NCBI GenBank assembly: GCA_963826115.1
Contig: CAWGVS010000011.1
Coordinates: forward strand, 32,001-96,000
From: an uncultured Candidatus Rokubacteria bacterium
Lineage (GTDB): Bacteria; Methylomirabilota; Methylomirabilia; Rokubacteriales; DASRDR01
DNA: 64,000 bases
Reading direction: 5' to 3'
A program made the translations under genes and the position numbers. The notes below the pieces were generated by a model. It had not been told where the DNA came from and searched no databases. It saw only the letters and a list, made by a program, of their open reading frames with translations. Shown here piece by piece: positions 1-64,000 of this stretch (position 1 is its first letter; each line of letters opens with the position of its first letter).

Positions 1-384
1 GCGGCGTTCGTCGGCACGCTCAGCATCCTCCGGGGACAGGTGGTGGACCCGGCGCGCGGTGCGATCTCGATCGACGGGCAGGAGGTCCAGGCGGCGCGGG
101 GGCTCGAGGACGCGAAGGCCGGCGAGGCGCGCGCGGTCGCCCTGCGCCCGGAGATCGTGTCCCTCCACGACGCGCCCGGCGACGGCAACCGGATGCGCGG
201 CACCGTGGAGGACGTCAACTTCCTCGGGTCGATCGTGCGGGTCCGGGTGCGGTTCGGCGAGAACGCGGTGTCGCTGGACACGTTCAACAATCCCACGACA
301 CCCCCGCCCGAGCCGGGGCAGCCGGTGACGGTGACCTTCCCCCGGGAATCGGTGCTGGTGCTCGAAGGCACCGGAGCCCACTGA
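1..384 (+). CDS. ABC transporter ATP-binding protein, C-terminal TOBE domain (5' truncated by window edge)
   Basis: Frame open from the window start (AAFVGTLSIL...); the ALRPE...GTVEDVNFLGSIVRVRV motif is typical of PotA/MalK TOBE domains. Confidence 0.8.
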   Translation, partial: AAFVGTLSILRGQVVDPARGAISIDGQEVQAARGLEDAKAGEARAVALRPEIVSLHDAPGDGNRMRGTVEDVNFLGSIVRVRVRFGENAVSLDTFNNPTTPPPEPGQPVTVTFPRESVLVLEGTGAH

Positions 385-465
385 CCGGCGTTCGCCCTCC
401 TGTCGGGATGGGGCTGGCCGCGCACTCCTACGAACGGCCGCCTCGGTGAATCCGAAGAGTAGCGG

Positions 466-1254
466 CTAGGGCCCCTCCAGCACCATGCGCCGGTAGGACT
501 CGGCCGCCTCCAGTCCCGCGCGGAGCCCCTGCTCCCGCGCCCACTCCACCAGGAAGTCCTTGGGGTCCCACTCGCCCATCTGGCTCCGGTGCTCGCGGAG
601 GGCGGCGAGCTTCTGGTCCATCGTGCCGGCGATGTCCACGTACGTGTCGGACCGGTCGGCGCCGTGGATGTAGACCTGGCGCACCTCGTGAGGCTCGAGC
701 CCCTCGGCGAGGAGCTCCGGGAAGATGAGACGGGTGCCCGCGGACGGGAAGACGGCGTCGAGGGCGGCGTCGGCGGCCGCCCGGTGGTCGGGATGGTTCA
801 GGTACGTCGAGCCGTAGTACCGCACGGTCGGATCGCCGCAGACGACGGCGTCGGGCCGGAAGCGCCGGATCAGCCGGGTCAGGTCCCGGCGGAGGGCGAT
901 GGTGGCCTCGAGCATGCCGTCCTCGTAGTCGAGGAACCACGCGTCGGAGATCCCGAGTACCCGGCAGGCGCTTCGCTGCTCCGCCTCGCGGATCGGGCCC
1001 AGGGCGGCGCGGGTCATGTCGGGCGGCGTGAACTTGTTCGACCCACCGGTGCCGCGCGTGATGCAGACGGTCACCACGGTCGAGCCCACCCGCGCCCACT
1101 TGGCGAGCGTGCCGCCCACGGTGAACTCCTGGTCGTCGGGGTGGGCGTGGATGCTCATCACCCGGGCCGGCGGCTCGGGCTCCACGACGGCCCGCTTCTG
1201 CTTGCCGTGCTCGGGAACGCCGGGGGCGTCGGGGTCGGTCGCTCCGTCGGTCAT
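466..1254 (-). CDS. PIG-L/LmbE family deacetylase (MshB/BshB-like)
   Basis: HAHPDD and NHPDH motifs, plus IREAEQRSAC. Confidence 0.9.
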   Translation of the reverse strand: MTDGATDPDAPGVPEHGKQKRAVVEPEPPARVMSIHAHPDDQEFTVGGTLAKWARVGSTVVTVCITRGTGGSNKFTPPDMTRAALGPIREAEQRSACRVLGISDAWFLDYEDGMLEATIALRRDLTRLIRRFRPDAVVCGDPTVRYYGSTYLNHPDHRAAADAALDAVFPSAGTRLIFPELLAEGLEPHEVRQVYIHGADRSDTYVDIAGTMDQKLAALREHRSQMGEWDPKDFLVEWAREQGLRAGLEAAESYRRMVLEGP

Positions 1255-1715
1255 GTGCGGTCGGCAGTCCTTTCACTCTCGCGGATGGGGAAGTGTCGCG
1301 TGCCGAGGACCAGGGTGGGCCGGCCGCCCTCGTCCCGGAGGTGCGGGCCGAGCTGCTGGAGCGCCAGCCGGCCGAACCGCGCCGGGAAGGCGCCGCGGCG
1401 GACGCGACAGTAGAGCAGGCCGCGCTCGCTCCCGAGCGTGTCGGGGTCGAGCGGCTCCCGGTGGTCGCCGGCCAGCACGAGCTCCAGGCCGTCGAGCGCC
1501 CCCTCGCGGAGCACGGGGCGCACGCGCTGGATCACGAAGGGCGTCTCCTCGGGCTCGAACCAGTTCTGCTCGCCCTGGCACACCGCGAGCCAGCGCCCCT
1601 CCGGCGTGCGGGTCATGGCCAGGAGGAAGAAGCGGAGGGTCAGGGGATCGACGACCTCGCTGCCGTCGTGGAAGACCCGGCCCTCGGCGTCGACCCGGTA
1701 GCGATACTCGCGCAT
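1251..1715 (-). CDS. Conserved hypothetical protein (DUF1285-like)
   Basis: VDAEGRVFHDG...EETPF...LYCRVRRGAFPARFGR resembles DUF1285; overlaps the downstream gene by 4 nt. Confidence 0.6.
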   Translation of the reverse strand: MREYRYRVDAEGRVFHDGSEVVDPLTLRFFLLAMTRTPEGRWLAVCQGEQNWFEPEETPFVIQRVRPVLREGALDGLELVLAGDHREPLDPDTLGSERGLLYCRVRRGAFPARFGRLALQQLGPHLRDEGGRPTLVLGTRHFPIRESERTADRT

Positions 1716-1749
1716 GTCGTCCTCATTCTACCCGTCCTCCGGGAGCCGC

Positions 1750-2292
1750 TCAGAGCCACCGTCGGACGGCGGCCCGGTACCCGCCGTACCGGTCGCCGAA
1801 CTTCTCCGCGAGGTAGTGCTCCTCCGGCGCGATCACGCCGATCCTCAGCACGCCGACGTAGACCACCAGCAGGGCGCCGAGCCAGCCGCTGTTCGCGAGG
1901 ACGGCGATGCCCGCGAAAAGCAGCGCGAGGGCGACGTACATCGGGTTCCGGGACCAGGCGTAGATCCCGTCGGTGACGAGAGCCGTTGCCGGCTTCGGCG
2001 TCTCGACGTTCGTTCCCGACCGCCGGAAGGCCCGGAGCGCCAGCGTCATGATGATGAGGCCGAGACCCACGAGCCCCCCGCCCATCCCGTAGCGAACCGC
2101 GCCGGGCCAGCCGGCCGGGAGCAGAGGAAACGGCCAGAGCCATCCGAGGGCCGCTCCAATTGCCAGCAAGAGGTACGCGATCCGCGGAGGCCGCGCGATG
2201 ACGCCGGGCCGATCCGCGCCCGCGGCGGCCGCCCGGTCGAGGCAGCGGTGTCGCGCGTTGAAGCCGCCGTGACGGGCCGTGTGCACGATCAT
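1750..2292 (-). CDS. Isoprenylcysteine carboxyl methyltransferase/PEMT-family membrane protein
   Basis: LVTDGIYAWSRNPMY and PEEHYLAEKFGDRY...VRRWL motifs; GGAG RBS before ATG 2292. Confidence 0.85.
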   Translation of the reverse strand: MIVHTARHGGFNARHRCLDRAAAAGADRPGVIARPPRIAYLLLAIGAALGWLWPFPLLPAGWPGAVRYGMGGGLVGLGLIIMTLALRAFRRSGTNVETPKPATALVTDGIYAWSRNPMYVALALLFAGIAVLANSGWLGALLVVYVGVLRIGVIAPEEHYLAEKFGDRYGGYRAAVRRWL

Positions 2293-2293
2293 G

Positions 2294-2509
2294 TCAGGCT
2301 CCTTCCTGGAGACGCTCGATGCGGTGACGGAACGGGAGTCCGAGGAGCCAGCCGAGGGACGAGGCCCGACGATCCTGGCATTCCTCGCGCCGGGGGGCGA
2401 GGGTCTCGATCGCCCCGAGGCCGGCCAGGAGGCCGAAGTAGACCACGTATTGCAGCGTCTCCCCATGCTCCGCCAGGATGCCTTCGGGCGACATGCGCCT
2501 GTCCTCCAT
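2294..2509 (-). CDS. Small hydrophobic ORF, possibly a truncated sterol-desaturase-like N-terminus
   Basis: 71-aa ORF with one hydrophobic stretch followed by ETLAPRR; lies downstream of the minus-strand ECF promoter. Confidence 0.35.
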   Translation of the reverse strand: MEDRRMSPEGILAEHGETLQYVVYFGLLAGLGAIETLAPRREECQDRRASSLGWLLGLPFRHRIERLQEGA

Positions 2510-2585
2510 CGGACGCCCCGGCCGGCCCCACGTCCGGGCGGCCGGCGCGCCCTCTCGTCCGGTTGATCGATCCTTCGAGGAGTCA

Positions 2586-2611
2586 TACGGCCGACGGGGG
2601 GCGGCGGTTAC
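2586..2611 (-). promoter_or_regulatory. ECF sigma promoter GTAAC-N17-CGTA (leftward)
   Basis: + strand TACG at 2586-2589 and GTTAC at 2607-2611, 17-nt spacer; same architecture as the rightward copy. Confidence 0.7.
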
Positions 2612-2658
2612 ACCGGGCCCGGACCCGGCGGGGGAGTCGGCAGTGTGGGCCGGCTAGC

Positions 2659-2684
2659 GTAACTTCGAGACGGGCTCGTCCGTA
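2659..2684 (+). promoter_or_regulatory. ECF sigma autoregulatory promoter GTAAC-N17-CGTA (rightward)
   Basis: GTAAC 2659-2663, CGTA 2681-2684, then GGAGG RBS and the ECF ATG at 2702. Confidence 0.75.
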
Positions 2685-2701
2685 GAACCGTTTGGAGGGG
2701 C

Positions 2702-3274
2702 ATGAACACGATGGCGGTGGCCGAGGCGGTGGCGCGGGCTCGCCAGGGAGACCGGGAAGGCCTTGCCGACCTCTACGAGGCGTTCGGCCGGCGTGTCCTC
2801 GGTCTCTGCCGTCACCTCCTCGGGTCCCCGGAAGCGGCGGAGGATGCCCGGAGCGACGTCTTCCTCCGCCTGCCTCGAGCGATCGAGCTTTACGATCCCG
2901 CGCTGCCGTTCGACCGCTGGCTCCTGAGCGTCACCGGTCACCACTGCCTCGACGTCCTGCGACGCCGCCGGCTCGAGTCGCGCCTGTTCGCGACCGAGCT
3001 GCTCGAGGAGGACGGTGCGTCCGTGGCAGACCAGCCGGGGTCTTCCCCGCTCGCGGTCGTGATGACCGACCAGGGTCGGGTGCGGGTGCGGGACGCGCTC
3101 CTCCGCCTGCCCGAGCGCTACCGGGTGGCGCTCGCGCTCCGCTACTACGGCGAGCTGGGCTACGAGGAGATCGCGGCCCAGCTCGGGGTGACGCGCAACC
3201 ACGTGGCGATCCTGATCTTCCGCGGCAAGCAGGCGCTTCGCCGACTGCTGGCGGATCTCGACGAGAGGGCGTGA
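2702..3274 (+). CDS. ECF RNA polymerase sigma-70 factor (SigW/RpoE-like)
   Basis: Region 2 (AEDARSDVFL...FDRWL) and region 4 (LPERYRVALALRYYGELGYEEIA). Confidence 0.92.
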   Translation: MNTMAVAEAVARARQGDREGLADLYEAFGRRVLGLCRHLLGSPEAAEDARSDVFLRLPRAIELYDPALPFDRWLLSVTGHHCLDVLRRRRLESRLFATELLEEDGASVADQPGSSPLAVVMTDQGRVRVRDALLRLPERYRVALALRYYGELGYEEIAAQLGVTRNHVAILIFRGKQALRRLLADLDERA

Positions 3275-3276
3275 CG

Positions 3277-4893
3277 ATGACCTGCCTGAGCGAGCTCACG
3301 TGTTCGGTGTACGTCGACGGGGAGCTCTCCCCGGAGGAGACCCCGGCCGCCGAGGCGCATCTTGCGACCTGCGAGCGCTGCCGGTCGCTGGTCGCGGCGC
3401 TCCGGGATGAGATCCGAGTGGTCAGCGCGGCGCTCGCCGAGACGGCAGAGCCGGCGCCGTCGCCCGCTCCCGTCAGGGGGGCTGTCCTGGCCCCCGCTGC
3501 GGGGCGCGTCGCGACGAACGGCCGACGGACGTGGGGTCTGGCGGCGATCGTGGCGGCCCTGGCGGGGGCGGGGATCCTGGCCGTCCTCGCAGGGATCGCG
3601 ACGGTCGGCGACTGGACCGGCGCGGCCGTGGGCGCGGCGGTCTTCGTCGTGCTGAACGCCGAGACGCTGTGGGGCGCCCTCGCGACGCTGGCGCTCGCCA
3701 CGATGGCGGCGCTGACGCTGGCCGGCGCGGTCTATCTCGGGCGCCCCGCCTCGCGTGCGCTCGCGGGGCTCGCGCTGACGCTCGGGGTCGCGGCGGCGAT
3801 CGCCCCGTCGTCGGCCGAGGCGCTCGAGGCGCGGAGAGGCGTGGAAGTGTCGGTGGACGCCGGCGAGACCGTGGACGGGACCCTGACGGCCGCCGCCGAG
3901 CACGTCCGCGTGGACGGCAACGTCCGCGGGGACCTGATCGTCGCGGCGGCGCGCGTGGAGGTCCGGGGGACCGTGGGCGGCGATCTCGTGGTCGCGGGCC
4001 GCACCGTGGAGGTGACCGGCACGGTGGAGGGCAGCGTCTACGTCGCCGCCAGATCGTTCACGCTGCGCGGACGCGTGGGCCGGGGGCTCTATGCGGCGGA
4101 TCGCGAGACGCGCATCGAGCCGGGCGCGCAGATCGGGGGGGACCTCGCGATGGCGGGGCGGAGCCTGTTCCTCGGCGGCGAGGTGGCGCGGGGGGCGAGC
4201 ATGTTCGTGCGGGACGCGGAGGTGACCGGCCGCGTCCGGCGGGACCTCCGGTTCCGGGGTCACCGCCTCGTGGTGCGGGCGCCGGCGCGGCTCGAGGGCA
4301 TCGTGCGGGCCGACGTCGCGCGGGCCTCGGACGTCTCGGTCGACGCCGGCGCCGCCGTGACGGGGCCTGTGCTGACGCGCGTCGGGTCCCGGGTCGCCCA
4401 CTGGTTTGGCGAGCCCCGCGTCTGGTTCTGGGTGGCGACGAGCTTCTTCGGCGCGGCGCTCCTCGGCTGGGTGGCCCTGCTGGTCGTCCCGGGTCTAGTG
4501 GCGGGCAGCGCCGAGGACGTGGGGCGCTGGGGGCGATCCCTGGGATGGGGCGTTGCGTTTCTCGTCGGAGGCCCGGTCGCGATCGTGCTCCTCGCCGTGA
4601 CCCTGGTCGGCCTGCCGCTCGCCCTCGTCCTGCTGGGCCTCTACCTGCTCAGTCTCTACGCGGCGAAGATCGTCGTGGGCCTGGCGATCGGGCGCGCGCT
4701 CCTGAAGCCGCGGGGTCACCCCCGACGCGACGCGCTACGGGCGCTGGTGGTCGGGCTGGTGCTCGTCACCGTGGCCACGGCGCTGCCCTTCGTCGGCGGG
4801 GCGATCTGGGCGGCGATCGCGTGCCTCGGCGCCGGCGCGCTTGCGGCGCGGATCGCCCGCACGGCCCTCGGCGTGCGAAGCTCGGAGGCGTGA
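3277..4893 (+). CDS. Anti-sigma factor: zf-HC2 domain, TM segments, bactofilin-like beta-helix repeats and multi-TM C-terminus
   Basis: YVDGEL...HLATCERC ZAS motif; repeated V.G.V.GDL.V units; hydrophobic C-terminus. Confidence 0.85.
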   Translation: MTCLSELTCSVYVDGELSPEETPAAEAHLATCERCRSLVAALRDEIRVVSAALAETAEPAPSPAPVRGAVLAPAAGRVATNGRRTWGLAAIVAALAGAGILAVLAGIATVGDWTGAAVGAAVFVVLNAETLWGALATLALATMAALTLAGAVYLGRPASRALAGLALTLGVAAAIAPSSAEALEARRGVEVSVDAGETVDGTLTAAAEHVRVDGNVRGDLIVAAARVEVRGTVGGDLVVAGRTVEVTGTVEGSVYVAARSFTLRGRVGRGLYAADRETRIEPGAQIGGDLAMAGRSLFLGGEVARGASMFVRDAEVTGRVRRDLRFRGHRLVVRAPARLEGIVRADVARASDVSVDAGAAVTGPVLTRVGSRVAHWFGEPRVWFWVATSFFGAALLGWVALLVVPGLVAGSAEDVGRWGRSLGWGVAFLVGGPVAIVLLAVTLVGLPLALVLLGLYLLSLYAAKIVVGLAIGRALLKPRGHPRRDALRALVVGLVLVTVATALPFVGGAIWAAIACLGAGALAARIARTALGVRSSEA

Positions 4894-5564
4894 GCGTCGA
4901 GATCCGGACCGCCGCCGAGATCCTCACCCCCGAGCGAGCCGGGGCGTGGGAGGCCCGGCGGGCGCAGCGGGACGATCCGGTGCTCCGCGCCATCTGGCGC
5001 GCGTTCGTCGACACCGGCGGGCCGGTGACGCTCGACGGGGTGTCGCGGGCTCTCCGCGAGCTCACCGTCGACACGCTCCGCGAGCGGGCGTCCGCGCTGG
5101 ACGGCGCGGACCTGATCGGGTTCGAGGGAGAGCGGGTCGTTCTCGCGTACCCGTTCACGGCGGAGCCGAACGACTTCGAGGTGGTCCTGCCGGGCCGGCG
5201 GCACCGCTACGCGTGCTGCGCGATCGACGCGCTCGGCGTGGCGCCGATGCTGGGCGTGGGGGTGACGGTCCGCTCGCGCTGTCACCGGAGCGGCGACGCG
5301 CTGGTTCTCGACGTGGACCCGGAGGCCGGGCCTCTCGGGGCGCCGGCCGGCGTCGTCGCGTGGGTCGAGCGAGGCCGCTGGGGCGGCGACCGCCTCTCCG
5401 GCTTTCTCTGAACGCGCCTCAACTTCTTCCGGTCGGAGGAAGCGCTCGAGGCATGGCGCCGTGACACACCCGACGGGGACGGCGCTGCCCTCGTGCTCGC
5501 CGAGGCGTTCACGCTCGCGCGCCGGCTGTTCGGAGGGCTGCTCCTCCCGGCGGCCGCGCACTGA
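4890..5564 (+). CDS. MerB-like organomercurial lyase family selenoprotein (Sec at TGA 5409-5411)
   Basis: AYPFT, YACCAIDALG and VRSRCHRSG match MerB; readthrough gives FL-U-TRLNFFRSEEALEAW, aligning by eye with MerB FCCHVHFF; GTG start overlaps the anti-sigma stop; SECIS-like hairpin follows. Confidence 0.85.
5423..5442 (+). promoter_or_regulatory. Putative SECIS element (merB-like)
   Basis: CTTCTTCC-GGTC-GGAGGAAG hairpin starting 11 nt after the TGA. Confidence 0.8.
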
Positions 5565-5644
5565 CGGTCGGCGCCCGCGAGCGGGCCGGCGCGAGCCCGG
5601 CGTGTCATAATCGACGCGAGCGGTTCTCTCGGAAGGAGCGACTC

Positions 5645-6493
5645 GTGACGGACGGAACCTTCGGCTCGGTCGTCAGCACGGCGTGGCTCGGCGATCGACT
5701 GGGCGACCCCGCGCTGCGGATCCTCGACGCGACGTGGTACCTGCCGCACCTCCAGCGCGACGCGCGCGCGGAGTACCGCCAGGCGCACATCCCCGGCGCC
5801 CAGTACTTCGACATCGACGCGATCGCCGACCGCCGCCAGGGGCTGCCGCACATGCTGCCCGACGCGGCCACCTTCGCCGAGGCGGTCGGCGCCCTCGGGA
5901 TCGGCGCCGGCGACCACGTCGTGGCGTACGGGGGCAAGAACCTCGTGGCCTCCGCGCGCGTCTGGTGGACCTTCCGCGCGTTCGGGCACGACCGGGTGGT
6001 CGTGCTGGACGGGGGATTCCCGAAGTGGCGGGACGAGGGACGGCCGATCGAGGCCGGCGAGCCGACGACGACGGCGCGCCGGTTCACCGCCCGCTTCCAT
6101 CCGGAGTTGGTGACCGATCTCGCGGCCGTGCGGCGGAACGTCGAGACGCGGGTGACCCAGGTCGTCGACGCGCGCTCGGCGGGACGGTTCGCCGGCACGG
6201 AGCCCGAGCCCCGCGCCGGCCTCCGGGGCGGCCACATTCCGGGGAGCCTCAGCCTGCCGTACGACCGGCTCTTCGGGCCCGACGGCATGCTGCGCTCGCC
6301 GGACGACCTCCGCCGCGTCTTCGAGGGTGCCGGCGTCGCGCTCGACCGGCGGATCGCGACGACGTGCGGGTCGGGGGTGACGGCGTGCGTCCTCGCCCTG
6401 GGCCTCGATCGGGTCGGCCGTCCGGACGTCGCGGTCTACGACGGATCCTGGACCGAGTGGGGCGGCCGGGACGACGTGCCCGTGGAGCGGTAG
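5645..6493 (+). CDS. sseA: 3-mercaptopyruvate sulfurtransferase (tandem rhodanese)
   Basis: HIPGA, CGSGVTAC active-site loop and YDGSWTEWG. Confidence 0.92.
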   Translation: MTDGTFGSVVSTAWLGDRLGDPALRILDATWYLPHLQRDARAEYRQAHIPGAQYFDIDAIADRRQGLPHMLPDAATFAEAVGALGIGAGDHVVAYGGKNLVASARVWWTFRAFGHDRVVVLDGGFPKWRDEGRPIEAGEPTTTARRFTARFHPELVTDLAAVRRNVETRVTQVVDARSAGRFAGTEPEPRAGLRGGHIPGSLSLPYDRLFGPDGMLRSPDDLRRVFEGAGVALDRRIATTCGSGVTACVLALGLDRVGRPDVAVYDGSWTEWGGRDDVPVER

Positions 6494-6496
6494 CGC

Positions 6497-7582
6497 GTGC
6501 CGCGGCAGCGGATCGACCTCGAGCCGATCGACGCCCTCTCGATCCTCGACGAGGACGGGCGCCTCGACCAGGCCCTCGAGCCGGCGATCCCGGCGGACGA
6601 TCTCCGGCGCCTCTACCGAACGTTCCTCCTGGCGCGCCGGTTCGACGAGCGCATGCTGTTCCTCCAGCGCCAGGGCCGCATCGGCACCTACCTGCCGGCG
6701 CGCGGCCACGAGGCGGCGGTCCTCGGCAGCGTCTACCCGCTGCGCCCGACCGACTGGATGGTCCCCGTGTGGCGCGAGTGGGCGGCGTACGTCTGGCGCG
6801 GCTGGCCCCTCGACAACCTCATCCTGCTCTACGCGGGCCTGTCCGAAGGGACGTCGCCTCCCGCCGAGATCCGGGACCTGCCGGTGTGCGTCCCGATGGG
6901 GACCCACGTCCCTCACGCGGTCGGTGTGGCCTGCGCGGCCCGGGCTCGCCGCGAGGACAGCGTCGTGCTCTGCTACTTCGGCGACGGGGCGAGCTCCGAG
7001 GGGATCTGCCAGGAGGCGATGAACTTCGCGGGCGTCTACCAGGCGCCGATCGTCTTCGTGTGCGTCAACAACCAGTGGGCGATCTCGATCCCGCGCCTCC
7101 GGCAGACTCGGGCGAAGACCCTCGCCCACCGCGCCCTGGCCTACGGGTTCCCGGGCATCCAGGTGGACGGCAACGACCTCCTGGCCATGGTGGTCGCCAC
7201 CCGCGAGGCGGTGGCGCGGGCGCGCGAGGGCCGCGGCCCCACGCTCATCGAGGCCGTGACCTACCGGCTCCTGCCCCACTCGACGGCCGACGACCCGAAG
7301 AAGTACCGCGACGAGGCCGAGGTCCGGGCGTGGGAGGCGCGGGAGCCGCTGCCGCGCTTCCGTCGCTATCTCGAGGTGAAGGGGCTGGTTGACGACGCGC
7401 TCCGCTCCCGGTTCGAGGAGGAGGTGGACGCCGAGGTCCGCGCGGCCATCGAGCGGGCCGAGGTGCGCATGCAGGCGGCCCGGCCTCTCGCGATGTTCGA
7501 CCACGTCTACGGCGACGTCCCGGCCGAGATCCTCGCGCAGCGGGCCGAGTTCGAGCAGGAGCTCGAGGGGGACCGCCGCTGA
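6497..7582 (+). CDS. pdhA: 2-oxoacid (pyruvate) dehydrogenase E1 alpha subunit
   Basis: LQRQGRIG, GDGA...NNQWAIS TPP motif, TYRL.PHST.DDP..YR. Confidence 0.88.
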   Translation: MPRQRIDLEPIDALSILDEDGRLDQALEPAIPADDLRRLYRTFLLARRFDERMLFLQRQGRIGTYLPARGHEAAVLGSVYPLRPTDWMVPVWREWAAYVWRGWPLDNLILLYAGLSEGTSPPAEIRDLPVCVPMGTHVPHAVGVACAARARREDSVVLCYFGDGASSEGICQEAMNFAGVYQAPIVFVCVNNQWAISIPRLRQTRAKTLAHRALAYGFPGIQVDGNDLLAMVVATREAVARAREGRGPTLIEAVTYRLLPHSTADDPKKYRDEAEVRAWEAREPLPRFRRYLEVKGLVDDALRSRFEEEVDAEVRAAIERAEVRMQAARPLAMFDHVYGDVPAEILAQRAEFEQELEGDRR

Positions 7583-7595
7583 CCCCGCAGGCGAG

Positions 7596-7670
7596 CTACT
7601 CGATGACTCGGTCGGCCCGTGCCAGCAGGGACGGGGCGAGGGCCAGACCGAGAGCCTCGAGCGCCTCCTC
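7596..7670 (-). pseudogene. Remnant 3' tail of an ABC_sub_bind-type substrate-binding protein gene
   Basis: Minus frame reads ALGLALAPSLLARADRVIE*, the characteristic C-terminus of this family; the rest of the gene is absent. Confidence 0.6.
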
Positions 7671-7678
7671 CCCGTGAA

Positions 7679-9232
7679 TCACGCGTCGCGGTCGATGGTG
7701 GCGCGCGGGCGGCTGTCGCGGTCCAGGAAGTAGTTGATCCAGGAGCTCGTGCCCCGGAGGGCGCGGTCCGGCGGGGGCACGAGGGTCAACAGCTCTCGCT
7801 CCCGTCCGGCCGCGCGGGCGCGCGCGTGCATGCCGACCCACACGCAGGGCTGGTCGGCGACCTCGCAGCGCCCGAGGTGGGTGCCGCCGCACGGCCCGTT
7901 CCGGAGCCGCTTCGGGCAGGTCTCCGGGCAGACGTACTCGAGGTGGCCGAGCACGCAGTTGCCGCACGCCTGGCACCCGAACAGCGGCCGCTTGACCGCC
8001 AGCTCGAGCCGCTCGACCGCCTGGGCCACGGCGGGCCGCCGGTCCGCCCAGGCGGCGACTCGGGCGAGCGCGCGCCGGAGAGCCGTGTCCCGCGTCACCG
8101 GGAGGAGCCGGCCGAGCCCGTCGAGGAAGCGGGCGATCCCGCGGCGCCACGACCCTTCCTCGTCCGTCGCCACCGCGAGGCGGTGGGTGCCCGGGACGGG
8201 CTGCGGCCCGGCCGCTCCCGCTTCTGGAGCCGCCACGCGGCTGGCGGGCCGGTCGTAGAGGTAAAAGCCACCCGCAAGCCCGTAGCGGAGCTCCTGCGCC
8301 AGCTCCTCCCAGCGCGGGGCCAGGTCGCGCGCGCGCCGGATGATCCACGCGACGTGGTCGGCGTCGTGCGTGCCGCCCAGGTACGCCCCCGCGTAGCCGA
8401 GCCCCCGGAGTACGGCGACCGTGCGCGCCGCCCGCTCGAGGCGGGCCCGGAGCCCGCCGTCCTTCGCGCGCGCCTCCTGGCGCACTGTTTCGAGGAGCTC
8501 CGGCGACACCCAGCATCCCGGCGGCTCGCCGCGGGCCATCCGCTCGGCGGCGCGAGGGCCGAGGACGTACACGTTGCCGAGGAGAGGGATCCGGAGGCTC
8601 TTCTCGTCGACGTACCGGCGGAGCTCGCGGAACTTCTCGGCGTCCCACCCCACCTGCGTGATCGCGCAGTCGGCTCCCGCCGCCACCTTCTTCTCGAGCT
8701 TCAGGTACTGCCAGACGCAGTCCCCCTCGACGTACTTGAAGGGCGAGACCGCGACGGCGACGTGGAGCCGCCGACCGGCGCGGCGCCGCTCATGGATCAT
8801 CCGCACGAGGTGGACGGAGTCGACGTCGAAGACCGGCGACTCCGGCGGGGGACCGCCGGGACGCGGACGGGGCCAGTCCCCGGTCAGCGCGAAGACGTTC
8901 TCGATGCCGAGCGCCTGCAGGTCCTCGATCGTCTTCCGGAGGCCCGCGCGGTCCTGGCCGACGCATGTGACGTGGATGTTGGGCGTGAGCCCCCGGGCCC
9001 GCGCGGCGGTGCCCACCCGCATCGGGTCGTGCCCCATCGCGCCGCCCGCGTAGCTCGTGATGCTGCCCGCCACGACGTCGGGCACCCGCGCGAGCCGGGA
9101 CGCCACCTCGAGGAGCTTCGCCTCGCGCTGGAGGCCGGACGCGACCAGCTCGACGACGTAGCAGAAGCGGCCCGCGCCGAGGGCGTCGGCCAGCGGGTTC
9201 GCGGCGAGCGGTTGTTCGGGCTCCGGAGTCAC
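7679..9232 (-). CDS. metF: Methylenetetrahydrofolate reductase with C-terminal Cys-rich MTHFR_C (MetV-like) domain
   Basis: ALTGD, KKVAAGADCAITQ; C-terminal CQACGNC...CPETCPKRLRNGPCGG...CEV...CVW. Confidence 0.85.
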   Translation of the reverse strand: MTPEPEQPLAANPLADALGAGRFCYVVELVASGLQREAKLLEVASRLARVPDVVAGSITSYAGGAMGHDPMRVGTAARARGLTPNIHVTCVGQDRAGLRKTIEDLQALGIENVFALTGDWPRPRPGGPPPESPVFDVDSVHLVRMIHERRRAGRRLHVAVAVSPFKYVEGDCVWQYLKLEKKVAAGADCAITQVGWDAEKFRELRRYVDEKSLRIPLLGNVYVLGPRAAERMARGEPPGCWVSPELLETVRQEARAKDGGLRARLERAARTVAVLRGLGYAGAYLGGTHDADHVAWIIRRARDLAPRWEELAQELRYGLAGGFYLYDRPASRVAAPEAGAAGPQPVPGTHRLAVATDEEGSWRRGIARFLDGLGRLLPVTRDTALRRALARVAAWADRRPAVAQAVERLELAVKRPLFGCQACGNCVLGHLEYVCPETCPKRLRNGPCGGTHLGRCEVADQPCVWVGMHARARAAGRERELLTLVPPPDRALRGTSSWINYFLDRDSRPRATIDRDA

Positions 9233-9278
9233 GGGATCACCCGATCCGGCGGGCTCGACGGGAGGGGCCCGCCCGGGA

Positions 9279-10286
9279 TCAGGCGCCCAGCTCGGCCCGC
9301 ACGAGCCGCGCGCCCTCGACCATCGCGACGAGCTTCGCGAAGGCGACGTCGCGCGGGAGGTGCATGAGGCCGCAGTCCGGGTTGACGGCCAGGCTCTTGG
9401 CGGGCACCAGGTCGAGGGCGGCCCGGATCCGCTCGGCCACGACGGCGGCCGTCTCGATGTCGTGGCTCTTGACGTCCACGACGCCGAGCCCGAGCGTGAA
9501 CTGGGGATCGAAATCCTTGAAGAGGCGGACGTCGTCCTCGCCCCGGCGCGCGAACTCGAGCGTCAGCTGGTTGATGCGCGCGTCGAGGATCGCCGGGAAC
9601 AGGTACCGGTAGCTGCCCTCCCAGGACGGCTTGCCGTAGCGGTTGCCGTAGCACACGTGGAGCGACAGGCGCGCGTCCACGCCCTCGACGAGGGCGTTGA
9701 GGGCCCGCACCGCCCAGGGGATGTCCTCGGGAAACCCCGAGTAGTACGGCTCGTCGATCTGGATGTCCGTGGCCCCCGCCCGGGCGAGCTCGCGGAGCTC
9801 GATGTTCATGACGCGGGCGATGTCGAGGGCGAGGGCTTCCTCGCTCGGGTAGTACTCGTTCCGGATGCGCTTGACGAGCGAGAGCGGGCCGGTGACCGAC
9901 ACCTTGGTGCGGCGCTCGGTGTAGCGTCGGAGGAAGCGGAACTCCTCGACCAGGCCCAGCGAGCCGGTCGGCAGGCGTCCCCGGACGGCGGCGTCGTAGA
10001 AGTCGTAGTAGAACTTCTTCGAGGTGTGGTCGATCTGCACGCCGGGGAGCCGGGTCGTGAAGTGGTCGATCATGTTGTCCCGGCGCAGCTCTCCATCGGA
10101 CACGATGTCGACGCCCGCCGTCTCCTGGTCCTTGATCGCCGCTTTGACCGCCGCGTCGTGAATCTCCTCGAGGTCGTGCCGGGAGAGACGACGGTGGAGG
10201 TAGTCGTTCTTGGCCCGCTCGAGCCAGCCGGGCATCGAGTAGCTCCCGATGACGGCGGTGAGCAGGACGGGGTCAGGGCGTGACAT
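9279..10286 (-). CDS. Core (catalytic-domain-only) cobalamin-independent methionine synthase-like protein
   Basis: GSY..P, SDGELRR, QIDEP, HVCYGN and NPDCGL Zn ligands; ~335 aa with no N-terminal folate-binding half. Confidence 0.88.
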   Translation of the reverse strand: MSRPDPVLLTAVIGSYSMPGWLERAKNDYLHRRLSRHDLEEIHDAAVKAAIKDQETAGVDIVSDGELRRDNMIDHFTTRLPGVQIDHTSKKFYYDFYDAAVRGRLPTGSLGLVEEFRFLRRYTERRTKVSVTGPLSLVKRIRNEYYPSEEALALDIARVMNIELRELARAGATDIQIDEPYYSGFPEDIPWAVRALNALVEGVDARLSLHVCYGNRYGKPSWEGSYRYLFPAILDARINQLTLEFARRGEDDVRLFKDFDPQFTLGLGVVDVKSHDIETAAVVAERIRAALDLVPAKSLAVNPDCGLMHLPRDVAFAKLVAMVEGARLVRAELGA

Positions 10287-10344
10287 GGGCATGTCTCCAC
10301 TCCACATCGGGCTGCTGCGATGGCCGCGAGGTCAAGGGCCCGCC

Positions 10345-11813
10345 CTATTCCCGCGGGGTCGTGTAGAGGATCGACGTGCGCGATCCCGGACGGTACCGGA
10401 ACGGCGCGAAGTGCACGTCGAACCCGGTCCGCGCGCCGATGGCTCGCAGGAGCGCGCCGTTGACCCAGTTCACGACCGAGCCGTCGAGCTTGCCGGGCCC
10501 CCGGAATCCCTGGCGGTACTCGTGCATGTCCGCGACGAAGATGTCCTGCACCTGGAGGTAGCCGCGCGGGTGGAGGAGGGGCACGGTGTGAACGAAGCTC
10601 TCCGCCGCGCCGCGCGAGAGATGGAAGCGCACGTCGTCGGGCGCCTCGGCCAGAAGGTCCTCGAGGTGGCTCTGGTCGAGGCCGGGCGGCAACGGCACCT
10701 GGGAGACGTCCTCCAGCCCGACGAGCCGCTCCTCCAGGCGCAGCGCGTCCCACGCCGCCCGCCAGAACTCGACGCCGCGCGCGCGGTCGCCGAGCGCTTC
10801 CGGCCCCACGAGGATCAGCTGGTCGAGGAGCCGAGGAAGGTCGCCGGCGGCGCACCCCGCGATCCCCGCGACGCGCGCGGCCGCCTCGCGCGGCAGGTAC
10901 GCGCGCGTCTCGACCAGGTAGAGCCGCCCGTCCCGCCGGACCACCTCGTCGTGAGGCAGGTTGTCGTAGACGTTGGTGAGGTGGATGTAGAGGATCTTGT
11001 ACCGGAGGAAGGAGAGGGTCTTGAGGGGATTCAACGCGTCCATCGGGATGACGCTCACGAGGTCCCGGTGCGTGGAGACGGCGTCCATCGCCCGATCGAG
11101 CGTGGGCAGCGAGTAGTCGCCCAGGAGGAACCGGAGGCGCGGGTAGTAGCTGGTCCCGCGCTCCTCGTCGAGTGCCCGGAACCGGTCGAGCCAGAGCGCG
11201 GCGCGCTGGCCCGAGCCCACGCCGATCTCGAGGGCGAAGACCTCGGGGGGAGCTGGCCCCGCTTCTCGAGGTCCCGCAGGAGCGTCCAGAAATCGGCGAC
11301 CGAGTCCGCCACCGCATCGGGGCGCCTGGCGTCCGATTGCCCGCTGGGAAGCGCCTCCTCGAACCGGCGGCCGGAGGCGGCCTCCCAGTCCCCCACGCGC
11401 TGCCAGAAGAGCCGGTTGAAGCGCCAGATCACGCTGTCGCGTACGGGAGTCCACGTCTCGAGGGCGACTCCGCCCGCCGGGCCTTCCTCGAGCGGGTCCG
11501 CGGCTCCGCGGAGCGCCCGGGCGAGCGTCTCGCCGAGCGTGGCGGGGTCCACGCGGCGAAGGTCCACGGCGAGCTCCGCGAGAGCGAGGGCCCCGCCGGA
11601 CCGGTCGGCGGCGCGGCGGACGAGAACGGGCTCGCGGAAGTTCGCCTTGTACTGGATCCAGTCCAGATGGACCCGCAGGCTCGGCACCAGGCGTGGCTCG
11701 ATGACCCCGTTGGCGACCAGGCCGAGGAGGGTCCGGACGATGTCCGCGCTCCGCTCGGCGAGGATGCCTTGCTCTGGGCCGCCCGGCGGGATGTGATTGA
11801 CGTGGAGGATCAT
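10345..11813 (-). CDS. Uncharacterised SAM-dependent methyltransferase-like protein (frameshift at G-run 11245-11250)
   Basis: MILHVNHI...RGQLPP frame joins the EVFALEIGVGSG...NVYDNLP frame if one base is added; class I SAM motif LEIGVGSG. Confidence 0.7.
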
Positions 11814-12023
11814 CGCGCCTCCAGTGTGGAGAACCCGGGGCGGAGGGTCAAGATTGGTTCCGAGGACGGACTGATTTCGACATGGCGCGCCCTGGCGCTC
11901 GTCCGCGGATGTGTCGGGGCGCGCCGGAGCGTCCACGGAATGGTGCAGGATGGAGCCGAGCGAAGCGGAGGCCATGGACGAAGTCCGTCGCCGAAACCCG
12001 GAGGAACGCTGGGGAGGCCAGGG

Positions 12024-12518
12024 ATGCGAGGGAATCTCGTGGTGGGCGGTCGCTTTCCCGATCTCGAGCTGCCCGATCACCGGCGGCAACCCGCGACGCT
12101 GAGCGGGCTGGCCGACGGGTTTCCGCTGATCGTGTCCTTCTACCGGGGCTACTGGTGACCCAAATGCCAGTGCCAGTTGAGGCACTTGGTCGAGTTCCAG
12201 AACGAGCTCGAAATCAACTACTGCCACCTCGCGGTGATCAGTACCGACCCGCCGGAGATCTCGGCCGCGTTCCGCGCCGGATTGGGCGCCACGTTCACGT
12301 TCCTGAGCGACCATGACCGCCGGGCCGTTCGGGAGCTCGACATCGTGGACGAGACGGACCGGAATCACCCTCGGATCGCGTACCCGTGGAGCTTCTCGAT
12401 TGGGCCGGATCTCGTGATCCACAAGATCTACGACGGCGGCTGGTTCGTGGGTCGCCCGACGCTCGAGGAGCTGCGACAGGACCTGCGCGCGATGATGCTC
12501 GCCTACCACCCGGACTGA
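12024..12518 (+). CDS. AhpC/TSA (peroxiredoxin-like) redoxin selenoprotein, UxxC motif (Sec at TGA 12156-12158)
   Basis: GGAGG RBS; FPDLELPD...FYRGYW-U-PKC continues in frame into AVISTD...FLSD; SECIS-like hairpin follows. Confidence 0.9.
12167..12189 (+). promoter_or_regulatory. Putative SECIS element (redoxin)
   Basis: CCAGTGCC-AGTTGA-GGCACT(T)GG hairpin; loop G is 18 nt after the TGA. Confidence 0.7.
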
Positions 12519-12623
12519 CGCGGCGCCCGATGACGCGGCCGCCCGCATCGGCGAGGTGCTCCGTCGATGCCCTCAGGGTGGCCCGCGCCTCGGGAAGGCG
12601 GCGTGGGTGACGCGGCCGACGGT

Positions 12624-13724
12624 CTAGCGCCAGACCTCGCGCGCGACCTTCGCCACGAGCCCGAGCTTGGCCCACTGGTCGGCCTCGGTGAGGAGGTTGC
12701 CCTCCATGGTCGAGGCGAAGCCGCACTGGGGCGAGAGCGCGAGGTCGTCCAGCGGGACGTAGCGGGCCGCTTCCTGGACGCGCCGCTGGAGGTCGGCGGG
12801 CGACTCGAGGGCGGGCAGCTTGCTCGACACGAGGCCCAGCACGACCGCCTTCCCGCGCGGCACGAATCGGAGCGGCTCGAACGTCCCGGAGCGCACGTCG
12901 TCGTACTCGAGGAGGAAGCGGTCCACCCGGAGCTCGGCGAAGAGCTTCTCGGCGATGGAATCGTACCCGCCCTCGGCATACCAGTGGCTCCGGTTGTTGC
13001 CGCGGCAGAGGTGGATGGCGAGGGTGACGCCCGGGCGGCGCGCTCCCTCGAGGCAGGCGTTGTCCGCGCGCACCGCTTCGTCCAGCGCGGTCTCCGGGTC
13101 CTGCCCCATCTCGGTGCGGATCCACTCGCGCCACTTGGGGTCCATGTAGTAGCTGTAGCGCGGCGCGTCGATCTGGACGTACGCCACGCCGTCGTCGACC
13201 AGGGCCTGCACCTCGGCCTTCAGGACCTTCACGACGTCCCACAGGAAGTCGGACGCTGTCGGGTAGACGCGGTCGGACACGCCCCGCTTGTATGCGATCG
13301 CGGGGAACTGGGTCGCGCTCGGGAGCGTGATCTTGATCGCGCCGGGGCTGTGCTGCTTCATGAACGGGAGCTCGTGTCCGGTGAGCCGTCGGAGCTGCCT
13401 GAGCTTCTGCGTCACGATGCCGGTGACGGCACTCACGTGAGGGGAACCCGTCTTTCCGACCTGCCACATGCGGGCCACCTGGTCGCCGTGGTCGAGACCG
13501 GCCACCGCGTCCCAGAAGTCGCTCATGAAGTTCGAGCGGCGGAGCTCGCCATCGGTGAAGATCTCGAACCCGAGCTCGCGCTGTCGCTGGAGGCTCTCGA
13601 GGATCGCTCGGTCTTCCAGCTCCCGCAGGCGCTCGGGCCGCGTCGTGGGGTCCTTGCGCGCCTCGAGGAGCGCACCCGGGCGCAGGAAGCTTCCGACTTG
13701 GTCGGCACGGTACGGCGCGGTCAT
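12624..13724 (-). CDS. Cobalamin-independent methionine synthase II family protein (YxjH-like)
   Basis: ADQVGSFLRP, TDGELRR, HLCRGN, LEYDD, LSPQCGFAS. Confidence 0.9.
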   Translation of the reverse strand: MTAPYRADQVGSFLRPGALLEARKDPTTRPERLRELEDRAILESLQRQRELGFEIFTDGELRRSNFMSDFWDAVAGLDHGDQVARMWQVGKTGSPHVSAVTGIVTQKLRQLRRLTGHELPFMKQHSPGAIKITLPSATQFPAIAYKRGVSDRVYPTASDFLWDVVKVLKAEVQALVDDGVAYVQIDAPRYSYYMDPKWREWIRTEMGQDPETALDEAVRADNACLEGARRPGVTLAIHLCRGNNRSHWYAEGGYDSIAEKLFAELRVDRFLLEYDDVRSGTFEPLRFVPRGKAVVLGLVSSKLPALESPADLQRRVQEAARYVPLDDLALSPQCGFASTMEGNLLTEADQWAKLGLVAKVAREVWR

Positions 13725-13778
13725 GGCGAGACCTCCTGGGGCCGCGCCCCCGCGGGGCGCCCCGGCGCGTGCGAGTCG

Positions 13779-14213
13779 TCAGGCCTTGGGGGCGGCGCCG
13801 CCCTCGTCCGCCGCGATCTTCTGGATGATCTCCGCCCCGAGGTTCGCGGCCGGCAGGCCCCGGAAGAGGAACGCGAGGCTCACCACGGCCGACAGCTCCT
13901 CCCACGAGGCGCCGGCCCGCCGTGCGGCGATCGCGTGGAGGCGCGCGGCGTCGCCCATCAAGGCGAGCAGGATACCAAACAGCATGAGCTGCGACGTCTT
14001 CACGTCGAAGCAGCTCGGGTACATGGCGCGGAGGCGGGCCGCCTCCTCGAGGCGCAGGAGCTCGGGGTCGAGGCGGGCGAGGAGGTCCGTGCGTGCCGCG
14101 ATCCGAGGGGGGACGAAGCCGATCAGGGTCTCGTACGGGGCACGGATCGCGGCCAGCTCCGCCTCCGACATCGCGTGCGGCGGAAGTGGTCCCGTGTGGT
14201 CCGGCTTCGCCAT
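13779..14213 (-). CDS. Carboxymuconolactone decarboxylase (CMD)-family protein without CxxC
   Basis: FDVKTSQLM...HAIAARRAGASWEEL. Confidence 0.75.
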   Translation of the reverse strand: MAKPDHTGPLPPHAMSEAELAAIRAPYETLIGFVPPRIAARTDLLARLDPELLRLEEAARLRAMYPSCFDVKTSQLMLFGILLALMGDAARLHAIAARRAGASWEELSAVVSLAFLFRGLPAANLGAEIIQKIAADEGGAAPKA

Positions 14214-14292
14214 GGTCTCCATCCTCCCGGGGTCTCGCGCCGGCCTCGGCCGACTCTGGTCCCCGCCCTCCGGAGCGGCCTGGTCGGGGACG

Positions 14293-14351
14293 TGTTGACA
14301 GCAGCAAGCTTGGTTCGCTAGTGTCAAACACCATTCGATCGGATCTGTCAA
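14293..14351. promoter_or_regulatory. Divergent promoter/operator region with repeated TTGACA half-sites
   Basis: TGTTGACA at 14293-14300, inverted TGTCAAACA at 14322-14330 and a second TGTCAA at 14346-14351; AT-rich relative to the surroundings. Confidence 0.55.
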
Positions 14352-14398
14352 GCGGGCGGGCTTCCGCGTGGTGGGTGAGAGGAGTGCGAGGACCAGCG

Positions 14399-15064
14399 GT
14401 GGACGTGGGACGCAGGGTCAGGGAGCTCCGGATTCGGCGCGGCCTGGTCATCGAGGACCTGGCGCGCAAGAGCGGCCTCTCCAAGCCCTACATCAGCCAG
14501 GTCGAGACCGGGAAGGCGTCGCCGTCGCTCCAGACCGTCCAGAAGCTGGCCCAGGCGCTGAGCGTCCCCCTGACGTACCTGTTTCTCGAGGAGGCGTTCG
14601 GATGCCACGTGACCCGTCGCGCGGAGCGTCGGGCCGTGTCGTTCGGAGACCCGGACAAGCTGGTGTCGTTCCTTTCCGCGCCGAACCGCAGCCTCGAGAT
14701 GCTGCTGCTCGAGATCCCGTCGGGATACACGGCGGGCGGACGCACGCACTCTCACGAGGGCGAGGAGTGCCACTGGGTGCTCGACGGCACGATCACGGCC
14801 GTCCAGGGGGACCAGCGGTTCGTGGTCGCGCGGGGGGACAGCTTCCACTGGGACGGCAGCCTGCCCCACCGGATCGAGAACCACGGTCCCGAGGTTGCGC
14901 GGCTGCTGGTCGCCCGGACGCCTCCGGGCTTTCTGAACGTCACCTTTTACGAAGCACGTCCCGACCAGCCGGGAGCGAGCGCCGGCGCCGAGCGCCCGCG
15001 AGGCGGACGCTCGGCGCCGCGGCGGCTGGCGAGGGCTCACCATCAAAAGGGAGGGGCTCAATGA
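14399..15064 (+). CDS. XRE-family HTH regulator with cupin domain
   Basis: LARKSGLSKPYISQVETGKASPS HTH; HSHEGEE...GDSFHWDGSLPH cupin. Confidence 0.9.
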   Translation: MDVGRRVRELRIRRGLVIEDLARKSGLSKPYISQVETGKASPSLQTVQKLAQALSVPLTYLFLEEAFGCHVTRRAERRAVSFGDPDKLVSFLSAPNRSLEMLLLEIPSGYTAGGRTHSHEGEECHWVLDGTITAVQGDQRFVVARGDSFHWDGSLPHRIENHGPEVARLLVARTPPGFLNVTFYEARPDQPGASAGAERPRGGRSAPRRLARAHHQKGGAQ

Positions 15065-16263
15065 CGAGACGAGGATGGGTCCTGAGCGGACTTGCGGCGA
15101 TCGCGGTGGCCGGCTGGCTGGCGTGGCCCGCGGCGGTGGCGGCCCAGACGATCAAGGTCGGGGCGGTTGTGCCCCTGACCGGGCGGTACGCGGCCCCGGG
15201 CGCCCAGGTGCGAACCGGCTACGAGATCGCGATCGAGGACGTGAACCGCGGCGGAGGCGTGACCGTAGGCGGCAAGAAGATGCCGCTCGAACTGGTCCTC
15301 CTGGACGACGAGTCCGACGCGACGAAGACCGTCGCTCGGTACGAGACCCTCGCCGCCGAGGGCGTCACGGTCTACCTGGGGACGTTCGGCTCCGATCTCC
15401 ACGCCGCGGCGGCCTCGGTGGCCGAGAAGAACAAGGTCCCGTACATTGGCGTCGCCTTCGCCCTCCACAAGATCCACGAGCAGGGGTTCCGCTATCTCTT
15501 CTCGCCGTTCTGGAAGTCGCCCGACATCGGTCAGCAGCTGGTCCCGATGCTGAACTCGATCCCGGCCGCCGACCGGCCCAAGAAGGTCGCGCTTTTTCTG
15601 GAGAAGACCGACTGGGGCCGCGAGATGGCCGCGGCGTGGGTGGAGGCGGGCAAGGGTGCGGGGTATGAGGTCGTCGTCCAGGGCGAGTACGCGGTGGGCT
15701 CGAAGGACTACTCCGACCTGATCCTCAAGGCGAAGGCCGCGAATGCCGACGCGATGTTCTCGCTGCCGACCCCTCCGGACGGGATGGCGATGGTCAAGCA
15801 GATGCACGAGCTGGACTTCAACCCGAAGCTCGTGTTCGTCATCCGCGCGCCCGACGCGCCGGTCTGGTCGAAGAACCTGGGGAAGGATGGTGACTACACC
15901 GTCTTCGCTCCGGGCTGGCACAACGCGTTCAAGTATCCCGGGGTGGCCGAGCTGAACGCGGCGCACGTGAAGAAGATCGGGCGCCCCGCCGATCCGATCA
16001 CGGGCCCGGCGTACGCGTGCGTGCAGATCCTCGCCGCGGCGCTGACCAAGGCCGGCGCGGCCGACCGGGAGAAGGTGCGCGACGCGATCGCGGCGACGGA
16101 CATGACGACCGTCATCGGGCCGGTCAAGTTCCGCGCCGACGGTACCGGGATCGTCCAGGGGGCCTTCCTCCAGTGGCAGAACGGCAAGCAGGAGCTCGTC
16201 TGGCCGAAGGAGTTCGCCACGCAGCCGCTGGGCTATCCGGCGCCGCCGTTCTCCAAGCGGTGA
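15061..16263 (+). CDS. Branched-chain amino acid-type ABC transporter substrate-binding protein
   Basis: Signal peptide; IKVGAVVPLTG and LDDESD; LivK-like. Confidence 0.9.
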   Translation: MTRRGWVLSGLAAIAVAGWLAWPAAVAAQTIKVGAVVPLTGRYAAPGAQVRTGYEIAIEDVNRGGGVTVGGKKMPLELVLLDDESDATKTVARYETLAAEGVTVYLGTFGSDLHAAAASVAEKNKVPYIGVAFALHKIHEQGFRYLFSPFWKSPDIGQQLVPMLNSIPAADRPKKVALFLEKTDWGREMAAAWVEAGKGAGYEVVVQGEYAVGSKDYSDLILKAKAANADAMFSLPTPPDGMAMVKQMHELDFNPKLVFVIRAPDAPVWSKNLGKDGDYTVFAPGWHNAFKYPGVAELNAAHVKKIGRPADPITGPAYACVQILAAALTKAGAADREKVRDAIAATDMTTVIGPVKFRADGTGIVQGAFLQWQNGKQELVWPKEFATQPLGYPAPPFSKR

Positions 16264-16303
16264 GGGCGGAGCGAGCCGTCCGGACCTCGTCGTCGCTCCC
16301 CTG

Positions 16304-17071
16304 GTGACATCGACCGCGCCCCTGCTCGCCCTCGAAGGTGTCTCGAAGGCCTTCGCGGGCGTGCAGGCGGTTCGGAGCGTGAGCCTCGAGGTCCCGGCGG
16401 GAGCGGTCGTCGGGATCATGGGGCCGAACGGCTCCGGCAAGACCACGCTGTTCAACCTGATCGCGGGGGCGCTGCGCCCCGACCAGGGGCGCATCCGCCT
16501 CCGTGGTCAGGACGTCACCCGGCTTCCCTCGCACCGCCGGTGCGCGCACGGCGTGGCGCGCACCTTCCAGCACGTGCGGCCGTTTCCGGGTCTCACGGCA
16601 ATCGACAACGTCCTGGTGGGGCTCCTCCACGGGCGCCGGCGGACTCACGGGCGCGACGCCGAGCGCGCCGCGACGCGCTTCCTGGCCCTGGCGGGCCTCG
16701 AGGACAAGGCGCACGTGCCCGGGGCGCGCCTGAGCCTGCTCGAGCGCCGGCGCCTCGAGCTCGCGCGCGCGCTCGCCACCGGCCCGGAGCTCCTCCTGCT
16801 CGACGAGTTCATGGCCGGCCTGACCCCGGCCGAGACCGGGGACGCGATGGCGGTCATCCGCCGGATCCGGGACGAGGGCGTGACCCTCATGCTCGTGGAG
16901 CACATCGTGTGGGCGCTCCTGGACCTCTCGAACCGGATCGTCGTCCTCAGCGCGGGGGAGAAGATCGCCGAGGGCGCCCCGGGCGCGGTGGCGGTGGACC
17001 CGGCCGTCGTCGAGGCATACCTGGGGCGGGAGGGAAGCGGAGGGAGCGCGGGGAGCCGGTCGCGTGCTTGA
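16304..17071 (+). CDS. ABC transporter ATP-binding protein (LivG-like)
   Basis: GPNGSGKTT Walker A, ARTFQ, LLLDE. Confidence 0.92.
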   Translation: MTSTAPLLALEGVSKAFAGVQAVRSVSLEVPAGAVVGIMGPNGSGKTTLFNLIAGALRPDQGRIRLRGQDVTRLPSHRRCAHGVARTFQHVRPFPGLTAIDNVLVGLLHGRRRTHGRDAERAATRFLALAGLEDKAHVPGARLSLLERRRLELARALATGPELLLLDEFMAGLTPAETGDAMAVIRRIRDEGVTLMLVEHIVWALLDLSNRIVVLSAGEKIAEGAPGAVAVDPAVVEAYLGREGSGGSAGSRSRA

Positions 17072-17783
17072 GGTCCGAGACCTCGACGCGACGTACGGAG
17101 AGCTCCGGGCGCTGGTCGGGGTCGGCCTGCAGGTCGGCGCCGACGAGATCGTGGCGCTCGTCGGCTCCAACGGCGCCGGCAAGACGACGCTGCTCCGGTG
17201 CATCACCGGTCTCACGCGCCCGCGCGCCGGCCGGATCCTGTGGCAGGGCCAGGACCTCGTCGGGCTTGCGCCGCACCGCGTGGTCGAGCGCGGCGTCGCG
17301 ATGGTACCCGAGGGCCGCCGGCTCTTCGGGCACATGACGGTCGAGGAGAACCTCTCGCTCGGTGGGTTCAGCGCCCGGGCGCGCCCCGAGCGCCAGGCGA
17401 CCCTCGACCGCATCTACGGGATCTTCCCCCGGCTGGCCGAGCGCCGACGGCAGCGGGCCGGCGCCCTGTCGGGCGGCGAGCAGCAGATGGTGGCGATCGG
17501 ACGGGCGCTCATGACGCGCCCGAGCCTCCTGATCCTGGACGAGCCTTCGCTCGGCCTCGCGCCGCGCGTGGTCGAGCTCGTGCTCGGGGTGCTCGGCGAG
17601 ATCAACCGCGCGGGGGTCGGGGTCTTCCTCGTGGAGCAGAACGTCCGGGCCGCACTCGGCCTGGCCCACCGCGCCTACGTGCTGGAGCAGGGCCGGGTGG
17701 TGGGGCAGGGCCCCAGCGCCGAGATCCTCGCGGATCCCGGCGTGCGCCGCGCGTATCTCGGGCCGCTCGCGGTCGAGCCGTGA
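17064..17783 (+). CDS. ABC transporter ATP-binding protein (LivF-like)
   Basis: GSNGAGKTT, LSGGEQQM, DEPSLGLAP. Confidence 0.92.
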   Translation: MLEVRDLDATYGELRALVGVGLQVGADEIVALVGSNGAGKTTLLRCITGLTRPRAGRILWQGQDLVGLAPHRVVERGVAMVPEGRRLFGHMTVEENLSLGGFSARARPERQATLDRIYGIFPRLAERRRQRAGALSGGEQQMVAIGRALMTRPSLLILDEPSLGLAPRVVELVLGVLGEINRAGVGVFLVEQNVRAALGLAHRAYVLEQGRVVGQGPSAEILADPGVRRAYLGPLAVEP

Positions 17784-17796
17784 CGGTGGGACGGGC

Positions 17797-18669
17797 GTGA
17801 CCGGACTCCTCCAGCAGCTGGTCCTCGGCGTCCTGCTGGGGAGCCTCTACGGGCTGGCGGCCGCCGGCCTGTCCCTCGTGTTCGGCGTCCTGCGGGTGCT
17901 CAACGTGGCGCACGGCGAGCTGATCATGCTGGGCGGATACGCCGCCTTCGCCCTGGTGGCGATCCTGGGGCTCGATCCGTTCCTGGCGCTGCTCCTGATC
18001 ATCCCGCTGGGAGGTCTGCTGGGCGCCCTCCTCTACGCCGGGCTGTTCCGCTTCATCGTGCGTCACGGCGAGGAGACGCGGATCAAGAACTCGCTCCTCG
18101 TCGGATTCGGTCTCGCCCTCACCCTCCACGCGCTGGCCGTGCGGCTCTTCACGGCGGACGAGCGGTCGATCACCACCGCCTACCGCGGACGCTCCCTCGT
18201 GCTGGGGGGTGTGGTGTTCCCCCTCGGGCGCGTCCTGAACTTCGTCGTCGCGCTCGCCCTGATCGCCGTGCTGCATCAGTTCCTCCAGCGGGCCCGCTGG
18301 GGCCAGGCGATCCGCGCGACCGCCGAGGACTGGGAGGCCGCGAGCCTGCTCGGGATCGACGTCCGGCGCGCCTACACGCTGGCCTTCGCCATTGGCACCG
18401 CGCTGGCGGGAACCGCCGGTACGCTCATCAGCCTGGGCTACTCGATCAGCCCCTCCATCGGGCTCGAGTGGACGCTGAAGGCGCTGATCGTGATCGTGCT
18501 GGCCGGGCTCGGGTCCGCGTTCGGCACGCTTGCGGGCGGCATCCTGCTCGGGTGCGCCGAGGCGCTGAGCGCCGTGGCGTTCGGGGGCGCCTACCGCGAG
18601 GTGGTCGGGCTGCTCCTCTTCTTCTGCGTCCTGGTGGCCCGTCCCCAGGGCCTGTTCGGGCGAGCGTGA
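17797..18669 (+). CDS. ABC transporter permease (LivH-like)
   Basis: GLSLVFGVLRVLNVAHGE; G.AIRATAED. Confidence 0.92.
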   Translation: MTGLLQQLVLGVLLGSLYGLAAAGLSLVFGVLRVLNVAHGELIMLGGYAAFALVAILGLDPFLALLLIIPLGGLLGALLYAGLFRFIVRHGEETRIKNSLLVGFGLALTLHALAVRLFTADERSITTAYRGRSLVLGGVVFPLGRVLNFVVALALIAVLHQFLQRARWGQAIRATAEDWEAASLLGIDVRRAYTLAFAIGTALAGTAGTLISLGYSISPSIGLEWTLKALIVIVLAGLGSAFGTLAGGILLGCAEALSAVAFGGAYREVVGLLLFFCVLVARPQGLFGRA

Positions 18670-19646
18670 CCGGCGGGGTGCGCCGCGTGAAGCTCGGGCG
18701 CGCGGCCGGATCGGCGGCCGTCCTCGCGTTGATCGGGCTCGCGCCCCTCGTGATCGCCCGGGAAGACTGGCTCAACCTGGGAGTCGTGTTCTTCCTCGTG
18801 GTGGCTCTCGCGCAGAGCTGGAACATCATGGGCGGCCTCGCGGGGCAGGTGAACCTCGGCCACGCGGCCTTCTTCGGGCTCGGCGCCCTGGTGACGCGCC
18901 ATCTCTGGACCGCCGGCACGCCGGTGGTCGTCGCGATGGGAGCGGGCACGGCGGTCGCCACGGTCGCCGGCCTCGCCGTCGGACTGGTCGCGTTCCGGCT
19001 GCGCGGCGCGTACTTCGCCATCGGGACCCTGGCCCTGGCCGAGGTGCTCCGCATCGCCGTCGGCAACCTGTTGCCCGAGATCTCCACGCTTCCGGCGGCC
19101 GCCATCGCCGCCTACCGGCTCCCCGACCGCTACTACGCCGCGGCGCTTCTGGCCGTGGGTAGCACGCTCGTGGTGGCATGGGTCGCGAGCTCGCGTCTCG
19201 GGCTCGCGATGGAGGCCATCCGGGAAGACGAGGGCGCCGCCGAGGCCTCGGGGGTGGGGGCGTTCCGCGTGAAGCTCGCGGCCGTGGCCGTGTCGACCAG
19301 CCTCGCGGGGCTGGCGGGCGGGCTGTTCGCCTTCTACCACATCAGCTATTACCCGCAGCACGCGTTCGGCCCGACCTGGACCTTCGACGCCGTGCTCGTG
19401 ACCTTCATCGGGGGCGTGGGCACGGTGCACGGGCCCGTTCTCGGCGCGGCCCTGTTCGTGTTCCTGCGGGAGTACCTGGCGCTGCACTGGGTGGACCTCC
19501 ACCTCCTGATCTTCGGGGTCCTGTTCATCGCCATCGTGCTGCTCCTGCCGGGAGGGCTCGTCGAGGCGACCGCGCGGCTGCGGGGGCTCGCCGGCCGGCG
19601 TCGCCCGCGTGGCGCCGACGGGGCGGGGGCGGCCCGCTCCGTCTGA
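18666..19646 (+). CDS. ABC transporter permease (LivM-like)
   Basis: SWNIMGGLAGQVNLGHAAFFG; RLRGAYFAIGTL; AIREDE. Confidence 0.92.
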   Translation: MTGGVRRVKLGRAAGSAAVLALIGLAPLVIAREDWLNLGVVFFLVVALAQSWNIMGGLAGQVNLGHAAFFGLGALVTRHLWTAGTPVVVAMGAGTAVATVAGLAVGLVAFRLRGAYFAIGTLALAEVLRIAVGNLLPEISTLPAAAIAAYRLPDRYYAAALLAVGSTLVVAWVASSRLGLAMEAIREDEGAAEASGVGAFRVKLAAVAVSTSLAGLAGGLFAFYHISYYPQHAFGPTWTFDAVLVTFIGGVGTVHGPVLGAALFVFLREYLALHWVDLHLLIFGVLFIAIVLLLPGGLVEATARLRGLAGRRRPRGADGAGAARSV

Positions 19647-19787
19647 GCGCCGCGGCCGCTCGCCCCGGGGCGCCGGGCAGGGGGAAGCCTTGCCATGTCG
19701 GGAGTGATCGGGCATAGTGTCCCGGGCTTCGCGCCTCAACGCGGCCGCCCTCACCCGAACCCGTGGCCCCGGCCGCGAGGAGCGCAC

Positions 19788-21161
19788 ATGGCGACGTCCG
19801 AGAGCTTCCCCGCGCTCGGAGCGATTCCCGTCGGCTACGGACCCGAGGGTATCGCCGTCGACGGCGAGGGCCGCCGGGGCTACGTCGCGTGCGCGCGGGC
19901 CAACACGGTCGCCGTCTTCGACCTCGATTCCCGCGAGGTGATCGCCCAGGTGCCGGTCGGCCAGGAGCCGATCGGGCTCGTGCACGACCGGGACGGCGGC
20001 CGCGTCTTCTCGACGGACGCCCGCTCCGACGTCGTGTCGGTCATCGACACCGCGAGCCTCAAGATCGTCAAGCAGATCCCCGTGCAGCACTACCCGGCCG
20101 GCGCGGGGTTCTACGCCGAGCGCCGCAAGATGTACGTCGGGAACACTGCCGACGGGACGGTGAGCGTCATCGACGCCGACCGGCTCGAGGTCATCGCGAC
20201 CGTCCCGACCAAGCTCGCGGCGGGGAGCCTCGGGGCCGATCCGATCCGCGACCGCGTCTACTGCGTCAACTTCGGGGACGCGTCGATGACGCTGATCGAC
20301 GGCGAGAAGAACGAGGCGATCGGCGAGATCAAGCTCGACTACGCGCCCTGCAAGATCGCGGTCGACGCGCGGCGGGGGCGCGCCTACGTGGCGAACTCCC
20401 TCGTCAGCACCGTCTCGGTCGTCGATCTCGACCGGCAGGAAGTCGTGGACACGCTGACCGTGGAGCGCGCGCCCGTCGGCATGGGCCTGGGACGCCAGGG
20501 CGACCGCATCTACGCGGCCAACCGGGGGACCGGGCACGTCAGCGTGATCGACCGGGAGAGCGGCCGCGAGTGGGCGCGGGTGCCGGTCGGCAAGGCCCCC
20601 GGGGACCTGGCGGTCGACCAGCAGTCGGGGACGGTGTACGTGTCCGACGCCGGGACCAGCACCGTCAGCGTGTTCCAGGACCGGCTGGACGGCGCGCCGG
20701 CCGAGCTGCCCAAAGACTGGCGTCACCCGCTCGTCGGCAAGCCGCTCCCTTCGTTCAGCCTGCCCGACATGGTGGACGGGCGGCCGCGCACCTCGGAGGA
20801 GTTCAGAGGGAAGAAGTACATCCTGAACTTCTTCGCCAGCTGGTGAGGGCCCTGCAACGCGGAGGCTCCGCTACTCGAGGAAGTGCGTCGCCGGGCCAAG
20901 AAGTTCGGGCTCGAAATCGTCATGGTCAACGTGTGGGAGCACGTGGATCCACGGCGTGAGGCCCAGCATTTCTGCAAGATCCACAACATCGAGGGCACGG
21001 TGCTGATCGACGCCACCGGGGAGTACATCACGCGGCTCGGTCTCCGCGGAGTGCCCCACAACGTGGTCGTCGACAAGAAGGGCATCGTCCAGGCGGTCGG
21101 GGTCACGACCCCCGACGAGGTCCGCGCCACCCTGACCAAGCTGCTCCTGCCCTTCGGCTAG
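19788..21161 (+). CDS. YVTN beta-propeller fused to a TlpA-like thioredoxin domain; selenoprotein with UGPC (Sec at TGA 20844-20846)
   Basis: About seven V.VG..P...YVAN..VSVID repeats, then LPSFSLPD...ILNFFASW-U-GPCNAEAP, in frame with VPHNVVVDKKG; GAGGAG RBS. Confidence 0.88.
20859..20871 (+). promoter_or_regulatory. Putative SECIS element (propeller-TlpA)
   Basis: GCGGA-GGC-TCCGC hairpin 12 nt after the TGA; loop G at +18. Confidence 0.6.
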
Positions 21162-21199
21162 GAGCTCTCGCGTGCGCCGGGCCAGCCGGCGCGCGCCCG

Positions 21200-21955
21200 C
21201 TAGTAGCCGGGGCCGCCCCGGAGCCGCCAGACGAGGCGGCGCGCCGTCAGCCGGAGCTTCCACCCCTTGCGGCGACCCCGCTCGCCGCGCCACTTCTGAT
21301 CGAAGTAGTGCTTGTTGATGTGCTCGAACCCGGGCGCGCGCGCCCGCTCCTCGCGCACCGACCGGCTCCCGTGGTGGTGCACGACCACGTCGAGCGTCAC
21401 CGCCGCGCGGAGCCCCGCCCGTCGGAGTCGCCAAAACATGTCCTCGTCTTCGTACTTCGCGCGCGCGAAGGCCTCGTCGAAGCCGCCCAGGCGATCGTAG
21501 AGGTCGCGTCGCGAGAGGAGAACCATGCCGCGGAACTCGTCGGCGAAGTAGCGCCCCGCGAAGCGGGCCCGCACCTCCCGGTTCAGCTCCTCGAGGTCGT
21601 AGTCGAGCGGCCCCTCCCGGATCGCGGGCGACACCCAGGCGAACGTGTTCGCCCGGTGGAACCGGACGAGCCCCTCGAGCCACCCGGATGGGACCTCCAC
21701 GTCACTGTTGACGAGACAGACGAGCTCGCCGCCCGCGGCCGCGATGCCCTGGTTCCAGGCCGCGGCACAGCCGAGGTTCTCCTCGTTCCGGAGCACGCGC
21801 GCTGCCGTCTCCCGGAGGTAGGCGCCCGTCTCGGGCCCGGAGCCGTTGTCGACCACGATTAGCTCGAACGGGCCCGGAGTGTGCCGCGCGATCGAGTCGA
21901 CGGCTCGCCGCGTCCAGGGCAGCGCGTCGCGCACGGCCATCACGAGCGAGATCAT
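21200..21955 (-). CDS. Glycosyltransferase family 2
   Basis: IVVDNGS, NLG..AAWNQG, LVNSD, GGFDE, YEDED. Confidence 0.9.
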   Translation of the reverse strand: MISLVMAVRDALPWTRRAVDSIARHTPGPFELIVVDNGSGPETGAYLRETAARVLRNEENLGCAAAWNQGIAAAGGELVCLVNSDVEVPSGWLEGLVRFHRANTFAWVSPAIREGPLDYDLEELNREVRARFAGRYFADEFRGMVLLSRRDLYDRLGGFDEAFARAKYEDEDMFWRLRRAGLRAAVTLDVVVHHHGSRSVREERARAPGFEHINKHYFDQKWRGERGRRKGWKLRLTARRLVWRLRGGPGY

Positions 21956-23391
21956 CGGGCCTCCGCTCGGGCCGGCGCCGCCTCGCCGGGGAGGGCGTCC
22001 GGGCGCGGGCCGTGCCACCAGCCCCGGACCGCGCGCTTGATCCGCTTGCGGAGGGGCAGGGGTCGGAGGAACTTCCGGTGCATGGAGCCGTGAGCCTCCA
22101 CGGGGTCACGGGCGCGCCCGAGCGCGGCGAGGCGGCGGCGGAGCCAGCCGTCGAACTCCGCGCGGATGGCGTGCCGCACGTCGGGAAGGGACTCGGCGAG
22201 GTTGACGGTCTCCCCCGGATCCGCGGCCAGGTCGTAGAGCTCGACGGGCGGCCCGCCGTAGAGGTCGGGCTCGCGCGAGACGATCAGCTTGTGCCGGTCG
22301 GTCCGGTACGCCCACTTGCACATCCAGGTGGACTCGGAGGCGACGACGACGCGGCGGGGCTCGCCGGAGGGCTGGCCGGCCAGGAGACCCGCGACGGAGC
22401 GCCCTTCCATGCCGGCCGGGATCGGCAGGCCCAGAAGCTCGAGGATCGTCGGCGCAAGGTCCGGCGTCATCACGATGGACTCGAGCCGCTGCCCCGCGGC
22501 GATGCGGCCCGGCGCGGCCACGAGGAGGGGCGGCCGGATCGTGACGTCGTAGAGGCCGTGGTGCTCGAAGAAGATCCCGTGCTCGCCCAGCGACTCGCCG
22601 TGATCGCCGAGGACGAGCACCAGGGTGTCGCCGAGCGTGCCGAGACCGTCCAGGTGGTCGAGCAGCTCGCCCACGGCGTCGTCGAGGGCCCGCACCTCCG
22701 AGTCGTACTGGGCGCGACACCACTCGACGTCCTCGATGCGGGGACCGGCCGCGTCCGGCCATGCGCGCGCGGCCGGGCGGAGCCACCGGTCGACCAGGTA
22801 GGACTTGAGCGGCCGCGCGTGGAAGGCGTCCAGGCTTCCCTGGTTGGCGGTAGTCGGGTCGCCGTCGTAGAAGAGCGCTCGGTACCGCGCCGGTGGCCAG
22901 TACGGCGTGTGCGTGTCCCCGTAGCGCAGGTAGAGGAAGAAGGGGCGGCCGCGCTGCGCGGTGAGCCATGGGCGGGCCATCGCGTTCATCGCGAAGCCGT
23001 CGAGGTATTCGTGGTCGCTCGTCCGGCGGTAGAGCCGCGTGCCGAACCCCCGGCCCCAGTACTGCTTCCACGCGAGATCGTCCAGGATGGCCGTGGCGTA
23101 GCCGTGCGCCGCGAGGATTGCCGGGAGCCAGGGAGCGCGCCGCGACAGGCGGCATCGCCGGCTCGGCGCCACGATACCGTGCGCGAGGGGGAACTGGCCC
23201 GTCAGGAGGCTCGTGCACGCGGGTTCGGTCGGGGTGGCGGGGGTGAAGAACCGGAGCGCGCGGGCGCCGCTGGCGGCGAGCGCGTCGAGGCGGGGGCTCG
23301 TCGGCCGGGGGCACCCGTAGCACGAGAGGCGGTCCGCGCGCAGGCTGTCCGCGACGAGGATGACGACGTTGGGGCCGGCCCGGCGGCTCAC
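21952..23391 (-). CDS. Sulfatase-like hydrolase/transferase (alkaline phosphatase superfamily)
   Basis: PNVVILVADSLRAD, DTHTPY, GDHGE, ELYDLAADPGE; the signature reads TEPAC instead of C/SxPxR. Confidence 0.85.
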   Translation of the reverse strand: MSRRAGPNVVILVADSLRADRLSCYGCPRPTSPRLDALAASGARALRFFTPATPTEPACTSLLTGQFPLAHGIVAPSRRCRLSRRAPWLPAILAAHGYATAILDDLAWKQYWGRGFGTRLYRRTSDHEYLDGFAMNAMARPWLTAQRGRPFFLYLRYGDTHTPYWPPARYRALFYDGDPTTANQGSLDAFHARPLKSYLVDRWLRPAARAWPDAAGPRIEDVEWCRAQYDSEVRALDDAVGELLDHLDGLGTLGDTLVLVLGDHGESLGEHGIFFEHHGLYDVTIRPPLLVAAPGRIAAGQRLESIVMTPDLAPTILELLGLPIPAGMEGRSVAGLLAGQPSGEPRRVVVASESTWMCKWAYRTDRHKLIVSREPDLYGGPPVELYDLAADPGETVNLAESLPDVRHAIRAEFDGWLRRRLAALGRARDPVEAHGSMHRKFLRPLPLRKRIKRAVRGWWHGPRPDALPGEAAPARAEAR

Positions 23392-24173
23392 GCGACGACG
23401 CGGGCTCCGCCGAGGAGCGACTGGGGGGCGATGCGCGCGCCGGAGAGAAGCTGCGTCACGACCCAGAGCGCCAGCGCCCCGGCCACGGCGAGCGTGAGAC
23501 CGACGGCCCACGAGAGCCGCCGGGTCGGCCTCTCCAGCCAGGCCGGGCCACCACCGCCCAGCGCCACCCACGCGACGGCGGCGCCCACCACGGTCGGCCA
23601 GAGCCACTTGGCGTTGCGCGGGAGGACTCCGTCCAGGTGGACGATCGAGACGACCGTGAGCACGTAGTAGTAGGAAGCGAGGACGTAACGCACGTGGCGT
23701 CGGAAGAGCCGGGTCCGCGGCTGGAACCCGGCCCGCAGGTCGCGGACGTCGAGGGCGCACAGGATCAGGCCGACGAGGGCGAAGACGCGCATCGGAGTGT
23801 CCTTGAACACCGCGACGGCGAGAACGCCCAGGACGGTCGCGAGCTGGAGCGCCGAGAGCCCCCAGTCGAGCCGCGTCGGCGCCGGCGGGGCCGCCTGCCG
23901 GAAGAGCCGGATCGCGCGGTAGGCGTACAGGAGCATCGAGAAGCCGAGGAAGTTGAAGGTCACGTTGCGCGCGAACGCCCAGGTCGGCCAGTCGTGGCGC
24001 GTCAGGGTCATGACCGCGCCGGAGAGATAGAGCGCCGTCATCCCGTACAGGTAGGCTTGACCCCAGCGCCGATGGAGCCGAGGCGTGGCGAAGGCGCGGA
24101 GCGTGGCGGGCGCGACGACGAAGGCGATGGGATAGCCGAGCGTGCGGTGAGCCAGCTCGACCCAGTCCGTCAC
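23388..24173 (-). CDS. Multi-pass membrane protein (DUF2306-like N-terminus)
   Basis: Several TM segments; H...HRRWGQAYLYGM motif. Confidence 0.6.
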   Translation of the reverse strand: MTDWVELAHRTLGYPIAFVVAPATLRAFATPRLHRRWGQAYLYGMTALYLSGAVMTLTRHDWPTWAFARNVTFNFLGFSMLLYAYRAIRLFRQAAPPAPTRLDWGLSALQLATVLGVLAVAVFKDTPMRVFALVGLILCALDVRDLRAGFQPRTRLFRRHVRYVLASYYYVLTVVSIVHLDGVLPRNAKWLWPTVVGAAVAWVALGGGGPAWLERPTRRLSWAVGLTLAVAGALALWVVTQLLSGARIAPQSLLGGARVVA

Positions 24174-24466
24174 GCGCGTCCTTTCCCGGTCCGGCGTGCA
24201 GTGAGTTCGTCGGTCGGCGCCAGGAGGCCGCCCGGCGGGGCTGGCCCGTGCTGACCACCCGTCCGGCCGGCCACGCACCGGCGGGAGGCCCCGTTCGACC
24301 GCGCCCGCCCGCCGGTTGGCCGCCTTGACACTAGGGAACCGGCGGCCCGAGACTCAATGAGCCATTTGACCTAACGGCGTCCCGGAGGGACGGCTTGGCG
24401 CACCGGACCGTGATCGGATGGCGTTCGCGACGAGCCGAGCTCCGCCCACCGGGGTTTCCCTGAGCG

Positions 24467-25537
24467 ATGGATCGCCTCCGCCCCCGCGACCTGCGCCGGC
24501 TGCTCGCCTTCATCGATGGCGTCTACGGGGAGCACGATCTCGACGGCCTCGTCCAGTACCTCCTGCGGGAGCTGCCCGCGCTCATCCCGTGCGACAACGC
24601 GGTCTACAACGAGGCCAACGTGCGGCGTGGTCGGGTCATCTGGCGCGAGGACCCGGCCATCTCCCCGGGACTGCCGGGCGCCCGCCACATCTTCGAGCGC
24701 CACATGGCCGAGCACCCGCTGATCGCCCACACCGAGTGGGACGGCAGCGCCATCCGGATGTCGGACTTTCTCACGCGGCCACAGTTTCACGACCTGGGGC
24801 TCTACCAGGAGTTCTTTCGACGCCTCCGTCTCGAGCACCAGCTGTCCATCCGGCTTCCGACCGCCCAGCGCCTGATGGTGGTGATCAACGTGAACCGCGC
24901 GCGGCAGGACTTCTCCCGGCGCGACCGACTCCTGATGGAGCTGATCCGGCCCCACCTGGCTCGGGCCTACCGGACCGCAGAGGCGATGTCGGACTTGCGC
25001 CGGGGTCTCGGGCTCCTCCAGCACGGCGAGGATGGGCTCCGCCGGGCGCTCGTGGTCCTTGCCGCGGACGGGCGCATCCGCTTCGCCACCGATCGCGCGG
25101 ATGAGTGGCTGCGTCGCTACTTCCCCGGCCGCCGCTCGGCTCCCGATCAGCTCCCCTCGGCTGTTCGTCGGTGGATGCGGGCCCAGGAGGCGGGGCTCCG
25201 GCCGGCGGACGATGCGCCGCGCTCCCGCCCCCCGCTGATCGTGCAGGGCCGCGCGGGGCGGCTCGTGGTGCGACTGAGCTCCGAGCCCGGGAGGAGCCTG
25301 CTCCTCCTCGAAGAGCACTCCCGCGAGGGCTCGCGGCGAGCCCTCCAGGCGCACGGGCTCTCGGAGCGGGAGGCGGAGGTGCTGGCCTGGGTGGCCGAGG
25401 GGAAGACGAACCCGGAGATCGCGGCCATCCTGGGGCTGAGCCCCCGGACGGTGGGGAACCATCTGGCCCGGATCTATGCCCGCCTGGGGGTGGAGACCCG
25501 GACCGCGGCGGCCCGCATCGCCCTGACCGCGCCCTGA
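24467..25537 (+). CDS. LuxR-family (CsgD-like) transcriptional regulator
   Basis: C-terminal LSEREAEVLAWVAEGKTNPEIAAILGLSPRTV. Confidence 0.9.
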   Translation: MDRLRPRDLRRLLAFIDGVYGEHDLDGLVQYLLRELPALIPCDNAVYNEANVRRGRVIWREDPAISPGLPGARHIFERHMAEHPLIAHTEWDGSAIRMSDFLTRPQFHDLGLYQEFFRRLRLEHQLSIRLPTAQRLMVVINVNRARQDFSRRDRLLMELIRPHLARAYRTAEAMSDLRRGLGLLQHGEDGLRRALVVLAADGRIRFATDRADEWLRRYFPGRRSAPDQLPSAVRRWMRAQEAGLRPADDAPRSRPPLIVQGRAGRLVVRLSSEPGRSLLLLEEHSREGSRRALQAHGLSEREAEVLAWVAEGKTNPEIAAILGLSPRTVGNHLARIYARLGVETRTAAARIALTAP

Positions 25538-25741
25538 TCGGGGGACGGGCCGACGGGTGGATCCCGGTGGGGTGCCGGGGAAACCGGGGGTCCGGGGGGC
25601 TCGACACGACGGTCCCGGGGGCCACGCCCGGCGCCGGTGGGGGCCCCGGCTCGGTCCCGGAAGCGGTCCCGCCCGTGGGCACGCGACCGTGCTATGCTGC
25701 GGGGCTAAGTAACGCAGCGAACCGTCACCAAAGGAGGTCCC

Positions 25742-26074
25742 ATGGCGGTCAAGCTGTATGTGGGCGGTCTCTCGTACTCGACCACCTCCGAGGCCCTGCG
25801 CGAGCACTTCGCCCAGTGCGGGACGGTGGAATCGGCCACGGTCATCACCGACCGGTACTCGGGGCAGTCGCGCGGCTTCGGCTTCGTCGAGATGGCGACC
25901 AACGAGGAAGCCCAGAAGGCCGTCAGCATGCACAACGGCCAGCGCCTTGACGGCCGCACGATCAAGGTGGAGGTCGCCAACCCTCAGGGGGCCGGTGGTG
26001 GCGGTGGCGGCGGCCGCGGCGGGCCGGGCATGGGCGGTGGACGCGGAGGATCGGGCCGGCCCCCTCGCTGGTAG
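25742..26074 (+). CDS. RRM-domain RNA-binding protein with Gly-rich tail
   Basis: KLYVGGL (RNP2) and RGFGFVEM (RNP1); AGGAGG RBS. Confidence 0.95.
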   Translation: MAVKLYVGGLSYSTTSEALREHFAQCGTVESATVITDRYSGQSRGFGFVEMATNEEAQKAVSMHNGQRLDGRTIKVEVANPQGAGGGGGGGRGGPGMGGGRGGSGRPPRW

Positions 26075-26102
26075 CGTCGGCCGTCTCGCCGTCATCCATC
26101 CT

Positions 26103-26135
26103 GGCGGGATCCGAGCGGATCCTGCCCTCTTGTTG
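26103..26135 (+). terminator. Probable intrinsic terminator after the RRM gene
   Basis: GGCGGGATCC-GAGC-GGATCCTGCC hairpin followed by CTCTTGTT. Confidence 0.55.
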
Positions 26136-26216
26136 CGCACGCACGCATGCGCGCCAGTCTGTCTGCGCGTGGCCGATGCGACGCGCCCGGCTGCGCGCTG
26201 AGCGGCCCCTCCGGTC

Positions 26217-28643
26217 GTGAGCCTCCCGCGGTTCGTCGCGATCCACGGTCACTTCTACCAGCCTCCCCGCGAGAGCCCCTGGCTCGAGCGCATCGAGATC
26301 CAGGACTCCGCGGCGCCGTATCACGACTGGAACGCGCGTGTCACTGCGGAGTCCTATGCCCCGAACATTGCCGCGCGCCGGGTCGACGCGCGGAACCGCA
26401 TCGTGGACGTCGTCGACAACTTCGCCTCGCTCGCCTTCGACGTCGGCCCGACGCTCATGTCCTGGCTCGAGCACGAGCGCGTCGATGTCTACCGCGCGAT
26501 CCTGGATGCCGATACGGCGAGCCGCCGGGCTCTCGGCCACGGCAACGCGATCGCCCAGGCGTACGGGCACGCGATCCTGCCTCTCTGCAGCCGGCGCGAC
26601 AAGGTCACACAGGTCCGATGGGGGCTCGCGGACTTCCGGCACCGATTCGGTCGCGAGCCGGAGGGGATGTGGCTTCCCGAGACGGCGGTGGACCAGGAGA
26701 CGCTGGAGGTCTTGGCCGAGGAGGGCGTGCGCTTCACGCTCCTGGCGCCGGGCCAGGCCGCCGCCGTGCGAGAGCCCGCGGGCGAGTGGCAGCCCGGGTC
26801 CGTGGCCCTGGACCCGCGCCGAGCGTACCGCTGCGTGCTCGGATCGGGTCGAGAAGTCGCGCTCTTCTTCTACGACGGAGGGGTGTCACACGCGATCGCG
26901 TTCGAAGGCGTCCTGCGCTCGGGCGATGCGCTGGCGACGCGGCTCCTGGGCGCGTTCGACGAGGGCCCGCACGCGCAGCTGGTTCACGTGGCGACCGACG
27001 GCGAGACCTACGGGCACCACCACCGGTTCGGCGAGATGGCGCTGGCGGCCGCATGCGCCCGGATCCGCGAGAGCGGCGGCGCCGTCCTGACCAATCACGC
27101 GGCCTTCCTGGCCGCCCACCCGCCGACGATGGAGGTGCGGGTGGTCGAGGGGTCGTCCTGGAGCTGCGCACACGGGGTGGAGCGGTGGCGCGCGGACTGC
27201 GGCTGCCGGGCCGGGCGTCACGCGGGATGGACCCAGGGATGGCGTGGGCCCCTCCGGGAGACGCTCGACTGGCTGGCGGACGCCGTCGACTCGCTCTACG
27301 AGGCGCGCGCGGCCGCCGTCCTCAAGGACCCATGGGCCGCGCGGGACGCCTACGTGACCGTCATCCTCGACCGCGGCCCCGCCTCGGTGGACGCCTACCT
27401 CGAGCGCCATGCGCTCCGCCCGCTGGACGCGGCCGGGCGTGTCCTGGCGCTTCGATGCCTCGAGCTCCAGCGTCACCGCCTTCTCATGTACACCTCCTGC
27501 GGCTGGTTCTTCGACGAGATCTCGGGCATCGAGACCGTCCAGGTGCTTCGCTATGCCGCGCGCGTGCTGCAGCTGGCGCGCGCCCTCGGAGGTGACCAGG
27601 GCCTCGAGACGGAGATGATCCGACGTCTCGCGGCCGCGCCGTCGAATGTCGCGGAGCTCCGGGACGGTGCGGGTGTGTGGCGGCGCCACGTCGCGCCCGC
27701 GGCGACCGATCTCGCGCGGGTGGCGGCGCACTACGCGATGGCCGGATCCTCGGAGGGCTACGGCGATGTGGCCGAGGTCCACGCGTTCCGGGCCGAGCGG
27801 CGCGGGTGGGTCCGGGTGAGCGTGAGCGAGGGGTCGCTGGCGATGGGCCGCGTGCGGGTGACGTCCCGCCTGACGACCGAGCAGGAGGAGATGGACGTCG
27901 CGGTGCTGCACGCCGCCGACGGCCGGCCTCTGTGCCGCGTCCGGACGGACGGCGACGGCGCGGCCGTCCCGGGCGCTCGGGCCGCGCTCCTTCGGGCGTT
28001 CCCCGGGCGCGATGCGGCCGGGTGGACCGGCGCGCTCGACCGGCACTTCGGCGGTCGGGCCTACGGGATCGAGGACGTCTTCCCCGACGAGCGCCGCCGG
28101 CTCCTGGCCCGTCTCACCGAGGGTGCTCTCGCGGCGCCGGAGGGGACGCGCGAGCGGGCGGACGGCGAGCGCCTGCTCCTCGAGGATCTGCGCCTCGGCG
28201 GCGGCCCACTTCCGCCGGCCGTTGTCGGCGCCGTCAGCCGCCTGGCCGCGCGCGTGCTCCGCCAGGAGCTCGCCGCCCTGGCCGCCGGCGATCCGGCCGC
28301 CGAGGGGGTGCGGCGCGTCCGCGAGCTGGTCGTGGCGCTCCGGTCGCGTGGCATCGGGCCGGCGCTGAGCCCCGAGGAAGTCGTGCCCCCCGTCGAGGCC
28401 GCTCTCGCGCGCGCGTTCGGCGCGCTCGCGACGGGCGTGACGCCCGTGCGTGTGGCCGACGGGCTCGCGCTGATGGGGCTCGGCACCCTGCTGGACTCGA
28501 CTCCCGATCTCTGGGGGGTTCAGAACATCGCCGCGACGCTCTGGCGGGAGAGTCCCGCCAGCACGCGGGACCTCCTGGCGCCCCTCATGGCGACGCTCGG
28601 GTTCGCGCCGGGCGCGCCTGAGACGCCGGCGGAGCGCGCGTAA
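26217..28643 (+). CDS. Glycoside hydrolase family 57 protein with DUF3536
   Basis: HGHFYQPPRE, GMWLPETAV, ATDGETYGHH, SWSCAHGVERW, MYTSCGWFFD. Confidence 0.92.
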   Translation: MSLPRFVAIHGHFYQPPRESPWLERIEIQDSAAPYHDWNARVTAESYAPNIAARRVDARNRIVDVVDNFASLAFDVGPTLMSWLEHERVDVYRAILDADTASRRALGHGNAIAQAYGHAILPLCSRRDKVTQVRWGLADFRHRFGREPEGMWLPETAVDQETLEVLAEEGVRFTLLAPGQAAAVREPAGEWQPGSVALDPRRAYRCVLGSGREVALFFYDGGVSHAIAFEGVLRSGDALATRLLGAFDEGPHAQLVHVATDGETYGHHHRFGEMALAAACARIRESGGAVLTNHAAFLAAHPPTMEVRVVEGSSWSCAHGVERWRADCGCRAGRHAGWTQGWRGPLRETLDWLADAVDSLYEARAAAVLKDPWAARDAYVTVILDRGPASVDAYLERHALRPLDAAGRVLALRCLELQRHRLLMYTSCGWFFDEISGIETVQVLRYAARVLQLARALGGDQGLETEMIRRLAAAPSNVAELRDGAGVWRRHVAPAATDLARVAAHYAMAGSSEGYGDVAEVHAFRAERRGWVRVSVSEGSLAMGRVRVTSRLTTEQEEMDVAVLHAADGRPLCRVRTDGDGAAVPGARAALLRAFPGRDAAGWTGALDRHFGGRAYGIEDVFPDERRRLLARLTEGALAAPEGTRERADGERLLLEDLRLGGGPLPPAVVGAVSRLAARVLRQELAALAAGDPAAEGVRRVRELVVALRSRGIGPALSPEEVVPPVEAALARAFGALATGVTPVRVADGLALMGLGTLLDSTPDLWGVQNIAATLWRESPASTRDLLAPLMATLGFAPGAPETPAERA

Positions 28644-28644
28644 C

Positions 28645-29436
28645 GTGGGCGGCCCGGGACCCAGCCGGCCGGCAGATCTCCGGGGCCAGGTGGCCTGGTC
28701 ACCGGGGGCGCGCGCGGGATCGGTCGCGCGTCCGCGGCCACCCTCGCCCGGGCGGGCGCCGACGTCGCCGTGGCGGACCTCCTCGCCACGGGGGAGGCCG
28801 AGGCCGCGATCGCGTCCACCGGACGGCGGGTCCTCGGCGTCTCCCTGGACGTGACCGACGCCGAGGCGGTGGCGGCGACGGTCGATCGCGTCGTGAAGAC
28901 GCTGGGGCGCCTCGACATTCTCGTGACCGCGGCGGGGATCATCCACCGGGACCCGCTCGAGGAGACCACGGCCGCCGTCTGGCGGCGGGTCGTCGAGGTC
29001 GTGCTGACGGGCACCTTCCACGCGATCCAGGCCGCGGTGCCCGTGATGCGCGCCCAGGGCTACGGAAAGATCGTGACGATCTCGTCCATCTCCGGGATCG
29101 TGGGGGGCGCGGTCTCGCGCGTGGCCGAGAGCGCCGACGCCCGCGCGCGGTCGCTCGGGCCCGGCCTACGCCGCCGCCAAGGGCGGCGTGATCGCGCTGA
29201 CGCGCTGGGTCGCGAAGGACGTGGGACAGAGCGGCATCTACGTCAACAGCGTCGCCCCCGGCGGTGTGGACACCGACATGACGCGCGGGTATGCCTATCC
29301 CGTGGACGCCCTGCCGCTCGCCCGGATGGGCACGCCGGAGGACGTCGCGGAAGCCGTTCTCTTCCTCGCGTCGCCCGCGTCGAACTACGTGACCGGGCAG
29401 GTCCTGCGCGTCGACGGTGGCTGGACGATCGGGTAG
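28645..29436 (+). CDS. SDR oxidoreductase (FabG-like), two frameshifts near 28693 and near 29150
   Basis: LRGQVA|VTGGARGIG, LDILVTAAG and YAAAKGG...NSVAPG...TGQVLRVDGG lie in different frames; either a pseudogene or sequencing indels. Confidence 0.8.
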
Positions 29437-29457
29437 GGGTAGGGGAGGGGACGGCCG

Positions 29458-29655
29458 ATGCTGATCATCATTGCGCACCGGATCCTGATCGGAACCGCGA
29501 TCTGTTTCGGGATCTTCTATACGATCTGGGAGGCGCTCGCCTATCGCGGGAGCGGCGAGACGCTCCACCTCGTGATCGCCGCCCTCAGCGCCGTCATCAC
29601 GCTCGCCCTGGGGTACTACCTGAAGAACCTGCGCCGGTTCGTCAGCCACCCGTAG
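29458..29655 (+). CDS. Small two-TM membrane protein
   Basis: 65-aa ORF with GGAGG RBS, two hydrophobic helices and genome-typical codon use. Confidence 0.7.
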   Translation: MLIIIAHRILIGTAICFGIFYTIWEALAYRGSGETLHLVIAALSAVITLALGYYLKNLRRFVSHP

Positions 29656-29933
29656 CGTCCGGCTCCGCGTCCCGCGCCCGTCCCGCTCCCTGCGCCGTGA
29701 TGCCCGCACCCTCCGGCGGCGACGCTGGACGGACCCACTAACCAGCCAGCCAAGGGGGAGGGCCACCCCGCCGCCCCGAGCCAGCCGCGACGCCACCCGG
29801 CATTGCGCGTCCCGGATCCCGTTGCCCACCAGCGCCCCGAGGGGCCTGCGGCGCTCGCGGCGCCCGGCAGGAGCTGGGTCGCCGGGAGCGTGGGGTGGCG
29901 ATCGAGGAGCCGCCGCGTTCGCGGGGGCGCGGG

Positions 29934-30758
29934 CTAGTTCAGCGAGGCGAGCGCCTGGCGAAGGGCGCGGAGCCGGCCCTTCACCTCTTCTGCGTCGGGA
30001 GCTCCGGGCGCCCGCTGGAGGTACGCTTCCCAGTCCCGCACGGCGGCCGCGCCCTGGCCGAGCCGGGCGTGGAGCGTGCCGCGGTCCCGGAGCTCCTCGA
30101 TCGCGTCGGGCGCGAGCAGGACGATCCGCTCCACCGCGGCCATGGCGCGCGGCCAGTCGCCCAGCGCGGTGTAGATCGCCTTCAGGTTGCTCAGCATCCG
30201 GACGAAGACCTGCCGCGTGGTGACGGGCGCCAGCCACCGCGGGTCGAGCGGCCCGCCGCCGGGCCGGACCCGGGAGACCAGTTCCTCGCACGCCGCGCGG
30301 TCGAGTAGCTGCCCACCGTGGAACGGATCGAGGAGGCGATGGCGCCCGGCGCGCTCGGCCCGCACGACGAAGTGCCCGGGCAGGCCGACGCCCGCGGCCT
30401 CGAGCCCGGCTCGCGCGGCGACGACGACGTACACGACGGACAGGGTGATCGGGATGCCGAGCCGGCGCTCGAGCACGTCGTCGAGGAAGCTGTTGCGGGG
30501 GTCGTAGTAGTCCTCGGCGTTGCCGCGGAAGCCTTCCTCCTCGAAGAGGAGCCGGGCGACGGCCGCAGCGGCGCGGTCGACGTTCATCTCCGGCGTCACG
30601 CGCTCGGCGGCGCGCCGGCCGAGGGCGTCGAGCTGCCCGAGCGCGCGCGGGACGTCGAGGTCGGGGTGCGTCTCGGCGGCGATCCAGAGCGCCCCCTCGG
30701 CGAGCGAGCGGGCGTCCTTGGTTCCGGCCAGCGCCACGAGGCGGCCGCGCGGATCCAC
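29934..30758 (-). CDS. SirB1/transglutaminase-like protein with TPR
   Basis: YYDPRNSFL..VLERRLGIPITL, GLPGHF, DPF. Confidence 0.9.
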   Translation of the reverse strand: MDPRGRLVALAGTKDARSLAEGALWIAAETHPDLDVPRALGQLDALGRRAAERVTPEMNVDRAAAAVARLLFEEEGFRGNAEDYYDPRNSFLDDVLERRLGIPITLSVVYVVVAARAGLEAAGVGLPGHFVVRAERAGRHRLLDPFHGGQLLDRAACEELVSRVRPGGGPLDPRWLAPVTTRQVFVRMLSNLKAIYTALGDWPRAMAAVERIVLLAPDAIEELRDRGTLHARLGQGAAAVRDWEAYLQRAPGAPDAEEVKGRLRALRQALASLN

Positions 30759-30771
30759 GACGGGCCGAAGC

Positions 30772-32037
30772 TTAGCGGATCTCTGACGCCCGCACCAGGC
30801 GGGCGCGGGGTCGGGGCAGGAGCCCCGCGAGGAAGCGGGGCTCGAGGAGCGCCCGCGGCGGCACGATGTCCCCGAGGACGCCCATGAGGCGTCCGAGGTG
30901 GGCGGGGCGGGCGGCCAGGATCCGGGCGACGGCGATCGACAGCGCCCGGCTGGCGATGACGCGCTGGAGGATCAGCGTGACGCGGGTTTTTGGCGCGAGC
31001 TCCCGCGCGTGGCGGATGTGGGCCGGCGCCAGCGCGCTCGCCGAGACGTCTCCGGCCCGCACCGCCCGCGCCCCGACCTCGGCGGCGTGCTCCGCCGAGC
31101 GGAGGGCCGCGTAGATGCCCTCGCCCGTGAAGGGATCCAGGAAGCCCGCGGCGTCGCCGACCAGGAGCACCCCGCCCGTCGAGGGAGGTGCGACCCGGTA
31201 GGCGAGCGGCCCAAGGGCGCGCACCGGCCCCATTCGCCGGGCGCCGCGGAGGCGGTCCCGGAATCCGGGCAGGGCGCGCGTCGCGGTGTCGAAGTAGCCG
31301 GCGAGATCGGCCTTGTGCCGGCGAGCGTCTTCCATCGGGATCACGAGGCTCAAGTTCGCGACGCTGTCGGCGACCGGATTCAGGATCGAGTAGGCGGGCG
31401 GGGCGAGCACGATGTCGCCCCGCTCGGGGTCGACGACGGCGCCCTCGACGTCGGCCACCAGCGCGAGACGGTGCAGCCACGGGTGCGGGCGTCTCAGGCC
31501 CAGGCGCTGGACGACCACCGAGGCCCGGCCGTCGGCCGCGACGACCAGCCGGGCCGGGAGGGTCTCGCTCCGCGCCGCGCGTGCCGCCGAGCGGACGGGT
31601 TCGGCCACCACGCCGGTCACGTGTCCGCCGTCCTGGAGGACGTCGACGACCCGGATGCTTTCCCGCACCGTCACGCCGGCGGCGCGCGCGCGCTCGACGA
31701 GGAGATGGTCGAGCGTCCGGCGCCGCGCCGCCAGGGCGTGCGGGGGCTGGCCGCGCCAGGGGCCGGCGGCGGCGTAGTCGCCGAAGAGGAGGGTGCCGTC
31801 GGGCGCGAGGACGCGCATGCCCCGGAGCGGCCGGGCGCCCTGCGCCTTCAGGGTCGAGAGGACGCCGAGGCGGTCCAGGATCCGGCTGCTCTCCGGCGAC
31901 AGGTACTCCCCGCACACCTTGTCGCGGGGGAAGCGCGCCCGATCGAGGAGGACGACCGAGAGACCCTGCTCGGCCAGAAGGATCGCGGTCGCGGCCCCCG
32001 CCGGGCCCGCGCCGACGACCACCGCGTCAGCCGGCAC
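30772..32037 (-). CDS. FAD-dependent oxidoreductase (geranylgeranyl reductase/halogenase-like superfamily)
   Basis: GAGPAG, FPRDKVCGE, AADG, GDAAGFLDPFTGEG. Confidence 0.9.
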   Translation of the reverse strand: MPADAVVVGAGPAGAATAILLAEQGLSVVLLDRARFPRDKVCGEYLSPESSRILDRLGVLSTLKAQGARPLRGMRVLAPDGTLLFGDYAAAGPWRGQPPHALAARRRTLDHLLVERARAAGVTVRESIRVVDVLQDGGHVTGVVAEPVRSAARAARSETLPARLVVAADGRASVVVQRLGLRRPHPWLHRLALVADVEGAVVDPERGDIVLAPPAYSILNPVADSVANLSLVIPMEDARRHKADLAGYFDTATRALPGFRDRLRGARRMGPVRALGPLAYRVAPPSTGGVLLVGDAAGFLDPFTGEGIYAALRSAEHAAEVGARAVRAGDVSASALAPAHIRHARELAPKTRVTLILQRVIASRALSIAVARILAARPAHLGRLMGVLGDIVPPRALLEPRFLAGLLPRPRARLVRASEIR

Positions 32038-32761
32038 GGGCGGCTCCGGCGGGCGCGCGGAGCCAGACGCCGACCTGACGGAACGCGGGTGCCCGCTGCC
32101 AGCGAATGTCCGGCAGGCCGGCGCGCTCGGACAGGCGCCCGAGCTCCGCGGGCGTGTAGGCTCGCCGGACCGAGAGGGGCCCGTCGTGGCGAGCCATGCG
32201 GCCGCACGCGGTCGCGCGAGTCACGAGCCACACGGCGGCCCAGGCGAGCCGTCCCCGGCGGAAGTCGCTCACGATGAAGCCCATCCGGACGAGGTCGGCG
32301 AGCCGGCGGAGCAGCGCGACGACGACCTCCTCGGGGAGGTGGTGGAGGACGAGCGAGCAGAGCGCCAGGTCCACCGAGCCGGGCCGGATCGGAGCCCGCA
32401 GCGCGTCCGCCCCGACGATGCGCACCTCGGGCGTGCCCTCGATGGCGCGGGCGGCGTGCCGCCAGATCGTCGGATGCATCTCGAGGGCCGTGATGGCCAC
32501 GCGGTGGCCGCCGCGCCGCGCCCACCGCGCCAGCGCCAGCGGGATGTCGGCCGCTCCCGTCCCGACGTCGAGGATCCGGAGCGTCTCGCCCGGGCGCTGT
32601 CCCGCCAGGAACGGCGCGACCAGACGCTGGATGGTCTGCGTGGCGCCGATCCGGTTCAGCCGCGCGATGTCGGAGAGATTGCGACACAGGTCCGCGACCG
32701 GCGTGTCGAGCTCGTCCATCAGCTCGCGGCGTGCGACCTCCCGGGGCGGCGGGGGCAGCAT
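32027..32761 (-). CDS. SAM-dependent methyltransferase of the type found next to type III PKS genes
   Basis: ELMD, ILDVGTGAAD, LVLHHL, HDGPLSVRRAYT. Confidence 0.88.
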   Translation of the reverse strand: MLPPPPREVARRELMDELDTPVADLCRNLSDIARLNRIGATQTIQRLVAPFLAGQRPGETLRILDVGTGAADIPLALARWARRGGHRVAITALEMHPTIWRHAARAIEGTPEVRIVGADALRAPIRPGSVDLALCSLVLHHLPEEVVVALLRRLADLVRMGFIVSDFRRGRLAWAAVWLVTRATACGRMARHDGPLSVRRAYTPAELGRLSERAGLPDIRWQRAPAFRQVGVWLRAPAGAARAG

Positions 32762-32767
32762 CGCCCG

Positions 32768-33790
32768 CTAGAAGCGGAGGAGGGCGCCCTCGGCGGCGAA
32801 GCCGGGGCCGAGCGCCATCATGAGGCCGATGTCGCCCGGGCTCGGCCGGCCGCTCTTCATGACCGCGTCCAGGACGAACAGCACGGTGGCGGAGGACAGG
32901 TTGCCGAAGCGCCGGAGAACGCCGCGCGAGTACGCGACGTCGTCGTCGGTGAGGCCGAGCAGCGCCTGGGCGTTCTCGATCACCCGCCGGCCCGCGGAGT
33001 GGAGCACCCAGAACCGCACGTCCTCCCGGGCGAGCCCGTGGTCCTTCAGGATCGCCTCGGAGAGCTCCTCCATCATGGCCGGGGCGATCCGGCGCACCTC
33101 CGGCGACAGGAGGACCCGGTAGTATCCCCCCGGGAACGTGAAGCCCATGCGGTCGAGGTACTCCGACCGGATCAGCGTCCGGTGGCCGAGGACCTCGGGC
33201 CCGTCGCCCCTCGTGGTCAGGAGGACGGCGGCGGCGCCGTCGGCGAAGATCGCGTTCGCCACCGCGGTCTCCGCCTCCTCGTCCAGGTAGTAGGTCGTGG
33301 AGCAGAGCTCGACGGAGACGGCGAGCACCCGCCGGTCCGGGAAGGCCTGGAGGTAGTTCCAGGCCTGCTGGAGCACCACCATCGCGCTCGCGCACCCGGT
33401 GTCGCCGACGTGCACGCGCTGCACGTCGCTCCGGAGACCGAGCGCCGCGATCAAGTGCGCGTCGAGGCTCGGGACCAGGCGGCCCGTGCAGGTGGTGGTG
33501 ACGAGGAAATCCACGTCCGCGACGCCGAGCCCCGCCTGGGCGAGGCAGGCCTCGACCGCCTCCACGCCCAGGCGCACGCTGCCCTCGGCGAAGCGTGCGT
33601 TCAGCTCGTCGATCGTCTCGGGGCGGGGGTCCGCGGCCGTGACGTAGAGATGGCGGGCGTCGATGCCGCTGTTGTTGAAGAAGCTGCGCCGGAGCCCGTC
33701 CCCGTATCCGAAGAGCTTGGCGAGCTCGGCCTGGGTGAAGCGCCGGCTCGGGACTGCCGTCCCGATGGCGGCGATGCGGGGGATGTGCAC
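32768..33790 (-). CDS. Type III polyketide synthase (chalcone synthase family)
   Basis: Catalytic triad GC(ASA), H(SAG), N(LSS); ELCS, FADGAAA and GPGF motifs; GGAGG RBS before GTG 33790. Confidence 0.92.
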   Translation of the reverse strand: MHIPRIAAIGTAVPSRRFTQAELAKLFGYGDGLRRSFFNNSGIDARHLYVTAADPRPETIDELNARFAEGSVRLGVEAVEACLAQAGLGVADVDFLVTTTCTGRLVPSLDAHLIAALGLRSDVQRVHVGDTGCASAMVVLQQAWNYLQAFPDRRVLAVSVELCSTTYYLDEEAETAVANAIFADGAAAVLLTTRGDGPEVLGHRTLIRSEYLDRMGFTFPGGYYRVLLSPEVRRIAPAMMEELSEAILKDHGLAREDVRFWVLHSAGRRVIENAQALLGLTDDDVAYSRGVLRRFGNLSSATVLFVLDAVMKSGRPSPGDIGLMMALGPGFAAEGALLRF

Positions 33791-33913
33791 GCTGGACCTC
33801 CCTGGAGCGCCGCGCGCGATCATCCGCTCGCGACTCTCTCCCTCCATTATGCAACCGGACGCCGGAGCAGCGAGTTCCCGCGACGACGCCGCGGGATGAA
33901 GGGAGAACCCCGA

Positions 33914-34321
33914 CTAGCGGGGGCGGAACGTGATGACGGGCGGGTCCGCGTTCGCGGCGGAGCCGGCGAAGCGGACGGGCAGGCCGACCCGGGCGCTGTC
34001 GACCGGGACGCCCGTCAGGCGGCCCAGGAGCGAGACGCCCTCGGCCATGCGAACGACGGCGATCACGTAGGGAGCGTCGGCCGCGTACTGGGCCGGGGCG
34101 ACGCGGATCACCGTGTACGAGGCGATCTCGCCGTCGCCGCCGAGCGGCGCGCGCTCCCAGCGCAGGCCCTCGCACTCCGGGCAAACGGCCTTCGGCGGCA
34201 CGGCGAGCGCGCCACACGCCGCGCATCGCTGGACCATCAGGGAGCCCGCGCGGACGCCGGCGAAGAACTCGCCCGTCGTGACACTGCGGGCCGCGTCGGC
34301 CGTCGCGACCGGCGCGCTCAC
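33914..34321 (-). CDS. DUF35 Zn-ribbon/OB-fold acyl-CoA-binding protein
   Basis: QRCAACG...PP..VCPEC; SYTVI; PYVIAVV. Confidence 0.9.
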   Translation of the reverse strand: MSAPVATADAARSVTTGEFFAGVRAGSLMVQRCAACGALAVPPKAVCPECEGLRWERAPLGGDGEIASYTVIRVAPAQYAADAPYVIAVVRMAEGVSLLGRLTGVPVDSARVGLPVRFAGSAANADPPVITFRPR

Positions 34322-35478
34322 CGGGGCTCCCGGCCGAAGACGCTCACGAGGACGGACGCGGTGTTGCCGCCCAGCGTGTGGGCCAGCCCCACCGAGGCCT
34401 GCTCGACCTGGCGCCGCCCGGCCTCGCCCCGCAGCTGCGTGGCGATCTCGGCCACCTGCGCCGCGCCCGTGGCGCCGATCGGGTGTCCCTTGGCCTTGAG
34501 GCCGCCGGAGACGTTGACGGGGATCCGGCCGCCCAGGCTCGTCTCGCCCTTCTCGGCCGCGATGCCGCCGGTGCCGGGCTCGCAGAGCCCCAGGCCCTCG
34601 GTGGCGACGATCTCGGCGATCGTGAAGCAGTCGTGGAGCTCGACGACGTCCACGTCCTGGGGGCCGATCCCGGCCTGCCGGTATGCGGCGAGGGCGGCGC
34701 GCTCGGTGGCCACGGCCCGCGCGAGGTCACGCTTGTCGTGGAGACACATCGAGTCGCCCGCCTGGGCCGAGCCCAGCACCCACACGGGCTTCCGGGTCTT
34801 GCGTGCGAGCTCCTCGGAGGCGAGCACCACCGCGGCGGCGCCGTCCGAGAACGGGCAGCAGTCGTAGAGCTTCAGCGGGTCCGCCACCTTGGCGCTCCGG
34901 AGGACCTGCTCGAGGGTGATCTCCTTCTGGAACTGGGCCTTCGGATTCATCGTGCCGTGGCGGTGGTTCTTGACGGCCACGTGCGCCATCTGCTCCTCGG
35001 TCGTGCCGTACTTGGCCATGTGGGCCCGGGCGATGAGGGCGAAGACGCCCGGGAAGGTGAGGCCGGCCGGCTGCTCGAACACCGCGTCCGAGGCATAGGC
35101 GAACACCTCGGTCGAGCGCTCGGTGGGCATGGTCAGCACCCGCTCGGTGCCACCGACGAGGAGGACGTCCGCCGCCCCGGAGGCGATCTCGAAGATCGCG
35201 TGCCGGAAGGCGGCGTGGCTCGACGCGCACGCCGTCTCGAACCGGGTCGCGGCCACATGGGGGATCCCCAGCGTCGACGTCACCTGGGGGCCGAGGTGGA
35301 GCTGCCGCTCGCCGGCCTCTCCGACGACGTTCCCCACGTAGACGCCCTGGACCTGGCGCGGGCGGATGCCCGCGTCGATGAGCGCGTCGAGGCCCGCCTC
35401 GGCGAAGAGCTCCGCGCACGTCCGCTCGTGCTTGCCGAACTTCGTGACGCCGACGCCGACGACCGCAACCCGTCGCAT
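34318..35478 (-). CDS. SCP2/nsLTP-type thiolase
   Basis: ETACASS, VKNH, DCCPFSDGAAA, ELHDCF, GHPIGATG. Confidence 0.92.
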   Translation of the reverse strand: MRRVAVVGVGVTKFGKHERTCAELFAEAGLDALIDAGIRPRQVQGVYVGNVVGEAGERQLHLGPQVTSTLGIPHVAATRFETACASSHAAFRHAIFEIASGAADVLLVGGTERVLTMPTERSTEVFAYASDAVFEQPAGLTFPGVFALIARAHMAKYGTTEEQMAHVAVKNHRHGTMNPKAQFQKEITLEQVLRSAKVADPLKLYDCCPFSDGAAAVVLASEELARKTRKPVWVLGSAQAGDSMCLHDKRDLARAVATERAALAAYRQAGIGPQDVDVVELHDCFTIAEIVATEGLGLCEPGTGGIAAEKGETSLGGRIPVNVSGGLKAKGHPIGATGAAQVAEIATQLRGEAGRRQVEQASVGLAHTLGGNTASVLVSVFGREPR

Positions 35479-35533
35479 GTCTCGATTGTATCCGACGTTG
35501 CGTGGTCCCGGAAGGGTGCGTAGGATGCGCGGC

Positions 35534-36580
35534 ATGGCGGGCCCGCACGCGACCGGTGGCCCTTCCGTCCGGCCGCTACGCGCGCGGGGGGGCGCGGGCC
35601 CGATCGGGCTCGCGATCGTCGGGTGCGGGCGCTTCGCGACGTTCCACGCGCAGGCGGCCCGGCAGCTCGGTGGGGCGGTGCGGGTCGCCTTCGCGAGCCG
35701 CGACGGAGTCCGCGCCGAGTCGTATCGCCGGCGCTTCGGCGGGTTCGCCGCGTTCGGCTCCTACGAGGCCGCGGCGGCTGACCCTCGCGTCGACGCGCTC
35801 GTCGTGTGCACGCCCCACCACCTCCACGCGGCGAACGCCGGCCTGGCCGCCGAGCACGGCAAGGCCATCCTGCTCGAGAAACCCATCGCCCGCACGCTCG
35901 CCGAGGCCGACGGAATCCTCTCGGCGGCGGGCGCGGCTGGCGTCGTGCTCATGGTGGCCGAGAACGCCCACTTCGCGCCGGGATTCGCGGCCGCCGGCGC
36001 CGCGGTGCGGAGCGGCGCGATCGGGGAGGTCCGCCAGATCGTCGTGGCCGCGCGGGGCCACCGGAAGGCGTCGGGGTGGCGGACGCGGCGCGCCGAGATG
36101 GGAGGCGGGCTCCTCATCGACGGCGGCATCCACTACCTCCACCTCGTGCGGGAGTGGGCGGGCCCGGTCGACGAGGTGGTCGCCTACGCGCCTCCGAACG
36201 CGCTGTCCGCGGTCGAGGGTGAGGACACGATCTTCCTGCTCCTCCGATTCCGGAGCGGCGCGGTGGCGACGCTCGTCAACTCGATCGCCGCGCCCGGCTT
36301 ACCGCGGCTCCAGTGGACGTGGCTCACCGGCACCGAGGGGTCGATCGGCGTCGACCATCGGGGGCGCGCCCTCTGGGTCCGGGGGCGCGGTCGCCCGCGG
36401 ATGCGAGTGTTCCTGCGCGACCGGCGCGGCCTGGTGGCGCAGCTCGCGGAGTTCGTGGCCGCGGTGCGCGAGGGACGTCCCCCGGTGCTGCCCCCGGAAT
36501 CCGCCCGAGCGGACCTGGCCCTGGTGCTGGCGGCGTACCGGTCGCTGGAGACGGGCCGACCCGAGGCGCCTCCGGTGTAG
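35534..36580 (+). CDS. Gfo/Idh/MocA oxidoreductase
   Basis: IVGCG, CTPHHLH, LEKP, DGGIH. Confidence 0.9.
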   Translation: MAGPHATGGPSVRPLRARGGAGPIGLAIVGCGRFATFHAQAARQLGGAVRVAFASRDGVRAESYRRRFGGFAAFGSYEAAAADPRVDALVVCTPHHLHAANAGLAAEHGKAILLEKPIARTLAEADGILSAAGAAGVVLMVAENAHFAPGFAAAGAAVRSGAIGEVRQIVVAARGHRKASGWRTRRAEMGGGLLIDGGIHYLHLVREWAGPVDEVVAYAPPNALSAVEGEDTIFLLLRFRSGAVATLVNSIAAPGLPRLQWTWLTGTEGSIGVDHRGRALWVRGRGRPRMRVFLRDRRGLVAQLAEFVAAVREGRPPVLPPESARADLALVLAAYRSLETGRPEAPPV

Positions 36581-36628
36581 GGTGGAGGCGAGGAGCCTGG
36601 ACTGACGACGCCCGATCCGTCCGACGCG

Positions 36629-37291
36629 GTGGAGCCCAGTCCCCCGGCGAGGTCCACCGTGCTCATCGCCGAGGACGAGCCGACCTCGCGGCGCCTGCTC
36701 GAGGCCACGCTTCGCCGCTGGGGTCACGACGTCCTCGTCACCACCGACGGCGACGAGGCCTGGGCGGCGCTCCAGCGCCCCGAGGCGCCGCTCGTCGCCA
36801 TCCTGGACTGGATGATGCCCGGCGTGGCCGGCGTGGAGATCTGCCGGAAGGTCCGGGCCCAGGAGAGCCCGACGCCGCCCTACCTGATCCTCCTCACCGC
36901 GAACGCGGAGCGGGCCAACGTCGTCGAGGGCCTCCAGGCGGGCGCCGACGACTTCGTGGGGAAGCCGTTCGACCCCGAGGAGCTCCGGGCCCGGCTGATC
37001 GTCGCGATGCGCGTCGTCGAGCTGCGCCGCCGGCTTGCGGACCGTGTGCGGGAGCTGGAGGCCGCCATCGCGCGCGTCACCCAGCTCCACGGCCTGCTGC
37101 CGATCTGCGCGTACTGCAAGAACATCCGGAACGACCAGAACTACTGGCAGCGGGTGGAGGAGTACGTGAGCGCTCACGCGGACGTCCGGTTCAGCCACGG
37201 GATCTGCCCGCCGTGCTACGAGCGGATACTGGCGCCGCAGCTCCGCGCCCGGCGCGAGGCGCGCGGCGAGCCGCCGAGGCGTGACCCGTGA
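36629..37291 (+). CDS. Response regulator with C-terminal Cys-rich (CxxCK...SHGICPxC) domain
   Basis: AEDE, LDWMMP, KPF receiver motifs; LPICAYCKNIR. Confidence 0.9.
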   Translation: MEPSPPARSTVLIAEDEPTSRRLLEATLRRWGHDVLVTTDGDEAWAALQRPEAPLVAILDWMMPGVAGVEICRKVRAQESPTPPYLILLTANAERANVVEGLQAGADDFVGKPFDPEELRARLIVAMRVVELRRRLADRVRELEAAIARVTQLHGLLPICAYCKNIRNDQNYWQRVEEYVSAHADVRFSHGICPPCYERILAPQLRARREARGEPPRRDP

Positions 37292-38100
37292 CCGGCTTCG
37301 CCGGGAAGGTGGCCGTGGTGACCGGCGGCGGCAGCGGCATCGGGCGCGCCCTGTCCGTCTCGCTGGCTCGCGAGGGGGCCCACGTCGTGGTGGCCGATGT
37401 CGCCGAGGCCGACGCGGAAGAGACCGTGCGGCTGGCGAGCGCCGCCGGCGGCGAGGCCGTGGCCGTCCGGACCGACGTGGCCGACCGACAGCAGGTGGAG
37501 GCGCTGGCGGACCGCGTGTTCGACCGCTTCGGGGCGACCCACCTCCTGTTCAACAACGCCGGCGTGGTCGTCCACGGCGGCCTCGAGTCCGCGACGTGGC
37601 AGGACTGGCAGTGGGTCGTGGGGGTGAACCTCTGGGGCGTGATCCACGGTGTCCTGGCGTTCGTGCCGCGCATGATCGCGGGCGGCCAGGGCGGCCACGT
37701 CGTGAACACCGCGTCCATGGCGGGGCTCATCGCGTCGCAGGGACTCGGGGTCTACAACACCACGAAGTACGCGGTGGTCGGGCTCTCCGAGACGCTCGCG
37801 AAGGACCTCCGCCCGCACGGGATCGGCGTCACGGTCGTGTGCCCGATGGGCGTCGCGACGCGGATCCGCCAGGCGGGACGGAACCGGCCCGCCGCGCTGC
37901 GGAACGCCGAGTCGGCCGCCGAGGGCGCCGAGATGACCCTGATCGGGCGCACGCTGGACGCCGACGACGTCGCGCGCCAGACGCTCGCAGCGATCCGGAC
38001 CGGCTCGCTCTACGTCATCACGCACGATGAGGCCCTCGAGCCGCTGCGCCGTCGCTTCCAGCGGCTGGAGGCCGCGATCCGGAGGCGCCCGCAAGTTTGA
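37288..38100 (+). CDS. SDR oxidoreductase
   Basis: TGGGSGIG, NNAG, YNTTK. Confidence 0.92.
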   Translation: MTGFAGKVAVVTGGGSGIGRALSVSLAREGAHVVVADVAEADAEETVRLASAAGGEAVAVRTDVADRQQVEALADRVFDRFGATHLLFNNAGVVVHGGLESATWQDWQWVVGVNLWGVIHGVLAFVPRMIAGGQGGHVVNTASMAGLIASQGLGVYNTTKYAVVGLSETLAKDLRPHGIGVTVVCPMGVATRIRQAGRNRPAALRNAESAAEGAEMTLIGRTLDADDVARQTLAAIRTGSLYVITHDEALEPLRRRFQRLEAAIRRRPQV

Positions 38101-38125
38101 CACCGGCGCGAGCGACGGCTATTCT
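38097..38125 (+). promoter_or_regulatory. Sigma70 promoter TTGACA-N17-TATTCT
   Basis: TTGACA at 38097-38102 and TATTCT at 38120-38125, upstream of GGAG RBS and ATG 38141. Confidence 0.75.
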
Positions 38126-38140
38126 GAGCGCGGAGTATTG

Positions 38141-38464
38141 ATGGACGAGCGAGACGTCGTGCGCGATCTGGTGGCGAAGTTGATCGAGGCCGTCGAAGCG
38201 TCGCTCGACGCCTCCCCGGCGGTGCGCGAGGCGCTCGACGAGCTGGTCAAGAACGGATTCGAGCCGCGGCTCATGCTCCTCGCGGACGCCGCCGCGCGCT
38301 CCGCCGACGCGAGCGAGCCCGCCGCCGATGCCTCCGAGGCCGCGGACGACGATCACGATGCCGACGAGGACGAGCTCGACGAGGTGCGCGACTTGCAGTA
38401 CGAGCTGACCAAGCTCGACCGCGACTTCCTGCGCACGGTCCGCATCCAGCCGGAAAGCGGTTAG
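38141..38464 (+). CDS. Small acidic hypothetical protein
   Basis: Own promoter and RBS; ends LTKLDRDFLRTVRI. Confidence 0.75.
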   Translation: MDERDVVRDLVAKLIEAVEASLDASPAVREALDELVKNGFEPRLMLLADAAARSADASEPAADASEAADDDHDADEDELDEVRDLQYELTKLDRDFLRTVRIQPESG

Positions 38465-38499
38465 CCAGCGGGCTCCGCCCGCCGCCCCCCGGGAATCGC

Positions 38500-38760
38500 G
38501 TGGTCCGCTTCCTCGCGCTCGCGATCGTCGCTTTCCTCCTCTTCCTGATCATCCGGGCGAGCGTCCGCGCATTCCTGGCGGGCCTCGGCGTCGGCGCCCG
38601 CCCGGCGACGCCGCAGCGCGCCCGCCGCGACGAGCTCGTCAAGGACCCGGTCTGCGAGACCTACATCCCGCGCCAGAAGGCGATCAGCCGGGGGAGCGGG
38701 GCGGACACCCGGTACTTCTGCAGCGCCGCCTGCGCGGACAAGTTCACCGCGCGCTCGTGA
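38500..38760 (+). CDS. YHS/TRASH-domain membrane-anchored protein
   Basis: N-terminal TM; DPVCETY...YFCSAAC. Confidence 0.85.
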   Translation: MVRFLALAIVAFLLFLIIRASVRAFLAGLGVGARPATPQRARRDELVKDPVCETYIPRQKAISRGSGADTRYFCSAACADKFTARS

Positions 38761-39626
38761 GCCCCTCGACGGAGGGTGCGCGTTCCGGCCCGCCGGCGTT
38801 CGAGCGGCGTGGCTCCGCCGCCGATCCCTACCGCGCCGTCGACCGCCAGGCGGATCCCCGGCGGTTCGCCAGGATCCTCGAGACCCGCGGCGCCCAGCCG
38901 CACCAGGCCCGCCTCCGCCGCGGCTTCCTGTCGCTGGCCGGCGTCGGAGCGGGGATGCGGGTGCTCGACGTCGGCTGCGGCACCGGGGTCGTGACGCGAG
39001 ACGTGGCGGCGCGCGTGGGACCGCGGGGCGTCGTCGTCGGGATCGATCCGAGCCGCGCCCTCCTTGCGGTGGCGCGACGCCGGGTCGGCGCCGCCGGCCC
39101 CGCGGCCCGGGCGACCTTCCGCCAGGCCGATGGCCTGGCGCTGCCCTTCGCCCCGGCGTCGTTCGACGTCACCCTGGCGGTCACGGTGCTCCTCCACGTG
39201 CCGGCCGGCGACCGGATCCTCGGCGAGATGATCCGCGTGACGCGCCCGGGCGGCCGCGTGGCCGTCCTCGACCAGGACTTCGGCACGCTGGTCCTGGACG
39301 CGCCCGACCGCGCGCTGACACGGCGGATCGTGGACGGGCACGCCGAGCGCTTCTACGCCGAGCCGTGGAGCGGCCGGACACTTCTGCGCCGCCTCCGCCG
39401 CGCGGGGCTCGTCCGCGTGCGGAGCCGGGTCTTCGTCGTCGTGGATCCGGTCTACGACGACTACGTCCGTTCGATGCTCGAGCGGCGCGTGGATCTCGCC
39501 ACCCGCTGGCGCCTGGTGACGCCCGGGGAGGGACGCCGCTGGCTCGGGACCCTCGAGGCGGCCGCGGCCCGCGGCGAGTTCTTCATGAGCCTCAACTACG
39601 TCGGCGTCGTCGGGGTGAGGCCGTAA
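38757..39626 (+). CDS. Class I SAM-dependent methyltransferase (UbiE-like)
   Basis: VLDVGCGTG, LPFAPASFD, RVTRPGG. Confidence 0.9.
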   Translation: MSPSTEGARSGPPAFERRGSAADPYRAVDRQADPRRFARILETRGAQPHQARLRRGFLSLAGVGAGMRVLDVGCGTGVVTRDVAARVGPRGVVVGIDPSRALLAVARRRVGAAGPAARATFRQADGLALPFAPASFDVTLAVTVLLHVPAGDRILGEMIRVTRPGGRVAVLDQDFGTLVLDAPDRALTRRIVDGHAERFYAEPWSGRTLLRRLRRAGLVRVRSRVFVVVDPVYDDYVRSMLERRVDLATRWRLVTPGEGRRWLGTLEAAAARGEFFMSLNYVGVVGVRP

Positions 39627-40582
39627 GCGCGGCGTCGCCGCTCGGGCGCCGGGCGGTCCTCGAGGGGGCGCTTCTCGCCGCGCTCGTGGGGCTCCCGCGC
39701 GCCCGCGCGGACGCCGCGACGCCCGGGGCCTTCGACGGCGTCCGGGCCCTCCGCGACGTGGAGCGGGTCGTCGCCCTCGGTCCGCGCCCGGCGGGGTCGA
39801 CCGCCTCGGCCCGGACCCGGGGCTACCTCGCGACCGAGCTCCGGGCGGTCGGCTGGCGCGTCCGAGAGCTCTCCTTCACGGCGCGCACCCCGCGCGGTCC
39901 GGTGGCGATGACCAATGTCATCGCGGAGTGGCCGGGGCGGGGGAACGACATCATCGCGGTCGGCGGCCACTACGATACGAAGGTCTTCGACAAGCTCCGG
40001 TTCGTGGGCGCGAACGACGGAGGCTCCTCGACCGCGCTCCTGATCGAGCTGGGCCGCGCGCTCGCCCCGCGTTTCCGCGCCGAGCCGCCGGCGCTCACGC
40101 GGTGGCTGGTCTTCTTCGACGGCGAGGAGGCGCTGGTCGAGTGGTCGGCGACCGACAGCCTGTACGGGAGCCGCGCGCTGGTGGCGGCGCTCCGGGCGTC
40201 GGGCGAGCTCGGCCGCCTCCGCGCCCTCGTGGTGGCCGACATGGTCGGGGACCGCGACCTCGTGATCCCGCGCGACGCGCAGTCCACGCCGTGGCTCGCC
40301 GGGATTCTGTGGGCGACGGCGCGGCGACTCGGCTTCGAGCGGCACTTCCCGGACCGGCCCCAGACGGTGGAGGACGACCACCAGCCGTTCCTGGACGCCG
40401 GGGTGGCGGCCGCGCTCCTGATCGATCTCGACTACGGCGGGCTGCCCGGGACGAACGCCTACTGGCACACCGCGGAGGACACGCTGGACAAGCTCTCCGC
40501 GGAGAGCCTCGGTGTGGCCGGGACGGTGATTCTCGAGTCCTTGCCCGCGATCGAAGCCGAGCTGGCGCGCCGGGCTCGGTAG
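39623..40582 (+). CDS. M28 family peptidase/glutaminyl cyclase-like protein, possible Tat signal (start codon uncertain)
   Basis: HYDTK, GANDGGSS, FDGEE, DMVGD, DDH.PF, WHT; LGRRAVL leader. The expected start position reads GTA rather than GTG. Confidence 0.85.
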   Translation, partial: VSAASPLGRRAVLEGALLAALVGLPRARADAATPGAFDGVRALRDVERVVALGPRPAGSTASARTRGYLATELRAVGWRVRELSFTARTPRGPVAMTNVIAEWPGRGNDIIAVGGHYDTKVFDKLRFVGANDGGSSTALLIELGRALAPRFRAEPPALTRWLVFFDGEEALVEWSATDSLYGSRALVAALRASGELGRLRALVVADMVGDRDLVIPRDAQSTPWLAGILWATARRLGFERHFPDRPQTVEDDHQPFLDAGVAAALLIDLDYGGLPGTNAYWHTAEDTLDKLSAESLGVAGTVILESLPAIEAELARRAR

Positions 40583-40604
40583 CCGCGCCGCTGCGCGCGG
40601 CCCG

Positions 40605-41375
40605 TCAGAAGGTGTAGGTCTGGTCCTGCTCCAGGACGTGCACCCGATCGCCCAGCCGCTCGAGTTCGTCGGACGTCTCCTCGAAGTGGGCGGGCTTGAT
40701 GTGGTACACCCAGAGCGGCGCGTCGGGCATCTTCTCCATCTCACGCTTGAGGAGATTGGGCGTGAGGTGGCCCGACTTCGTGGCCAGGTCCTCCAGGCGG
40801 TTCGGGAAGGCGGTCTCCACGATGATCGCGTGGATGCCCTTGAACTCCCGCGCGACCTTCCAGATCTCGTCGGTCGGACCGGTGTCACCCGAGAACACGA
40901 GACCTGACGTGCCGTCGTGGATGATGAACCCGGTGGCCGGGACCGAATGCTGGACGGGGACGGGCACGACGGTCAGGGACCCGAACTCGATGGCCTCGCG
41001 CTCGCGCAGCGTCTGGAGGCGCAGCGCCGGGTCCTCCGGGGTCGGGAGCTTCGTGAAGTCGGGCCAGAGTCGATTGTTGAAGCAGTGGGTGCGGAGATCG
41101 TCGACCACGGGGGCGATCGACGCCGCCGTCACCGCGGCGTTGCGGCCGGCGGCCGTCTGGGCGGACTGGATGTTGTCGACGAGGTACGCCAGCCCGACGG
41201 TGTGGTCGAGGTGCGCGTGCGAGATCAGCACGTGCTCGATGCCCGCCTGGGCGCCGAGTGGCAGGGCGCTGGTCACCGAGCCCGCCTCGAGGAGGACGTG
41301 GCCGTTGATCAGGAAGCTGGGCAGGCGCCGCTTCGGCACGCTGCCGCCGTGGCAACCGAGGATCTCGATGAGCAT
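40605..41375 (-). CDS. MBL-fold 3',5'-cyclic nucleotide phosphodiesterase-like protein
   Basis: LGCHGG, SHAHLDH, FNNRLWPDF, SGDTG. Confidence 0.85.
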   Translation of the reverse strand: MLIEILGCHGGSVPKRRLPSFLINGHVLLEAGSVTSALPLGAQAGIEHVLISHAHLDHTVGLAYLVDNIQSAQTAAGRNAAVTAASIAPVVDDLRTHCFNNRLWPDFTKLPTPEDPALRLQTLREREAIEFGSLTVVPVPVQHSVPATGFIIHDGTSGLVFSGDTGPTDEIWKVAREFKGIHAIIVETAFPNRLEDLATKSGHLTPNLLKREMEKMPDAPLWVYHIKPAHFEETSDELERLGDRVHVLEQDQTYTF

Positions 41376-41560
41376 GCGGCTCGCGGTTGTCAGGCCCGCT
41401 CGCCCTGCCGTATAGTGTCCGGTGCCGTGGCCGCCCCCTCGTGGATGACCCGCTGTCCCGCGGGCTGGAAGGTCCTGTCGGTGTCGGGGATATATCCCAC
41501 AGCGCACCGCGGAAAGTCAAGCTTGGCGAGCGCGTTCGTGACGCTCGCATGGAGGGCCGA

Positions 41561-42343
41561 GTGAGCTGGGTCAAGACCAATCACGTGAAGCGCGCCCTGC
41601 GCGAAGGGCGCCCGACGTCGGGCGCGTGGCTCCATCTCTGCAGCGCGATCAGCGCGGAGGTCATGAGCCGCGCTGGCTTCGACTGGCTGCTCATCGACAT
41701 GGAGCACGGGCACGGCGACCTCCAGACCCTGCTCGGTCAGCTGCAGGCCATCGAGGGTAGCGACACGATCCCGGTGGTCCGCGTCCAGTCGAACGACGCG
41801 GCCATCATCAAGCGCGTGCTCGACATGGGCGCCTACGGCGTGATGGTGCCGTGGATCGGCGGGCGCGCCGACGCGGAGGCGGCGGTGCGGGCCGCCAAGT
41901 ACCCGCCCGACGGCATCCGAGGCATCGCCGGCAGCCACCGCGCCGGCGGCTACGGTCGCCACGCGGCGGAGTACTGGAAGCGCGCGAACGAGGAGATCCT
42001 GGTCGTGCTGCAGGTGGAGACGCGCACCGCCGTCGAGGAGATCGACCAGATCGTGCGAGTTCCCGGTGTGGACGTGATCTTCATCGGGCCGGGCGACCTG
42101 TCGACCGCGCTCGGGCACATGGGCAACCCCGGCCACCCCGACGTGCAGGCGGCCTTCGCGCGCGTGGAGAAGGCGACGCGCGCAGCCGGCCTCGCGCTCG
42201 GCAACATCACGCGCGGCTGGGACCAGGTGAAGGAGCTGTACGGAAAGGGGTACCAGTTCCTGACGCTCGGCTCCGACACGTCGCTGGTGGTGTCGGGGAG
42301 CCAGGACCTGGTCGCCCGCTTCCGACAGGACATCCGGCCGTGA
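41561..42343 (+). CDS. HpcH/HpaI aldolase family protein
   Basis: GFDWLLIDMEHG, YPP.G.RG, QVET, FIGPGDLS. Confidence 0.92.
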   Translation: MSWVKTNHVKRALREGRPTSGAWLHLCSAISAEVMSRAGFDWLLIDMEHGHGDLQTLLGQLQAIEGSDTIPVVRVQSNDAAIIKRVLDMGAYGVMVPWIGGRADAEAAVRAAKYPPDGIRGIAGSHRAGGYGRHAAEYWKRANEEILVVLQVETRTAVEEIDQIVRVPGVDVIFIGPGDLSTALGHMGNPGHPDVQAAFARVEKATRAAGLALGNITRGWDQVKELYGKGYQFLTLGSDTSLVVSGSQDLVARFRQDIRP

Positions 42344-42362
42344 CGGGCCGGAAGGTCGCCGG

Positions 42363-42926
42363 GTGAGCGAGCCGCGCACGGGCCGGATCCCGCCGATCGA
42401 CCCAGCGGCCGCGCCTCCGGAGCTACGCGAGCTCTTCGAACGCCAGGAAGCGCAGTGGGGCGCGCCGCTCGGCCCCACGCTGGTCCTGGCGCACTGCCCG
42501 CCGCTGGTGCGGGCCGCCGCGGGGCTATCGGTGGGCCTCGAGAAGTCCGGGCAGCTCCCGGCGGAGCTCCGCGACCTCGTGTGTCTCCGCGTCGCCCAGC
42601 TCATCGGGTGCCCGTTCTGAATGGACATCAACTCATCCCGGGGGATGAGCCACGGCGCCACGATCGAGAAGCTCTCGGCGGTGGATCGGTTCCGCGACAG
42701 CCCGCTCTTCAGCGACGCGGAGCGCGCCGCGCTCGCCTTCGCGGAGGCCGCGACCCGGACGCCGACCGTGGTGACGGACGCGGAGTTCGACCTGGTGCGG
42801 CGGCACTACACGGTCCCACAGATCGTCGAGCTCGCGGCGACGATCGCGATCGAGCACTTCCGGGCGAAGTTCAACACCGCCCTCGGCGTGCAGAGCCAGG
42901 GCCTCTGCTTCCTCCCGCCCCGCTGA
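42363..42926 (+). CDS. AhpD/CMD-family selenoprotein, CxxU motif (Sec at TGA 42618-42620)
   Basis: LRVAQLIGCPF-U-MDIN continues in frame to SPLFSDAERAALAFAEA; SECIS-like hairpin follows. Confidence 0.88.
42632..42649 (+). promoter_or_regulatory. Putative SECIS element (AhpD-like)
   Basis: CTCATCC-CGGG-GGATGAG hairpin 11 nt after the TGA. Confidence 0.78.
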
Positions 42927-42928
42927 CC

Positions 42929-43741
42929 GTGCCTCGTCACGGCCTGTCCGCCCGCCTCGGGGGCCTTCGCGGCTTCGCGTTCGACCTCGACGGCTGCATC
43001 TGGGCGGGCGCGACCTTGCTGCCCGGCGCCCGCGAGCTGGTCGAGGCGCTGCGAGCGGCCCGGCGCGGCGTGGTCTTCGTCACGAACAGCTCGCGGGAGC
43101 GCGCGGGTGGAATCGCGGCGCGCCTCGCGGCGCTCGGCATTCCCGCCAAGGCGGGCGACGTGCTCGCGGCCCTGGACCTCCTCGGGGAAGCGATCCGGCG
43201 CCAGGTTGGCGCGACGGCCGTCCTGGCGCTCGGCACGCGGGAGATGCGAGAGGTCCTCGAGGCCGCCGGCCACACGGTGGTCGACTTCGACGACTGGCGC
43301 CGGGCGAAGGTCGTGGCGGTCGGCAACGACCCCCTGTTCGATTTCGGCCGGCTGCGCGCGGCCTCGCGAGCCGTCGCCGGCGGCGCGACGCTCGTCACCG
43401 TGAACCTCGATCCGCGGTTGCCGGTGGCGCCGGGAGAGTTCGACCCGGGATGCGGCGCGCTCGCGGAGGCGGTGGCGGTGGCCGGCGGCGCCCGACCGGT
43501 GGTGGTCGGCAAGCCGCACGCGCCGATCTTCGAGATGGCCCTCGAGCGCCTCGCGTGCCGGCCCGCGGAGGCGGTGATGGTGGGCGACAGCCTGACGACC
43601 GACATCGCGGGGGGACGGGCTGCCGGCATGGCCACCGTGTGGGTCGACCCCGGCGGAGAGCGTCCGGAGACGGAGGAGGCGGACACCGTCGTCCGGGACC
43701 TCGCCGAGCTGCTGGGTCTCTGGCGCGCCGCCCGCGCCTGA
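42929..43741 (+). CDS. HAD-IIA (NagD-like) phosphatase
   Basis: FDLDG, VTNSS, GKP, VGDSLTTDI. Confidence 0.9.
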   Translation: MPRHGLSARLGGLRGFAFDLDGCIWAGATLLPGARELVEALRAARRGVVFVTNSSRERAGGIAARLAALGIPAKAGDVLAALDLLGEAIRRQVGATAVLALGTREMREVLEAAGHTVVDFDDWRRAKVVAVGNDPLFDFGRLRAASRAVAGGATLVTVNLDPRLPVAPGEFDPGCGALAEAVAVAGGARPVVVGKPHAPIFEMALERLACRPAEAVMVGDSLTTDIAGGRAAGMATVWVDPGGERPETEEADTVVRDLAELLGLWRAARA

Positions 43742-43799
43742 CGGGAGTCTCCGCGGCTCCACGCCGCGTGGGGGTCCCGCGCCCTGCTAAGATCACCGT

Positions 43800-44747
43800 A
43801 TGACTGCCGCCGCACGGCCCGCCTCCGCGAAGGCGCGCGCGGAGCGGGTGGCCATCGCCTCGGCCGCGGCGCTGGCGGTGGGGAAGCTCACGCTCGGCCT
43901 CGTCACCAACTCGATCGGGCTCCTGTCGGCCGCGGCGGACTCTCTCTTCGACGTCGCGATCTCCAGCTTCAACCTTCTGTCGATCCGGATCGCCGAGTCG
44001 CCCGCCGACGAGGGCCACCCCTTCGGCCACGGCAAGGCGGAGAACCTGGCCGGGCTCCTCCAGACGGCGGTCATCGCCCTGGTCGGCGTGGGACTCCTGG
44101 TGGAGGCGGTGCGGCGGCTCTTCCAGGGGACGCGTCCCGAGCACGCGGAGTGGGGCATCGCGGCCATGATCGTGGCCACCGTGGCGAGCTGGCTGATCAC
44201 GCGGCACCTCCGCCGGGTGGGCCGCGAGACCGACTCGCTCGTGCTCATGGCCGACGCCCTCCACTACCAGACCGATGTGTGGACCAACGGCGGCGTGCTG
44301 GTCGGGCTGCTCCTCCTGTGGGCAACGGGCTCCGGCGTCTACGATGCGCTCATCGGCATCGCCGTGGCGGCGGTCATCCTCGGATCGGCGTACCGGCTCC
44401 TCATCCGGTCGGTGAACGACCTGATGGACGCGGCCCTGCCGGAGACCGAGCAGCGGGCGATCGAGGAGGTCATCCATCGGCATCAGTTCGTCGTGGACCA
44501 CCGCAACCTGAGGACCCGCCGATCGGGGTCGCAGCGACACGTCGACTTCACCATCGTGGCCTGCCGGCATCTGCCGCTCGGCGAGACGCACGACCTCGTG
44601 GACCACGTCGAGAAGGAGATCGGCGAGACGATCCCCGGCGCCCACGTCGTCGTGCACGCGGAGCCGACCGACGAGTGCGTCGATCCGAGCCGGTGCGTGC
44701 GCAAGGCGCGGCCCGCGGACCTTCTGGCCCATCACTCGGGGGCCTAG
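43800..44747 (+). CDS. Cation diffusion facilitator transporter (FieF-like)
   Basis: DSLFD, HPFGHGKAE, ADALHYQTD. Confidence 0.92.
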   Translation: MTAAARPASAKARAERVAIASAAALAVGKLTLGLVTNSIGLLSAAADSLFDVAISSFNLLSIRIAESPADEGHPFGHGKAENLAGLLQTAVIALVGVGLLVEAVRRLFQGTRPEHAEWGIAAMIVATVASWLITRHLRRVGRETDSLVLMADALHYQTDVWTNGGVLVGLLLLWATGSGVYDALIGIAVAAVILGSAYRLLIRSVNDLMDAALPETEQRAIEEVIHRHQFVVDHRNLRTRRSGSQRHVDFTIVACRHLPLGETHDLVDHVEKEIGETIPGAHVVVHAEPTDECVDPSRCVRKARPADLLAHHSGA

Positions 44748-44843
44748 GACCGTCGCGCGAAAGCGCCGGCCTGACGCGGGCCGCCGCGGCGCGGAGGCCC
44801 CCGAAGCTTGTGTCGGTCTACCCCCCGTGATACAACCCGAACG

Positions 44844-45521
44844 ATGAGCGCTCCCGACGACGCGGGCTACGATTATCCGAAGATCTCTCGCGCCCTCATC
44901 CTGGGCGATCGCGACACCGTCGGCCAGATGACCCGGGCGGGGCTCGACCGGGGGCTCGATCCGAAACAGATCATCTTCAAGGGCCTGATCCCCGGGATGG
45001 ACGTGGTCGGCGAGAAGTTCCGGCGCAACGAGTACTACGTCCCGCAGGTCCTGCTCTCCGCGCGGGCGATGTACGCGGGCCTCGACCTCCTGAAGCCCCT
45101 CCTGACCGCCGCCTCGACCAACGAGTACCTCGGCACGGTGGTGATCGGCACGGCGCAGGGCGACCTCCACGACATCGGGAAGAACCTGGTCGCGATGATG
45201 CTGGAGGGCGCGGGCTTCAAGGTGGTGAACCTCGGCCGCGACGTCTCGCCGGAGAAGTTCTGCGCGGCCGTCGAGGAGCACGGCGCGACGATCGTCGGCA
45301 TCTCGGCCCTCATGACCACCACCATGCCGGCGATGAAGCGGACGATCGACGCGCTGGTCCGCGCGGGCCTGCGGGACCGGGTGAAGGTCATGGTCGGCGG
45401 CGCGCCGGTCAGCCCGGCCTTCGCCGATGAGATCGGCGCGGACGGCCACGCGCGGGACGCGACGCTCGCCGTCGGGCGGGCGAAGGAGCTGTCCAGTGCG
45501 CCGGTGGCGGCTCCGGGATAG
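44844..45521 (+). CDS. Stand-alone corrinoid (B12-binding) protein, MetH cap and cobalamin domains
   Basis: GMDVVGEKF, GDLHDIGKNLV (DxHxxG), SALMTTT, VGGAP. Confidence 0.92.
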   Translation: MSAPDDAGYDYPKISRALILGDRDTVGQMTRAGLDRGLDPKQIIFKGLIPGMDVVGEKFRRNEYYVPQVLLSARAMYAGLDLLKPLLTAASTNEYLGTVVIGTAQGDLHDIGKNLVAMMLEGAGFKVVNLGRDVSPEKFCAAVEEHGATIVGISALMTTTMPAMKRTIDALVRAGLRDRVKVMVGGAPVSPAFADEIGADGHARDATLAVGRAKELSSAPVAAPG

Positions 45522-45533
45522 GCGGGGGACGCG

Positions 45534-46448
45534 GTGAGCGCGGGGCGCGGGCGGGAGTGGCTCGACCGGGCGCGGTCCGGGGACCTCCTCGTCTTCGACG
45601 GCGGCTACGGCACGATGCTCTTCGCGGCGGGTCTCGCGAACGGCGCCTGCCCGGAGCTCTGGAACGACACCCACGCCGACGTCGTGCGGGGAATCCACCA
45701 GGGCTACTTCGACGCCGGCTCCGACCTCGTCGAGACGAACACGTTCGGCGGCTCTCGGCTCAAGCTGAACGAGTACGGGCTCGGCGACCGGACGCGCGAG
45801 CTCAACGAGCGCGGTGCGCGACTGGTGCGCGCGGCCGCGCCGGCCCACGGCTACGTGGCCGGCTCCGTCGGGCCGACCAGCCGATTGCCGGCCGAGTACG
45901 AGCCGCTGGGCGACACGTCGGACGAGGAGTACTTCGAGACCTTCCGCGAGCAGGCCGAGGCGCTGGCGGAGGGCGGGGTGGACCTGTTCGCCGTGGAGAC
46001 CATGATGTTCCCGCAGGAGGCCGTCGCCGCGGTGCGCGCCTGCAAGACCACGGGCCTGCCCGTCATGGCCACCATGTTCTTCCAGTACGAGGAGCTCCAC
46101 GACCGGGACCGCACGATGTGGGGGGAGAGCCCCGCCGAGGTCGCGAAGAACCTTCTCGCGGCCGGCGCGGACGTGGTCGGCATGAACTGCGGCCGTGGCC
46201 CGGACCGGGCCATCGCGATCGTGCGCGAGATGCGCCAGGTGACGGACGCGCCCCTGGTCGCCTATCCGAACGCCGGGCTTCCGGTCATGACGGGTGACCA
46301 GGTCACCTACGAGCTGGACCCGGAAGCGATGGCCCGCGAGTACCCGGCGCTCCTCGACGCGGGGGCCACCGTCGTGGGCGCCTGCTGCGGCTCCACTCCC
46401 GAGCACATCCGCCTGATCGCCCGGGTCGTGCGCGCCCGCCGCGGGTAG
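45534..46448 (+). CDS. Stand-alone homocysteine S-methyltransferase domain protein
   Basis: FDGGYGT, ETNTFG, GMNC, PNAGLP, GACCGSTPEHI. Confidence 0.92.
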   Translation: MSAGRGREWLDRARSGDLLVFDGGYGTMLFAAGLANGACPELWNDTHADVVRGIHQGYFDAGSDLVETNTFGGSRLKLNEYGLGDRTRELNERGARLVRAAAPAHGYVAGSVGPTSRLPAEYEPLGDTSDEEYFETFREQAEALAEGGVDLFAVETMMFPQEAVAAVRACKTTGLPVMATMFFQYEELHDRDRTMWGESPAEVAKNLLAAGADVVGMNCGRGPDRAIAIVREMRQVTDAPLVAYPNAGLPVMTGDQVTYELDPEAMAREYPALLDAGATVVGACCGSTPEHIRLIARVVRARRG

Positions 46449-46467
46449 CGCGGGCCGCGGGCGGACC

Positions 46468-47916
46468 GTGGACTGGGGGGCGTTCGACCGCGCTCTCCGG
46501 GCCCGCCGCCGCCCGATCCTCGAGCGCTTCATCGAGTGCCTCCGCATCGACACCGTGAGCCAGCAGCCCGAGCGCGTCCGCGCCGGCGCCGGGTGGCTCG
46601 CGCGCGAGATGGCTCGCGTGGGTCTCGAGTCGCGGGTGCTCGAGACGGGGGGCAACCCCATCGTCCTGGGGGAGCGTCGGGTGCCCGGGGCGACGCGCAC
46701 GCTCCTGCTCTACTGCCACTTCGACACGAAGCCCGCGCCGCCTGCCGGCTGGCTCCAGCCGTCGCCGTTCGAGCCCGTGCTCCGCCCCGGGCTCGCCGAG
46801 GAGGGCGCGCCGATCTTGGAGCCCGCCGGGATTCCCGAGGACGCGCTCCCTGCCCACCGGCTCTACGCGCGCGGGGCGTCGGACGACAAGGGGCCGATCT
46901 GGGCGCATCTCGAGGCGCTCTCGCTGATGGAGCACCTCGGCGTGGCCCCGCGCGTGAATCTGAAGCTCGTGCTCGAGGGCGAGGAGGAGATCGGGAGTCC
47001 CGGGTTCGGCTCCTTCGTGGCGGCCCACCGGGACGCGCTCGCGGCGGACCTGGTCCTGGTGACGGACGGACCCAAGGACGCGAGCGAGCGGCCCACGGTG
47101 GTGTTCGGGGCTCGGGGGATCCTGGCGCTCAGCCTCGAGCTCGAGGTGGCGCGCCGCGACGTGCACTCCGGAAACTTCAGCGTGCCGAATCCCGCGTGGA
47201 TCCTGACCGGCCTCCTCGCGTCGATGGCGGCGCCGGACGGCACGCCGCTCATCGAGGGACTGGGCGCCGACGTCGTCCCGCCGACGGGCGCCGAGCGCGA
47301 GCTGATGGCCCGCATCCCGCTGGACCGGGCCGCCCTCGAGCGCGAGCTCGGCGTGCCGCTCGCGCGCGACTACCTCGAGCGCCTGATGTTCCGGCCGACG
47401 CTCACGATCCGGGGCCTGCAGGCGGGGTTCGTCGGCGCCGAGGCCAACACCATCATCCCGCACCGGGCGACCGTCGCGCTGGACCTCCGGCTCGTGAAGA
47501 ACCAGCGGGTCGACGCCGTGTACCGGCGGGTCGTGGAGCACATCCGCGCACAGGGCTTCCACGTCATCGAGTCACCGGACGCGCCCCTGCCAGACGAGCT
47601 CCGCGGCCGCGCGGTCAGGGTCGTCGAGCGCCACGGCTACGACCCTTCGAAGACGGCGGCCGACCTGCCGATCTCGCGCCGTGTCGTGGAGATCGTGGAG
47701 CGGGCCCACGAGGGGCAGGCGGCGGTCGTCGTGCCCACGGTGGGCGGCAGCGTGCCGCTCTGGGCGTTCACCGACCTCCTGGGCCTGCCCACGATCGTCG
47801 TGCCGTACGCGAACGCCAACAACCGGCAGCACAGCCCCAACGAGCACATCCGCCTGGACCACCTCTACCAGGGCGTCCGGACAACGGCGCAGCTGCTCCT
47901 GGAGCTCGGGGAGTAG
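46468..47916 (+). CDS. M20/M25/M40 metallopeptidase
   Basis: HFD, ARGASDDKG, EGEEEIGS, QHSPNE. Confidence 0.9.
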   Translation: MDWGAFDRALRARRRPILERFIECLRIDTVSQQPERVRAGAGWLAREMARVGLESRVLETGGNPIVLGERRVPGATRTLLLYCHFDTKPAPPAGWLQPSPFEPVLRPGLAEEGAPILEPAGIPEDALPAHRLYARGASDDKGPIWAHLEALSLMEHLGVAPRVNLKLVLEGEEEIGSPGFGSFVAAHRDALAADLVLVTDGPKDASERPTVVFGARGILALSLELEVARRDVHSGNFSVPNPAWILTGLLASMAAPDGTPLIEGLGADVVPPTGAERELMARIPLDRAALERELGVPLARDYLERLMFRPTLTIRGLQAGFVGAEANTIIPHRATVALDLRLVKNQRVDAVYRRVVEHIRAQGFHVIESPDAPLPDELRGRAVRVVERHGYDPSKTAADLPISRRVVEIVERAHEGQAAVVVPTVGGSVPLWAFTDLLGLPTIVVPYANANNRQHSPNEHIRLDHLYQGVRTTAQLLLELGE

Positions 47917-47952
47917 CAGGCAGGCAGATCTCGGCGGGAGCGGCGTTGCCGC

Positions 47953-50900
47953 TCAGTCGGCGTCGAGGATCCAGAGGGTGGCGATAGTCTGGGCGCCGAG
48001 TGAGCCGCCGCTGCCCGCCGTGTCCAGGAGGAGCTGGATCGAGCGCGGTCCCTGAAGCCCGGCACGGGGCTTGACCTTGATCTTGAACGCCTCGCTCATG
48101 TCGTTCAGGCCGAAGGTGACCGTGCCGCTGGTCGCCCCCGTGTAGTCCACGCCCGGGACCGCGGTGCCGCCCGCGATCTGCCAGTGGGCTGTGACCCCGC
48201 TGGCGCTTCCGCCGGTCCGGGAGACCAGCACCTCGACGTCGGTCTCGACCCCCGGCTCCATGACGCTCTTCGCGGCGGCCGCGAACTGGACCGTTCCGCC
48301 CACGTCGTTCTCGGCGATCTGGATCGTCGCGATGTTGGGCGTGCCGAGCGTCGCGCCCGCGACATTGTCGAGGACGAGGCCGACCGTCTCCAGTCCGTCC
48401 ACCACGGTGTCGGGGCATAGCGGAATCGTCACAGTCTTGCTCGTGTCACCCGGGTTGAACGTGACGGGCAATGTGGCAGTCGTGAAGTCGATGCCGGGGC
48501 CGCAGGGGCCCGCGCCGCCCTCGGCGTTGCCCGTGCCAGTCGTCTTCACGTTCAGCGTGACGGTGGTGCCGGTCGAGCCGCCGCGGACCACGGTCACGCC
48601 GACGCCCGTGCCGCTCTCGTTCACGTTGTAGGTCGCGCTCGAGAACCGCACGCTCGGCTCGTTGTCGTTGATGCTGAGCGTGGCCGCGCTGGGAGTGCCG
48701 AGGGTCGCCCCCCCGCTCGGCAGGTCCAGCGTCACGACCAGGGTCTTCGTGCCGTCGACGAGCGAGTCGTTGAGGATCTGGATCTGGAGCGAGGCGCTCG
48801 TCTGGCCCGACCCGAACGGGATCGGGACGCTCGGCGGCGTGACGTAGTCGGTGCCCGCGACTGCGCTTCCGCCGAGGTGCCAGGGCACGGAGACCCCGCC
48901 GGCCGACCCGCCCGTCCGGAGAACGGTCAGGGTGGCGGTGCCGGTCCCCTCGGTGAGCGAGTAGGCGGAGCTGCTGAAGCGGAGCGTGCCGCCGCCGTCG
49001 TTCTCCTGGATCTGGAGGACGGCCGTGCTCTGGGCGCCGAGCGTGGCCGGCGGGGTCACCGAGAGCAGCCTCAGCGTGAGCGTCTCGGGGTTCGGGGTCT
49101 CGACGACGACATCGCCGCAGAGCTGGACGCTGAACGTCCGGCTGGTCTGGCCGGGGTTGAACGTGAGCGAGCCGTTCGAGATCGGCCGGTAGTCGGCCCC
49201 CAGCGAGCAGGATCCCGGCGTCGCGGCGGGGGTCGCGGAGTCGCCGACACCGCCGGTCGCGAAGGTCACCGTGGCCGCCTTCGCGGTGCCGCCGGTCCGG
49301 GTCAACGTGATCGTGGCGCTGCCGTTTCCTTCGCTGGCCGTGAAGGTGGCCGCCCCGAACTGGACGGTGCCCTCGTCGTCGATCAGCGTGACCGTGGCCG
49401 GATTGGGCGTGCCGAGCGCCAGGCCGCCGGTGAGGGGGGCCTTCAGCGTCACCGTGAGCGCGGAGTTGCCGTTCAGGCTCGATTCCTGCTGCAGGTGGAT
49501 GACCAGCGACTTGGTGCCCTGGCCCGGGTCGAAGTGCACGGTGCCGGCCAGGTCCGCCGGCACGACGAGGGCCGTCGCGCCCGTGATCTGGTAGTTCACC
49601 TGGGCGGCGCCGCTCGTCGAGCCGGTGCGGGTGACGTTCAGCGAGACGGACTGCGCGAACTCCTGCGCGGTGGCCGTTGCCTGGCCGAACTGGACCGTGC
49701 CCGTGCGGTCGCTGTCGACGATCGTCACCGTGGCCACCCCGGGGCTGCCCACCGTGGCGCCGCCGTGCTGGTTCTGGAGGGTGACGGTGAACTTCTCGTT
49801 CGGCTCGATCCCGTCCTGCTTCACGATGGGGATCTCGAGTGCCTGGGACATCACCCCGGCGGCGAACGTCAGCGTCCCGGTGAGCGGGCCGCCGTTAGGG
49901 CCCGTGAAGTCCGTCCCGGCCGTCGCGCTGCCGCCCGCGATGACGTAGTCGACCGTCACGTTCCCCGCCGACCCGCCGGATCGGGAGGCGGTCAGCAGGA
50001 CCTTGCCCGCCGACTCGTTGACCGAGTAGGTGGACGAACTCCACTTGAGCACGCCGCCGGCGTCTACGTTGTTGATGGTCAGGTCGACCGCCGAGCGGGG
50101 CCCGAGGTGCGCCCCCGCGGGCTGGGGCGACGAGAGGACAAGGCCGACCACCTTCGGGGCCGGATCCACGACCCCGTCCTTGCACAGCTGGACGGTGAAG
50201 GTCTTGGTCATGTCACCCGCGCCGAAGTTGAGCGTGCCGGCGACGGGCAGGTAGTCGGCCCCGGTGGTGCAGGTGGTCGCCGACGCGGACGCCGTGGCGG
50301 CGACCCCGCTCCCCGGAGACCCGGCCGTGAACCCGACGCTGACCGCCCCCCCGGGCCCCGTCCGGACGACGGGGATCGTGATCGACGAGCTACCCTCGCT
50401 GGCGGTGTAGCTGGCCTGACTGAACTGGAGACCGACCTCGTCGTCGGTGATCGTCAGGGTCGCGATCTTCTGCGACCCGAGCGTTGCCCCGCCCTGGACG
50501 TTGCTCAGCTGGACGCGCAGCGTCCGGGAGCCCTGGGCCCCCGGAGGGTTGAGGAGGTGGATCGGGATCGTCTGGCTGAGGACGTCGGCCGCGAACTGGA
50601 GCTGTCCGCTTGTCGGCCCATCGTAGTCCGTGCCGTGGACTGCGGTGGTCCCCTGGGCGACGATCGCCCAATCGACCTTCACCCCGGCGGCCTTCTGGTT
50701 CCGCGTGACGGTCAGGGCGACAGGATCCGCCGCCTCGCTGACCGTCAGCGCCGTCGGACTGAACTGGAGCGTGCCACCGCTGTCGTTGTCCGTGATCGTG
50801 AGGGTCGCCGTGCTCTTGGCCCCCAGCGTGGCGGCACCGGCAGGCTGGGGATTGGAGAGCGTGAGCTGGACCGTCCGCGATCCGTCGGCCAGGGTATCGC

Positions 50901-53900
50901 CCTGGCGGAACAGGGCCAGGGGAATCGGGACGCTCGTCGCGTTCGCTCCGAACGTCAGCGTGCCGGTCACGAGGTTCGGCAAGACGTGCGCGCCGGCCGG
51001 CACGGCCGAGCCGCTGATCGTCCAGGTGACCGTCGCCTCGCCCGATCCTCCGGACCGCTGGACGGGCACGTTGAACGAACCGTTGCTCTCGCTCGTGGAG
51101 TACGTCGCCTGGCTGAACTGGATGACCCCGGCGGCGTCGTTGTCGGTGATCGTCACCACCGCGGTGGGCTGCGCGCCGAGCAGGCCGCCGCCCGTGGGGG
51201 CGTGGAGGGACAGGAGGATCGTCTCCGGCCCCTCGACCTTCGCGTCGTTGGCGATAGGGATCGAGAAGGTCCGGGTCGACTGCCCCGGCGTGAAGGTCAG
51301 CGTGCCGTTGAGGGAGCCCGTGAAGTCGACGCCCGCCGTCGCGGTTCCCCCCTCGATCTTGTAGTCAACCGTCGCCGTGCCCCCAGTGCTCGTCAGGCGC
51401 TGCACGGTGATCGTCACGCTGCCGCTTCCTTCGCTGACCGAGTAGCTCGGCGCGCTGAACTGGAAGACCGAGCGAAGGTTGAACGTCGCCGTGACCGAGC
51501 GGTCGCCGTCCATCACGACCGAGCAGCCGCCCGTCCCGCCGCAGGCGCCGCCCCAGCCCGCCAGCCACGAGCCGGCGCCGGGCGCGGCGGTGAGGTTGAC
51601 GACATCCCCCGGGCCGAAGCTGAGGCTGCAGTTCGCCCCGCACGAGAGGCCCGGGCCGGTCACCGTCCCCGTGCCGTTCCCCGACTTCGTGACGGTGAGC
51701 CGTGCCTGCGTCCGGACGAACCGGTGGACGGTTCCGCCCGTGAGGTGGACGACGTAGAGCTCGCCTGCCGCGTCCTCCCCGAAGGTGGAGATCTTGAACC
51801 CGGATGCGAGGATCTGGGACCGGCTCCACGCGCCGTTGGACGCCTGCGCGGCGCCCCAGATCGTGCCGCGGCAGTAGTCGCCGAACACGTAGACGCCGTT
51901 GAGCGTCGGGATCCCGTCTCCACGGTAGCGGTAGCCACCCGTGACCGAGCAGCCCTCGTCGTGGTTGTAGTCCAGGATCGGCGGCGTGAAGCTCGGCGAC
52001 GAGCAGCCCGAGCTATAGCACTCGAACCCTTCCATCCGGGACCAGCCGAAGTTCGCGCCGCCGGCGCTGCCGGCGAGCAGGAAGTCGATCTCCTCGCGGT
52101 CTTCCTGGCCCACGTCCCCGATGAAGAGGTCGCCCGCGACCCGGTCGAAGCTGATGCGCCAGGGGTTGCGGAGACCCAGGGCCCAGACCTCCTTCTGGAG
52201 TCCGGAGCCGCCGGCGAAGGGGTTGCCGGACGGGATCGAGTAGTAGGGCGCCGAGCCGCCGCCGTCGGACACGTCCACGGCAAGGCGCAGGATCTTGCCG
52301 AGGTGCGCCGCCGTGTTCTGGCCGTTGCCGTGGGGATCGCCGCCGCTGCCGCCGTCTCCGACGGGCACGTACAGCCGCCCGTCCGGCCCGAAGGCGATGC
52401 CGCCGCCGTTGTGGTTGGAAAACTCGCTGTGCTCGATCGTAAGAAGGATGCGCTCGGTGCCAGGGTCCACGAGGTTCGAGCTTGCACTGGGCGCGCGATA
52501 CCGCGCGATGACGAGATCGCCGAGCGCGCCGCCCGTTCCCTTCCGCGTGTAGAAGACGAAGAAGTAGCGGTTGCTCGCGAAGTTCGGATGGAACGCGAGA
52601 CCCAGGAGGCCCCGCTCGGAGCAGCACTCGACGCGATCCCGGATGTCCAGGTACGTGCTGACGAACGCGAACGGCACGTCGTCCGTGACCTGATACGCGA
52701 GGATCCGGCCGTCCGCCTCCACCACGAAGAGCCGGTCGTCGCCAGCGTTGGCGATCGTGACCGGCCGGGTCAGGCCTCCGATGACCTGCTCGAGCGCGAC
52801 CCGCCTGGCGGTATCAAGCGGCGCGGCGTCGTTCGACCACTCCGGGCCGGCTGGCGAGCCGCCAAAGGCGCGCGTGCCCGGGCTCCCGCCCACGGCGTCG
52901 CCGATCGCGTCGCCCGCGCCCTCGTCCAGGTGGTAGAGAGCGGCGGTGTTTCCGTCCTGAGTGAAGGCGGTGAACGGCCGGGTGAACCTCGGTCCCGTGT
53001 AGCGCCGGATGGTGGACAGCCGCACCTCGTCGATCCAGCCGTGGTACGAGGGGAAGCTCGGCCCGGCGTCGTGCTTCTCGGCGCCGATGACGAGGAACGG
53101 GTCGGAGCCGGGGTGGGCAGTTGCCCGTCCGTCCTGGTAGGACACGTCCTTGTCCGACCCGACGCCGCCGTCACCCTCGGCGTCGAGGACGCCGTCGACG
53201 TAGATGCGGAGCTGTCCGTTGGACCTCTGTCGCGTCACGGCAACGTGGTGCCACTCGCCATCCGCGACCACGATGTCCCCGCAGATCGTGTTCCCGGCGG
53301 CGCCCGCGCTCACGCCGAACGCGACCCGGCCGCCGGTGAGCGACACGCCATAGTCGCCGTGCTCGCCGTCGTCGAAGACGTCCCGGTCGAAGACGATGTT
53401 TCCGTGGATCCAGCCGTCGTTCGTGTTGCAGGCGACGGCGTTCGAGGCGTTCTCGCCGGGGAGCGCCCGCATCCACCACTCGAGGGTGAAGTCGCCGGAG
53501 CCGATGTCGGCCGGGGTGGCCGGGCCGTCGATCCGGATCTTGACGCGGTCGATCCCTCCGGTGCCGTTGCCGTGGAAGCGGAGCGAGGTGGCCGGGGCGA
53601 GCCGCGGGAAGGCCAGCAGGAGGATCCCGACGGCGAGAATGAGGAGAACCGCTCTCACCGGCAGTGGCCGTCCCGCCCCGGAACCCACTGCCGACAATGT
53701 CGTTCTTGTCACCGGCCCCCGCCGGACCTTCCCGTTTTGACAGGGGTCACGACGCGGGGCGTCAGCCCGCGCGTTCGAGCGTTGGAGGGCCTCATCGAGA
53801 AAACGGTCAATGCCGACGGATGGTTCTGGCCATCCGTCCAGACGGGTTGCCTCGGTCCTGGGCAGACCGATTCCCATGGCGGGGGAAGGTAGTGCAGCCG

Positions 53901-53904
53901 GCAT
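47953..53904 (-). CDS. Giant secreted protein: LamG-like domain, PQQ-dependent glucose/sorbosone dehydrogenase-like propeller, InlB-B-like repeat and multiple Calx-beta repeats (true start probably ~53700-53740)
   Basis: Hydrophobic signal (VLLILAVGILLLAFP); DGEWHHVAV...IDEVRLS; ERGLLGLAFHP...HNGG...GLRNPWR; repeated FS...YSV.E...ATAG.DF...TITDND. Confidence 0.85.
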   Translation of the reverse strand: MPAALPSPAMGIGLPRTEATRLDGWPEPSVGIDRFLDEALQRSNARADAPRRDPCQNGKVRRGPVTRTTLSAVGSGAGRPLPVRAVLLILAVGILLLAFPRLAPATSLRFHGNGTGGIDRVKIRIDGPATPADIGSGDFTLEWWMRALPGENASNAVACNTNDGWIHGNIVFDRDVFDDGEHGDYGVSLTGGRVAFGVSAGAAGNTICGDIVVADGEWHHVAVTRQRSNGQLRIYVDGVLDAEGDGGVGSDKDVSYQDGRATAHPGSDPFLVIGAEKHDAGPSFPSYHGWIDEVRLSTIRRYTGPRFTRPFTAFTQDGNTAALYHLDEGAGDAIGDAVGGSPGTRAFGGSPAGPEWSNDAAPLDTARRVALEQVIGGLTRPVTIANAGDDRLFVVEADGRILAYQVTDDVPFAFVSTYLDIRDRVECCSERGLLGLAFHPNFASNRYFFVFYTRKGTGGALGDLVIARYRAPSASSNLVDPGTERILLTIEHSEFSNHNGGGIAFGPDGRLYVPVGDGGSGGDPHGNGQNTAAHLGKILRLAVDVSDGGGSAPYYSIPSGNPFAGGSGLQKEVWALGLRNPWRISFDRVAGDLFIGDVGQEDREEIDFLLAGSAGGANFGWSRMEGFECYSSGCSSPSFTPPILDYNHDEGCSVTGGYRYRGDGIPTLNGVYVFGDYCRGTIWGAAQASNGAWSRSQILASGFKISTFGEDAAGELYVVHLTGGTVHRFVRTQARLTVTKSGNGTGTVTGPGLSCGANCSLSFGPGDVVNLTAAPGAGSWLAGWGGACGGTGGCSVVMDGDRSVTATFNLRSVFQFSAPSYSVSEGSGSVTITVQRLTSTGGTATVDYKIEGGTATAGVDFTGSLNGTLTFTPGQSTRTFSIPIANDAKVEGPETILLSLHAPTGGGLLGAQPTAVVTITDNDAAGVIQFSQATYSTSESNGSFNVPVQRSGGSGEATVTWTISGSAVPAGAHVLPNLVTGTLTFGANATSVPIPLALFRQGDTLADGSRTVQLTLSNPQPAGAATLGAKSTATLTITDNDSGGTLQFSPTALTVSEAADPVALTVTRNQKAAGVKVDWAIVAQGTTAVHGTDYDGPTSGQLQFAADVLSQTIPIHLLNPPGAQGSRTLRVQLSNVQGGATLGSQKIATLTITDDEVGLQFSQASYTASEGSSSITIPVVRTGPGGAVSVGFTAGSPGSGVAATASASATTCTTGADYLPVAGTLNFGAGDMTKTFTVQLCKDGVVDPAPKVVGLVLSSPQPAGAHLGPRSAVDLTINNVDAGGVLKWSSSTYSVNESAGKVLLTASRSGGSAGNVTVDYVIAGGSATAGTDFTGPNGGPLTGTLTFAAGVMSQALEIPIVKQDGIEPNEKFTVTLQNQHGGATVGSPGVATVTIVDSDRTGTVQFGQATATAQEFAQSVSLNVTRTGSTSGAAQVNYQITGATALVVPADLAGTVHFDPGQGTKSLVIHLQQESSLNGNSALTVTLKAPLTGGLALGTPNPATVTLIDDEGTVQFGAATFTASEGNGSATITLTRTGGTAKAATVTFATGGVGDSATPAATPGSCSLGADYRPISNGSLTFNPGQTSRTFSVQLCGDVVVETPNPETLTLRLLSVTPPATLGAQSTAVLQIQENDGGGTLRFSSSAYSLTEGTGTATLTVLRTGGSAGGVSVPWHLGGSAVAGTDYVTPPSVPIPFGSGQTSASLQIQILNDSLVDGTKTLVVTLDLPSGGATLGTPSAATLSINDNEPSVRFSSATYNVNESGTGVGVTVVRGGSTGTTVTLNVKTTGTGNAEGGAGPCGPGIDFTTATLPVTFNPGDTSKTVTIPLCPDTVVDGLETVGLVLDNVAGATLGTPNIATIQIAENDVGGTVQFAAAAKSVMEPGVETDVEVLVSRTGGSASGVTAHWQIAGGTAVPGVDYTGATSGTVTFGLNDMSEAFKIKVKPRAGLQGPRSIQLLLDTAGSGGSLGAQTIATLWILDAD

Positions 53905-53948
53905 GCCAGACGGCAGGCCGGCTGCTGGGGCCGCGACGCTTCCGCGGG

Positions 53949-54875
53949 TCAGGCCTCGACCACGGGGTTGTCCAGTACGCCCAGGCCGGTGATCTCCATC
54001 CGGACCCGGTCGCCGCCCTTCAGGAGCACCGGGGGCTTCCGGGTGAACCCGACGCCTGCGGGCGTGCCGGTGATGACCAGGTCGCCGGGCAGGAGCGTCA
54101 TCTTCGCGGTCAGGAACGCTACCAGGTAGTTGATGTTGTAGATGAGGTTCTTCGAGTTGCCGTCCTGGAGCTTGGTCCCGTTCACCCAGGTGCGGAGCTC
54201 GAGCGCGTGGGGGTCGGGAACCTCAGACCGGTCGGCGATCCACTGGCCCATCGGCGCGAAGGTGTCGCACGCCTTGCCGGCCATCCACTGGGAGGTCACC
54301 ATCTGGAAGTCCCGCGCGCTGACGTCGTTGACGACCACGTAGCCCCAGATGTAGTCGAGGGCGCGCTCGGCGGGAACGTCCCGCGCCTCCTTGCCCATGA
54401 CGAAGCCGAGCTCGACCTCGTAGTCGAGCTTCTCGCAGCCCTTCGGGCGGACAATCGGCGCGCCCGCGTCCACGATGGCGTTGGAGAACTTCGCGAAGAC
54501 CGGGGGCTCCTTCGGGATCGGGCTCTTCGTCTCCTCGGCGTGGTCGATGTAGTTGAGCCCGATGCAGATGAACTTGTCGGGGTCGTGGAGCGGCGCGTGG
54601 AGGTGGACCTCCGATGCCGGATGGGTGACCCACTCGAGGCGTCCGGCGCGCACCGCCTCCTCCATCGCCCGGAGGGCGTCCTCGGCTGCCACGCCAGCCT
54701 GCATGAACCCCCGGGCGCTCGGCGGGAAGAGCGCGTGGGCGAGCTCGCCCGCCCGCACCACGCCCCGGCCGGTCAGGTAGCGATGATAGGTCTCGCCCAG
54801 GCAGCGGACCCGGTCGCCCACCAGGGCGCCGAGGCGAGGGGAGGAGCCGCGCATCGAGTAGCGAACCAGCTTCAT
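53949..54875 (-). CDS. Fumarylacetoacetate hydrolase family protein
   Basis: CIGLNY, DYEVEL, NDVSARD, TGTPAGVG. Confidence 0.93.
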   Translation of the reverse strand: MKLVRYSMRGSSPRLGALVGDRVRCLGETYHRYLTGRGVVRAGELAHALFPPSARGFMQAGVAAEDALRAMEEAVRAGRLEWVTHPASEVHLHAPLHDPDKFICIGLNYIDHAEETKSPIPKEPPVFAKFSNAIVDAGAPIVRPKGCEKLDYEVELGFVMGKEARDVPAERALDYIWGYVVVNDVSARDFQMVTSQWMAGKACDTFAPMGQWIADRSEVPDPHALELRTWVNGTKLQDGNSKNLIYNINYLVAFLTAKMTLLPGDLVITGTPAGVGFTRKPPVLLKGGDRVRMEITGLGVLDNPVVEA

Positions 54876-55009
54876 CGGACTCTCCTGGTCTGGAGTGACG
54901 GATCCGGCGCTCGGCCCCCGACGGGCCAAAGATTTCATGATTATATGCCGACCCGGCGGCCGCGGGTCGTCGCGTTGACGCTCCTCGGACCCTGTGATAG
55001 AGAGGGCGC

Positions 55010-56029
55010 ATGGTCGTCACGATCGTCGGCGCCGGCGCCATCGGGGGCGTCACCGGGGCGTCGCTGGCGCGTGCAGGACACGACGTGCTGCTGGTCGACC
55101 AGGCCGCCGACCACGTCGCGGCGATCAACGCGAGCGGCCTCGTGGTCGAGACCTCCGGCGGCGAGTGGCGCGTCCCGGTCCGGGCCGTGGTGCCCGGCGC
55201 CATGCCGGCCGACCTCGACCTCGTGCTCCTCGCCGTGAAGGCGCAGCACACGGGGGTCGCCCTCGACCTCATCGTGCCCCGGCTCCGGCCGCGCGGCACC
55301 GTCGTGTCGCTCCAGAACGGCCTGAACGAGGCGGCGATCGCGACGCGGATCGGCCCGGCCCGGACGGTCGGCTGCCTCGTGAACTGGGCGGCCGACTGGG
55401 TGGCGCCCGGCCGGATCCTGCACGGGGGGTCGGGCACGTGCGCCGTCGGCGAGCTCAGCGGTGAGCTCTCGCCGCGGATCAAGGAGCTCGCGGACCTCCT
55501 CGGCGCGGTCTCGCCGACCCAGGTGACGTCGAACATCTGGGGCTACAAGTGGTCGAAGCACGTCTACGCCGCGCTGCTGGTGGCGACGGCCCTCGTGGAC
55601 GCGCACGTCTACGAGGTCGTCGAGCGGTCCCCGGAGGTCCAGCGGATGCTGATCGCGCTGGTGTCCGAGGGCATGGCCGTCGCCGAGGCCGAGGGCGTGC
55701 ATCTCGAGGCGTTCGACGAGTTCGACCCGGTGTGGTATCGCCAGGGACGCAAGAGCGACGCCGCGGCCGTCGCGCGCGCGATGACGGCGATCGCCGCGTT
55801 CTACCGGGGCCACACGAAGACGAAGACCGGCATCTGGCGGGACCTGGTCGTCCGGAAGCGCAAGACGGAGGTCGAGGCCCACCTCGGCGCGACGCTCGAG
55901 CGCGCCGGCCGCCACGGCATCCGGATGCCGCTCACGCGCCGCCTCCTCGAGATGATCGGAGAGATCGAGAGCGGGCAGCGGCCCATGGGCTGGCAGAACC
56001 TCGACGAGCTCGTCGGGGTCCGTCAGTGA
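55010..56029 (+). CDS. 2-dehydropantoate 2-reductase family protein
   Basis: GAGAIG, LAVKA, LQNG, RKTE. Confidence 0.88.
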   Translation: MVVTIVGAGAIGGVTGASLARAGHDVLLVDQAADHVAAINASGLVVETSGGEWRVPVRAVVPGAMPADLDLVLLAVKAQHTGVALDLIVPRLRPRGTVVSLQNGLNEAAIATRIGPARTVGCLVNWAADWVAPGRILHGGSGTCAVGELSGELSPRIKELADLLGAVSPTQVTSNIWGYKWSKHVYAALLVATALVDAHVYEVVERSPEVQRMLIALVSEGMAVAEAEGVHLEAFDEFDPVWYRQGRKSDAAAVARAMTAIAAFYRGHTKTKTGIWRDLVVRKRKTEVEAHLGATLERAGRHGIRMPLTRRLLEMIGEIESGQRPMGWQNLDELVGVRQ

Positions 56030-56060
56030 CCTCGACTCACACCCCGCGCGGGAGGACCGC

Positions 56061-57809
56061 TTGCACCGGAGCGACGGCTTGACGCCCCACTGGCACCACC
56101 CGCACCCGCGCGAGGCGGACCTCCTGCCGGCCGTGTCGGCGGAGACGCTGATGGGCCACACGCGCGCGATCGCCGCGTGGGAGCGCGAGTCGGGCACGCT
56201 CGGCGAGGCCCAGGCCTACGACCACATCGAGCGCGCGCTCAAGAGCTACGGCTACGCCGTCGAGCGCCGGGAGATCGAGGCCTACATCAGCCTTCCCCTC
56301 GAGGGCCGCGTGATCCTGCCGGACGGCGGGGTGATCGAGGGGCTCACGCACGCGTTCTCGCCCTCCATCGACGGGCTCGACGCGGAGGTGGTCGACGTCG
56401 GCGACGGGAACCCGGGCGACCTCGCGCGCGCCGCGGGCAAGATCGCGCTGCTCGACAGCCTGGCCACCCCCGGGAAGGCGTGGGCCGCGCAGGAGGCGGG
56501 GACGGTCGGCCAGATCTACGTCAACCGGGACCACCTGCACAACATGATCGTCACCACGATCTGGGGGACGCCGGAGCCCGACACCGCCTGGCGCATCCCG
56601 CGCACGCCCTGCCTCTCGGTCCGCCGCGTGGACGGCGACCGCATTCGCGCGCTGATCCGCGAGGGGCGGGGGCGCGTGCGGCTCGTGACGCGCGTGCGAA
56701 CCGGCTGGACGCCGATCCCGCACCTGACCGCGCACCTCGACGGGACCGCCGAGGACCGCTTCGTCCTGTTCTCGGGGCACGTGGACGGCTGGCACTTCGG
56801 CGCCATGGACAACGGGACGGCGAACGCGACCATGCTGGAGGTGGCGCGGCTGCTGGCGACGAGGCGCGACGCGCTCCGCCGAGGATTCCGCCTGGCGTTC
56901 TGGTCGGGCCACTCGCACGGCCGCTACGCGGGCTCCGCGTGGTACGCGGACCACACCTGGGCGGAGCTCCACCGGCGGTGCGCCGTGCACCTGAACATCG
57001 ACTCCACGGGCGCCCGCGGAGCCACCGACTACTCGGTCGTCCACGCCACCGAGGACGCCCAGAGCTTCGTCGAGAGCGTGGTGCAGGACGTCACGGGCCA
57101 GACCCCGCGGGCCCGGCACTTCCCCCGCGCCGGCGACCAGTCCTTCTGGGGGATCGGCATCCCGTCGGCCCTCATGTCGCTCTCCGGCATCCCGAAGCAG
57201 GACACCGATCTCTCCCGGTGGATGGAGCGCCTCTTCGGCACGGCGGGTTTCCCGTGGTGGTGGCATACGCGGGAGGACACGATCGACAAGATCGATGCCG
57301 ACGTCCTCGCACTCGACACCCGCGTCTATGTGGCGGCGGCGCTCAGGCTGGTGGGCAGCCCGCTGCTCCCGCTGGACTACGGCCGCTTCGCGCGCGCGAT
57401 CCTCGCCACCGCCGAGGAGCTCACCGCCGGCGGGGGATGGGACGCCGGCGCCGCGCTCGACGCGGCGCGGCGGCTCGTCGACCGGGCGTCGGCCTTCCAG
57501 GTGGCGGCGGATGCTCTCGCCGCCGGGAGCGGCCCGGACACCGGGCGCGTGGAGGCGGCCAACCGGGCCATGGTCGGTCTCTCGCGCGCCCTCGTCCCGC
57601 TCTTCTACACGACCGGCGACCGGTTCCACCACGACCTCGCGATCCCGGTGCCCCCGCTCGCGGGCCTCCAGCGGGCGCGGGAGCTGCCGGGTCTCGACCC
57701 CGCGTCCGACCGGTTCCGGTTCTCCGTCGCCGCGCTCGTCCGGGAGCGCAACCGCGTCGTGCATGCCCTGGAGCAGGCCGTCGGGGCGATCGACACCTTC
57801 GATCCGTAG
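56061..57809 (+). CDS. M28 family peptidase with PA-like insert
   Basis: GHVDGW, GAMDN, WSGHSHGRYAGS, WWHT.EDT. Confidence 0.85.
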   Translation: MHRSDGLTPHWHHPHPREADLLPAVSAETLMGHTRAIAAWERESGTLGEAQAYDHIERALKSYGYAVERREIEAYISLPLEGRVILPDGGVIEGLTHAFSPSIDGLDAEVVDVGDGNPGDLARAAGKIALLDSLATPGKAWAAQEAGTVGQIYVNRDHLHNMIVTTIWGTPEPDTAWRIPRTPCLSVRRVDGDRIRALIREGRGRVRLVTRVRTGWTPIPHLTAHLDGTAEDRFVLFSGHVDGWHFGAMDNGTANATMLEVARLLATRRDALRRGFRLAFWSGHSHGRYAGSAWYADHTWAELHRRCAVHLNIDSTGARGATDYSVVHATEDAQSFVESVVQDVTGQTPRARHFPRAGDQSFWGIGIPSALMSLSGIPKQDTDLSRWMERLFGTAGFPWWWHTREDTIDKIDADVLALDTRVYVAAALRLVGSPLLPLDYGRFARAILATAEELTAGGGWDAGAALDAARRLVDRASAFQVAADALAAGSGPDTGRVEAANRAMVGLSRALVPLFYTTGDRFHHDLAIPVPPLAGLQRARELPGLDPASDRFRFSVAALVRERNRVVHALEQAVGAIDTFDP

Positions 57810-57834
57810 CCAGAGAAGAAAGGGAGACAGGCTG

Positions 57835-59436
57835 ATGCCGAGATGGAGCAGCGTGCCGTTCCCGATTCGCGCGGTCCTCGTCTTCGCCCTCGCGGTCGGG
57901 GTGGTCGCCCTCGCGCTGCCCGCCGACGCGCAGAAGCGCGGCGGGACCCTCACGATCGTCCGGCCGACCGACCCGGTGTCCCTCGACCCTCACACCGAGA
58001 CCACGGCGCCGGGGGCGTGGGTCTACTACAACATCCTCGAGCCTCTCATCTATCTCGACGAGAAGATGACGATCCAGCCCCGGCTGGCGACGAGCTACGA
58101 GGTGATGAACCCGACCAAGGTCCGCTTCAAGCTGCGGCCGAACGTGAAGTTCCACGACGGCACGCCCTTCAACGCGGCGGCCGTGAAGTTCACGTTCGAT
58201 CGGGCGTTCAAGAGCGATCCGCCCGCCCGGTGGGCCAGCCTGGCGGGGCCGGTCGCCGGCGCCGAGGTCGTGGACGACCTCACCGTCGACATCGTCACCA
58301 AGGAGCCGTACGGGCCGATCCTCCGCTCCATGGCGATGCTCTACGTGTCCATCGTGTCGCCCACCGCCGTGCAGAAGCAGGGTGAGGGCTTCCTGCGGGC
58401 GCCGGTCGGCACCGGGCCATTCAAGTTCGTGGAGTGGAAGACCAACACCCAGATCGTGATCGAGCGGAACCCCGACTACTGGGGCGAGAAGGCCCTCCTC
58501 GACCGCGTGGTGTTCAAGACGGTGCCCGAGGAAGGCGCGCGGATGATCGGGCTCCAGACGGGGGACGCGGACATGGTCATGTTCCCGTCGCCGGCGCAGC
58601 TCCCGACGTTCCGGAAGGACGCGAAGTACACCGTCCACGAGGCTCCGGGCCTCCGGGTCGTCTACATCGGCTTCAACGCGAAGCTGGCGCCGCTCGACGA
58701 CGTGCGGGTGCGCCAGGCGCTCCTCCAGGCGGTCGACCGCAAGGCCATCATCGACAACATCGTCGAGGGCCTGGGCGTGCCGGCGAAGTCCGTCATCTCG
58801 CCCGGCGTCTTCGGCTACAAGGACATGCAGTTCGACCAGCTCTTCCCCTTCGATCGCGCCAAGGCCAAGGCGCTCCTCGCCCAGGCCGGCTGGGCCCCGG
58901 GCCCGGACGGCATCCTCCAGAAGGGCGGGCAGAAGCTCACCCTGAACTGGATCGCCCAGCGTGGCCGCTACCCGAAGGACGGCGAGATCACCGAGGCCGT
59001 GCAGCAGATGTGGAAGGAGATCGGGGTCGACGCGAAGGTCGAGTTCCGGGAGTGGGCGACCGTCTTCAACGAGTCCCGCAAGCTCGACTGGGGACGGCAC
59101 AACTGGACCTTCGGCTGGGCGACGACCAACGCCGACGCCGACTACTCGCTGTTCGCCCAGTACCATTCGACCCAGCTGACGCCGACCGGCTGGAACCGCA
59201 CCGGGTACGCGAACCCCAAGGTCGACCAGCTGCTCGAGACCGGACGGCGAAGCCTGAACCAGGGCGAGCGGGAGAAGGTCTACGCGGAGGTCCAGGACAT
59301 CCTGGCCAAGGACACGCTCTGGGTTCCCGTGTACAACACGAAGGAGATCATCATCACCCGCGCGAGCGTGAAGGGCTTCGTCATCCACCCGGTCGAGTAC
59401 AACCTCGGCCTCTGGAAGACCTGGGTCGACAAGTAG
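57835..59436 (+). CDS. Peptide/nickel ABC transporter substrate-binding protein (family 5)
   Basis: SLDP, LRPNVKFHDGTPFNA..VKF, PVGTGPFKF. Confidence 0.93.
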   Translation: MPRWSSVPFPIRAVLVFALAVGVVALALPADAQKRGGTLTIVRPTDPVSLDPHTETTAPGAWVYYNILEPLIYLDEKMTIQPRLATSYEVMNPTKVRFKLRPNVKFHDGTPFNAAAVKFTFDRAFKSDPPARWASLAGPVAGAEVVDDLTVDIVTKEPYGPILRSMAMLYVSIVSPTAVQKQGEGFLRAPVGTGPFKFVEWKTNTQIVIERNPDYWGEKALLDRVVFKTVPEEGARMIGLQTGDADMVMFPSPAQLPTFRKDAKYTVHEAPGLRVVYIGFNAKLAPLDDVRVRQALLQAVDRKAIIDNIVEGLGVPAKSVISPGVFGYKDMQFDQLFPFDRAKAKALLAQAGWAPGPDGILQKGGQKLTLNWIAQRGRYPKDGEITEAVQQMWKEIGVDAKVEFREWATVFNESRKLDWGRHNWTFGWATTNADADYSLFAQYHSTQLTPTGWNRTGYANPKVDQLLETGRRSLNQGEREKVYAEVQDILAKDTLWVPVYNTKEIIITRASVKGFVIHPVEYNLGLWKTWVDK

Positions 59437-59446
59437 CAACCCCTCA

Positions 59447-59485
59447 GCCGGAGCGGGCGCGGGTGGGACCCGCGTCCGCTCCGGC
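59447..59485 (+). other. Strong intergenic hairpin between SBP and permease genes (mRNA stabiliser/partial terminator)
   Basis: GCCGGAGCGGGCGCGGGT-GGG-ACCCGCGTCCGCTCCGGC; no U-tract. Confidence 0.55.
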
Positions 59486-59497
59486 CCGGCCTGAGCG

Positions 59498-60421
59498 ATG
59501 CTGACCTTCCTCGTCCGTCGCCTCCTGCTGACCGTTCCCGTCCTCCTCGGCGTCCTGTTCGTCGTCATGCTGACGATGGACCTCATCCCCGGCGACCCCG
59601 TCGCCCTCATGCTGGGCGACGCGGCATCCAAGGAGAACGTGGCGCGCTTCCGCGAGCACCTCGGCCTCGACCGGCCGCTGGTCGTGCGCTACGTGCGGTA
59701 CATCGGGCAGGTCGTGACCGGCGACCTGGGCCGGTCCATCCAGCAGAACCGGCCGGTCGTGGACGAGCTGGGCGACGCGTGGCCCGCGACGCTCCAGCTC
59801 ACGATCGTGGCGCTCCTGCTGGCGGCGGTGGTGGGCGTCGCGACCGGGATCGTCTCGGCGGTGTGGCCCAACTCCGTGTTCGACGCGCTGTCCCGGCTCT
59901 CCTCGCTCTTCGGGCTCTCGATGCCGGTCTTCTGGACGGGGCTGGTCCTCATCGTCGTCTTCGCGTTCTGGCTGCCTCTCCTGCCGGTGGGCGGCGTGGG
60001 TTCCGCGGCCCACCTCGTCCTGCCGGCGGTGACGCTGGCACTTCCGTCCATCGCGATGATCGCCCGCATGACGCGGTCGAGCGTGCTCGAGGTGCTGCGG
60101 GAGGACTACGTGCGGACCGCCCGCGCCAAGGGGGTGGGGGAGCGGCTGGTGGTGGCCAAGCACGCCCTCCGGAACGCGGCCATCCCGATCCTGACTCTGG
60201 TGGGTTTGCAGGCGGGCCAGCTGATGGGCGGCGCCGTCCTCACCGAGACGGTCTTCGCCTGGCCCGGCCTCGGCCGGCTCATGGTCAAGGCGATCTTCGC
60301 GCGGGACTACGTGCTTCTCCAGGGCGCGGTGCTGATCTTCGCGCTGGCCTTCGTCGTGATCAACCTCATCGTGGATCTCTCGTACGGTGCGCTCGATCCG
60401 CGTGTGTCGCGGCAGGGGTGA
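59498..60421 (+). CDS. Peptide ABC transporter permease (DppB-like)
   Basis: IPGDP, GLDRP, DYVRTARAKG, ETVFAWPGLG. Confidence 0.93.
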   Translation: MLTFLVRRLLLTVPVLLGVLFVVMLTMDLIPGDPVALMLGDAASKENVARFREHLGLDRPLVVRYVRYIGQVVTGDLGRSIQQNRPVVDELGDAWPATLQLTIVALLLAAVVGVATGIVSAVWPNSVFDALSRLSSLFGLSMPVFWTGLVLIVVFAFWLPLLPVGGVGSAAHLVLPAVTLALPSIAMIARMTRSSVLEVLREDYVRTARAKGVGERLVVAKHALRNAAIPILTLVGLQAGQLMGGAVLTETVFAWPGLGRLMVKAIFARDYVLLQGAVLIFALAFVVINLIVDLSYGALDPRVSRQG

Positions 60422-60424
60422 GAC

Positions 60425-61210
60425 ATGGGAGAGCGACGGTTGCTGGGCGAGGTGGCGATCGTGACCGGGGCGGCCCACGGCATCGGCCGCGCCATCGCGG
60501 TGGAGCTGGCGCGGGAAGGCGCGTCGGTGTGGGCGTGCGACGTCCTCGAGCGCGAGCTGGGCGAGACCCGGCGCGCGGTCGGCGAGCGCGCGGAGGGCCC
60601 GTGCCGCGTGGGGATCGTGAACGTCACCGACCCGCGGCGAGTCTCGGCGTTCGTCGACGAGGCGGTCGCCGCCGAGAAGCGACTCGACATCCTGGTGAAC
60701 TGCGCCGGCGGGGTGGTCGGCCAGACCATGAAGCCGGTGGAGGAGATCACCGACGAGGCCTGGCGCGCGATCTTCGCGGTGAACCTCGACGGCGCGTTCC
60801 ACTTCACGCGCGCGGCGGCGCCCGCCATGAAGACGCGGCGCCGCGGGAGCATCGTGAACATCTCGTCGGGCGCGGGCCGGTCGTACAGCCTCACGGGGAT
60901 CCAGGCCTACGCGAGCGCCAAGGCCGGGCTCATCGGGTTCACGCGCCAGACCGCCCGCGAGCTCGGCGAGCACGGGATCCGCGTCAACTGCGTGGCGCCG
61001 GGCTTCGTGCGCTCGAACCCGTCGAGCGAGAAGCAGTGGCAGGCCATGGGCGAGGCCGGCCAGCGCCGGCTCCTCGACAGCATCGCCCTCCGGCGGCTCG
61101 GCGAGCCCGAGGACATCGCCCGCGCCGTGGCCTTCTTCGCGTCGGACGACGCCCGCTACGTCACCGGCCAGACGATCAGCGTCGACGGCGGCCACTGGAT
61201 GCTGGGGTGA
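60425..61210 (+). CDS. SDR oxidoreductase
   Basis: TGAAHGIG, YASAK, TGQTISVDGG. Confidence 0.92.
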   Translation: MGERRLLGEVAIVTGAAHGIGRAIAVELAREGASVWACDVLERELGETRRAVGERAEGPCRVGIVNVTDPRRVSAFVDEAVAAEKRLDILVNCAGGVVGQTMKPVEEITDEAWRAIFAVNLDGAFHFTRAAAPAMKTRRRGSIVNISSGAGRSYSLTGIQAYASAKAGLIGFTRQTARELGEHGIRVNCVAPGFVRSNPSSEKQWQAMGEAGQRRLLDSIALRRLGEPEDIARAVAFFASDDARYVTGQTISVDGGHWMLG

Positions 61211-61242
61211 ACGGCCCGTCTTGTCACGCGCGGGTGGCAGCG

Positions 61243-61418
61243 CGGTGAGCCCCCAGGCCGAAGGCCGTCCGATCGACTCCCGCGCCGCCGGGGCCGCCCG
61301 GTGAGCCCCCAGGCCGAAGGCCGTCCGATTGACTCCCGCGCCGCCGGGGCCGCTCGGTGAGCCCCCAGGCCGAAGGCCGTCCGATTGACTCCCGCGCCGC
61401 CGGGGCCGCCCGGTGAGC
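61243..61418 (+). repeat. Tandem repeat, 3 x 56 bp plus partial copy
   Basis: CGGTGAGCCCCCAGGCCGAAGGCCGTCCGATYGACTCCCGCGCCGCCGGGGCCGCY units start at 61243, 61299 and 61355; partial CGGTGAGC at 61411. Confidence 0.92.
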
Positions 61419-62303
61419 GGGGTAGCGATCGAGGCGCTGGCGCCCGTCGCGGTCCGGCCCGACACGCCGGCCGGCGACGCGTGGCGCCGGTTCCGGCGGA
61501 GCCGCCTCGCCGTCGTCGGGCTCCTCATCGTCGCCCTGATCGCGACGGCGGCAGCCGGCGCGCCCTGGCTCGCGCCCCAGGACCCCGCGAAGCAGAGCCT
61601 CATCGAGAAGCGCGCCCGGCCGTTCGGGAAGTACGTCCTGGGCGCCGACGAGTTCGGTCGCGACATCCTGTCCCGGGTGATCTACGGGGCCCGGGTCGCG
61701 CTCCTCGTCGGCCTCCTCTCGGTGGGGATCGCGCTCGGCCTGGGGCTCGTCCTCGGGAGCCTGGCCGGGTTCCTGGGCGGCTGGATCGACGGCGCGATCA
61801 TGCGGGCCGTCGAGGTGCTCCTGGCGTTCCCGTACCTCTTGCTCGCGATCGCCGTCGTGTCGGCGCTCGGACCCGGGGCCCTCAACACGACGATCGCGGT
61901 CGGGATCTGGGGCACACCGCCCGTGACCCGGATCGTCCGCGGCGCCGTGCTCCAGCTCTCCGAGACGGAGTACGTCCGGGCCGCCCGCGCCCTCGGCGCG
62001 GCGGGGCCCGCGCTGGTGGGGCGACACATCCTGCCCAACATCCTCCCGACCGTGATCGTCTACGGCACGCTCTTCATGGCGAACGCGATCCTGGTCGAGG
62101 CCGCGCTCTCCTTCCTCGGCCTCGGGGTCCAGCCGCCCACGCCGTCCTGGGGGCTCATGGTGGCGACCGGACGCGACTTCCTGCTGGTCACGCCCCACAT
62201 CACGACGATCCCGGGGCTCGCCATCATGCTGGCGGTGCTCGGCTTCAACCTCCTGGGGGACGGCCTGCGCGACGCCCTCGACCCGCGCCTCCGCGGCGCG
62301 TGA
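61413..62303 (+). CDS. Peptide ABC transporter permease (DppC-like)
   Basis: LGADEFGRDILSRVIYGAR, EAALSFLGLG, GDGLRDALDPR. Confidence 0.93.
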   Translation: MSGVAIEALAPVAVRPDTPAGDAWRRFRRSRLAVVGLLIVALIATAAAGAPWLAPQDPAKQSLIEKRARPFGKYVLGADEFGRDILSRVIYGARVALLVGLLSVGIALGLGLVLGSLAGFLGGWIDGAIMRAVEVLLAFPYLLLAIAVVSALGPGALNTTIAVGIWGTPPVTRIVRGAVLQLSETEYVRAARALGAAGPALVGRHILPNILPTVIVYGTLFMANAILVEAALSFLGLGVQPPTPSWGLMVATGRDFLLVTPHITTIPGLAIMLAVLGFNLLGDGLRDALDPRLRGA

Positions 62304-62343
62304 GGCCCGGCCGGAGCCCCGCTCCGGCTCTCGCGGCGCGCGA

Positions 62344-63573
62344 ATGACGTCGCGCGTAGCCGGTTTCTTCCGTCGGAATGTCGAGGAGATCCGCGCCGAT
62401 CCGGTCCTCCGCGTCTACGGCGCGATCCTGGCCTTCGTCCACGTCCTGACGTTCGTGTTCTGGCGCGGCGACGCGCCTCTCCAGTCGGTCCTCCCGGTGC
62501 AGGCGACTCCCATCTGCTGGCCCTTCTTCGAGGATTGCCATCGGTTCCGGTTCCTGACCCCGGCGGGCGTGGACGCGATCCTGTGGACCTACCTCGCGCT
62601 CGCGCTCCTGACCATGGCCTTCTTCGCGCGGCGGGCCGCCTGTGGATGGGCGTACGCGAGTCTCCTGGCGCTCGAGGCGTTCAAGGCGCTGATCATCGTC
62701 CAGGACTACCGGCTGCGCATGAACCAGCACTACATGGCCTTCTTCGTGGCGCTCGTGTTCCTGGTCTTTCCCGCGAAGCGGCGCCTCCTCCGGTACCTGG
62801 TCGTCCTGTTCTACTTCTGGGCGGGCACGCTCAAGCTGAACCGGGACTGGCTGTCCGGGGCGATGTTCGGCGCGCGGTCGCTCCTGTGGGTTCCGGCGAC
62901 CCTGGTCCCCGTCGCCTGCGCGTACGTGATCGTCCTGGAGTCGGTGCTGGTCTTCGGGCTGTTCTCGCGCCGCCGGTGGGTCTTCTGGGGGACGCTCGGC
63001 CAGCTACTGCTGTTCCACGTGATCTCGTATCCCATCGTCGGCTTCTACTACCCGGTCTTGATGACGGCGCTGCTGTCGGTCTTTCCGCTCGCCCGGCTCG
63101 TCGGCGGGGAATCCGAGGGGCCGAGCCTGGTGGCGCTCGGCCGGGGGCTGGAGCCCGTCCCGACGTACGCGCTGCTGGCGGGGTTCTCGGCGCTCCAGCT
63201 GGTGCCCCATCTGTTCCCCGGGGATCCGGCGATCACGGGCGAGGGACGGCTCTTCGCGCTACACATGTTCGACGCCCAGGTGGTCTGCGAAGCGCATGTG
63301 ACCGTTCACGATGACCAAGGGGGGAGCCAGCGAGTCAAAATCGTTCCTCGCGTTCCCGCCCGCGTGCGATGCGACCCGATCGTCTATCTGAGCATTGCGC
63401 GGGCTCTGTGCCGACAGGGGAAGGAGCAGGGGCGGTGGACGGATCTGGATCTCTCGCTTCGGTCTCGTCGAATCACCGAGACGGTGTCTCGCCCGGTAAT
63501 AGAGCTCGACGGATTCTGTCGACGGAGCGTGAACTATGACCTCTGGCGACCGAATCCCTGGATCCTGCGGTGA
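62344..63573 (+). CDS. HTTM-like (vitamin K-dependent carboxylase-like) multi-TM membrane protein
   Basis: NQHYM...YFWAGTLKLNRDWLSG...GEGRLFALHMF pattern. Confidence 0.6.
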   Translation: MTSRVAGFFRRNVEEIRADPVLRVYGAILAFVHVLTFVFWRGDAPLQSVLPVQATPICWPFFEDCHRFRFLTPAGVDAILWTYLALALLTMAFFARRAACGWAYASLLALEAFKALIIVQDYRLRMNQHYMAFFVALVFLVFPAKRRLLRYLVVLFYFWAGTLKLNRDWLSGAMFGARSLLWVPATLVPVACAYVIVLESVLVFGLFSRRRWVFWGTLGQLLLFHVISYPIVGFYYPVLMTALLSVFPLARLVGGESEGPSLVALGRGLEPVPTYALLAGFSALQLVPHLFPGDPAITGEGRLFALHMFDAQVVCEAHVTVHDDQGGSQRVKIVPRVPARVRCDPIVYLSIARALCRQGKEQGRWTDLDLSLRSRRITETVSRPVIELDGFCRRSVNYDLWRPNPWILR

Positions 63574-63603
63574 CGTCTCGAACGGTTACCGGCCGGGACT
63601 ATC

Positions 63604-64000
63604 TCAATCGCAGCTGAAGGTTCGGCTCTGGGTTTCCCCTGGGCCCACGTTGACGTTCTGGGGAGAGCCCGACGCGTCACTTTCACCGAAGCAGAGTGCC
63701 CTCACCTGGTGATTCCCCACGGACACCTGCTTCTTCACGGGCGGATCTTCAGAAGTGAGACCGTTGGCGACGTGATTGCCGTCGATGAGGACGTCGATGT
63801 CGCAGCATCCGACGAGACCCACCTGGATGAAACCGTCCTGCGCGACCCCGACGAACACGGTCTTGTCGGCGTTCATGAGGACGGTGCAGGAGCCGGTGCC
63901 GCTGCAGCCGCCGGAGAACACGGCGTCAGGCTGGTTGGCGGTGAGCTTGACGCTGGTGCCCGCGAAGAAGGCCTGGGAACAGTCGCCGGGACAGGCGATG
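63604..64000 (-). CDS. C-terminus of a secreted protein with an InlB-B-like repeat and a PEGA-like domain (5' outside window)
   Basis: CPGDCSQAF..GTSVKLTA...FSGGCSGTGSCTVLMNADKTV resembles the repeat in the 47953-53904 protein. Confidence 0.7.
   Translation of the reverse strand, partial: IACPGDCSQAFFAGTSVKLTANQPDAVFSGGCSGTGSCTVLMNADKTVFVGVAQDGFIQVGLVGCCDIDVLIDGNHVANGLTSEDPPVKKQVSVGNHQVRALCFGESDASGSPQNVNVGPGETQSRTFSCD

Follow-up and report, generated by a model that had tools for sequence, protein, structure and literature searches.

A selenocysteine-encoding relative of the MerB lyase in a predicted ECF sigma/ZAS anti-sigma operon of a Rokubacteria genus

A gene related to the carbon-mercury lyase MerB, interrupted by an in-frame UGA and placed directly behind an ECF sigma factor and a ZAS anti-sigma factor with no mer operon beside it, raises the question of whether it encodes a working enzyme and, if so, for which chemistry and under which control. 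The gene lies in a window of 64,000 nucleotides (the whole stretch of DNA analysed) from an uncultured Candidatus Rokubacteria bacterium. The elements described in the initial annotation, namely the genes, their overlap, the selenocysteine (Sec) codon, the active-site motif, the hairpin and the downstream gene, were all recovered (Table 1). Taken as a whole, sequence comparison makes it probable that the locus encodes a Sec-containing MerB-type lyase, presumably acting on organomercurials, which in the window's genus would be controlled by an ECF operon.

Table 1. Features of the locus, with coordinates in the window
Feature	Position	Strand	Basis and details
Divergent gene row	466..2509	-	Four ORFs; conserved in genus loci
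PIG-L family deacetylase	466-1254	-	Pfam PIG-L 108.6 bits
154-aa ORF	1251-1715	-	ORF
PEMT/ICMT-like methyltransferase, start uncertain	1750-2292	-	Pfam PEMT 56.8 bits
Fatty-acid-hydroxylase-like gene remnant, 71 aa	2294-2509	-	Comparison among genus loci
Twin promoter-like motif, facing divergent operon	2585..2611	-	GTAAC-N17-CGTAT
Predicted ECF-type promoter of sigma/anti-sigma/lyase operon	2659..2685	+	GTAACT-N16-CGTAG = GTAAC-N17-CGTA
ECF sigma factor, 190 aa	2702..3274	+	Sigma70_r2 51.6 bits, Sigma70_r4_2 54.4 bits
Membrane ZAS anti-sigma factor, 538 aa	3277..4893	+	ATG 3277, TGA 4891-4893; zf-HC2 33.7 bits, Bactofilin 39.1 bits
MerB-fold selenoprotein gene	4890..5564	+	GTG 4890, final stop TGA 5562-5564, 224 aa; C110, D113, C131, U174
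UGA read as selenocysteine (Sec174)	5409..5411	+	TGA conserved in column, frame conserved after
SECIS hairpin, predicted	5423..5442	+	CUUCUUCC-GGUC-GGAGGAAG; 8-bp stem, codons N-F-F-R-S-E-E
3-mercaptopyruvate sulfurtransferase, two rhodanese domains	5645..6493	+	NF008557 275.9 bits vs cut-off 250

Public annotation ends the protein at residue 173, and among the 120 database matches listed none extends beyond the UGA or spans more than 77% of the query, most being 170–175 aa long. Homologues terminating at this codon, an outcome that by the initial annotation would have told against readthrough, are confined to such gene-caller output; in the DNA the frames run on and are conserved. A search of the phylum returned a match in 122 of 201 genomes and, among the matches listed that span residue 174, nearly all carry exactly one TGA, with the alignment reaching ca. 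residue 218–223. Across 21 of 21 loci the TGA stands in the same column within U-T-x-L-N-F-F-R-S-E-E, while in the wider set of related loci the Sec174 column holds Cys in 10 of 62, as it does in six of the eight full-length gene-called relatives that were aligned. Downstream of the UGA the frame is open, and the encoded protein sequence stays conserved in relatives with as little as 38–45% identity, F180, W189, G198 and F214 being invariant. Genome-wide reassignment of TGA is ruled out because TGA terminates the sigma and anti-sigma genes, and a sequencing error is ruled out by the recurrence of the same codon in 52 of the 62 loci. The genome encodes SelA (503.7 bits), SelB (75.6 bits) and SelD (393.2 bits) together with a tRNA-Sec (76.9 bits, anticodon TCA); the latter sits on another contig, a tRNA scan of the window having returned none.

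The 11-nt spacer and GGUC loop described in the initial annotation hold, the hairpin starting 11 nt after the UGA, and we take this structure to be comparable with the fdhF SECIS element. Its folding energy is not unusual against shuffled sequences (z = -0.03 over 81 nt and -0.80 over 42 nt), and an Rfam scan of positions 4800–5700 with E up to 10 returned no SECIS family, the lone match being a chance microRNA. Since the energy is not significant alone, reliance is placed on comparison with relatives. The hairpin is present in 21 of 21 loci, and its codons are held nearly constant over 72 distinct Sec forms (CGG in 72, TCG in 70 and GAA in 66), where the median hairpin energy is -7.8 kcal/mol as against -3.15 in 10 Cys forms; this codon-level constraint is seen in Sec forms only, the hairpin being absent from the 10 Cys forms. 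It is very likely, judging from these comparisons, that the UGA is decoded by SelB and tRNA-Sec under the direction of the hairpin. Were it instead a true stop, yielding a 173-aa truncated MerB-like product followed by a decaying remnant, the public gene calls would be explained, most of those listed ending at 170–175 aa, yet this is exceedingly improbable in view of the open and conserved frame with its four invariant residues, the Cys in the same column, the synonymous codon choice that maintains the hairpin and the complete Sec machinery of the genome.

The relationship with MerB (organomercurial lyase, EC 4.99.1.2; plasmid R831b; PDB 1s6l, 3f0p) is evident from both profile and fold. The readthrough product, whose comparison with the Pfam profile had been proposed in the initial annotation, matches PF03243 from end to end across the UGA, post-TGA segment included, at 83.9 bits against a gathering score of 27 (residues 89–215 on profile positions 1–126 of 126). 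An AlphaFold2 model (pLDDT 89.8, pTM 0.88), in which residues 164–172, the loop directly before Sec174, fall below a pLDDT of 50, retrieved MerB or MerB2 as all of the top 11 entries in a Foldseek search of the PDB (TM-scores 0.55–0.77, E-values 3e-11 to 9e-9). Identity to MerB is nonetheless only about 22–24%, and the NCBIfam MerB equivalog models are not reached (NF009710, 61.2 bits vs 193; NF033555, 51.4 vs 200). The C-x-x-D motif, already described as intact, reads 'YACCAIDAL' and aligns C110 and D113 with the catalytic Cys96 and the proton-donor Asp99 of MerB, the equivalent of the structural Cys117 being kept as C131. Across 43 sequences no variation is seen at C110, C131 or U/C174, and conservation of D113 is 90% or higher.

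The proposed equivalence of the UGA with Cys159, the second catalytic cysteine of MerB, stands to within one residue, the exact partner depending on the alignment: HMMER, inserting one gap, pairs Sec174 with Cys160; when the conserved FF serves as anchor and no gap is allowed, Cys159 becomes its partner. That cysteine as such is lacking, the chemically analogous Sec174 taking its place as the predicted second metal ligand, and a single residue is found where MerB has a Cys-Cys pair. The Sec-containing MerB-fold protein first proposed for this locus is thus borne out by the Pfam match, the fold model and the conserved UGA column, and on these comparisons positions 4890–5564 form an intact selenoprotein gene and a real relative of MerB.

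Reports of MerB-related selenoproteins in other contexts, to which the initial annotation had alluded, are represented in print by SaoL, the MerB-like "selenocysteine-assisted organometallic lyase" of NF040728, as described in the accessible text of Haft and Gwadz (bioRxiv 10.1101/2022.07.06.499078); it is the only MerB-like selenoprotein named in the accessible portions of PMC9312934 and PMC13188914. Both SaoL and the present lyase are MerB-fold selenoproteins that carry Sec in the place of the second metal ligand, ca. 50 residues from the C-terminus, and both are cut at the UGA in databases. They are nevertheless distinct by score, the lyase reaching 42.1 bits against the NF040728 cut-off of 140 over residues 33–143 only. 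The motif also differs, being L-U here (x-L-U-T, F-L-U-T in the window) and C-U in SaoL; in the Sec-form tails and motifs listed the residue preceding U is never Cys. The nine-gene SAO neighbourhood (ABC transporter, SaoC, SaoT and others) is not among the identified neighbours of the lyase, and the hosts of the lyase family are high-GC soil and groundwater Rokubacteria, whereas SaoL is reported, in the accessible text of the same source, only from anaerobes, mostly Firmicutes. The Sec MerB-like family itself was not found in the searchable literature, a scope that leaves aside subscription journals and supplements.

Turning to control, the lyase gene would be the last cistron of an autoregulated operon of an ECF sigma factor and a membrane ZAS anti-sigma factor, transcribed from the GTAAC-N17-CGTAG promoter. 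The sigma factor scores 91.4 bits against TIGR02937 (cut-off 42.9) and contains regions 2 and 4 only, and the adjacent anti-sigma factor carries the H-x3-C-x2-C zinc site expected of such a pair within an N-terminal ZAS zinc finger (C3-x24-H28-x3-C32-x2-C35), whose four ligands are invariant in seven of seven orthologues. A hydropathy scan of the anti-sigma factor gives about four hydrophobic segments, a bactofilin-like beta-helix at residues 194–289 and four to five more hydrophobic segments. As first described, the GTG of the lyase overlaps the anti-sigma stop, the two sharing GTGA (4 nt); the overlap is present in six of seven intact loci, and nine of the 10 genus loci retain the junction sequence. 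Coupling of the lyase to the sigma/anti-sigma pair is accordingly upheld, the gene being the third cistron with overlap and upstream promoter both conserved. The two boxes of this promoter are invariant, and the spacer sequence variable, in seven of seven sigma-bearing loci. Its divergent twin is found in six of those seven; neither the three genus loci that lack sigma nor 52 loci from other genera have it. Searched across the whole genome, the pattern GTAAC-N16-18-CGTA[GT] occurs seven times, and the four occurrences with N17 all lie at the two sigma loci. The GTAAC-N17-CGTA motifs thus form a conserved, divergent pair of predicted promoters that is specific to sigma-bearing loci. Because the lyase belongs to an operon that the sigma factor would itself control, production of the enzyme would follow the release of sigma by the anti-sigma factor, a step deduced in silico.

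Comparable arrangements are known among SigR–RsrA/ZAS systems, which share the sigma gene followed by the anti-sigma gene and a zf-HC2 site at the N-terminus whose first ligand is Cys, joined here by a predicted autoregulatory promoter. We presume on this likeness that the window's anti-sigma factor is akin to RsrA, which responds to thiol-reactive stress; it differs from RsrA-type proteins in being large, in its several predicted passes through the membrane and in having a bactofilin-like region. Another point of comparison is the sigmaF–NrsF system of Caulobacter, for which the accessible text of PMC3511200 describes induction by chromium and cadmium, a membrane-bound anti-sigma factor, as here, with functionally important cysteines, and a small regulon including sulfur-metabolism genes. 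The sigmaF promoter, GTAACC-N16-CGAA, resembles the present one in its -35 element (GTAAC) and differs in its -10 element (CGAA vs CGTA), NrsF has six helices and lacks a ZAS domain, and the regulon has no reported MerB-like gene in that text (PMC3511200).

The Sec MerB-like family is common in Rokubacteria by these searches, and the ECF-controlled arrangement of the initial annotation proved, on a survey of synteny, not to be family-wide: it occurs in one genus only and is decayed in part. The order sigma, anti-sigma, lyase, 3-mercaptopyruvate sulfurtransferase is restricted to the window's genus, where the genome has two copies. Deletion has removed the sigma pair from three of the 10 genus loci; two of these keep an intact lyase gene, and ECF control is therefore dispensable. 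Gene families at related loci were defined by all-against-all clustering of six-frame ORFs, GC3-based ORF picking being too noisy in high-GC DNA. Of 52 loci in other genera, 28 have at least one of five mercury-type neighbours within the DNA fetched, and 24, some on short contigs, have none. These neighbours include MerF (NF033565, 60.5 vs 50), a MerT-like protein, a MerP-like UxxU metal-binding selenoprotein (NF041115, 109.8 vs 95; MerP TIGR02052, 75.5, under cut-off) and a Sec-glutaredoxin with a UxxC motif. The UxxU and glutaredoxin-like selenoproteins are the usual neighbours of the lyase in other Rokubacteria, placing the family in Sec-rich metal-handling clusters; both are absent from the window and its genome by tblastn. 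The presence of the same Sec enzyme in mercury-type clusters elsewhere speaks for mercury or organomercury chemistry and not against it.

For the host itself, the absence of merA, merR and merT that had been remarked on near the gene extends at curated cut-offs to the whole 6.2-Mb genome, set against the mer-type context of the relatives in other genera. The best score for MerA (TIGR02053), from a site outside the window, is 388.6 bits (cut-off 454), that for the Hg-type MerR (TIGR02051) is 43.8 bits (cut-off 150.85), and MerT (PF02411) and HMA (PF00403) have no matches; merP is likewise lacking at cut-off. A tblastn search with the five mercury-type neighbour proteins found in this genome only a Cys-form glutaredoxin at an unrelated place. 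With none of MerA, MerT, HMA or Hg-type MerR above threshold, a cleaved organomercurial would leave Hg(II) without a known onward route, which weakens a straightforward mercury-detoxification reading for the window's genus.

Organomercurials are nonetheless the most likely substrates, by analogy of fold, retained residues and the neighbours of the family elsewhere. As in MerB, a soft organometal would be bound between thiolate and selenolate and its carbon–metal bond cleaved by protonolysis. The Sec-rich mercury-handling cluster is probably the older setting of the family; in the window's genus the gene would have been uncoupled from mercury transport and set beside the sulfurtransferase. The latter follows the lyase as originally described, 80 nt downstream, in 10 of 10 genus loci, and a scan of the intervening DNA found no terminator-like site.

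The same operon could also serve another chemistry, the genus enzyme handling some other soft electrophile or organometal(loid), or using its selenol against thiol stress, as part of an ECF thiol/envelope regulon with the sulfurtransferase and PIG-L genes. The PIG-L family includes enzymes of low-molecular-weight-thiol pathways, which counts towards this reading, as do the full Cys-His-Cys-Cys ZAS site and the lack in this genome, at threshold, of mercury transport, reduction or an Hg-type regulator. The stem of the genus clade is long (0.56 changes per column), which would fit a functional shift, and a 'CHHCG' motif seen in most other members no longer has its second Cys in the genus forms. 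Haft and Gwadz argue, in the accessible text, that placing Sec at the metal site could alter the range of substrates (bioRxiv 10.1101/2022.07.06.499078). Such a shift is possible, though rather unlikely, since C110, D113 and U174 are all kept, the nearest relatives are mercury-linked, nothing positive speaks for any other substrate, and gene order conserved in a single genus is a weak sign of shared function. A further extension is more doubtful still: the genus may run an undescribed, MerA-independent response to organometals or soft electrophiles, in which the membrane ZAS anti-sigma factor would sense the compound and release sigma, sigma would induce the Sec lyase, and the metal product would pass to sulfane sulfur from the sulfurtransferase, not being reduced or volatilised. 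If true, an organometal lyase would here for the first time be controlled by an ECF factor in place of MerR.

It is improbable, by comparison, that the MerB-like protein is mainly a metal- or organometal-binding co-sensor acting on the co-translated anti-sigma factor and not a catalyst. Some ECF systems are known to have a third component, and the conserved 4-nt translational coupling would fit stoichiometric partners, but the proton-donor Asp needed for catalysis is kept, the lyase is intact in the two loci without sigma and anti-sigma, and elsewhere in the phylum the family works without the pair. The accessible text on Caulobacter sigmaF does raise a third component for a heavy-metal ECF system (PMC3511200).

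A catalytic lyase of the MerB type, the preferred reading, has consequences beyond this locus. Since none of the database matches listed passes the UGA, a large Sec branch of the MerB family has been missed in surveys of mercury genes and selenoproteins. In this family Sec and Cys occur as natural alternatives at a position that ligates the metal in an enzyme already well understood, which allows a clean test of the contribution of selenium to carbon–metal cleavage. The genus-specific rewiring, for its part, would be a compact regulon of two promoters, one sigma, one ZAS anti-sigma and one enzyme, through which the sensing and handling of organometals or thiol-reactive compounds by uncultured soil bacteria could be studied.

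The divergent row of lipid-modifying and PIG-L genes would be driven by the twin promoter, and we infer its membership of the ECF regulon from that motif, the sole basis for the assignment. The neighbours at the locus also include an E1 dehydrogenase.

The MerB-like gene of this window belongs to a row of four closely set genes on the forward strand, encoding an ECF sigma factor, its anti-sigma factor, the MerB-like lyase and a two-domain rhodanese. The sigma and anti-sigma genes are separated by two bases, the lyase start codon overlaps the anti-sigma stop within the tetranucleotide GTGA, and 80 nt, in which a scan found no terminator-like site, lie between lyase and rhodanese. The initial annotation had described these genes, the overlap, an in-frame UGA and a hairpin with an 11-nt spacer and a GGUC loop, and its description of the locus is correct in every particular.

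Features of the MerB-like locus in the window and of the genes following the lyase in other genera
Feature	Position	Strand	Details
PIG-L family deacetylase	466-1254	-	108.6 bits; 4-nt overlap with the end of the 154-aa ORF
71-aa ORF, first gene of the divergent row	2294-2509	-	in-frame internal-deletion remnant
ECF sigma factor	2702-3274	+	Sigma70_r2 51.6 bits, r4_2 54.4 bits, TIGR02937 91.4 bits
Anti-sigma factor, 538 aa	3277-4893	+	N-terminal zf-HC2 (ZAS) finger, bactofilin-like stretch, two blocks of hydrophobic segments
MerB-like lyase	GTG 4890 to TGA 5562-5564	+	224 residues including U174, with the internal TGA read as Sec
Hairpin CUUCUUCC-GGUC-GGAGGAAG	5423-5442	+	starts 11 nt past the UGA
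Two-domain rhodanese	5645-6493	+	275.9 bits on the 3-mercaptopyruvate sulfurtransferase equivalog (cut-off 250)
Glutaredoxin-like gene	3' of lyase, other genera	same as lyase	own in-frame TGA, motif U-Q-S-C; PF00462 61.6 bits
LysW-like zinc ribbon	3' of lyase, other genera	same as lyase	
MerF	3' of lyase, other genera	same as lyase	NF033565 60.5 against 50
Weakly MerT-like membrane protein	3' of lyase, other genera	same as lyase	
Secreted MerP-like HMA protein	3' of lyase, other genera	same as lyase	U-x-x-U in G-M-T-U-G-S-U; NF041115 109.8 against 95

Taken by itself, the hairpin has an unexceptional folding energy (z = -0.03 and -0.80 against shuffles) and no Rfam match, so the case for selenocysteine rests on comparison with relatives. 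The readthrough product proposed in the initial annotation is matched end to end across the UGA by the Pfam MerB model (residues 89-215, model positions 1-126 of 126, 83.9 bits), and the segment past the UGA is thus the MerB C-terminus. Six-frame searching of 201 genomes from the phylum gave matches in 122, tallies that include four unpublished genomes (G101, G151, G058 and G029) on which none of the other results depends; among the listed matches spanning residue 174, nearly all carry exactly one TGA and run on to about residues 218-223, with a minority carrying none. Read base by base, 21 of 21 loci place the TGA in the same column; U-T-x-L-N-F-F-R-S-E-E comes next, and further on a conserved tail, A-F-x-L-G-x-R-x-F-G-G-L-L. 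Over a wider sample of 62 loci the Sec174 column holds TGA in 52 and a Cys codon in 10. An alignment of 43 of these sequences, from which partial, frameshifted and some redundant rows were excluded, leaves C110, C131 and the U/C174 column invariant, together with F180, W189, G198 and F214 past the UGA. Furthermore, of 1.84 billion cluster representatives searched, 985 matched at E <= 1e-3 and 228 at 1e-10, and six of the eight full-length gene-called relatives taken from these matches have Cys at this column.

The hairpin itself was compared among distinct sequences fitting the motif pattern around the site, non-fitting loci being excluded. Among the 72 Sec forms, the Arg codon is always CGG, the Ser codon is TCG in 70 and the Glu codon is GAA in 66, and the median energy is -7.8 kcal/mol (range -12.8 to -7.2); in the 10 Cys forms both residues and codons vary at this place, and the median is -3.15 (range 0 to -5.9). 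In this genome a single contig carries a cluster of genes for tRNA-Sec (76.9 bits, anticodon TCA), SelA (503.7 bits) and SelB (75.6 bits). In addition, the SelD match of the genome (393.2 bits; G000:C5:561687-562604, forward strand) contains one in-frame TGA, and selenophosphate synthetase is therefore probably a selenoprotein itself. From the sequence evidence, selenocysteine insertion at UGA 5409-5411 is close to certain. Termination at this codon is what public gene calls suggest, since these end at the UGA: among the 120 listed of 359 matches, query coverage never exceeds 77% and lengths are mostly 170-175 aa. The TGA column and the in-frame tail are conserved in all 21 loci, and these ends are an annotation artefact of gene callers rather than evidence of termination. 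Genome-wide reassignment of TGA is rejected, as TGA terminates the sigma and anti-sigma genes.

The structure predicted from the 43-sequence alignment has a mean pLDDT of 89.8 and a pTM of 0.88; it is poorly modelled solely at residues 164-172, immediately N-terminal of Sec174. The 11 best Foldseek matches in the PDB are all MerB or MerB2 (TM-scores 0.55-0.77), and all lower matches have E > 0.05. In an alignment to the organomercurial lyase MerB of R831b (E = 1.8e-8), C110 corresponds to Cys96, D113 to Asp99 and, by way of one gap, Sec174 to Cys160; when the conserved FF serves as anchor and no gap is allowed, Sec174 falls opposite Cys159. The initial annotation had assigned the UGA to the second catalytic Cys, Cys159; the gapless alignment bears this out and the gapped one shifts it by a residue, so that Sec174 probably occupies the Cys159 position to within one residue. 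The NCBIfam MerB models score 61.2 against a cut-off of 193 and 51.4 against 200, and the model for SaoL, a published MerB-like selenoprotein, reaches 42.1 against 140, over residues 33-143 alone. With all three far below cut-off, the lyase is a member of the MerB superfamily that falls in neither curated family. The best-supported mechanism is carbon-metal lyase chemistry of the MerB type with a thiolate-selenolate pair.

Organomercurials are the most likely substrates, given the neighbours of the family in other genera. The related loci come mostly from Candidatus Rokubacteria and Methylomirabilota genomes assembled from metagenomes, with a few bins labelled otherwise. Outside the window's genus the lyase often heads a same-strand series of glutaredoxin-like, zinc-ribbon, MerF, MerT-like and HMA (heavy-metal-associated) genes. 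Immediately downstream in 52 such loci were counted 24 glutaredoxin genes, 23 zinc ribbons, 11 and 12 of the two transporter-like genes and 8 HMA genes; within the DNA fetched, at least one of these five mercury-type neighbours accompanies 28 of the 52 loci, and none the remaining 24, some of which lie on short contigs. Relatives with Cys, which belong to another class of the phylum, have similar neighbours. Genes for the U-x-x-C glutaredoxin and the U-x-x-U HMA selenoprotein can be seen, for example, in two of the loci, at L053:1377-2510 and L057:6650-6940, and MerF and the LysW-like zinc ribbon occur in loci of this kind too. A quick maximum-likelihood tree was built from 55 rows, with 7 of the 62 loci excluded as partial or frameshifted, and was rooted by choice on the Cys forms of another class. 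In it the 7 rows from the window's genus group as a single clade (SH-aLRT 100) on a long stem of 0.56 among the Sec forms. From this placement the mercury-type setting looks older than the ECF setting, an order that depends on the chosen root.

None of the 10 loci in the window's genus has a mercury-type neighbour. The initial annotation had noted that no mer operon lies nearby, and this extends to the genome, where no MerA, MerT, HMA domain or Hg-type MerR scored above threshold; the HMA domain, not found in this genome (rated 99% complete), is present in 13 of 14 control genomes. With no mercury export or reduction gene in the genome, the lyase may here either still serve mercury detoxification or have moved to another soft electrophile.

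Within the genus the module is divergent. One strand carries the genes for PIG-L deacetylase, an unassigned 154-aa protein and a PEMT/ICMT-like methyltransferase, and the opposite strand those for sigma factor, anti-sigma factor, Sec-lyase, rhodanese and E1 dehydrogenase; this full order is kept at the two copies of the window's genome and at five other genus loci. Its overlap with the 154-aa ORF makes the PIG-L gene a probable member of the divergent operon. Sister loci have a full-length fatty-acid-hydroxylase/sterol-desaturase-like gene where the window has the 71-aa ORF; the first ~47 and last ~28 residues of the ORF match the two ends of that gene, and on this comparison the ORF is an in-frame remnant left by an internal deletion. 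In the second copy the lyase (G000:C5:2103123-2103791, reverse strand) shares 74% protein identity and has one TGA. The whole of that copy, ~5 kb either side and partly within locus L013, is paralogous from PIG-L to rhodanese, its rhodanese match being split in two pieces by either a frameshift or an assembly error.

The proposed coupling of the lyase to an ECF sigma/ZAS anti-sigma pair is upheld by the genus comparison: anti-sigma stop and lyase start overlap in six of seven intact loci, and the ZAS ligands C3, H28, C32 and C35 are invariant in all seven anti-sigma orthologues. Upstream of the sigma gene, GTAACT-N16-CGTAG (equivalent to GTAAC-N17-CGTA) occurs in each of the seven sigma-bearing loci, its spacer varying in sequence, and six have an opposite-strand twin some 30-60 nt away facing the divergent genes. 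The 6.2-Mb genome contains seven occurrences of GTAAC-N16-18-CGTA[GT], and all four with N17 form the divergent pairs of the two copies. ECF promoters typically show AAC at -35 and CGT at -10. The Caulobacter sigmaF promoter is reported as GTAACC-N16-CGAA (PMC3511200), with a -35 box like that of this genus and a different -10 box. ECF control of the lyase in the window's genus is thus a prediction well supported in silico.

The predicted promoter pattern is absent from the three sigma-less genus loci and from the 52 loci of other genera. The sigma-less loci (L037, L038 and L039, in genomes G095, G108 and G149) keep the flanks, the lyase, frameshifted in one of them, and the 25 conserved nt before its start, and lack the sigma gene and the whole or the greater part of the anti-sigma gene; on this layout they derive from the operon by deletion. 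ECF control can be dispensed with in this genus and arose recently. Of 80 loci from named records, 8 have the sigma pair and 3 the deleted forms; some of these 11 coincide with the genus loci already described, and all share 64% identity or more with the lyase of the window. At locus L036 (G175:C5), the lyase frame has no stop before the rhodanese start, giving an open frame of 527 codons, and the anti-sigma match falls in three pieces, reflecting either assembly frameshift errors or a decaying copy.

SaoL is presented by Haft and Gwadz (bioRxiv 10.1101/2022.07.06.499078) as a MerB-like selenoprotein with a Cys-Sec dipeptide, encoded in a nine-gene locus of anaerobes, and is the only MerB-like selenoprotein in the sections considered of two reviews (PMC9312934, PMC13188914). 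Searches of full-text literature, mainly outside subscription journals, recovered neither a MerB-like gene in an ECF operon nor the present clade, in keeping with the initial remark that the arrangement was not a recognised one. Relative to print, the lyase represents a second, distinct Sec-containing MerB branch with unreported regulatory wiring. Another family of MerB-like selenoproteins, more remote at ~25-27% identity, was also observed (L189, L190 and L191, at G191:C9, G137:C3 and G143:C15); it is common in the order, though no member was found in the window's genome. Its proteins have C-G-F-E where the lyase has C-x-x-D, extend further at the C-terminus and carry the motif L-U-T-G-M-N-L-F-R-S-E.

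Follow-up and report, generated by a model that had tools for sequence, protein, structure and literature searches.

Four genes in a 64,000-nucleotide stretch of DNA from an uncultured Candidatus Rokubacteria bacterium (the whole stretch is called the window below) are very probably genuine bacterial selenoprotein genes, each with one UGA that is read as selenocysteine (Sec, U) by the standard bacterial route. The Sec codons are TGA triplets beginning at positions 5409, 12156, 20844 and 42618 of the plus strand. A first-pass annotation of the window had described them as interrupting ORFs that resume in the same frame, in the contexts FL-U-TRLNFF, YW-U-PKC, SW-U-GPC and GCPF-U-MD. We verified the positions, and all four contexts were correct. 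Reading TGA as U joins two open halves of a single frame at every site, and each TGA is spanned by one Pfam domain: MerB, AhpC/TSA, Redoxin/TlpA and CMD/AhpD, in that order. From the sequence we infer that Sec is what is actually inserted, as opposed to Cys or termination, and likewise the role that each enzyme would have.

Under a simple gene call, all four genes come out split or truncated, just as the first-pass annotation had anticipated for standard annotation. It yields a 173-aa stub of the MerB-like gene, only 12186-12518 of the AhpC-like gene, products of 352 and 92 aa from the TlpA fusion, and products of 85 and 101 aa from the AhpD-like gene. Separate pieces of this kind would fit TGAs that are ordinary stops, in genes that are either nonsense-broken pseudogenes or natural two-piece splits. 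So would the ATG directly after the TGA in the AhpD-like gene, and a syntenic copy of that gene on contig C5 that ends exactly at the U codon, which means that such genes do decay. We nevertheless consider ordinary stops extremely unlikely. All orthologous loci examined carry the TGA in an identical alignment column (24/24 MerB-like, 30/30 AhpC-like, 8/8 TlpA-fusion and 30/30 AhpD-like), counted across different species in independently assembled, related Methylomirabilota/Rokubacteria genomes. The sequence 3' of the TGA is conserved at the protein level in orthologues down to ~45% identity. The single Pfam domain across each break also argues against ordinary stops, whereas three control loci with a true stop and the next gene in frame (L171, L173 and L174) each gave two separate domains. 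The codon after the AhpD-like TGA varies among relatives (ATG, ATC, ATT, GTG, GTT or ACG), so there is no conserved start at that point.

Sequencing error is excluded because the TGA is retained in those independently assembled relatives. More broadly, an error of sequencing or assembly, or a genome-wide code change in which TGA means Trp or Gly, has nothing in its favor beyond the bare presence of in-frame TGA codons. A public metagenome contig, possibly derived from the source sample, is identical to the window over 4800-5689. TGA is the main ordinary stop in the bin, where it ends 2529 of 3775 long ORFs, and at the corresponding position homologues carry Cys rather than Trp or Gly. Recurrence, stop usage and the Cys column already refute this explanation, whose probability is practically nil. 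The recoding is site-specific, as first proposed.

If the four TGAs are Sec codons, the mechanism would be as follows. SelD would make selenophosphate, SelA would convert Ser-tRNA-Sec to Sec-tRNA-Sec, and SelB would bring Sec-tRNA-Sec to the ribosome if an mRNA SECIS stem-loop begins 7-12 nt after the UGA. In each case Sec would take the place of a thiol enzyme's redox- or metal-active Cys. In the MerB-type lyase it would be at Cys159, in the Prx-like and propeller-TlpA proteins at the first position of UxxC, and in the AhpD/YciW-like protein at the last position of CxxU.

The Sec machinery that such a reading presupposes is present in the bin. The products of selA, selB and selD scored 576, 348 and 393 bits, all over curated cut-offs, and selD itself carries one in-frame TGA. 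The tRNA-Sec (C8:85942-86039) has the anticodon UCA, is the sole UCA tRNA found, and was typed as tRNA-SeC by ARAGORN. The genes selB, selA and selC are clustered on contig C8, and the machinery overall lies on contigs C8 and C5. By "genome" we mean this bin: the window's own contig (C11) was probably co-binned from a related (sister) species, and the Sec machinery and the four genes may not come from one cell. That caveat is offset by the near-universality of selA in the phylum, where 133 of the 151 genomes sampled carry it above the cut-off, as do all six of the window's genus.

UGA may also be recoded to Cys or another residue, and a tRNA-Sec-like tRNA charged with Cys is a known route. Sequence alone would look the same whichever residue is inserted, and the homologues do have Cys at the aligned residue. 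Against this, selA and selD are intact and are needed only for Sec-tRNA-Sec, the one UCA tRNA is of the Sec type, and selA is kept across the phylum in the numbers just given. We therefore regard recoding to Cys as very unlikely, and insertion of Sec is the reading that we follow here.

In E. coli fdhF, Sec insertion depends on SelA, SelB, SelC, SelD and a SECIS hairpin directly downstream of the UGA; the bin likewise has all four machinery genes, and the window likewise has stem-loops 7-12 nt after the UGA, whose apical loops contain a G (mostly GU). The window hairpins differ in being short (5-9 bp) and in having no Rfam match: Rfam families, SECIS models included, gave none at the gathering threshold, nor when E was relaxed to 10. 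The first-pass annotation had placed a hairpin 8-12 nt after each TGA with its loop G at +18 to +20. A hairpin is indeed present at all four sites, with the first G of its loop 20, 18, 18 and 20 nt past the TGA (genes in the order given above). The spacers are 11, 7, 12 and 11 nt, so the range is 7-12 and not 8-12 nt.

Single hairpins are unremarkable in a 72% GC genome, and as evidence each is weak when taken singly. Of 2427 in-frame coding positions drawn at random, 19-37% satisfy a loose SECIS rule, as do 27-44% of 1500 ordinary TGA stops. When the 60 nt after each TGA were folded, as had been suggested, the AhpC-like sequence beat its shuffles (z = -4.26; 0 of 200 shuffles fold as well) and the MerB-like, TlpA-fusion and AhpD-like sequences did not (z = -0.54, -1.13 and -0.21). 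At the level of the bin, 27 TGA sites were picked by coding potential and Sec/Cys homology with hairpins ignored; 22 of them have a hairpin at least as stable as -9.9 kcal/mol, where the background rate is 19.2% (binomial p = 5e-12). The hairpins are conserved across species for all four genes, and in three of the four families synonymous-site conservation is higher at codons +1 to +11 than over the remaining codons. GGUC/GGUCU is a recurrent loop, shared by the MerB-like gene, the formate dehydrogenase of the bin itself and other genes. Unlike the hairpins alone, domain continuity and cross-species conservation are far beyond chance.

The MerB-like gene (4890-5564, plus strand; 224 aa, Sec = U174) begins with a GTG that overlaps the stop of the upstream anti-sigma gene and ends with a TGA stop at 5562-5564. 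Its product matches Pfam MerB (PF03243) over residues 89-215 with 83.9 bits against a gathering threshold of 27 (E = 1.2e-23), and the match covers all 126 profile positions, TGA included. With the predicted model (pLDDT 89.6), the top 11 Foldseek hits in the PDB were all MerB/MerB2 (TM 0.54-0.76, E ~1e-11). C110 and D113 are almost invariant, and C110-x-x-D113 aligns with Cys96/Asp99 of MerB. The Sec codon (5409-5411) is in register with MerB Cys159; U174 sits in a Cys column five residues before FF, as Cys159 does. A HMMER pairwise alignment to MerB places U on Cys160, not Cys159; the Cys159 register that we favor is based on the alignment of the family and on the FF anchor, which needs no gap.

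Of 20 aligned homologues, at least 90% have Cys in the U column. All 11 homologues without TGA that were fetched, out of 13 full-length rows without TGA, have TGT or TGC there. Cys/TGA pairs in one column, which the first-pass annotation had looked to as support, were thus found here, and also in the AhpC-like family (1/1) and against solved relatives of the TlpA and AhpD-like proteins. The MerB-like SECIS-like hairpin (5423-5442, plus strand; CUUCUUCC, loop GGUC, GGAGGAAG; -10.8 kcal/mol) is conserved among TGA forms and missing from Cys forms: none of the 11 non-TGA homologues has a hairpin better than -5 kcal/mol. At codons +1 to +11 the top-codon share is 0.906, compared with 0.655 elsewhere (p = 2e-4).

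In the window the MerB-like gene has as neighbors genes for an ECF sigma factor, a zf-HC2/bactofilin anti-sigma factor and a rhodanese. No mer operon (merR, merA, merT/P) surrounds it in the window, and MerA was not found above the cut-off in the five genomes searched. One relative alone (G033, locus L028) has the Sec form adjoining a MerR regulator and a MerB paralogue of the Cys type. Entries of the family in public protein sets end at the TGA, at 172-173 aa with 77% of the query covered; these lengths hold for nearly all of 120 matches listed (of 355) from a 5.8-billion-protein collection.

The MerB-like protein does not classify as authentic organomercurial lyase MerB, since it falls below NF009710 (61.1 vs. 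193) and NF033555 (51.5 vs. 200) and has no mer operon. It shares the fold of canonical MerB from plasmid R831b (3F0P, 1S6L; TM 0.65-0.76) and differs in having Sec in place of Cys159 and in scoring under those NCBIfam cut-offs. Nor does it classify as SaoL, a MerB-like organometallic lyase that is itself a selenoprotein (NF040728), where it reaches 42.1 bits against a cut-off of 140, over residues 33-143 only. The two proteins have in common PF03243, Sec at the MerB Cys159 position ~50 residues before the C-terminus, and database entries that end at the Sec. SaoL has a C-U motif and lies in a SAO transporter operon; the window protein has (F/S)-L-U-T, and its sigma factor, anti-sigma factor and rhodanese neighbors are unrelated. 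The window protein also matches canonical MerB directly (phmmer E = 1.9e-8), unlike SaoL, for which a passage of the SaoL preprint gives an identity to MerB of under 15% (bioRxiv 10.1101/2022.07.06.499078). The Sec MerB-like clade is distinct from SaoL, and we found no description of it in the searchable literature. It is possible, though in our estimate doubtful, that the gene represents an undescribed, phylum-wide Methylomirabilota clade of MerB-type carbon-metal lyases with Sec at the metal-binding Cys159, and with a closer kinship to authentic MerB.

The AhpC/TSA-fold (Prx-like) gene (12024-12518, plus strand; 164 aa) has a U-P-K-C motif with Sec at U45 (12156-12158). Its product matches Pfam AhpC-TSA (PF00578) over residues 7-133 with 65.7 bits against a threshold of 26 (E = 5e-18), and TGA is present in 35 of 38 match rows from the 151 phylum genomes. 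The only homologue without TGA that covers the column has TGC there and lacks any hairpin more stable than -5 kcal/mol. Prx-like and Trx-like/TlpA-like UxxC selenoproteins are already on a published list (among the entries of PMC9312934), and the window proteins share with them U-x-x-C on a thioredoxin fold. The AhpC-like protein differs from known Prx-like selenoproteins in that its register relative to the peroxidatic Cys is ambiguous. A HMMER match needs a three-residue gap to bring U onto that Cys (2ywn); ungapped, U falls on a Ser/Thr three residues before it (2cx3). More distant homologues retain Sec/Cys at the U column and have lost C48. Judged from these alignments, U45 marks the conserved Sec/Cys column of the family, and firm placement on the peroxidatic Cys is not possible. 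The first-pass claim of a TGA at the catalytic Cys position in every gene needs one correction here, since against solved peroxiredoxins U45 may or may not fall on the catalytic residue. The hairpin (12166-12190, plus strand; GCCAGUGCC, loop AGUUGA, GGCAC-U-UGGU; -13.3 kcal/mol) has a core, GUGCC...GGCAC or the shifted GGUGC...GCACC, that is maintained in 30 loci. Synonymous conservation at codons +1 to +11 relative to the rest gave p = 0.08.

The third gene (19788-21161, plus strand; 457 aa, TAG stop) encodes a fusion of a YncE-like beta-propeller and a TlpA/ResA-like thioredoxin fold with the motif W-U-G-P-C. Pfam Redoxin matches residues 316-443 (E = 4e-20), in addition to YNCE/NHL repeats. 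U353 (20844-20846) corresponds to the first Cys in the WCxxC motif of CycY (1kng), and Cys also stands at this column, as at the AhpD-like one, in paralogues inside the bin. Sec comes first in the motif, as in known TlpA-like UxxC selenoproteins; the difference is the fusion to a propeller of ~300 aa. The only full-length orthologues found belong to the family of the window itself (f1). The fusion scored 47.4 bits against 300 for the ResA-like WAxxUGC protein family NF041054 and has F-A-S-W-U-G-P-C instead, so we rejected that assignment. Its short hairpin (20859-20871, plus strand; GCGGA, loop GGC, UCCGC; -7.0 kcal/mol, 5 bp, 3-nt loop) is marginal and the weakest of the four. It is invariant in the eight loci, with two A-U pairs added in two relatives, and the top-codon share at codons +1 to +11 is 0.925 vs. 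0.787 (p = 0.007).

The AhpD/CMD-fold (YciW-like) gene (42363-42926, plus strand; 187 aa) has a C-P-F-U motif with Sec at U86 (42618-42620). Pfam CMD matches residues 52-129 (46.6 bits, E = 3.5e-12), and TGA is present in 84 of 85 match rows. AhpD-like/YciW (COG2128) proteins with CxxU appear as a known selenoprotein family in a table of PMC9312934. The window protein shares the CMD fold and C-x-x-U, with Sec second, with NF053654, "YciW-related (seleno)protein", and at 135.7 bits against a cut-off of 310 it is a relative and not an equivalog member. The hairpin (42632-42649, plus strand; CUCAUCC, loop CGGG, GGAUGAG; -9.9 kcal/mol) shows one compensatory pair, U-A to G-C, between families f1 and f2, and in one locus (L129) it is rebuilt with the loop GGUCU. 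Codons +1 to +11 have a top-codon share of 0.950 vs. 0.718 (p = 0.005). U86 aligns with the second Cys of CxxC in the debrominase Bmp8 (6ohi), the closest solved structure (E = 1e-15). Because Bmp8 is the most similar among solved structures, this raises the possibility, a weaker lead, that the AhpD-like protein may be a Sec-dependent reductive dehalogenase, parallel to animal deiodinases.

The first-pass annotation also predicted a very selenoprotein-rich genome, and our non-exhaustive scan bears this out, with 32 well-supported and two weaker selenoprotein genes in the bin. This count of 32-34 is lower than the 63 predicted selenoprotein genes of a Methylomirabilota MAG (Deng et al. 2026, Cell Rep, as cited in PMC13188914), which is from the same phylum and is also rich in such genes. 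Sec insertion of this sort is textbook biology; the four protein families figure in published lists of prokaryotic selenoproteins, and an abundance of selenoproteins in Methylomirabilota has likewise been published (PMC9312934, PMC13188914). Three of the families belong to selenoprotein kinds already known; the fresh point is the MerB-like clade with Sec in its active site. The main value of this work is correct annotation, because ordinary gene calling splits or truncates all four genes. They also provide a cross-checked concrete example for the recent report of very large Methylomirabilota/Rokubacteria selenoproteomes.

The MerB-like clade is the part most worth following. Methylomirabilota/Rokubacteria are common in soil and groundwater, and a Sec-bearing MerB relative is present in 65 of the 151 sampled genomes of the phylum, which is relevant to organometal handling by soil bacteria. 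A term search of a 2021 mer-gene survey did not return the word selenocysteine, and in a statement in their preprint the SaoL authors knew of no selenoprotein of mercury resistance (bioRxiv 10.1101/2022.07.06.499078). Should the clade cleave organomercurials or other organometals by way of a Se-Hg intermediate, that would make it the first mercury-resistance-type selenoenzyme, and soil merB surveys, which require Cys159 and rely on truncated gene calls, would systematically overlook it.

When TGA is read as selenocysteine (Sec, U), three genes in the window stay open in both halves of their frame. These are a MerB-like gene (4890-5564, + strand; 224 aa, TGA at 5409 = U174), an AhpC/TSA-like gene (12024-12518, +; 164 aa, TGA at 12156 = U45) and a CMD/AhpD-like gene (42363-42926, +; 187 aa, TGA at 42618 = U86). 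In a fourth, which fuses a YncE-like beta-propeller to a TlpA/ResA-like domain (19788-21161, +; 457 aa, TGA at 20844 = U353), the two halves of the frame likewise join. A Pfam domain runs across the TGA in each case: MerB at residues 89-215 (E 1.2e-23, all 126 profile positions), AhpC-TSA at residues 7-133 (E 5e-18), Redoxin at residues 316-443 of the fusion (E 4e-20) and CMD at residues 52-129 (E 3.5e-12). The first-pass annotation had warned that standard annotation would split or miss all four, and when genes in the window were called simply from coding potential, every one was indeed truncated or split.

The TGA codons are conserved among relatives. The 151 genomes sampled from the phylum included 65 with MerB-like matches, giving 74 rows, 59 with TGA and 15 without. 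TGA was in the same column in all 24 loci that we fetched; some of these may come from one genome present in two collections, and the synonymous-codon analysis below used 23 distinct sequences. Seven more distant loci likewise carry TGA five codons ahead of a conserved FF pair; in five of them the tblastn column was shifted owing to an insertion. Among the rows without TGA, 13 were full length and 2 were N-terminal pieces. The first-pass annotation had proposed a search for Cys/TGA pairs, and these were found: the 11 loci fetched from the 13 full-length rows all have TGT or TGC at the column. A 20-sequence alignment with full-length homologues has Cys there in at least 90% of its members. For the AhpC-like gene (matches in 35/151 genomes), TGA was present in 35 of 38 rows and in the same column in 30/30 fetched loci, and the sole TGA-less row covering the column reads TGC. 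AhpD-like matches were found in 56 of the 71 genomes of the order, with TGA in 84/85 rows and in the same column in 30/30 fetched loci. Outside the window's own family, no full-length orthologue of the propeller-TlpA fusion was found, and all eight fetched loci have the TGA.

Public metagenomes covered the window only in part (share no more than 0.33), through soil, wetland and plant-associated contigs. Contigs of X2 and X6 span the TGA sites at approximately 94-95% identity. One contig (X1) is identical across 4800-5689 and possibly comes from the source sample. A single RNA-library contig near 12156 stops short of spanning the TGA codon. Over two ABC-transporter ATPase genes (16287-17927, +), metagenome-contig depth was 100 to 300 times that of the neighbours; cross-mapping from the conserved ATPases of many organisms is the likeliest cause, rather than a property of the locus.

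Each UGA had been placed at a catalytic Cys position, and alignments bear this out for three of the proteins. The U of the TlpA domain occupies the column of the first WCxxC cysteine in CycY, ResA and TlpA. In the AhpD-like protein, U is aligned to the second cysteine of CxxC in the debrominase Bmp8 (6ohi, E 1e-15) and in other CMD-fold proteins. In the MerB-like protein, C110 and D113 align with Cys96 and Asp99 of MerB, and U174 lies five residues ahead of the FF pair, as does Cys159 in the solved MerB chain. The gap placement of HMMER sets U174 on Cys160; the family alignment favors the Cys159 register. An AlphaFold model built from the 20-sequence family alignment (pLDDT 89.6, pTM 0.88) had only MerB or MerB2 among its top 11 PDB matches (TM 0.54-0.76). 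The AhpC-like protein is the case in which the assignment held only in part. Against solved peroxiredoxins, a 3-residue gap is needed to bring its U onto the peroxidatic Cys; without the gap, U falls on a Ser/Thr three residues earlier and C48 takes the peroxidatic position. More distant homologues read U-P-K-D or C-P-K-E, keeping the U column and losing C48, so the column is the conserved redox position in either register.

A hairpin had also been claimed after each TGA, and a stem-loop was found at all four. The MerB-like hairpin (5423-5442) pairs CUUCUUCC with GGAGGAAG around a GGUC loop (-10.8 kcal/mol). The AhpC-like hairpin (12166-12190) pairs GCCAGUGCC with GGCAC-U-UGGU around AGUUGA (-13.3 kcal/mol). 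The TlpA-fusion hairpin (20859-20871) pairs GCGGA with UCCGC around GGC (-7.0 kcal/mol), and the AhpD-like hairpin (42632-42649) pairs CUCAUCC with GGAUGAG around CGGG (-9.9 kcal/mol). A long-range pairing predicted at the TlpA site was not kept in relatives, and the short hairpin was preferred. Taken alone, single hairpins carry little weight in this genome. Only the AhpC-like sequence folded better than its dinucleotide shuffles (z -4.26; the other three gave z -0.54, -1.13 and -0.21). Our deliberately loose SECIS rule (for the stem-loop that follows a Sec UGA) was satisfied by 36.9% of random in-frame coding positions at -7.0 kcal/mol or below and by 19.2% at -9.9 or below (n = 2427), and 27% of ordinary TGA stops had a hairpin at -9.9 or below (n = 1500). 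Rfam gave no match at gathering thresholds anywhere in the window. In 81-nt stretches around each TGA, none of its SECIS families matched at E up to 10, though these models may not cover such hairpins, and relaxed matches were only chance snoRNA/sRNA hits (E 6-9).

The hairpins gain weight because they track the TGA, because synonymous codons are conserved over them and because some stems show compensation. A hairpin was kept in all 24 MerB-like TGA loci, 22 of the AAC-UUC-UUC-CGG-UCG-GAA-GAG type; for the other 2, an alternative scored best. None better than -4.9 kcal/mol occurred in the 11 Cys forms, even with the NFFRS protein motif retained. We measured synonymous conservation as the top-codon share in codons +1 to +11 after the TGA versus the rest of the gene. 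This share was raised in the MerB-like gene (0.906 versus 0.655, p 2e-4), the TlpA fusion (0.925 versus 0.787, p 0.007) and the AhpD-like gene (0.950 versus 0.718, p 0.005); the difference in the AhpC-like gene was not significant (0.798 versus 0.713, p 0.08). Two families differ by a compensatory U-A to G-C pair in the AhpD-like stem, and in one locus the hairpin is rebuilt around a GGUCU loop. The AhpC-like stem occurs in two registers among relatives, GUGCC/GGCAC and GGUGC/GCACC.

We also examined 27 of the bin's TGA sites, picked blind to hairpins: each had coding potential on either side and a Sec/Sec or Sec/Cys match within the bin. Five sites that looked off-frame or like a stop plus a start had been set aside before this count (C10+233668, C12-365771, C12-260609, C5-121141 and C6+1057598). 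Hairpins at -7.0 kcal/mol or below followed 26 of the 27 sites (binomial p 1e-10 versus background), and 22 had one at -9.9 or below (p 5e-12). The loops GGUC(U), AGUUG, GUG and GUC recurred among them.

The bin (6.24 Mb, 12 contigs, 72% GC) contains the Sec machinery that the first-pass annotation had suggested looking for. The sole tRNA-SeC found by tRNA typing (C8:85942-86039) has anticodon UCA. On the same contig are selA (C8:83339-84706, 576 bits) and the adjoining selB (C8:81424-83304, 348 bits), and selD, which itself carries one in-frame TGA, lies at C5:561687-562604 (393 bits); all three scored above curated cut-offs. Across the sampled phylum, selA was above cut-off in 133/151 genomes, 88/98 of the high-quality ones and 6/6 of the window's genus. 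The phylum tallies for selA and the MerB-like gene and the order tally for the AhpD-like gene include two genomes flagged as unpublished (G101 and G058), and no result hinges on either. TGA is otherwise an ordinary stop, as had been argued against a code change: it closes 2529 of the bin's 3775 long, strongly coding ORFs, against 1146 closed by TAG and 100 by TAA.

C11, the contig that carries the window (C11:32001-96000), is most likely from a sister species and co-binned with the main genome, and not part of one chromosome set with it. From approximately 16 kb on, it is collinear with and inverted relative to the end of C5 (C5:~2,003,000-2,125,000) at ~78-88% nucleotide identity, with 181 of its 239 kb covered by matches to C5 of at least 500 nt. 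Congeneric genomes have one MerB-like copy apiece, relatives likewise carry the genes concerned in single copy, and the estimated contamination of the bin is 5.3%. Co-binning leaves the four gene assignments untouched; the Sec machinery on C8 and C5 would therefore strictly belong to the sister genome. The AhpD-like counterpart on C5 (C5:2055627-2055869, - strand) matches window 42363-42620 through GCPF, diverges exactly at the Sec codon and stops after 10 unrelated codons, and the HAD hydrolase gene that follows is intact. This copy is what remains of a gene broken at the UGA.

Reading through TGA gave a Pfam domain spanning the codon in 29 genes of the bin, the window's four included. Their families are AhpC/TSA/Redoxin, CMD, UGSC, DSBA, DsrE, rhodanese, Thioredoxin_3, OsmC, ThiF/MoeB, GATase and molybdopterin formate dehydrogenase. 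Three controls, each a true stop with the next gene in frame behind it, gave two separate domains. Five loci with no Pfam match (L166, L167, L169, L170 and L172) were left out. Adding selD and second copies of the MerB-like and propeller-TlpA genes brings the count to 32. Two weaker genes, GrdB-like and FwdB-like, bring it to 34, of which, given the co-binning of C11, up to five may be double counts or another cell's. The description of a very selenoprotein-rich genome thus stands. The scan was not exhaustive, since selD, the TlpA site and the second MerB-like copy escaped its first thresholds. With 34 genes spread over 6.24 Mb, a 64-kb window would be expected to hold ~0.35, so the four observed represent a local excess. 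In the congeneric genome G096, the MerB-like, TlpA and AhpD-like genes are likewise found in synteny within ~36 kb.

Elsewhere in the bin, two selenoprotein genes lie back to back ~560 nt apart (C6:536318-537483, -), encoding a Prx whose peroxidatic position reads G-P-U and a TlpA-like protein with W-U-P-D-C. In another gene (L163, C10:35908-36510, -), TGA stands in for the nucleophile codon of a class-I glutamine amidotransferase domain (G-T-U-G-G-F-Q), with no good hairpin by the loose rule (-2.0). PMC12013277 describes glutamine amidotransferase as a new selenoprotein family.

The AhpC-like, TlpA-fusion and AhpD-like proteins are thiol/selenol oxidoreductases of long-listed kinds; Prx-like UxxC, Trx/TlpA-like UxxC and AhpD-like CxxU proteins all appear in PMC9312934. 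In these three, Sec would make the redox center more nucleophilic and easier to re-reduce. The MerB-like protein retains the MerB catalytic set, with Se predicted in place of one S, and it may act as a lyase on carbon-metal bonds or bind metal tightly.

Two genes precede the MerB-like gene (2702-4893, +): one for an ECF-type sigma factor, the other for an anti-sigma factor of 540 aa with a zf-HC2 zinc finger and a bactofilin domain. The anti-sigma stop and the MerB-like GTG start overlap (GTGA), and a two-domain rhodanese is encoded downstream. The order anti-sigma, MerB-like, rhodanese was full in 5 and partial in 2 of 7 close loci (65-76% identical) and was found in 0/14 loci at ~45% identity. 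Because it is confined to close relatives, we dropped the neighborhood as a guide to function. The only mer-like context found for a Sec MerB-like gene was L028 (G033:C142:24047-27706), where it is flanked by a full-length Cys-type MerB paralogue and a divergently oriented MerR-family regulator. No MerA above cut-off was found in the five genomes searched. In another genome, a MerA-like pyridine-nucleotide disulfide reductase gene (G045:C3:55194-56507, -; 346 bits, below the MerA cut-off) contains one in-frame TGA and adjoins a Sec MerB-like gene (G045:C3:57114-57773); a similar reductase gene with TGA occurs at G096:C69:91947-93260.

The four-gene finding is correct and of a known kind. According to PMC13188914, Deng et al. 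2026 predicted 63 selenoprotein genes in one Methylomirabilota MAG, and the window's families may already be listed by them or by Haft & Tolstoy 2025. A MerB-like selenoprotein, the organometallic lyase SaoL (NF040728), is described in bioRxiv 10.1101/2022.07.06.499078 and PMC13188914. The window's protein scores 42 bits against the SaoL cut-off of 140, has L-U where SaoL has C-U, and is encoded outside an SAO context; it also falls under the curated MerB cut-offs. In the literature searched, no paper was found on Sec in MerB of Rokubacteria or Methylomirabilota, and a term search of a 2021 mer-gene survey did not return the word selenocysteine. Close relatives of the gene were found in Candidatus Rokubacteria and Candidatus Methylomirabilota, and it is this MerB-like Sec clade that deserves follow-up.
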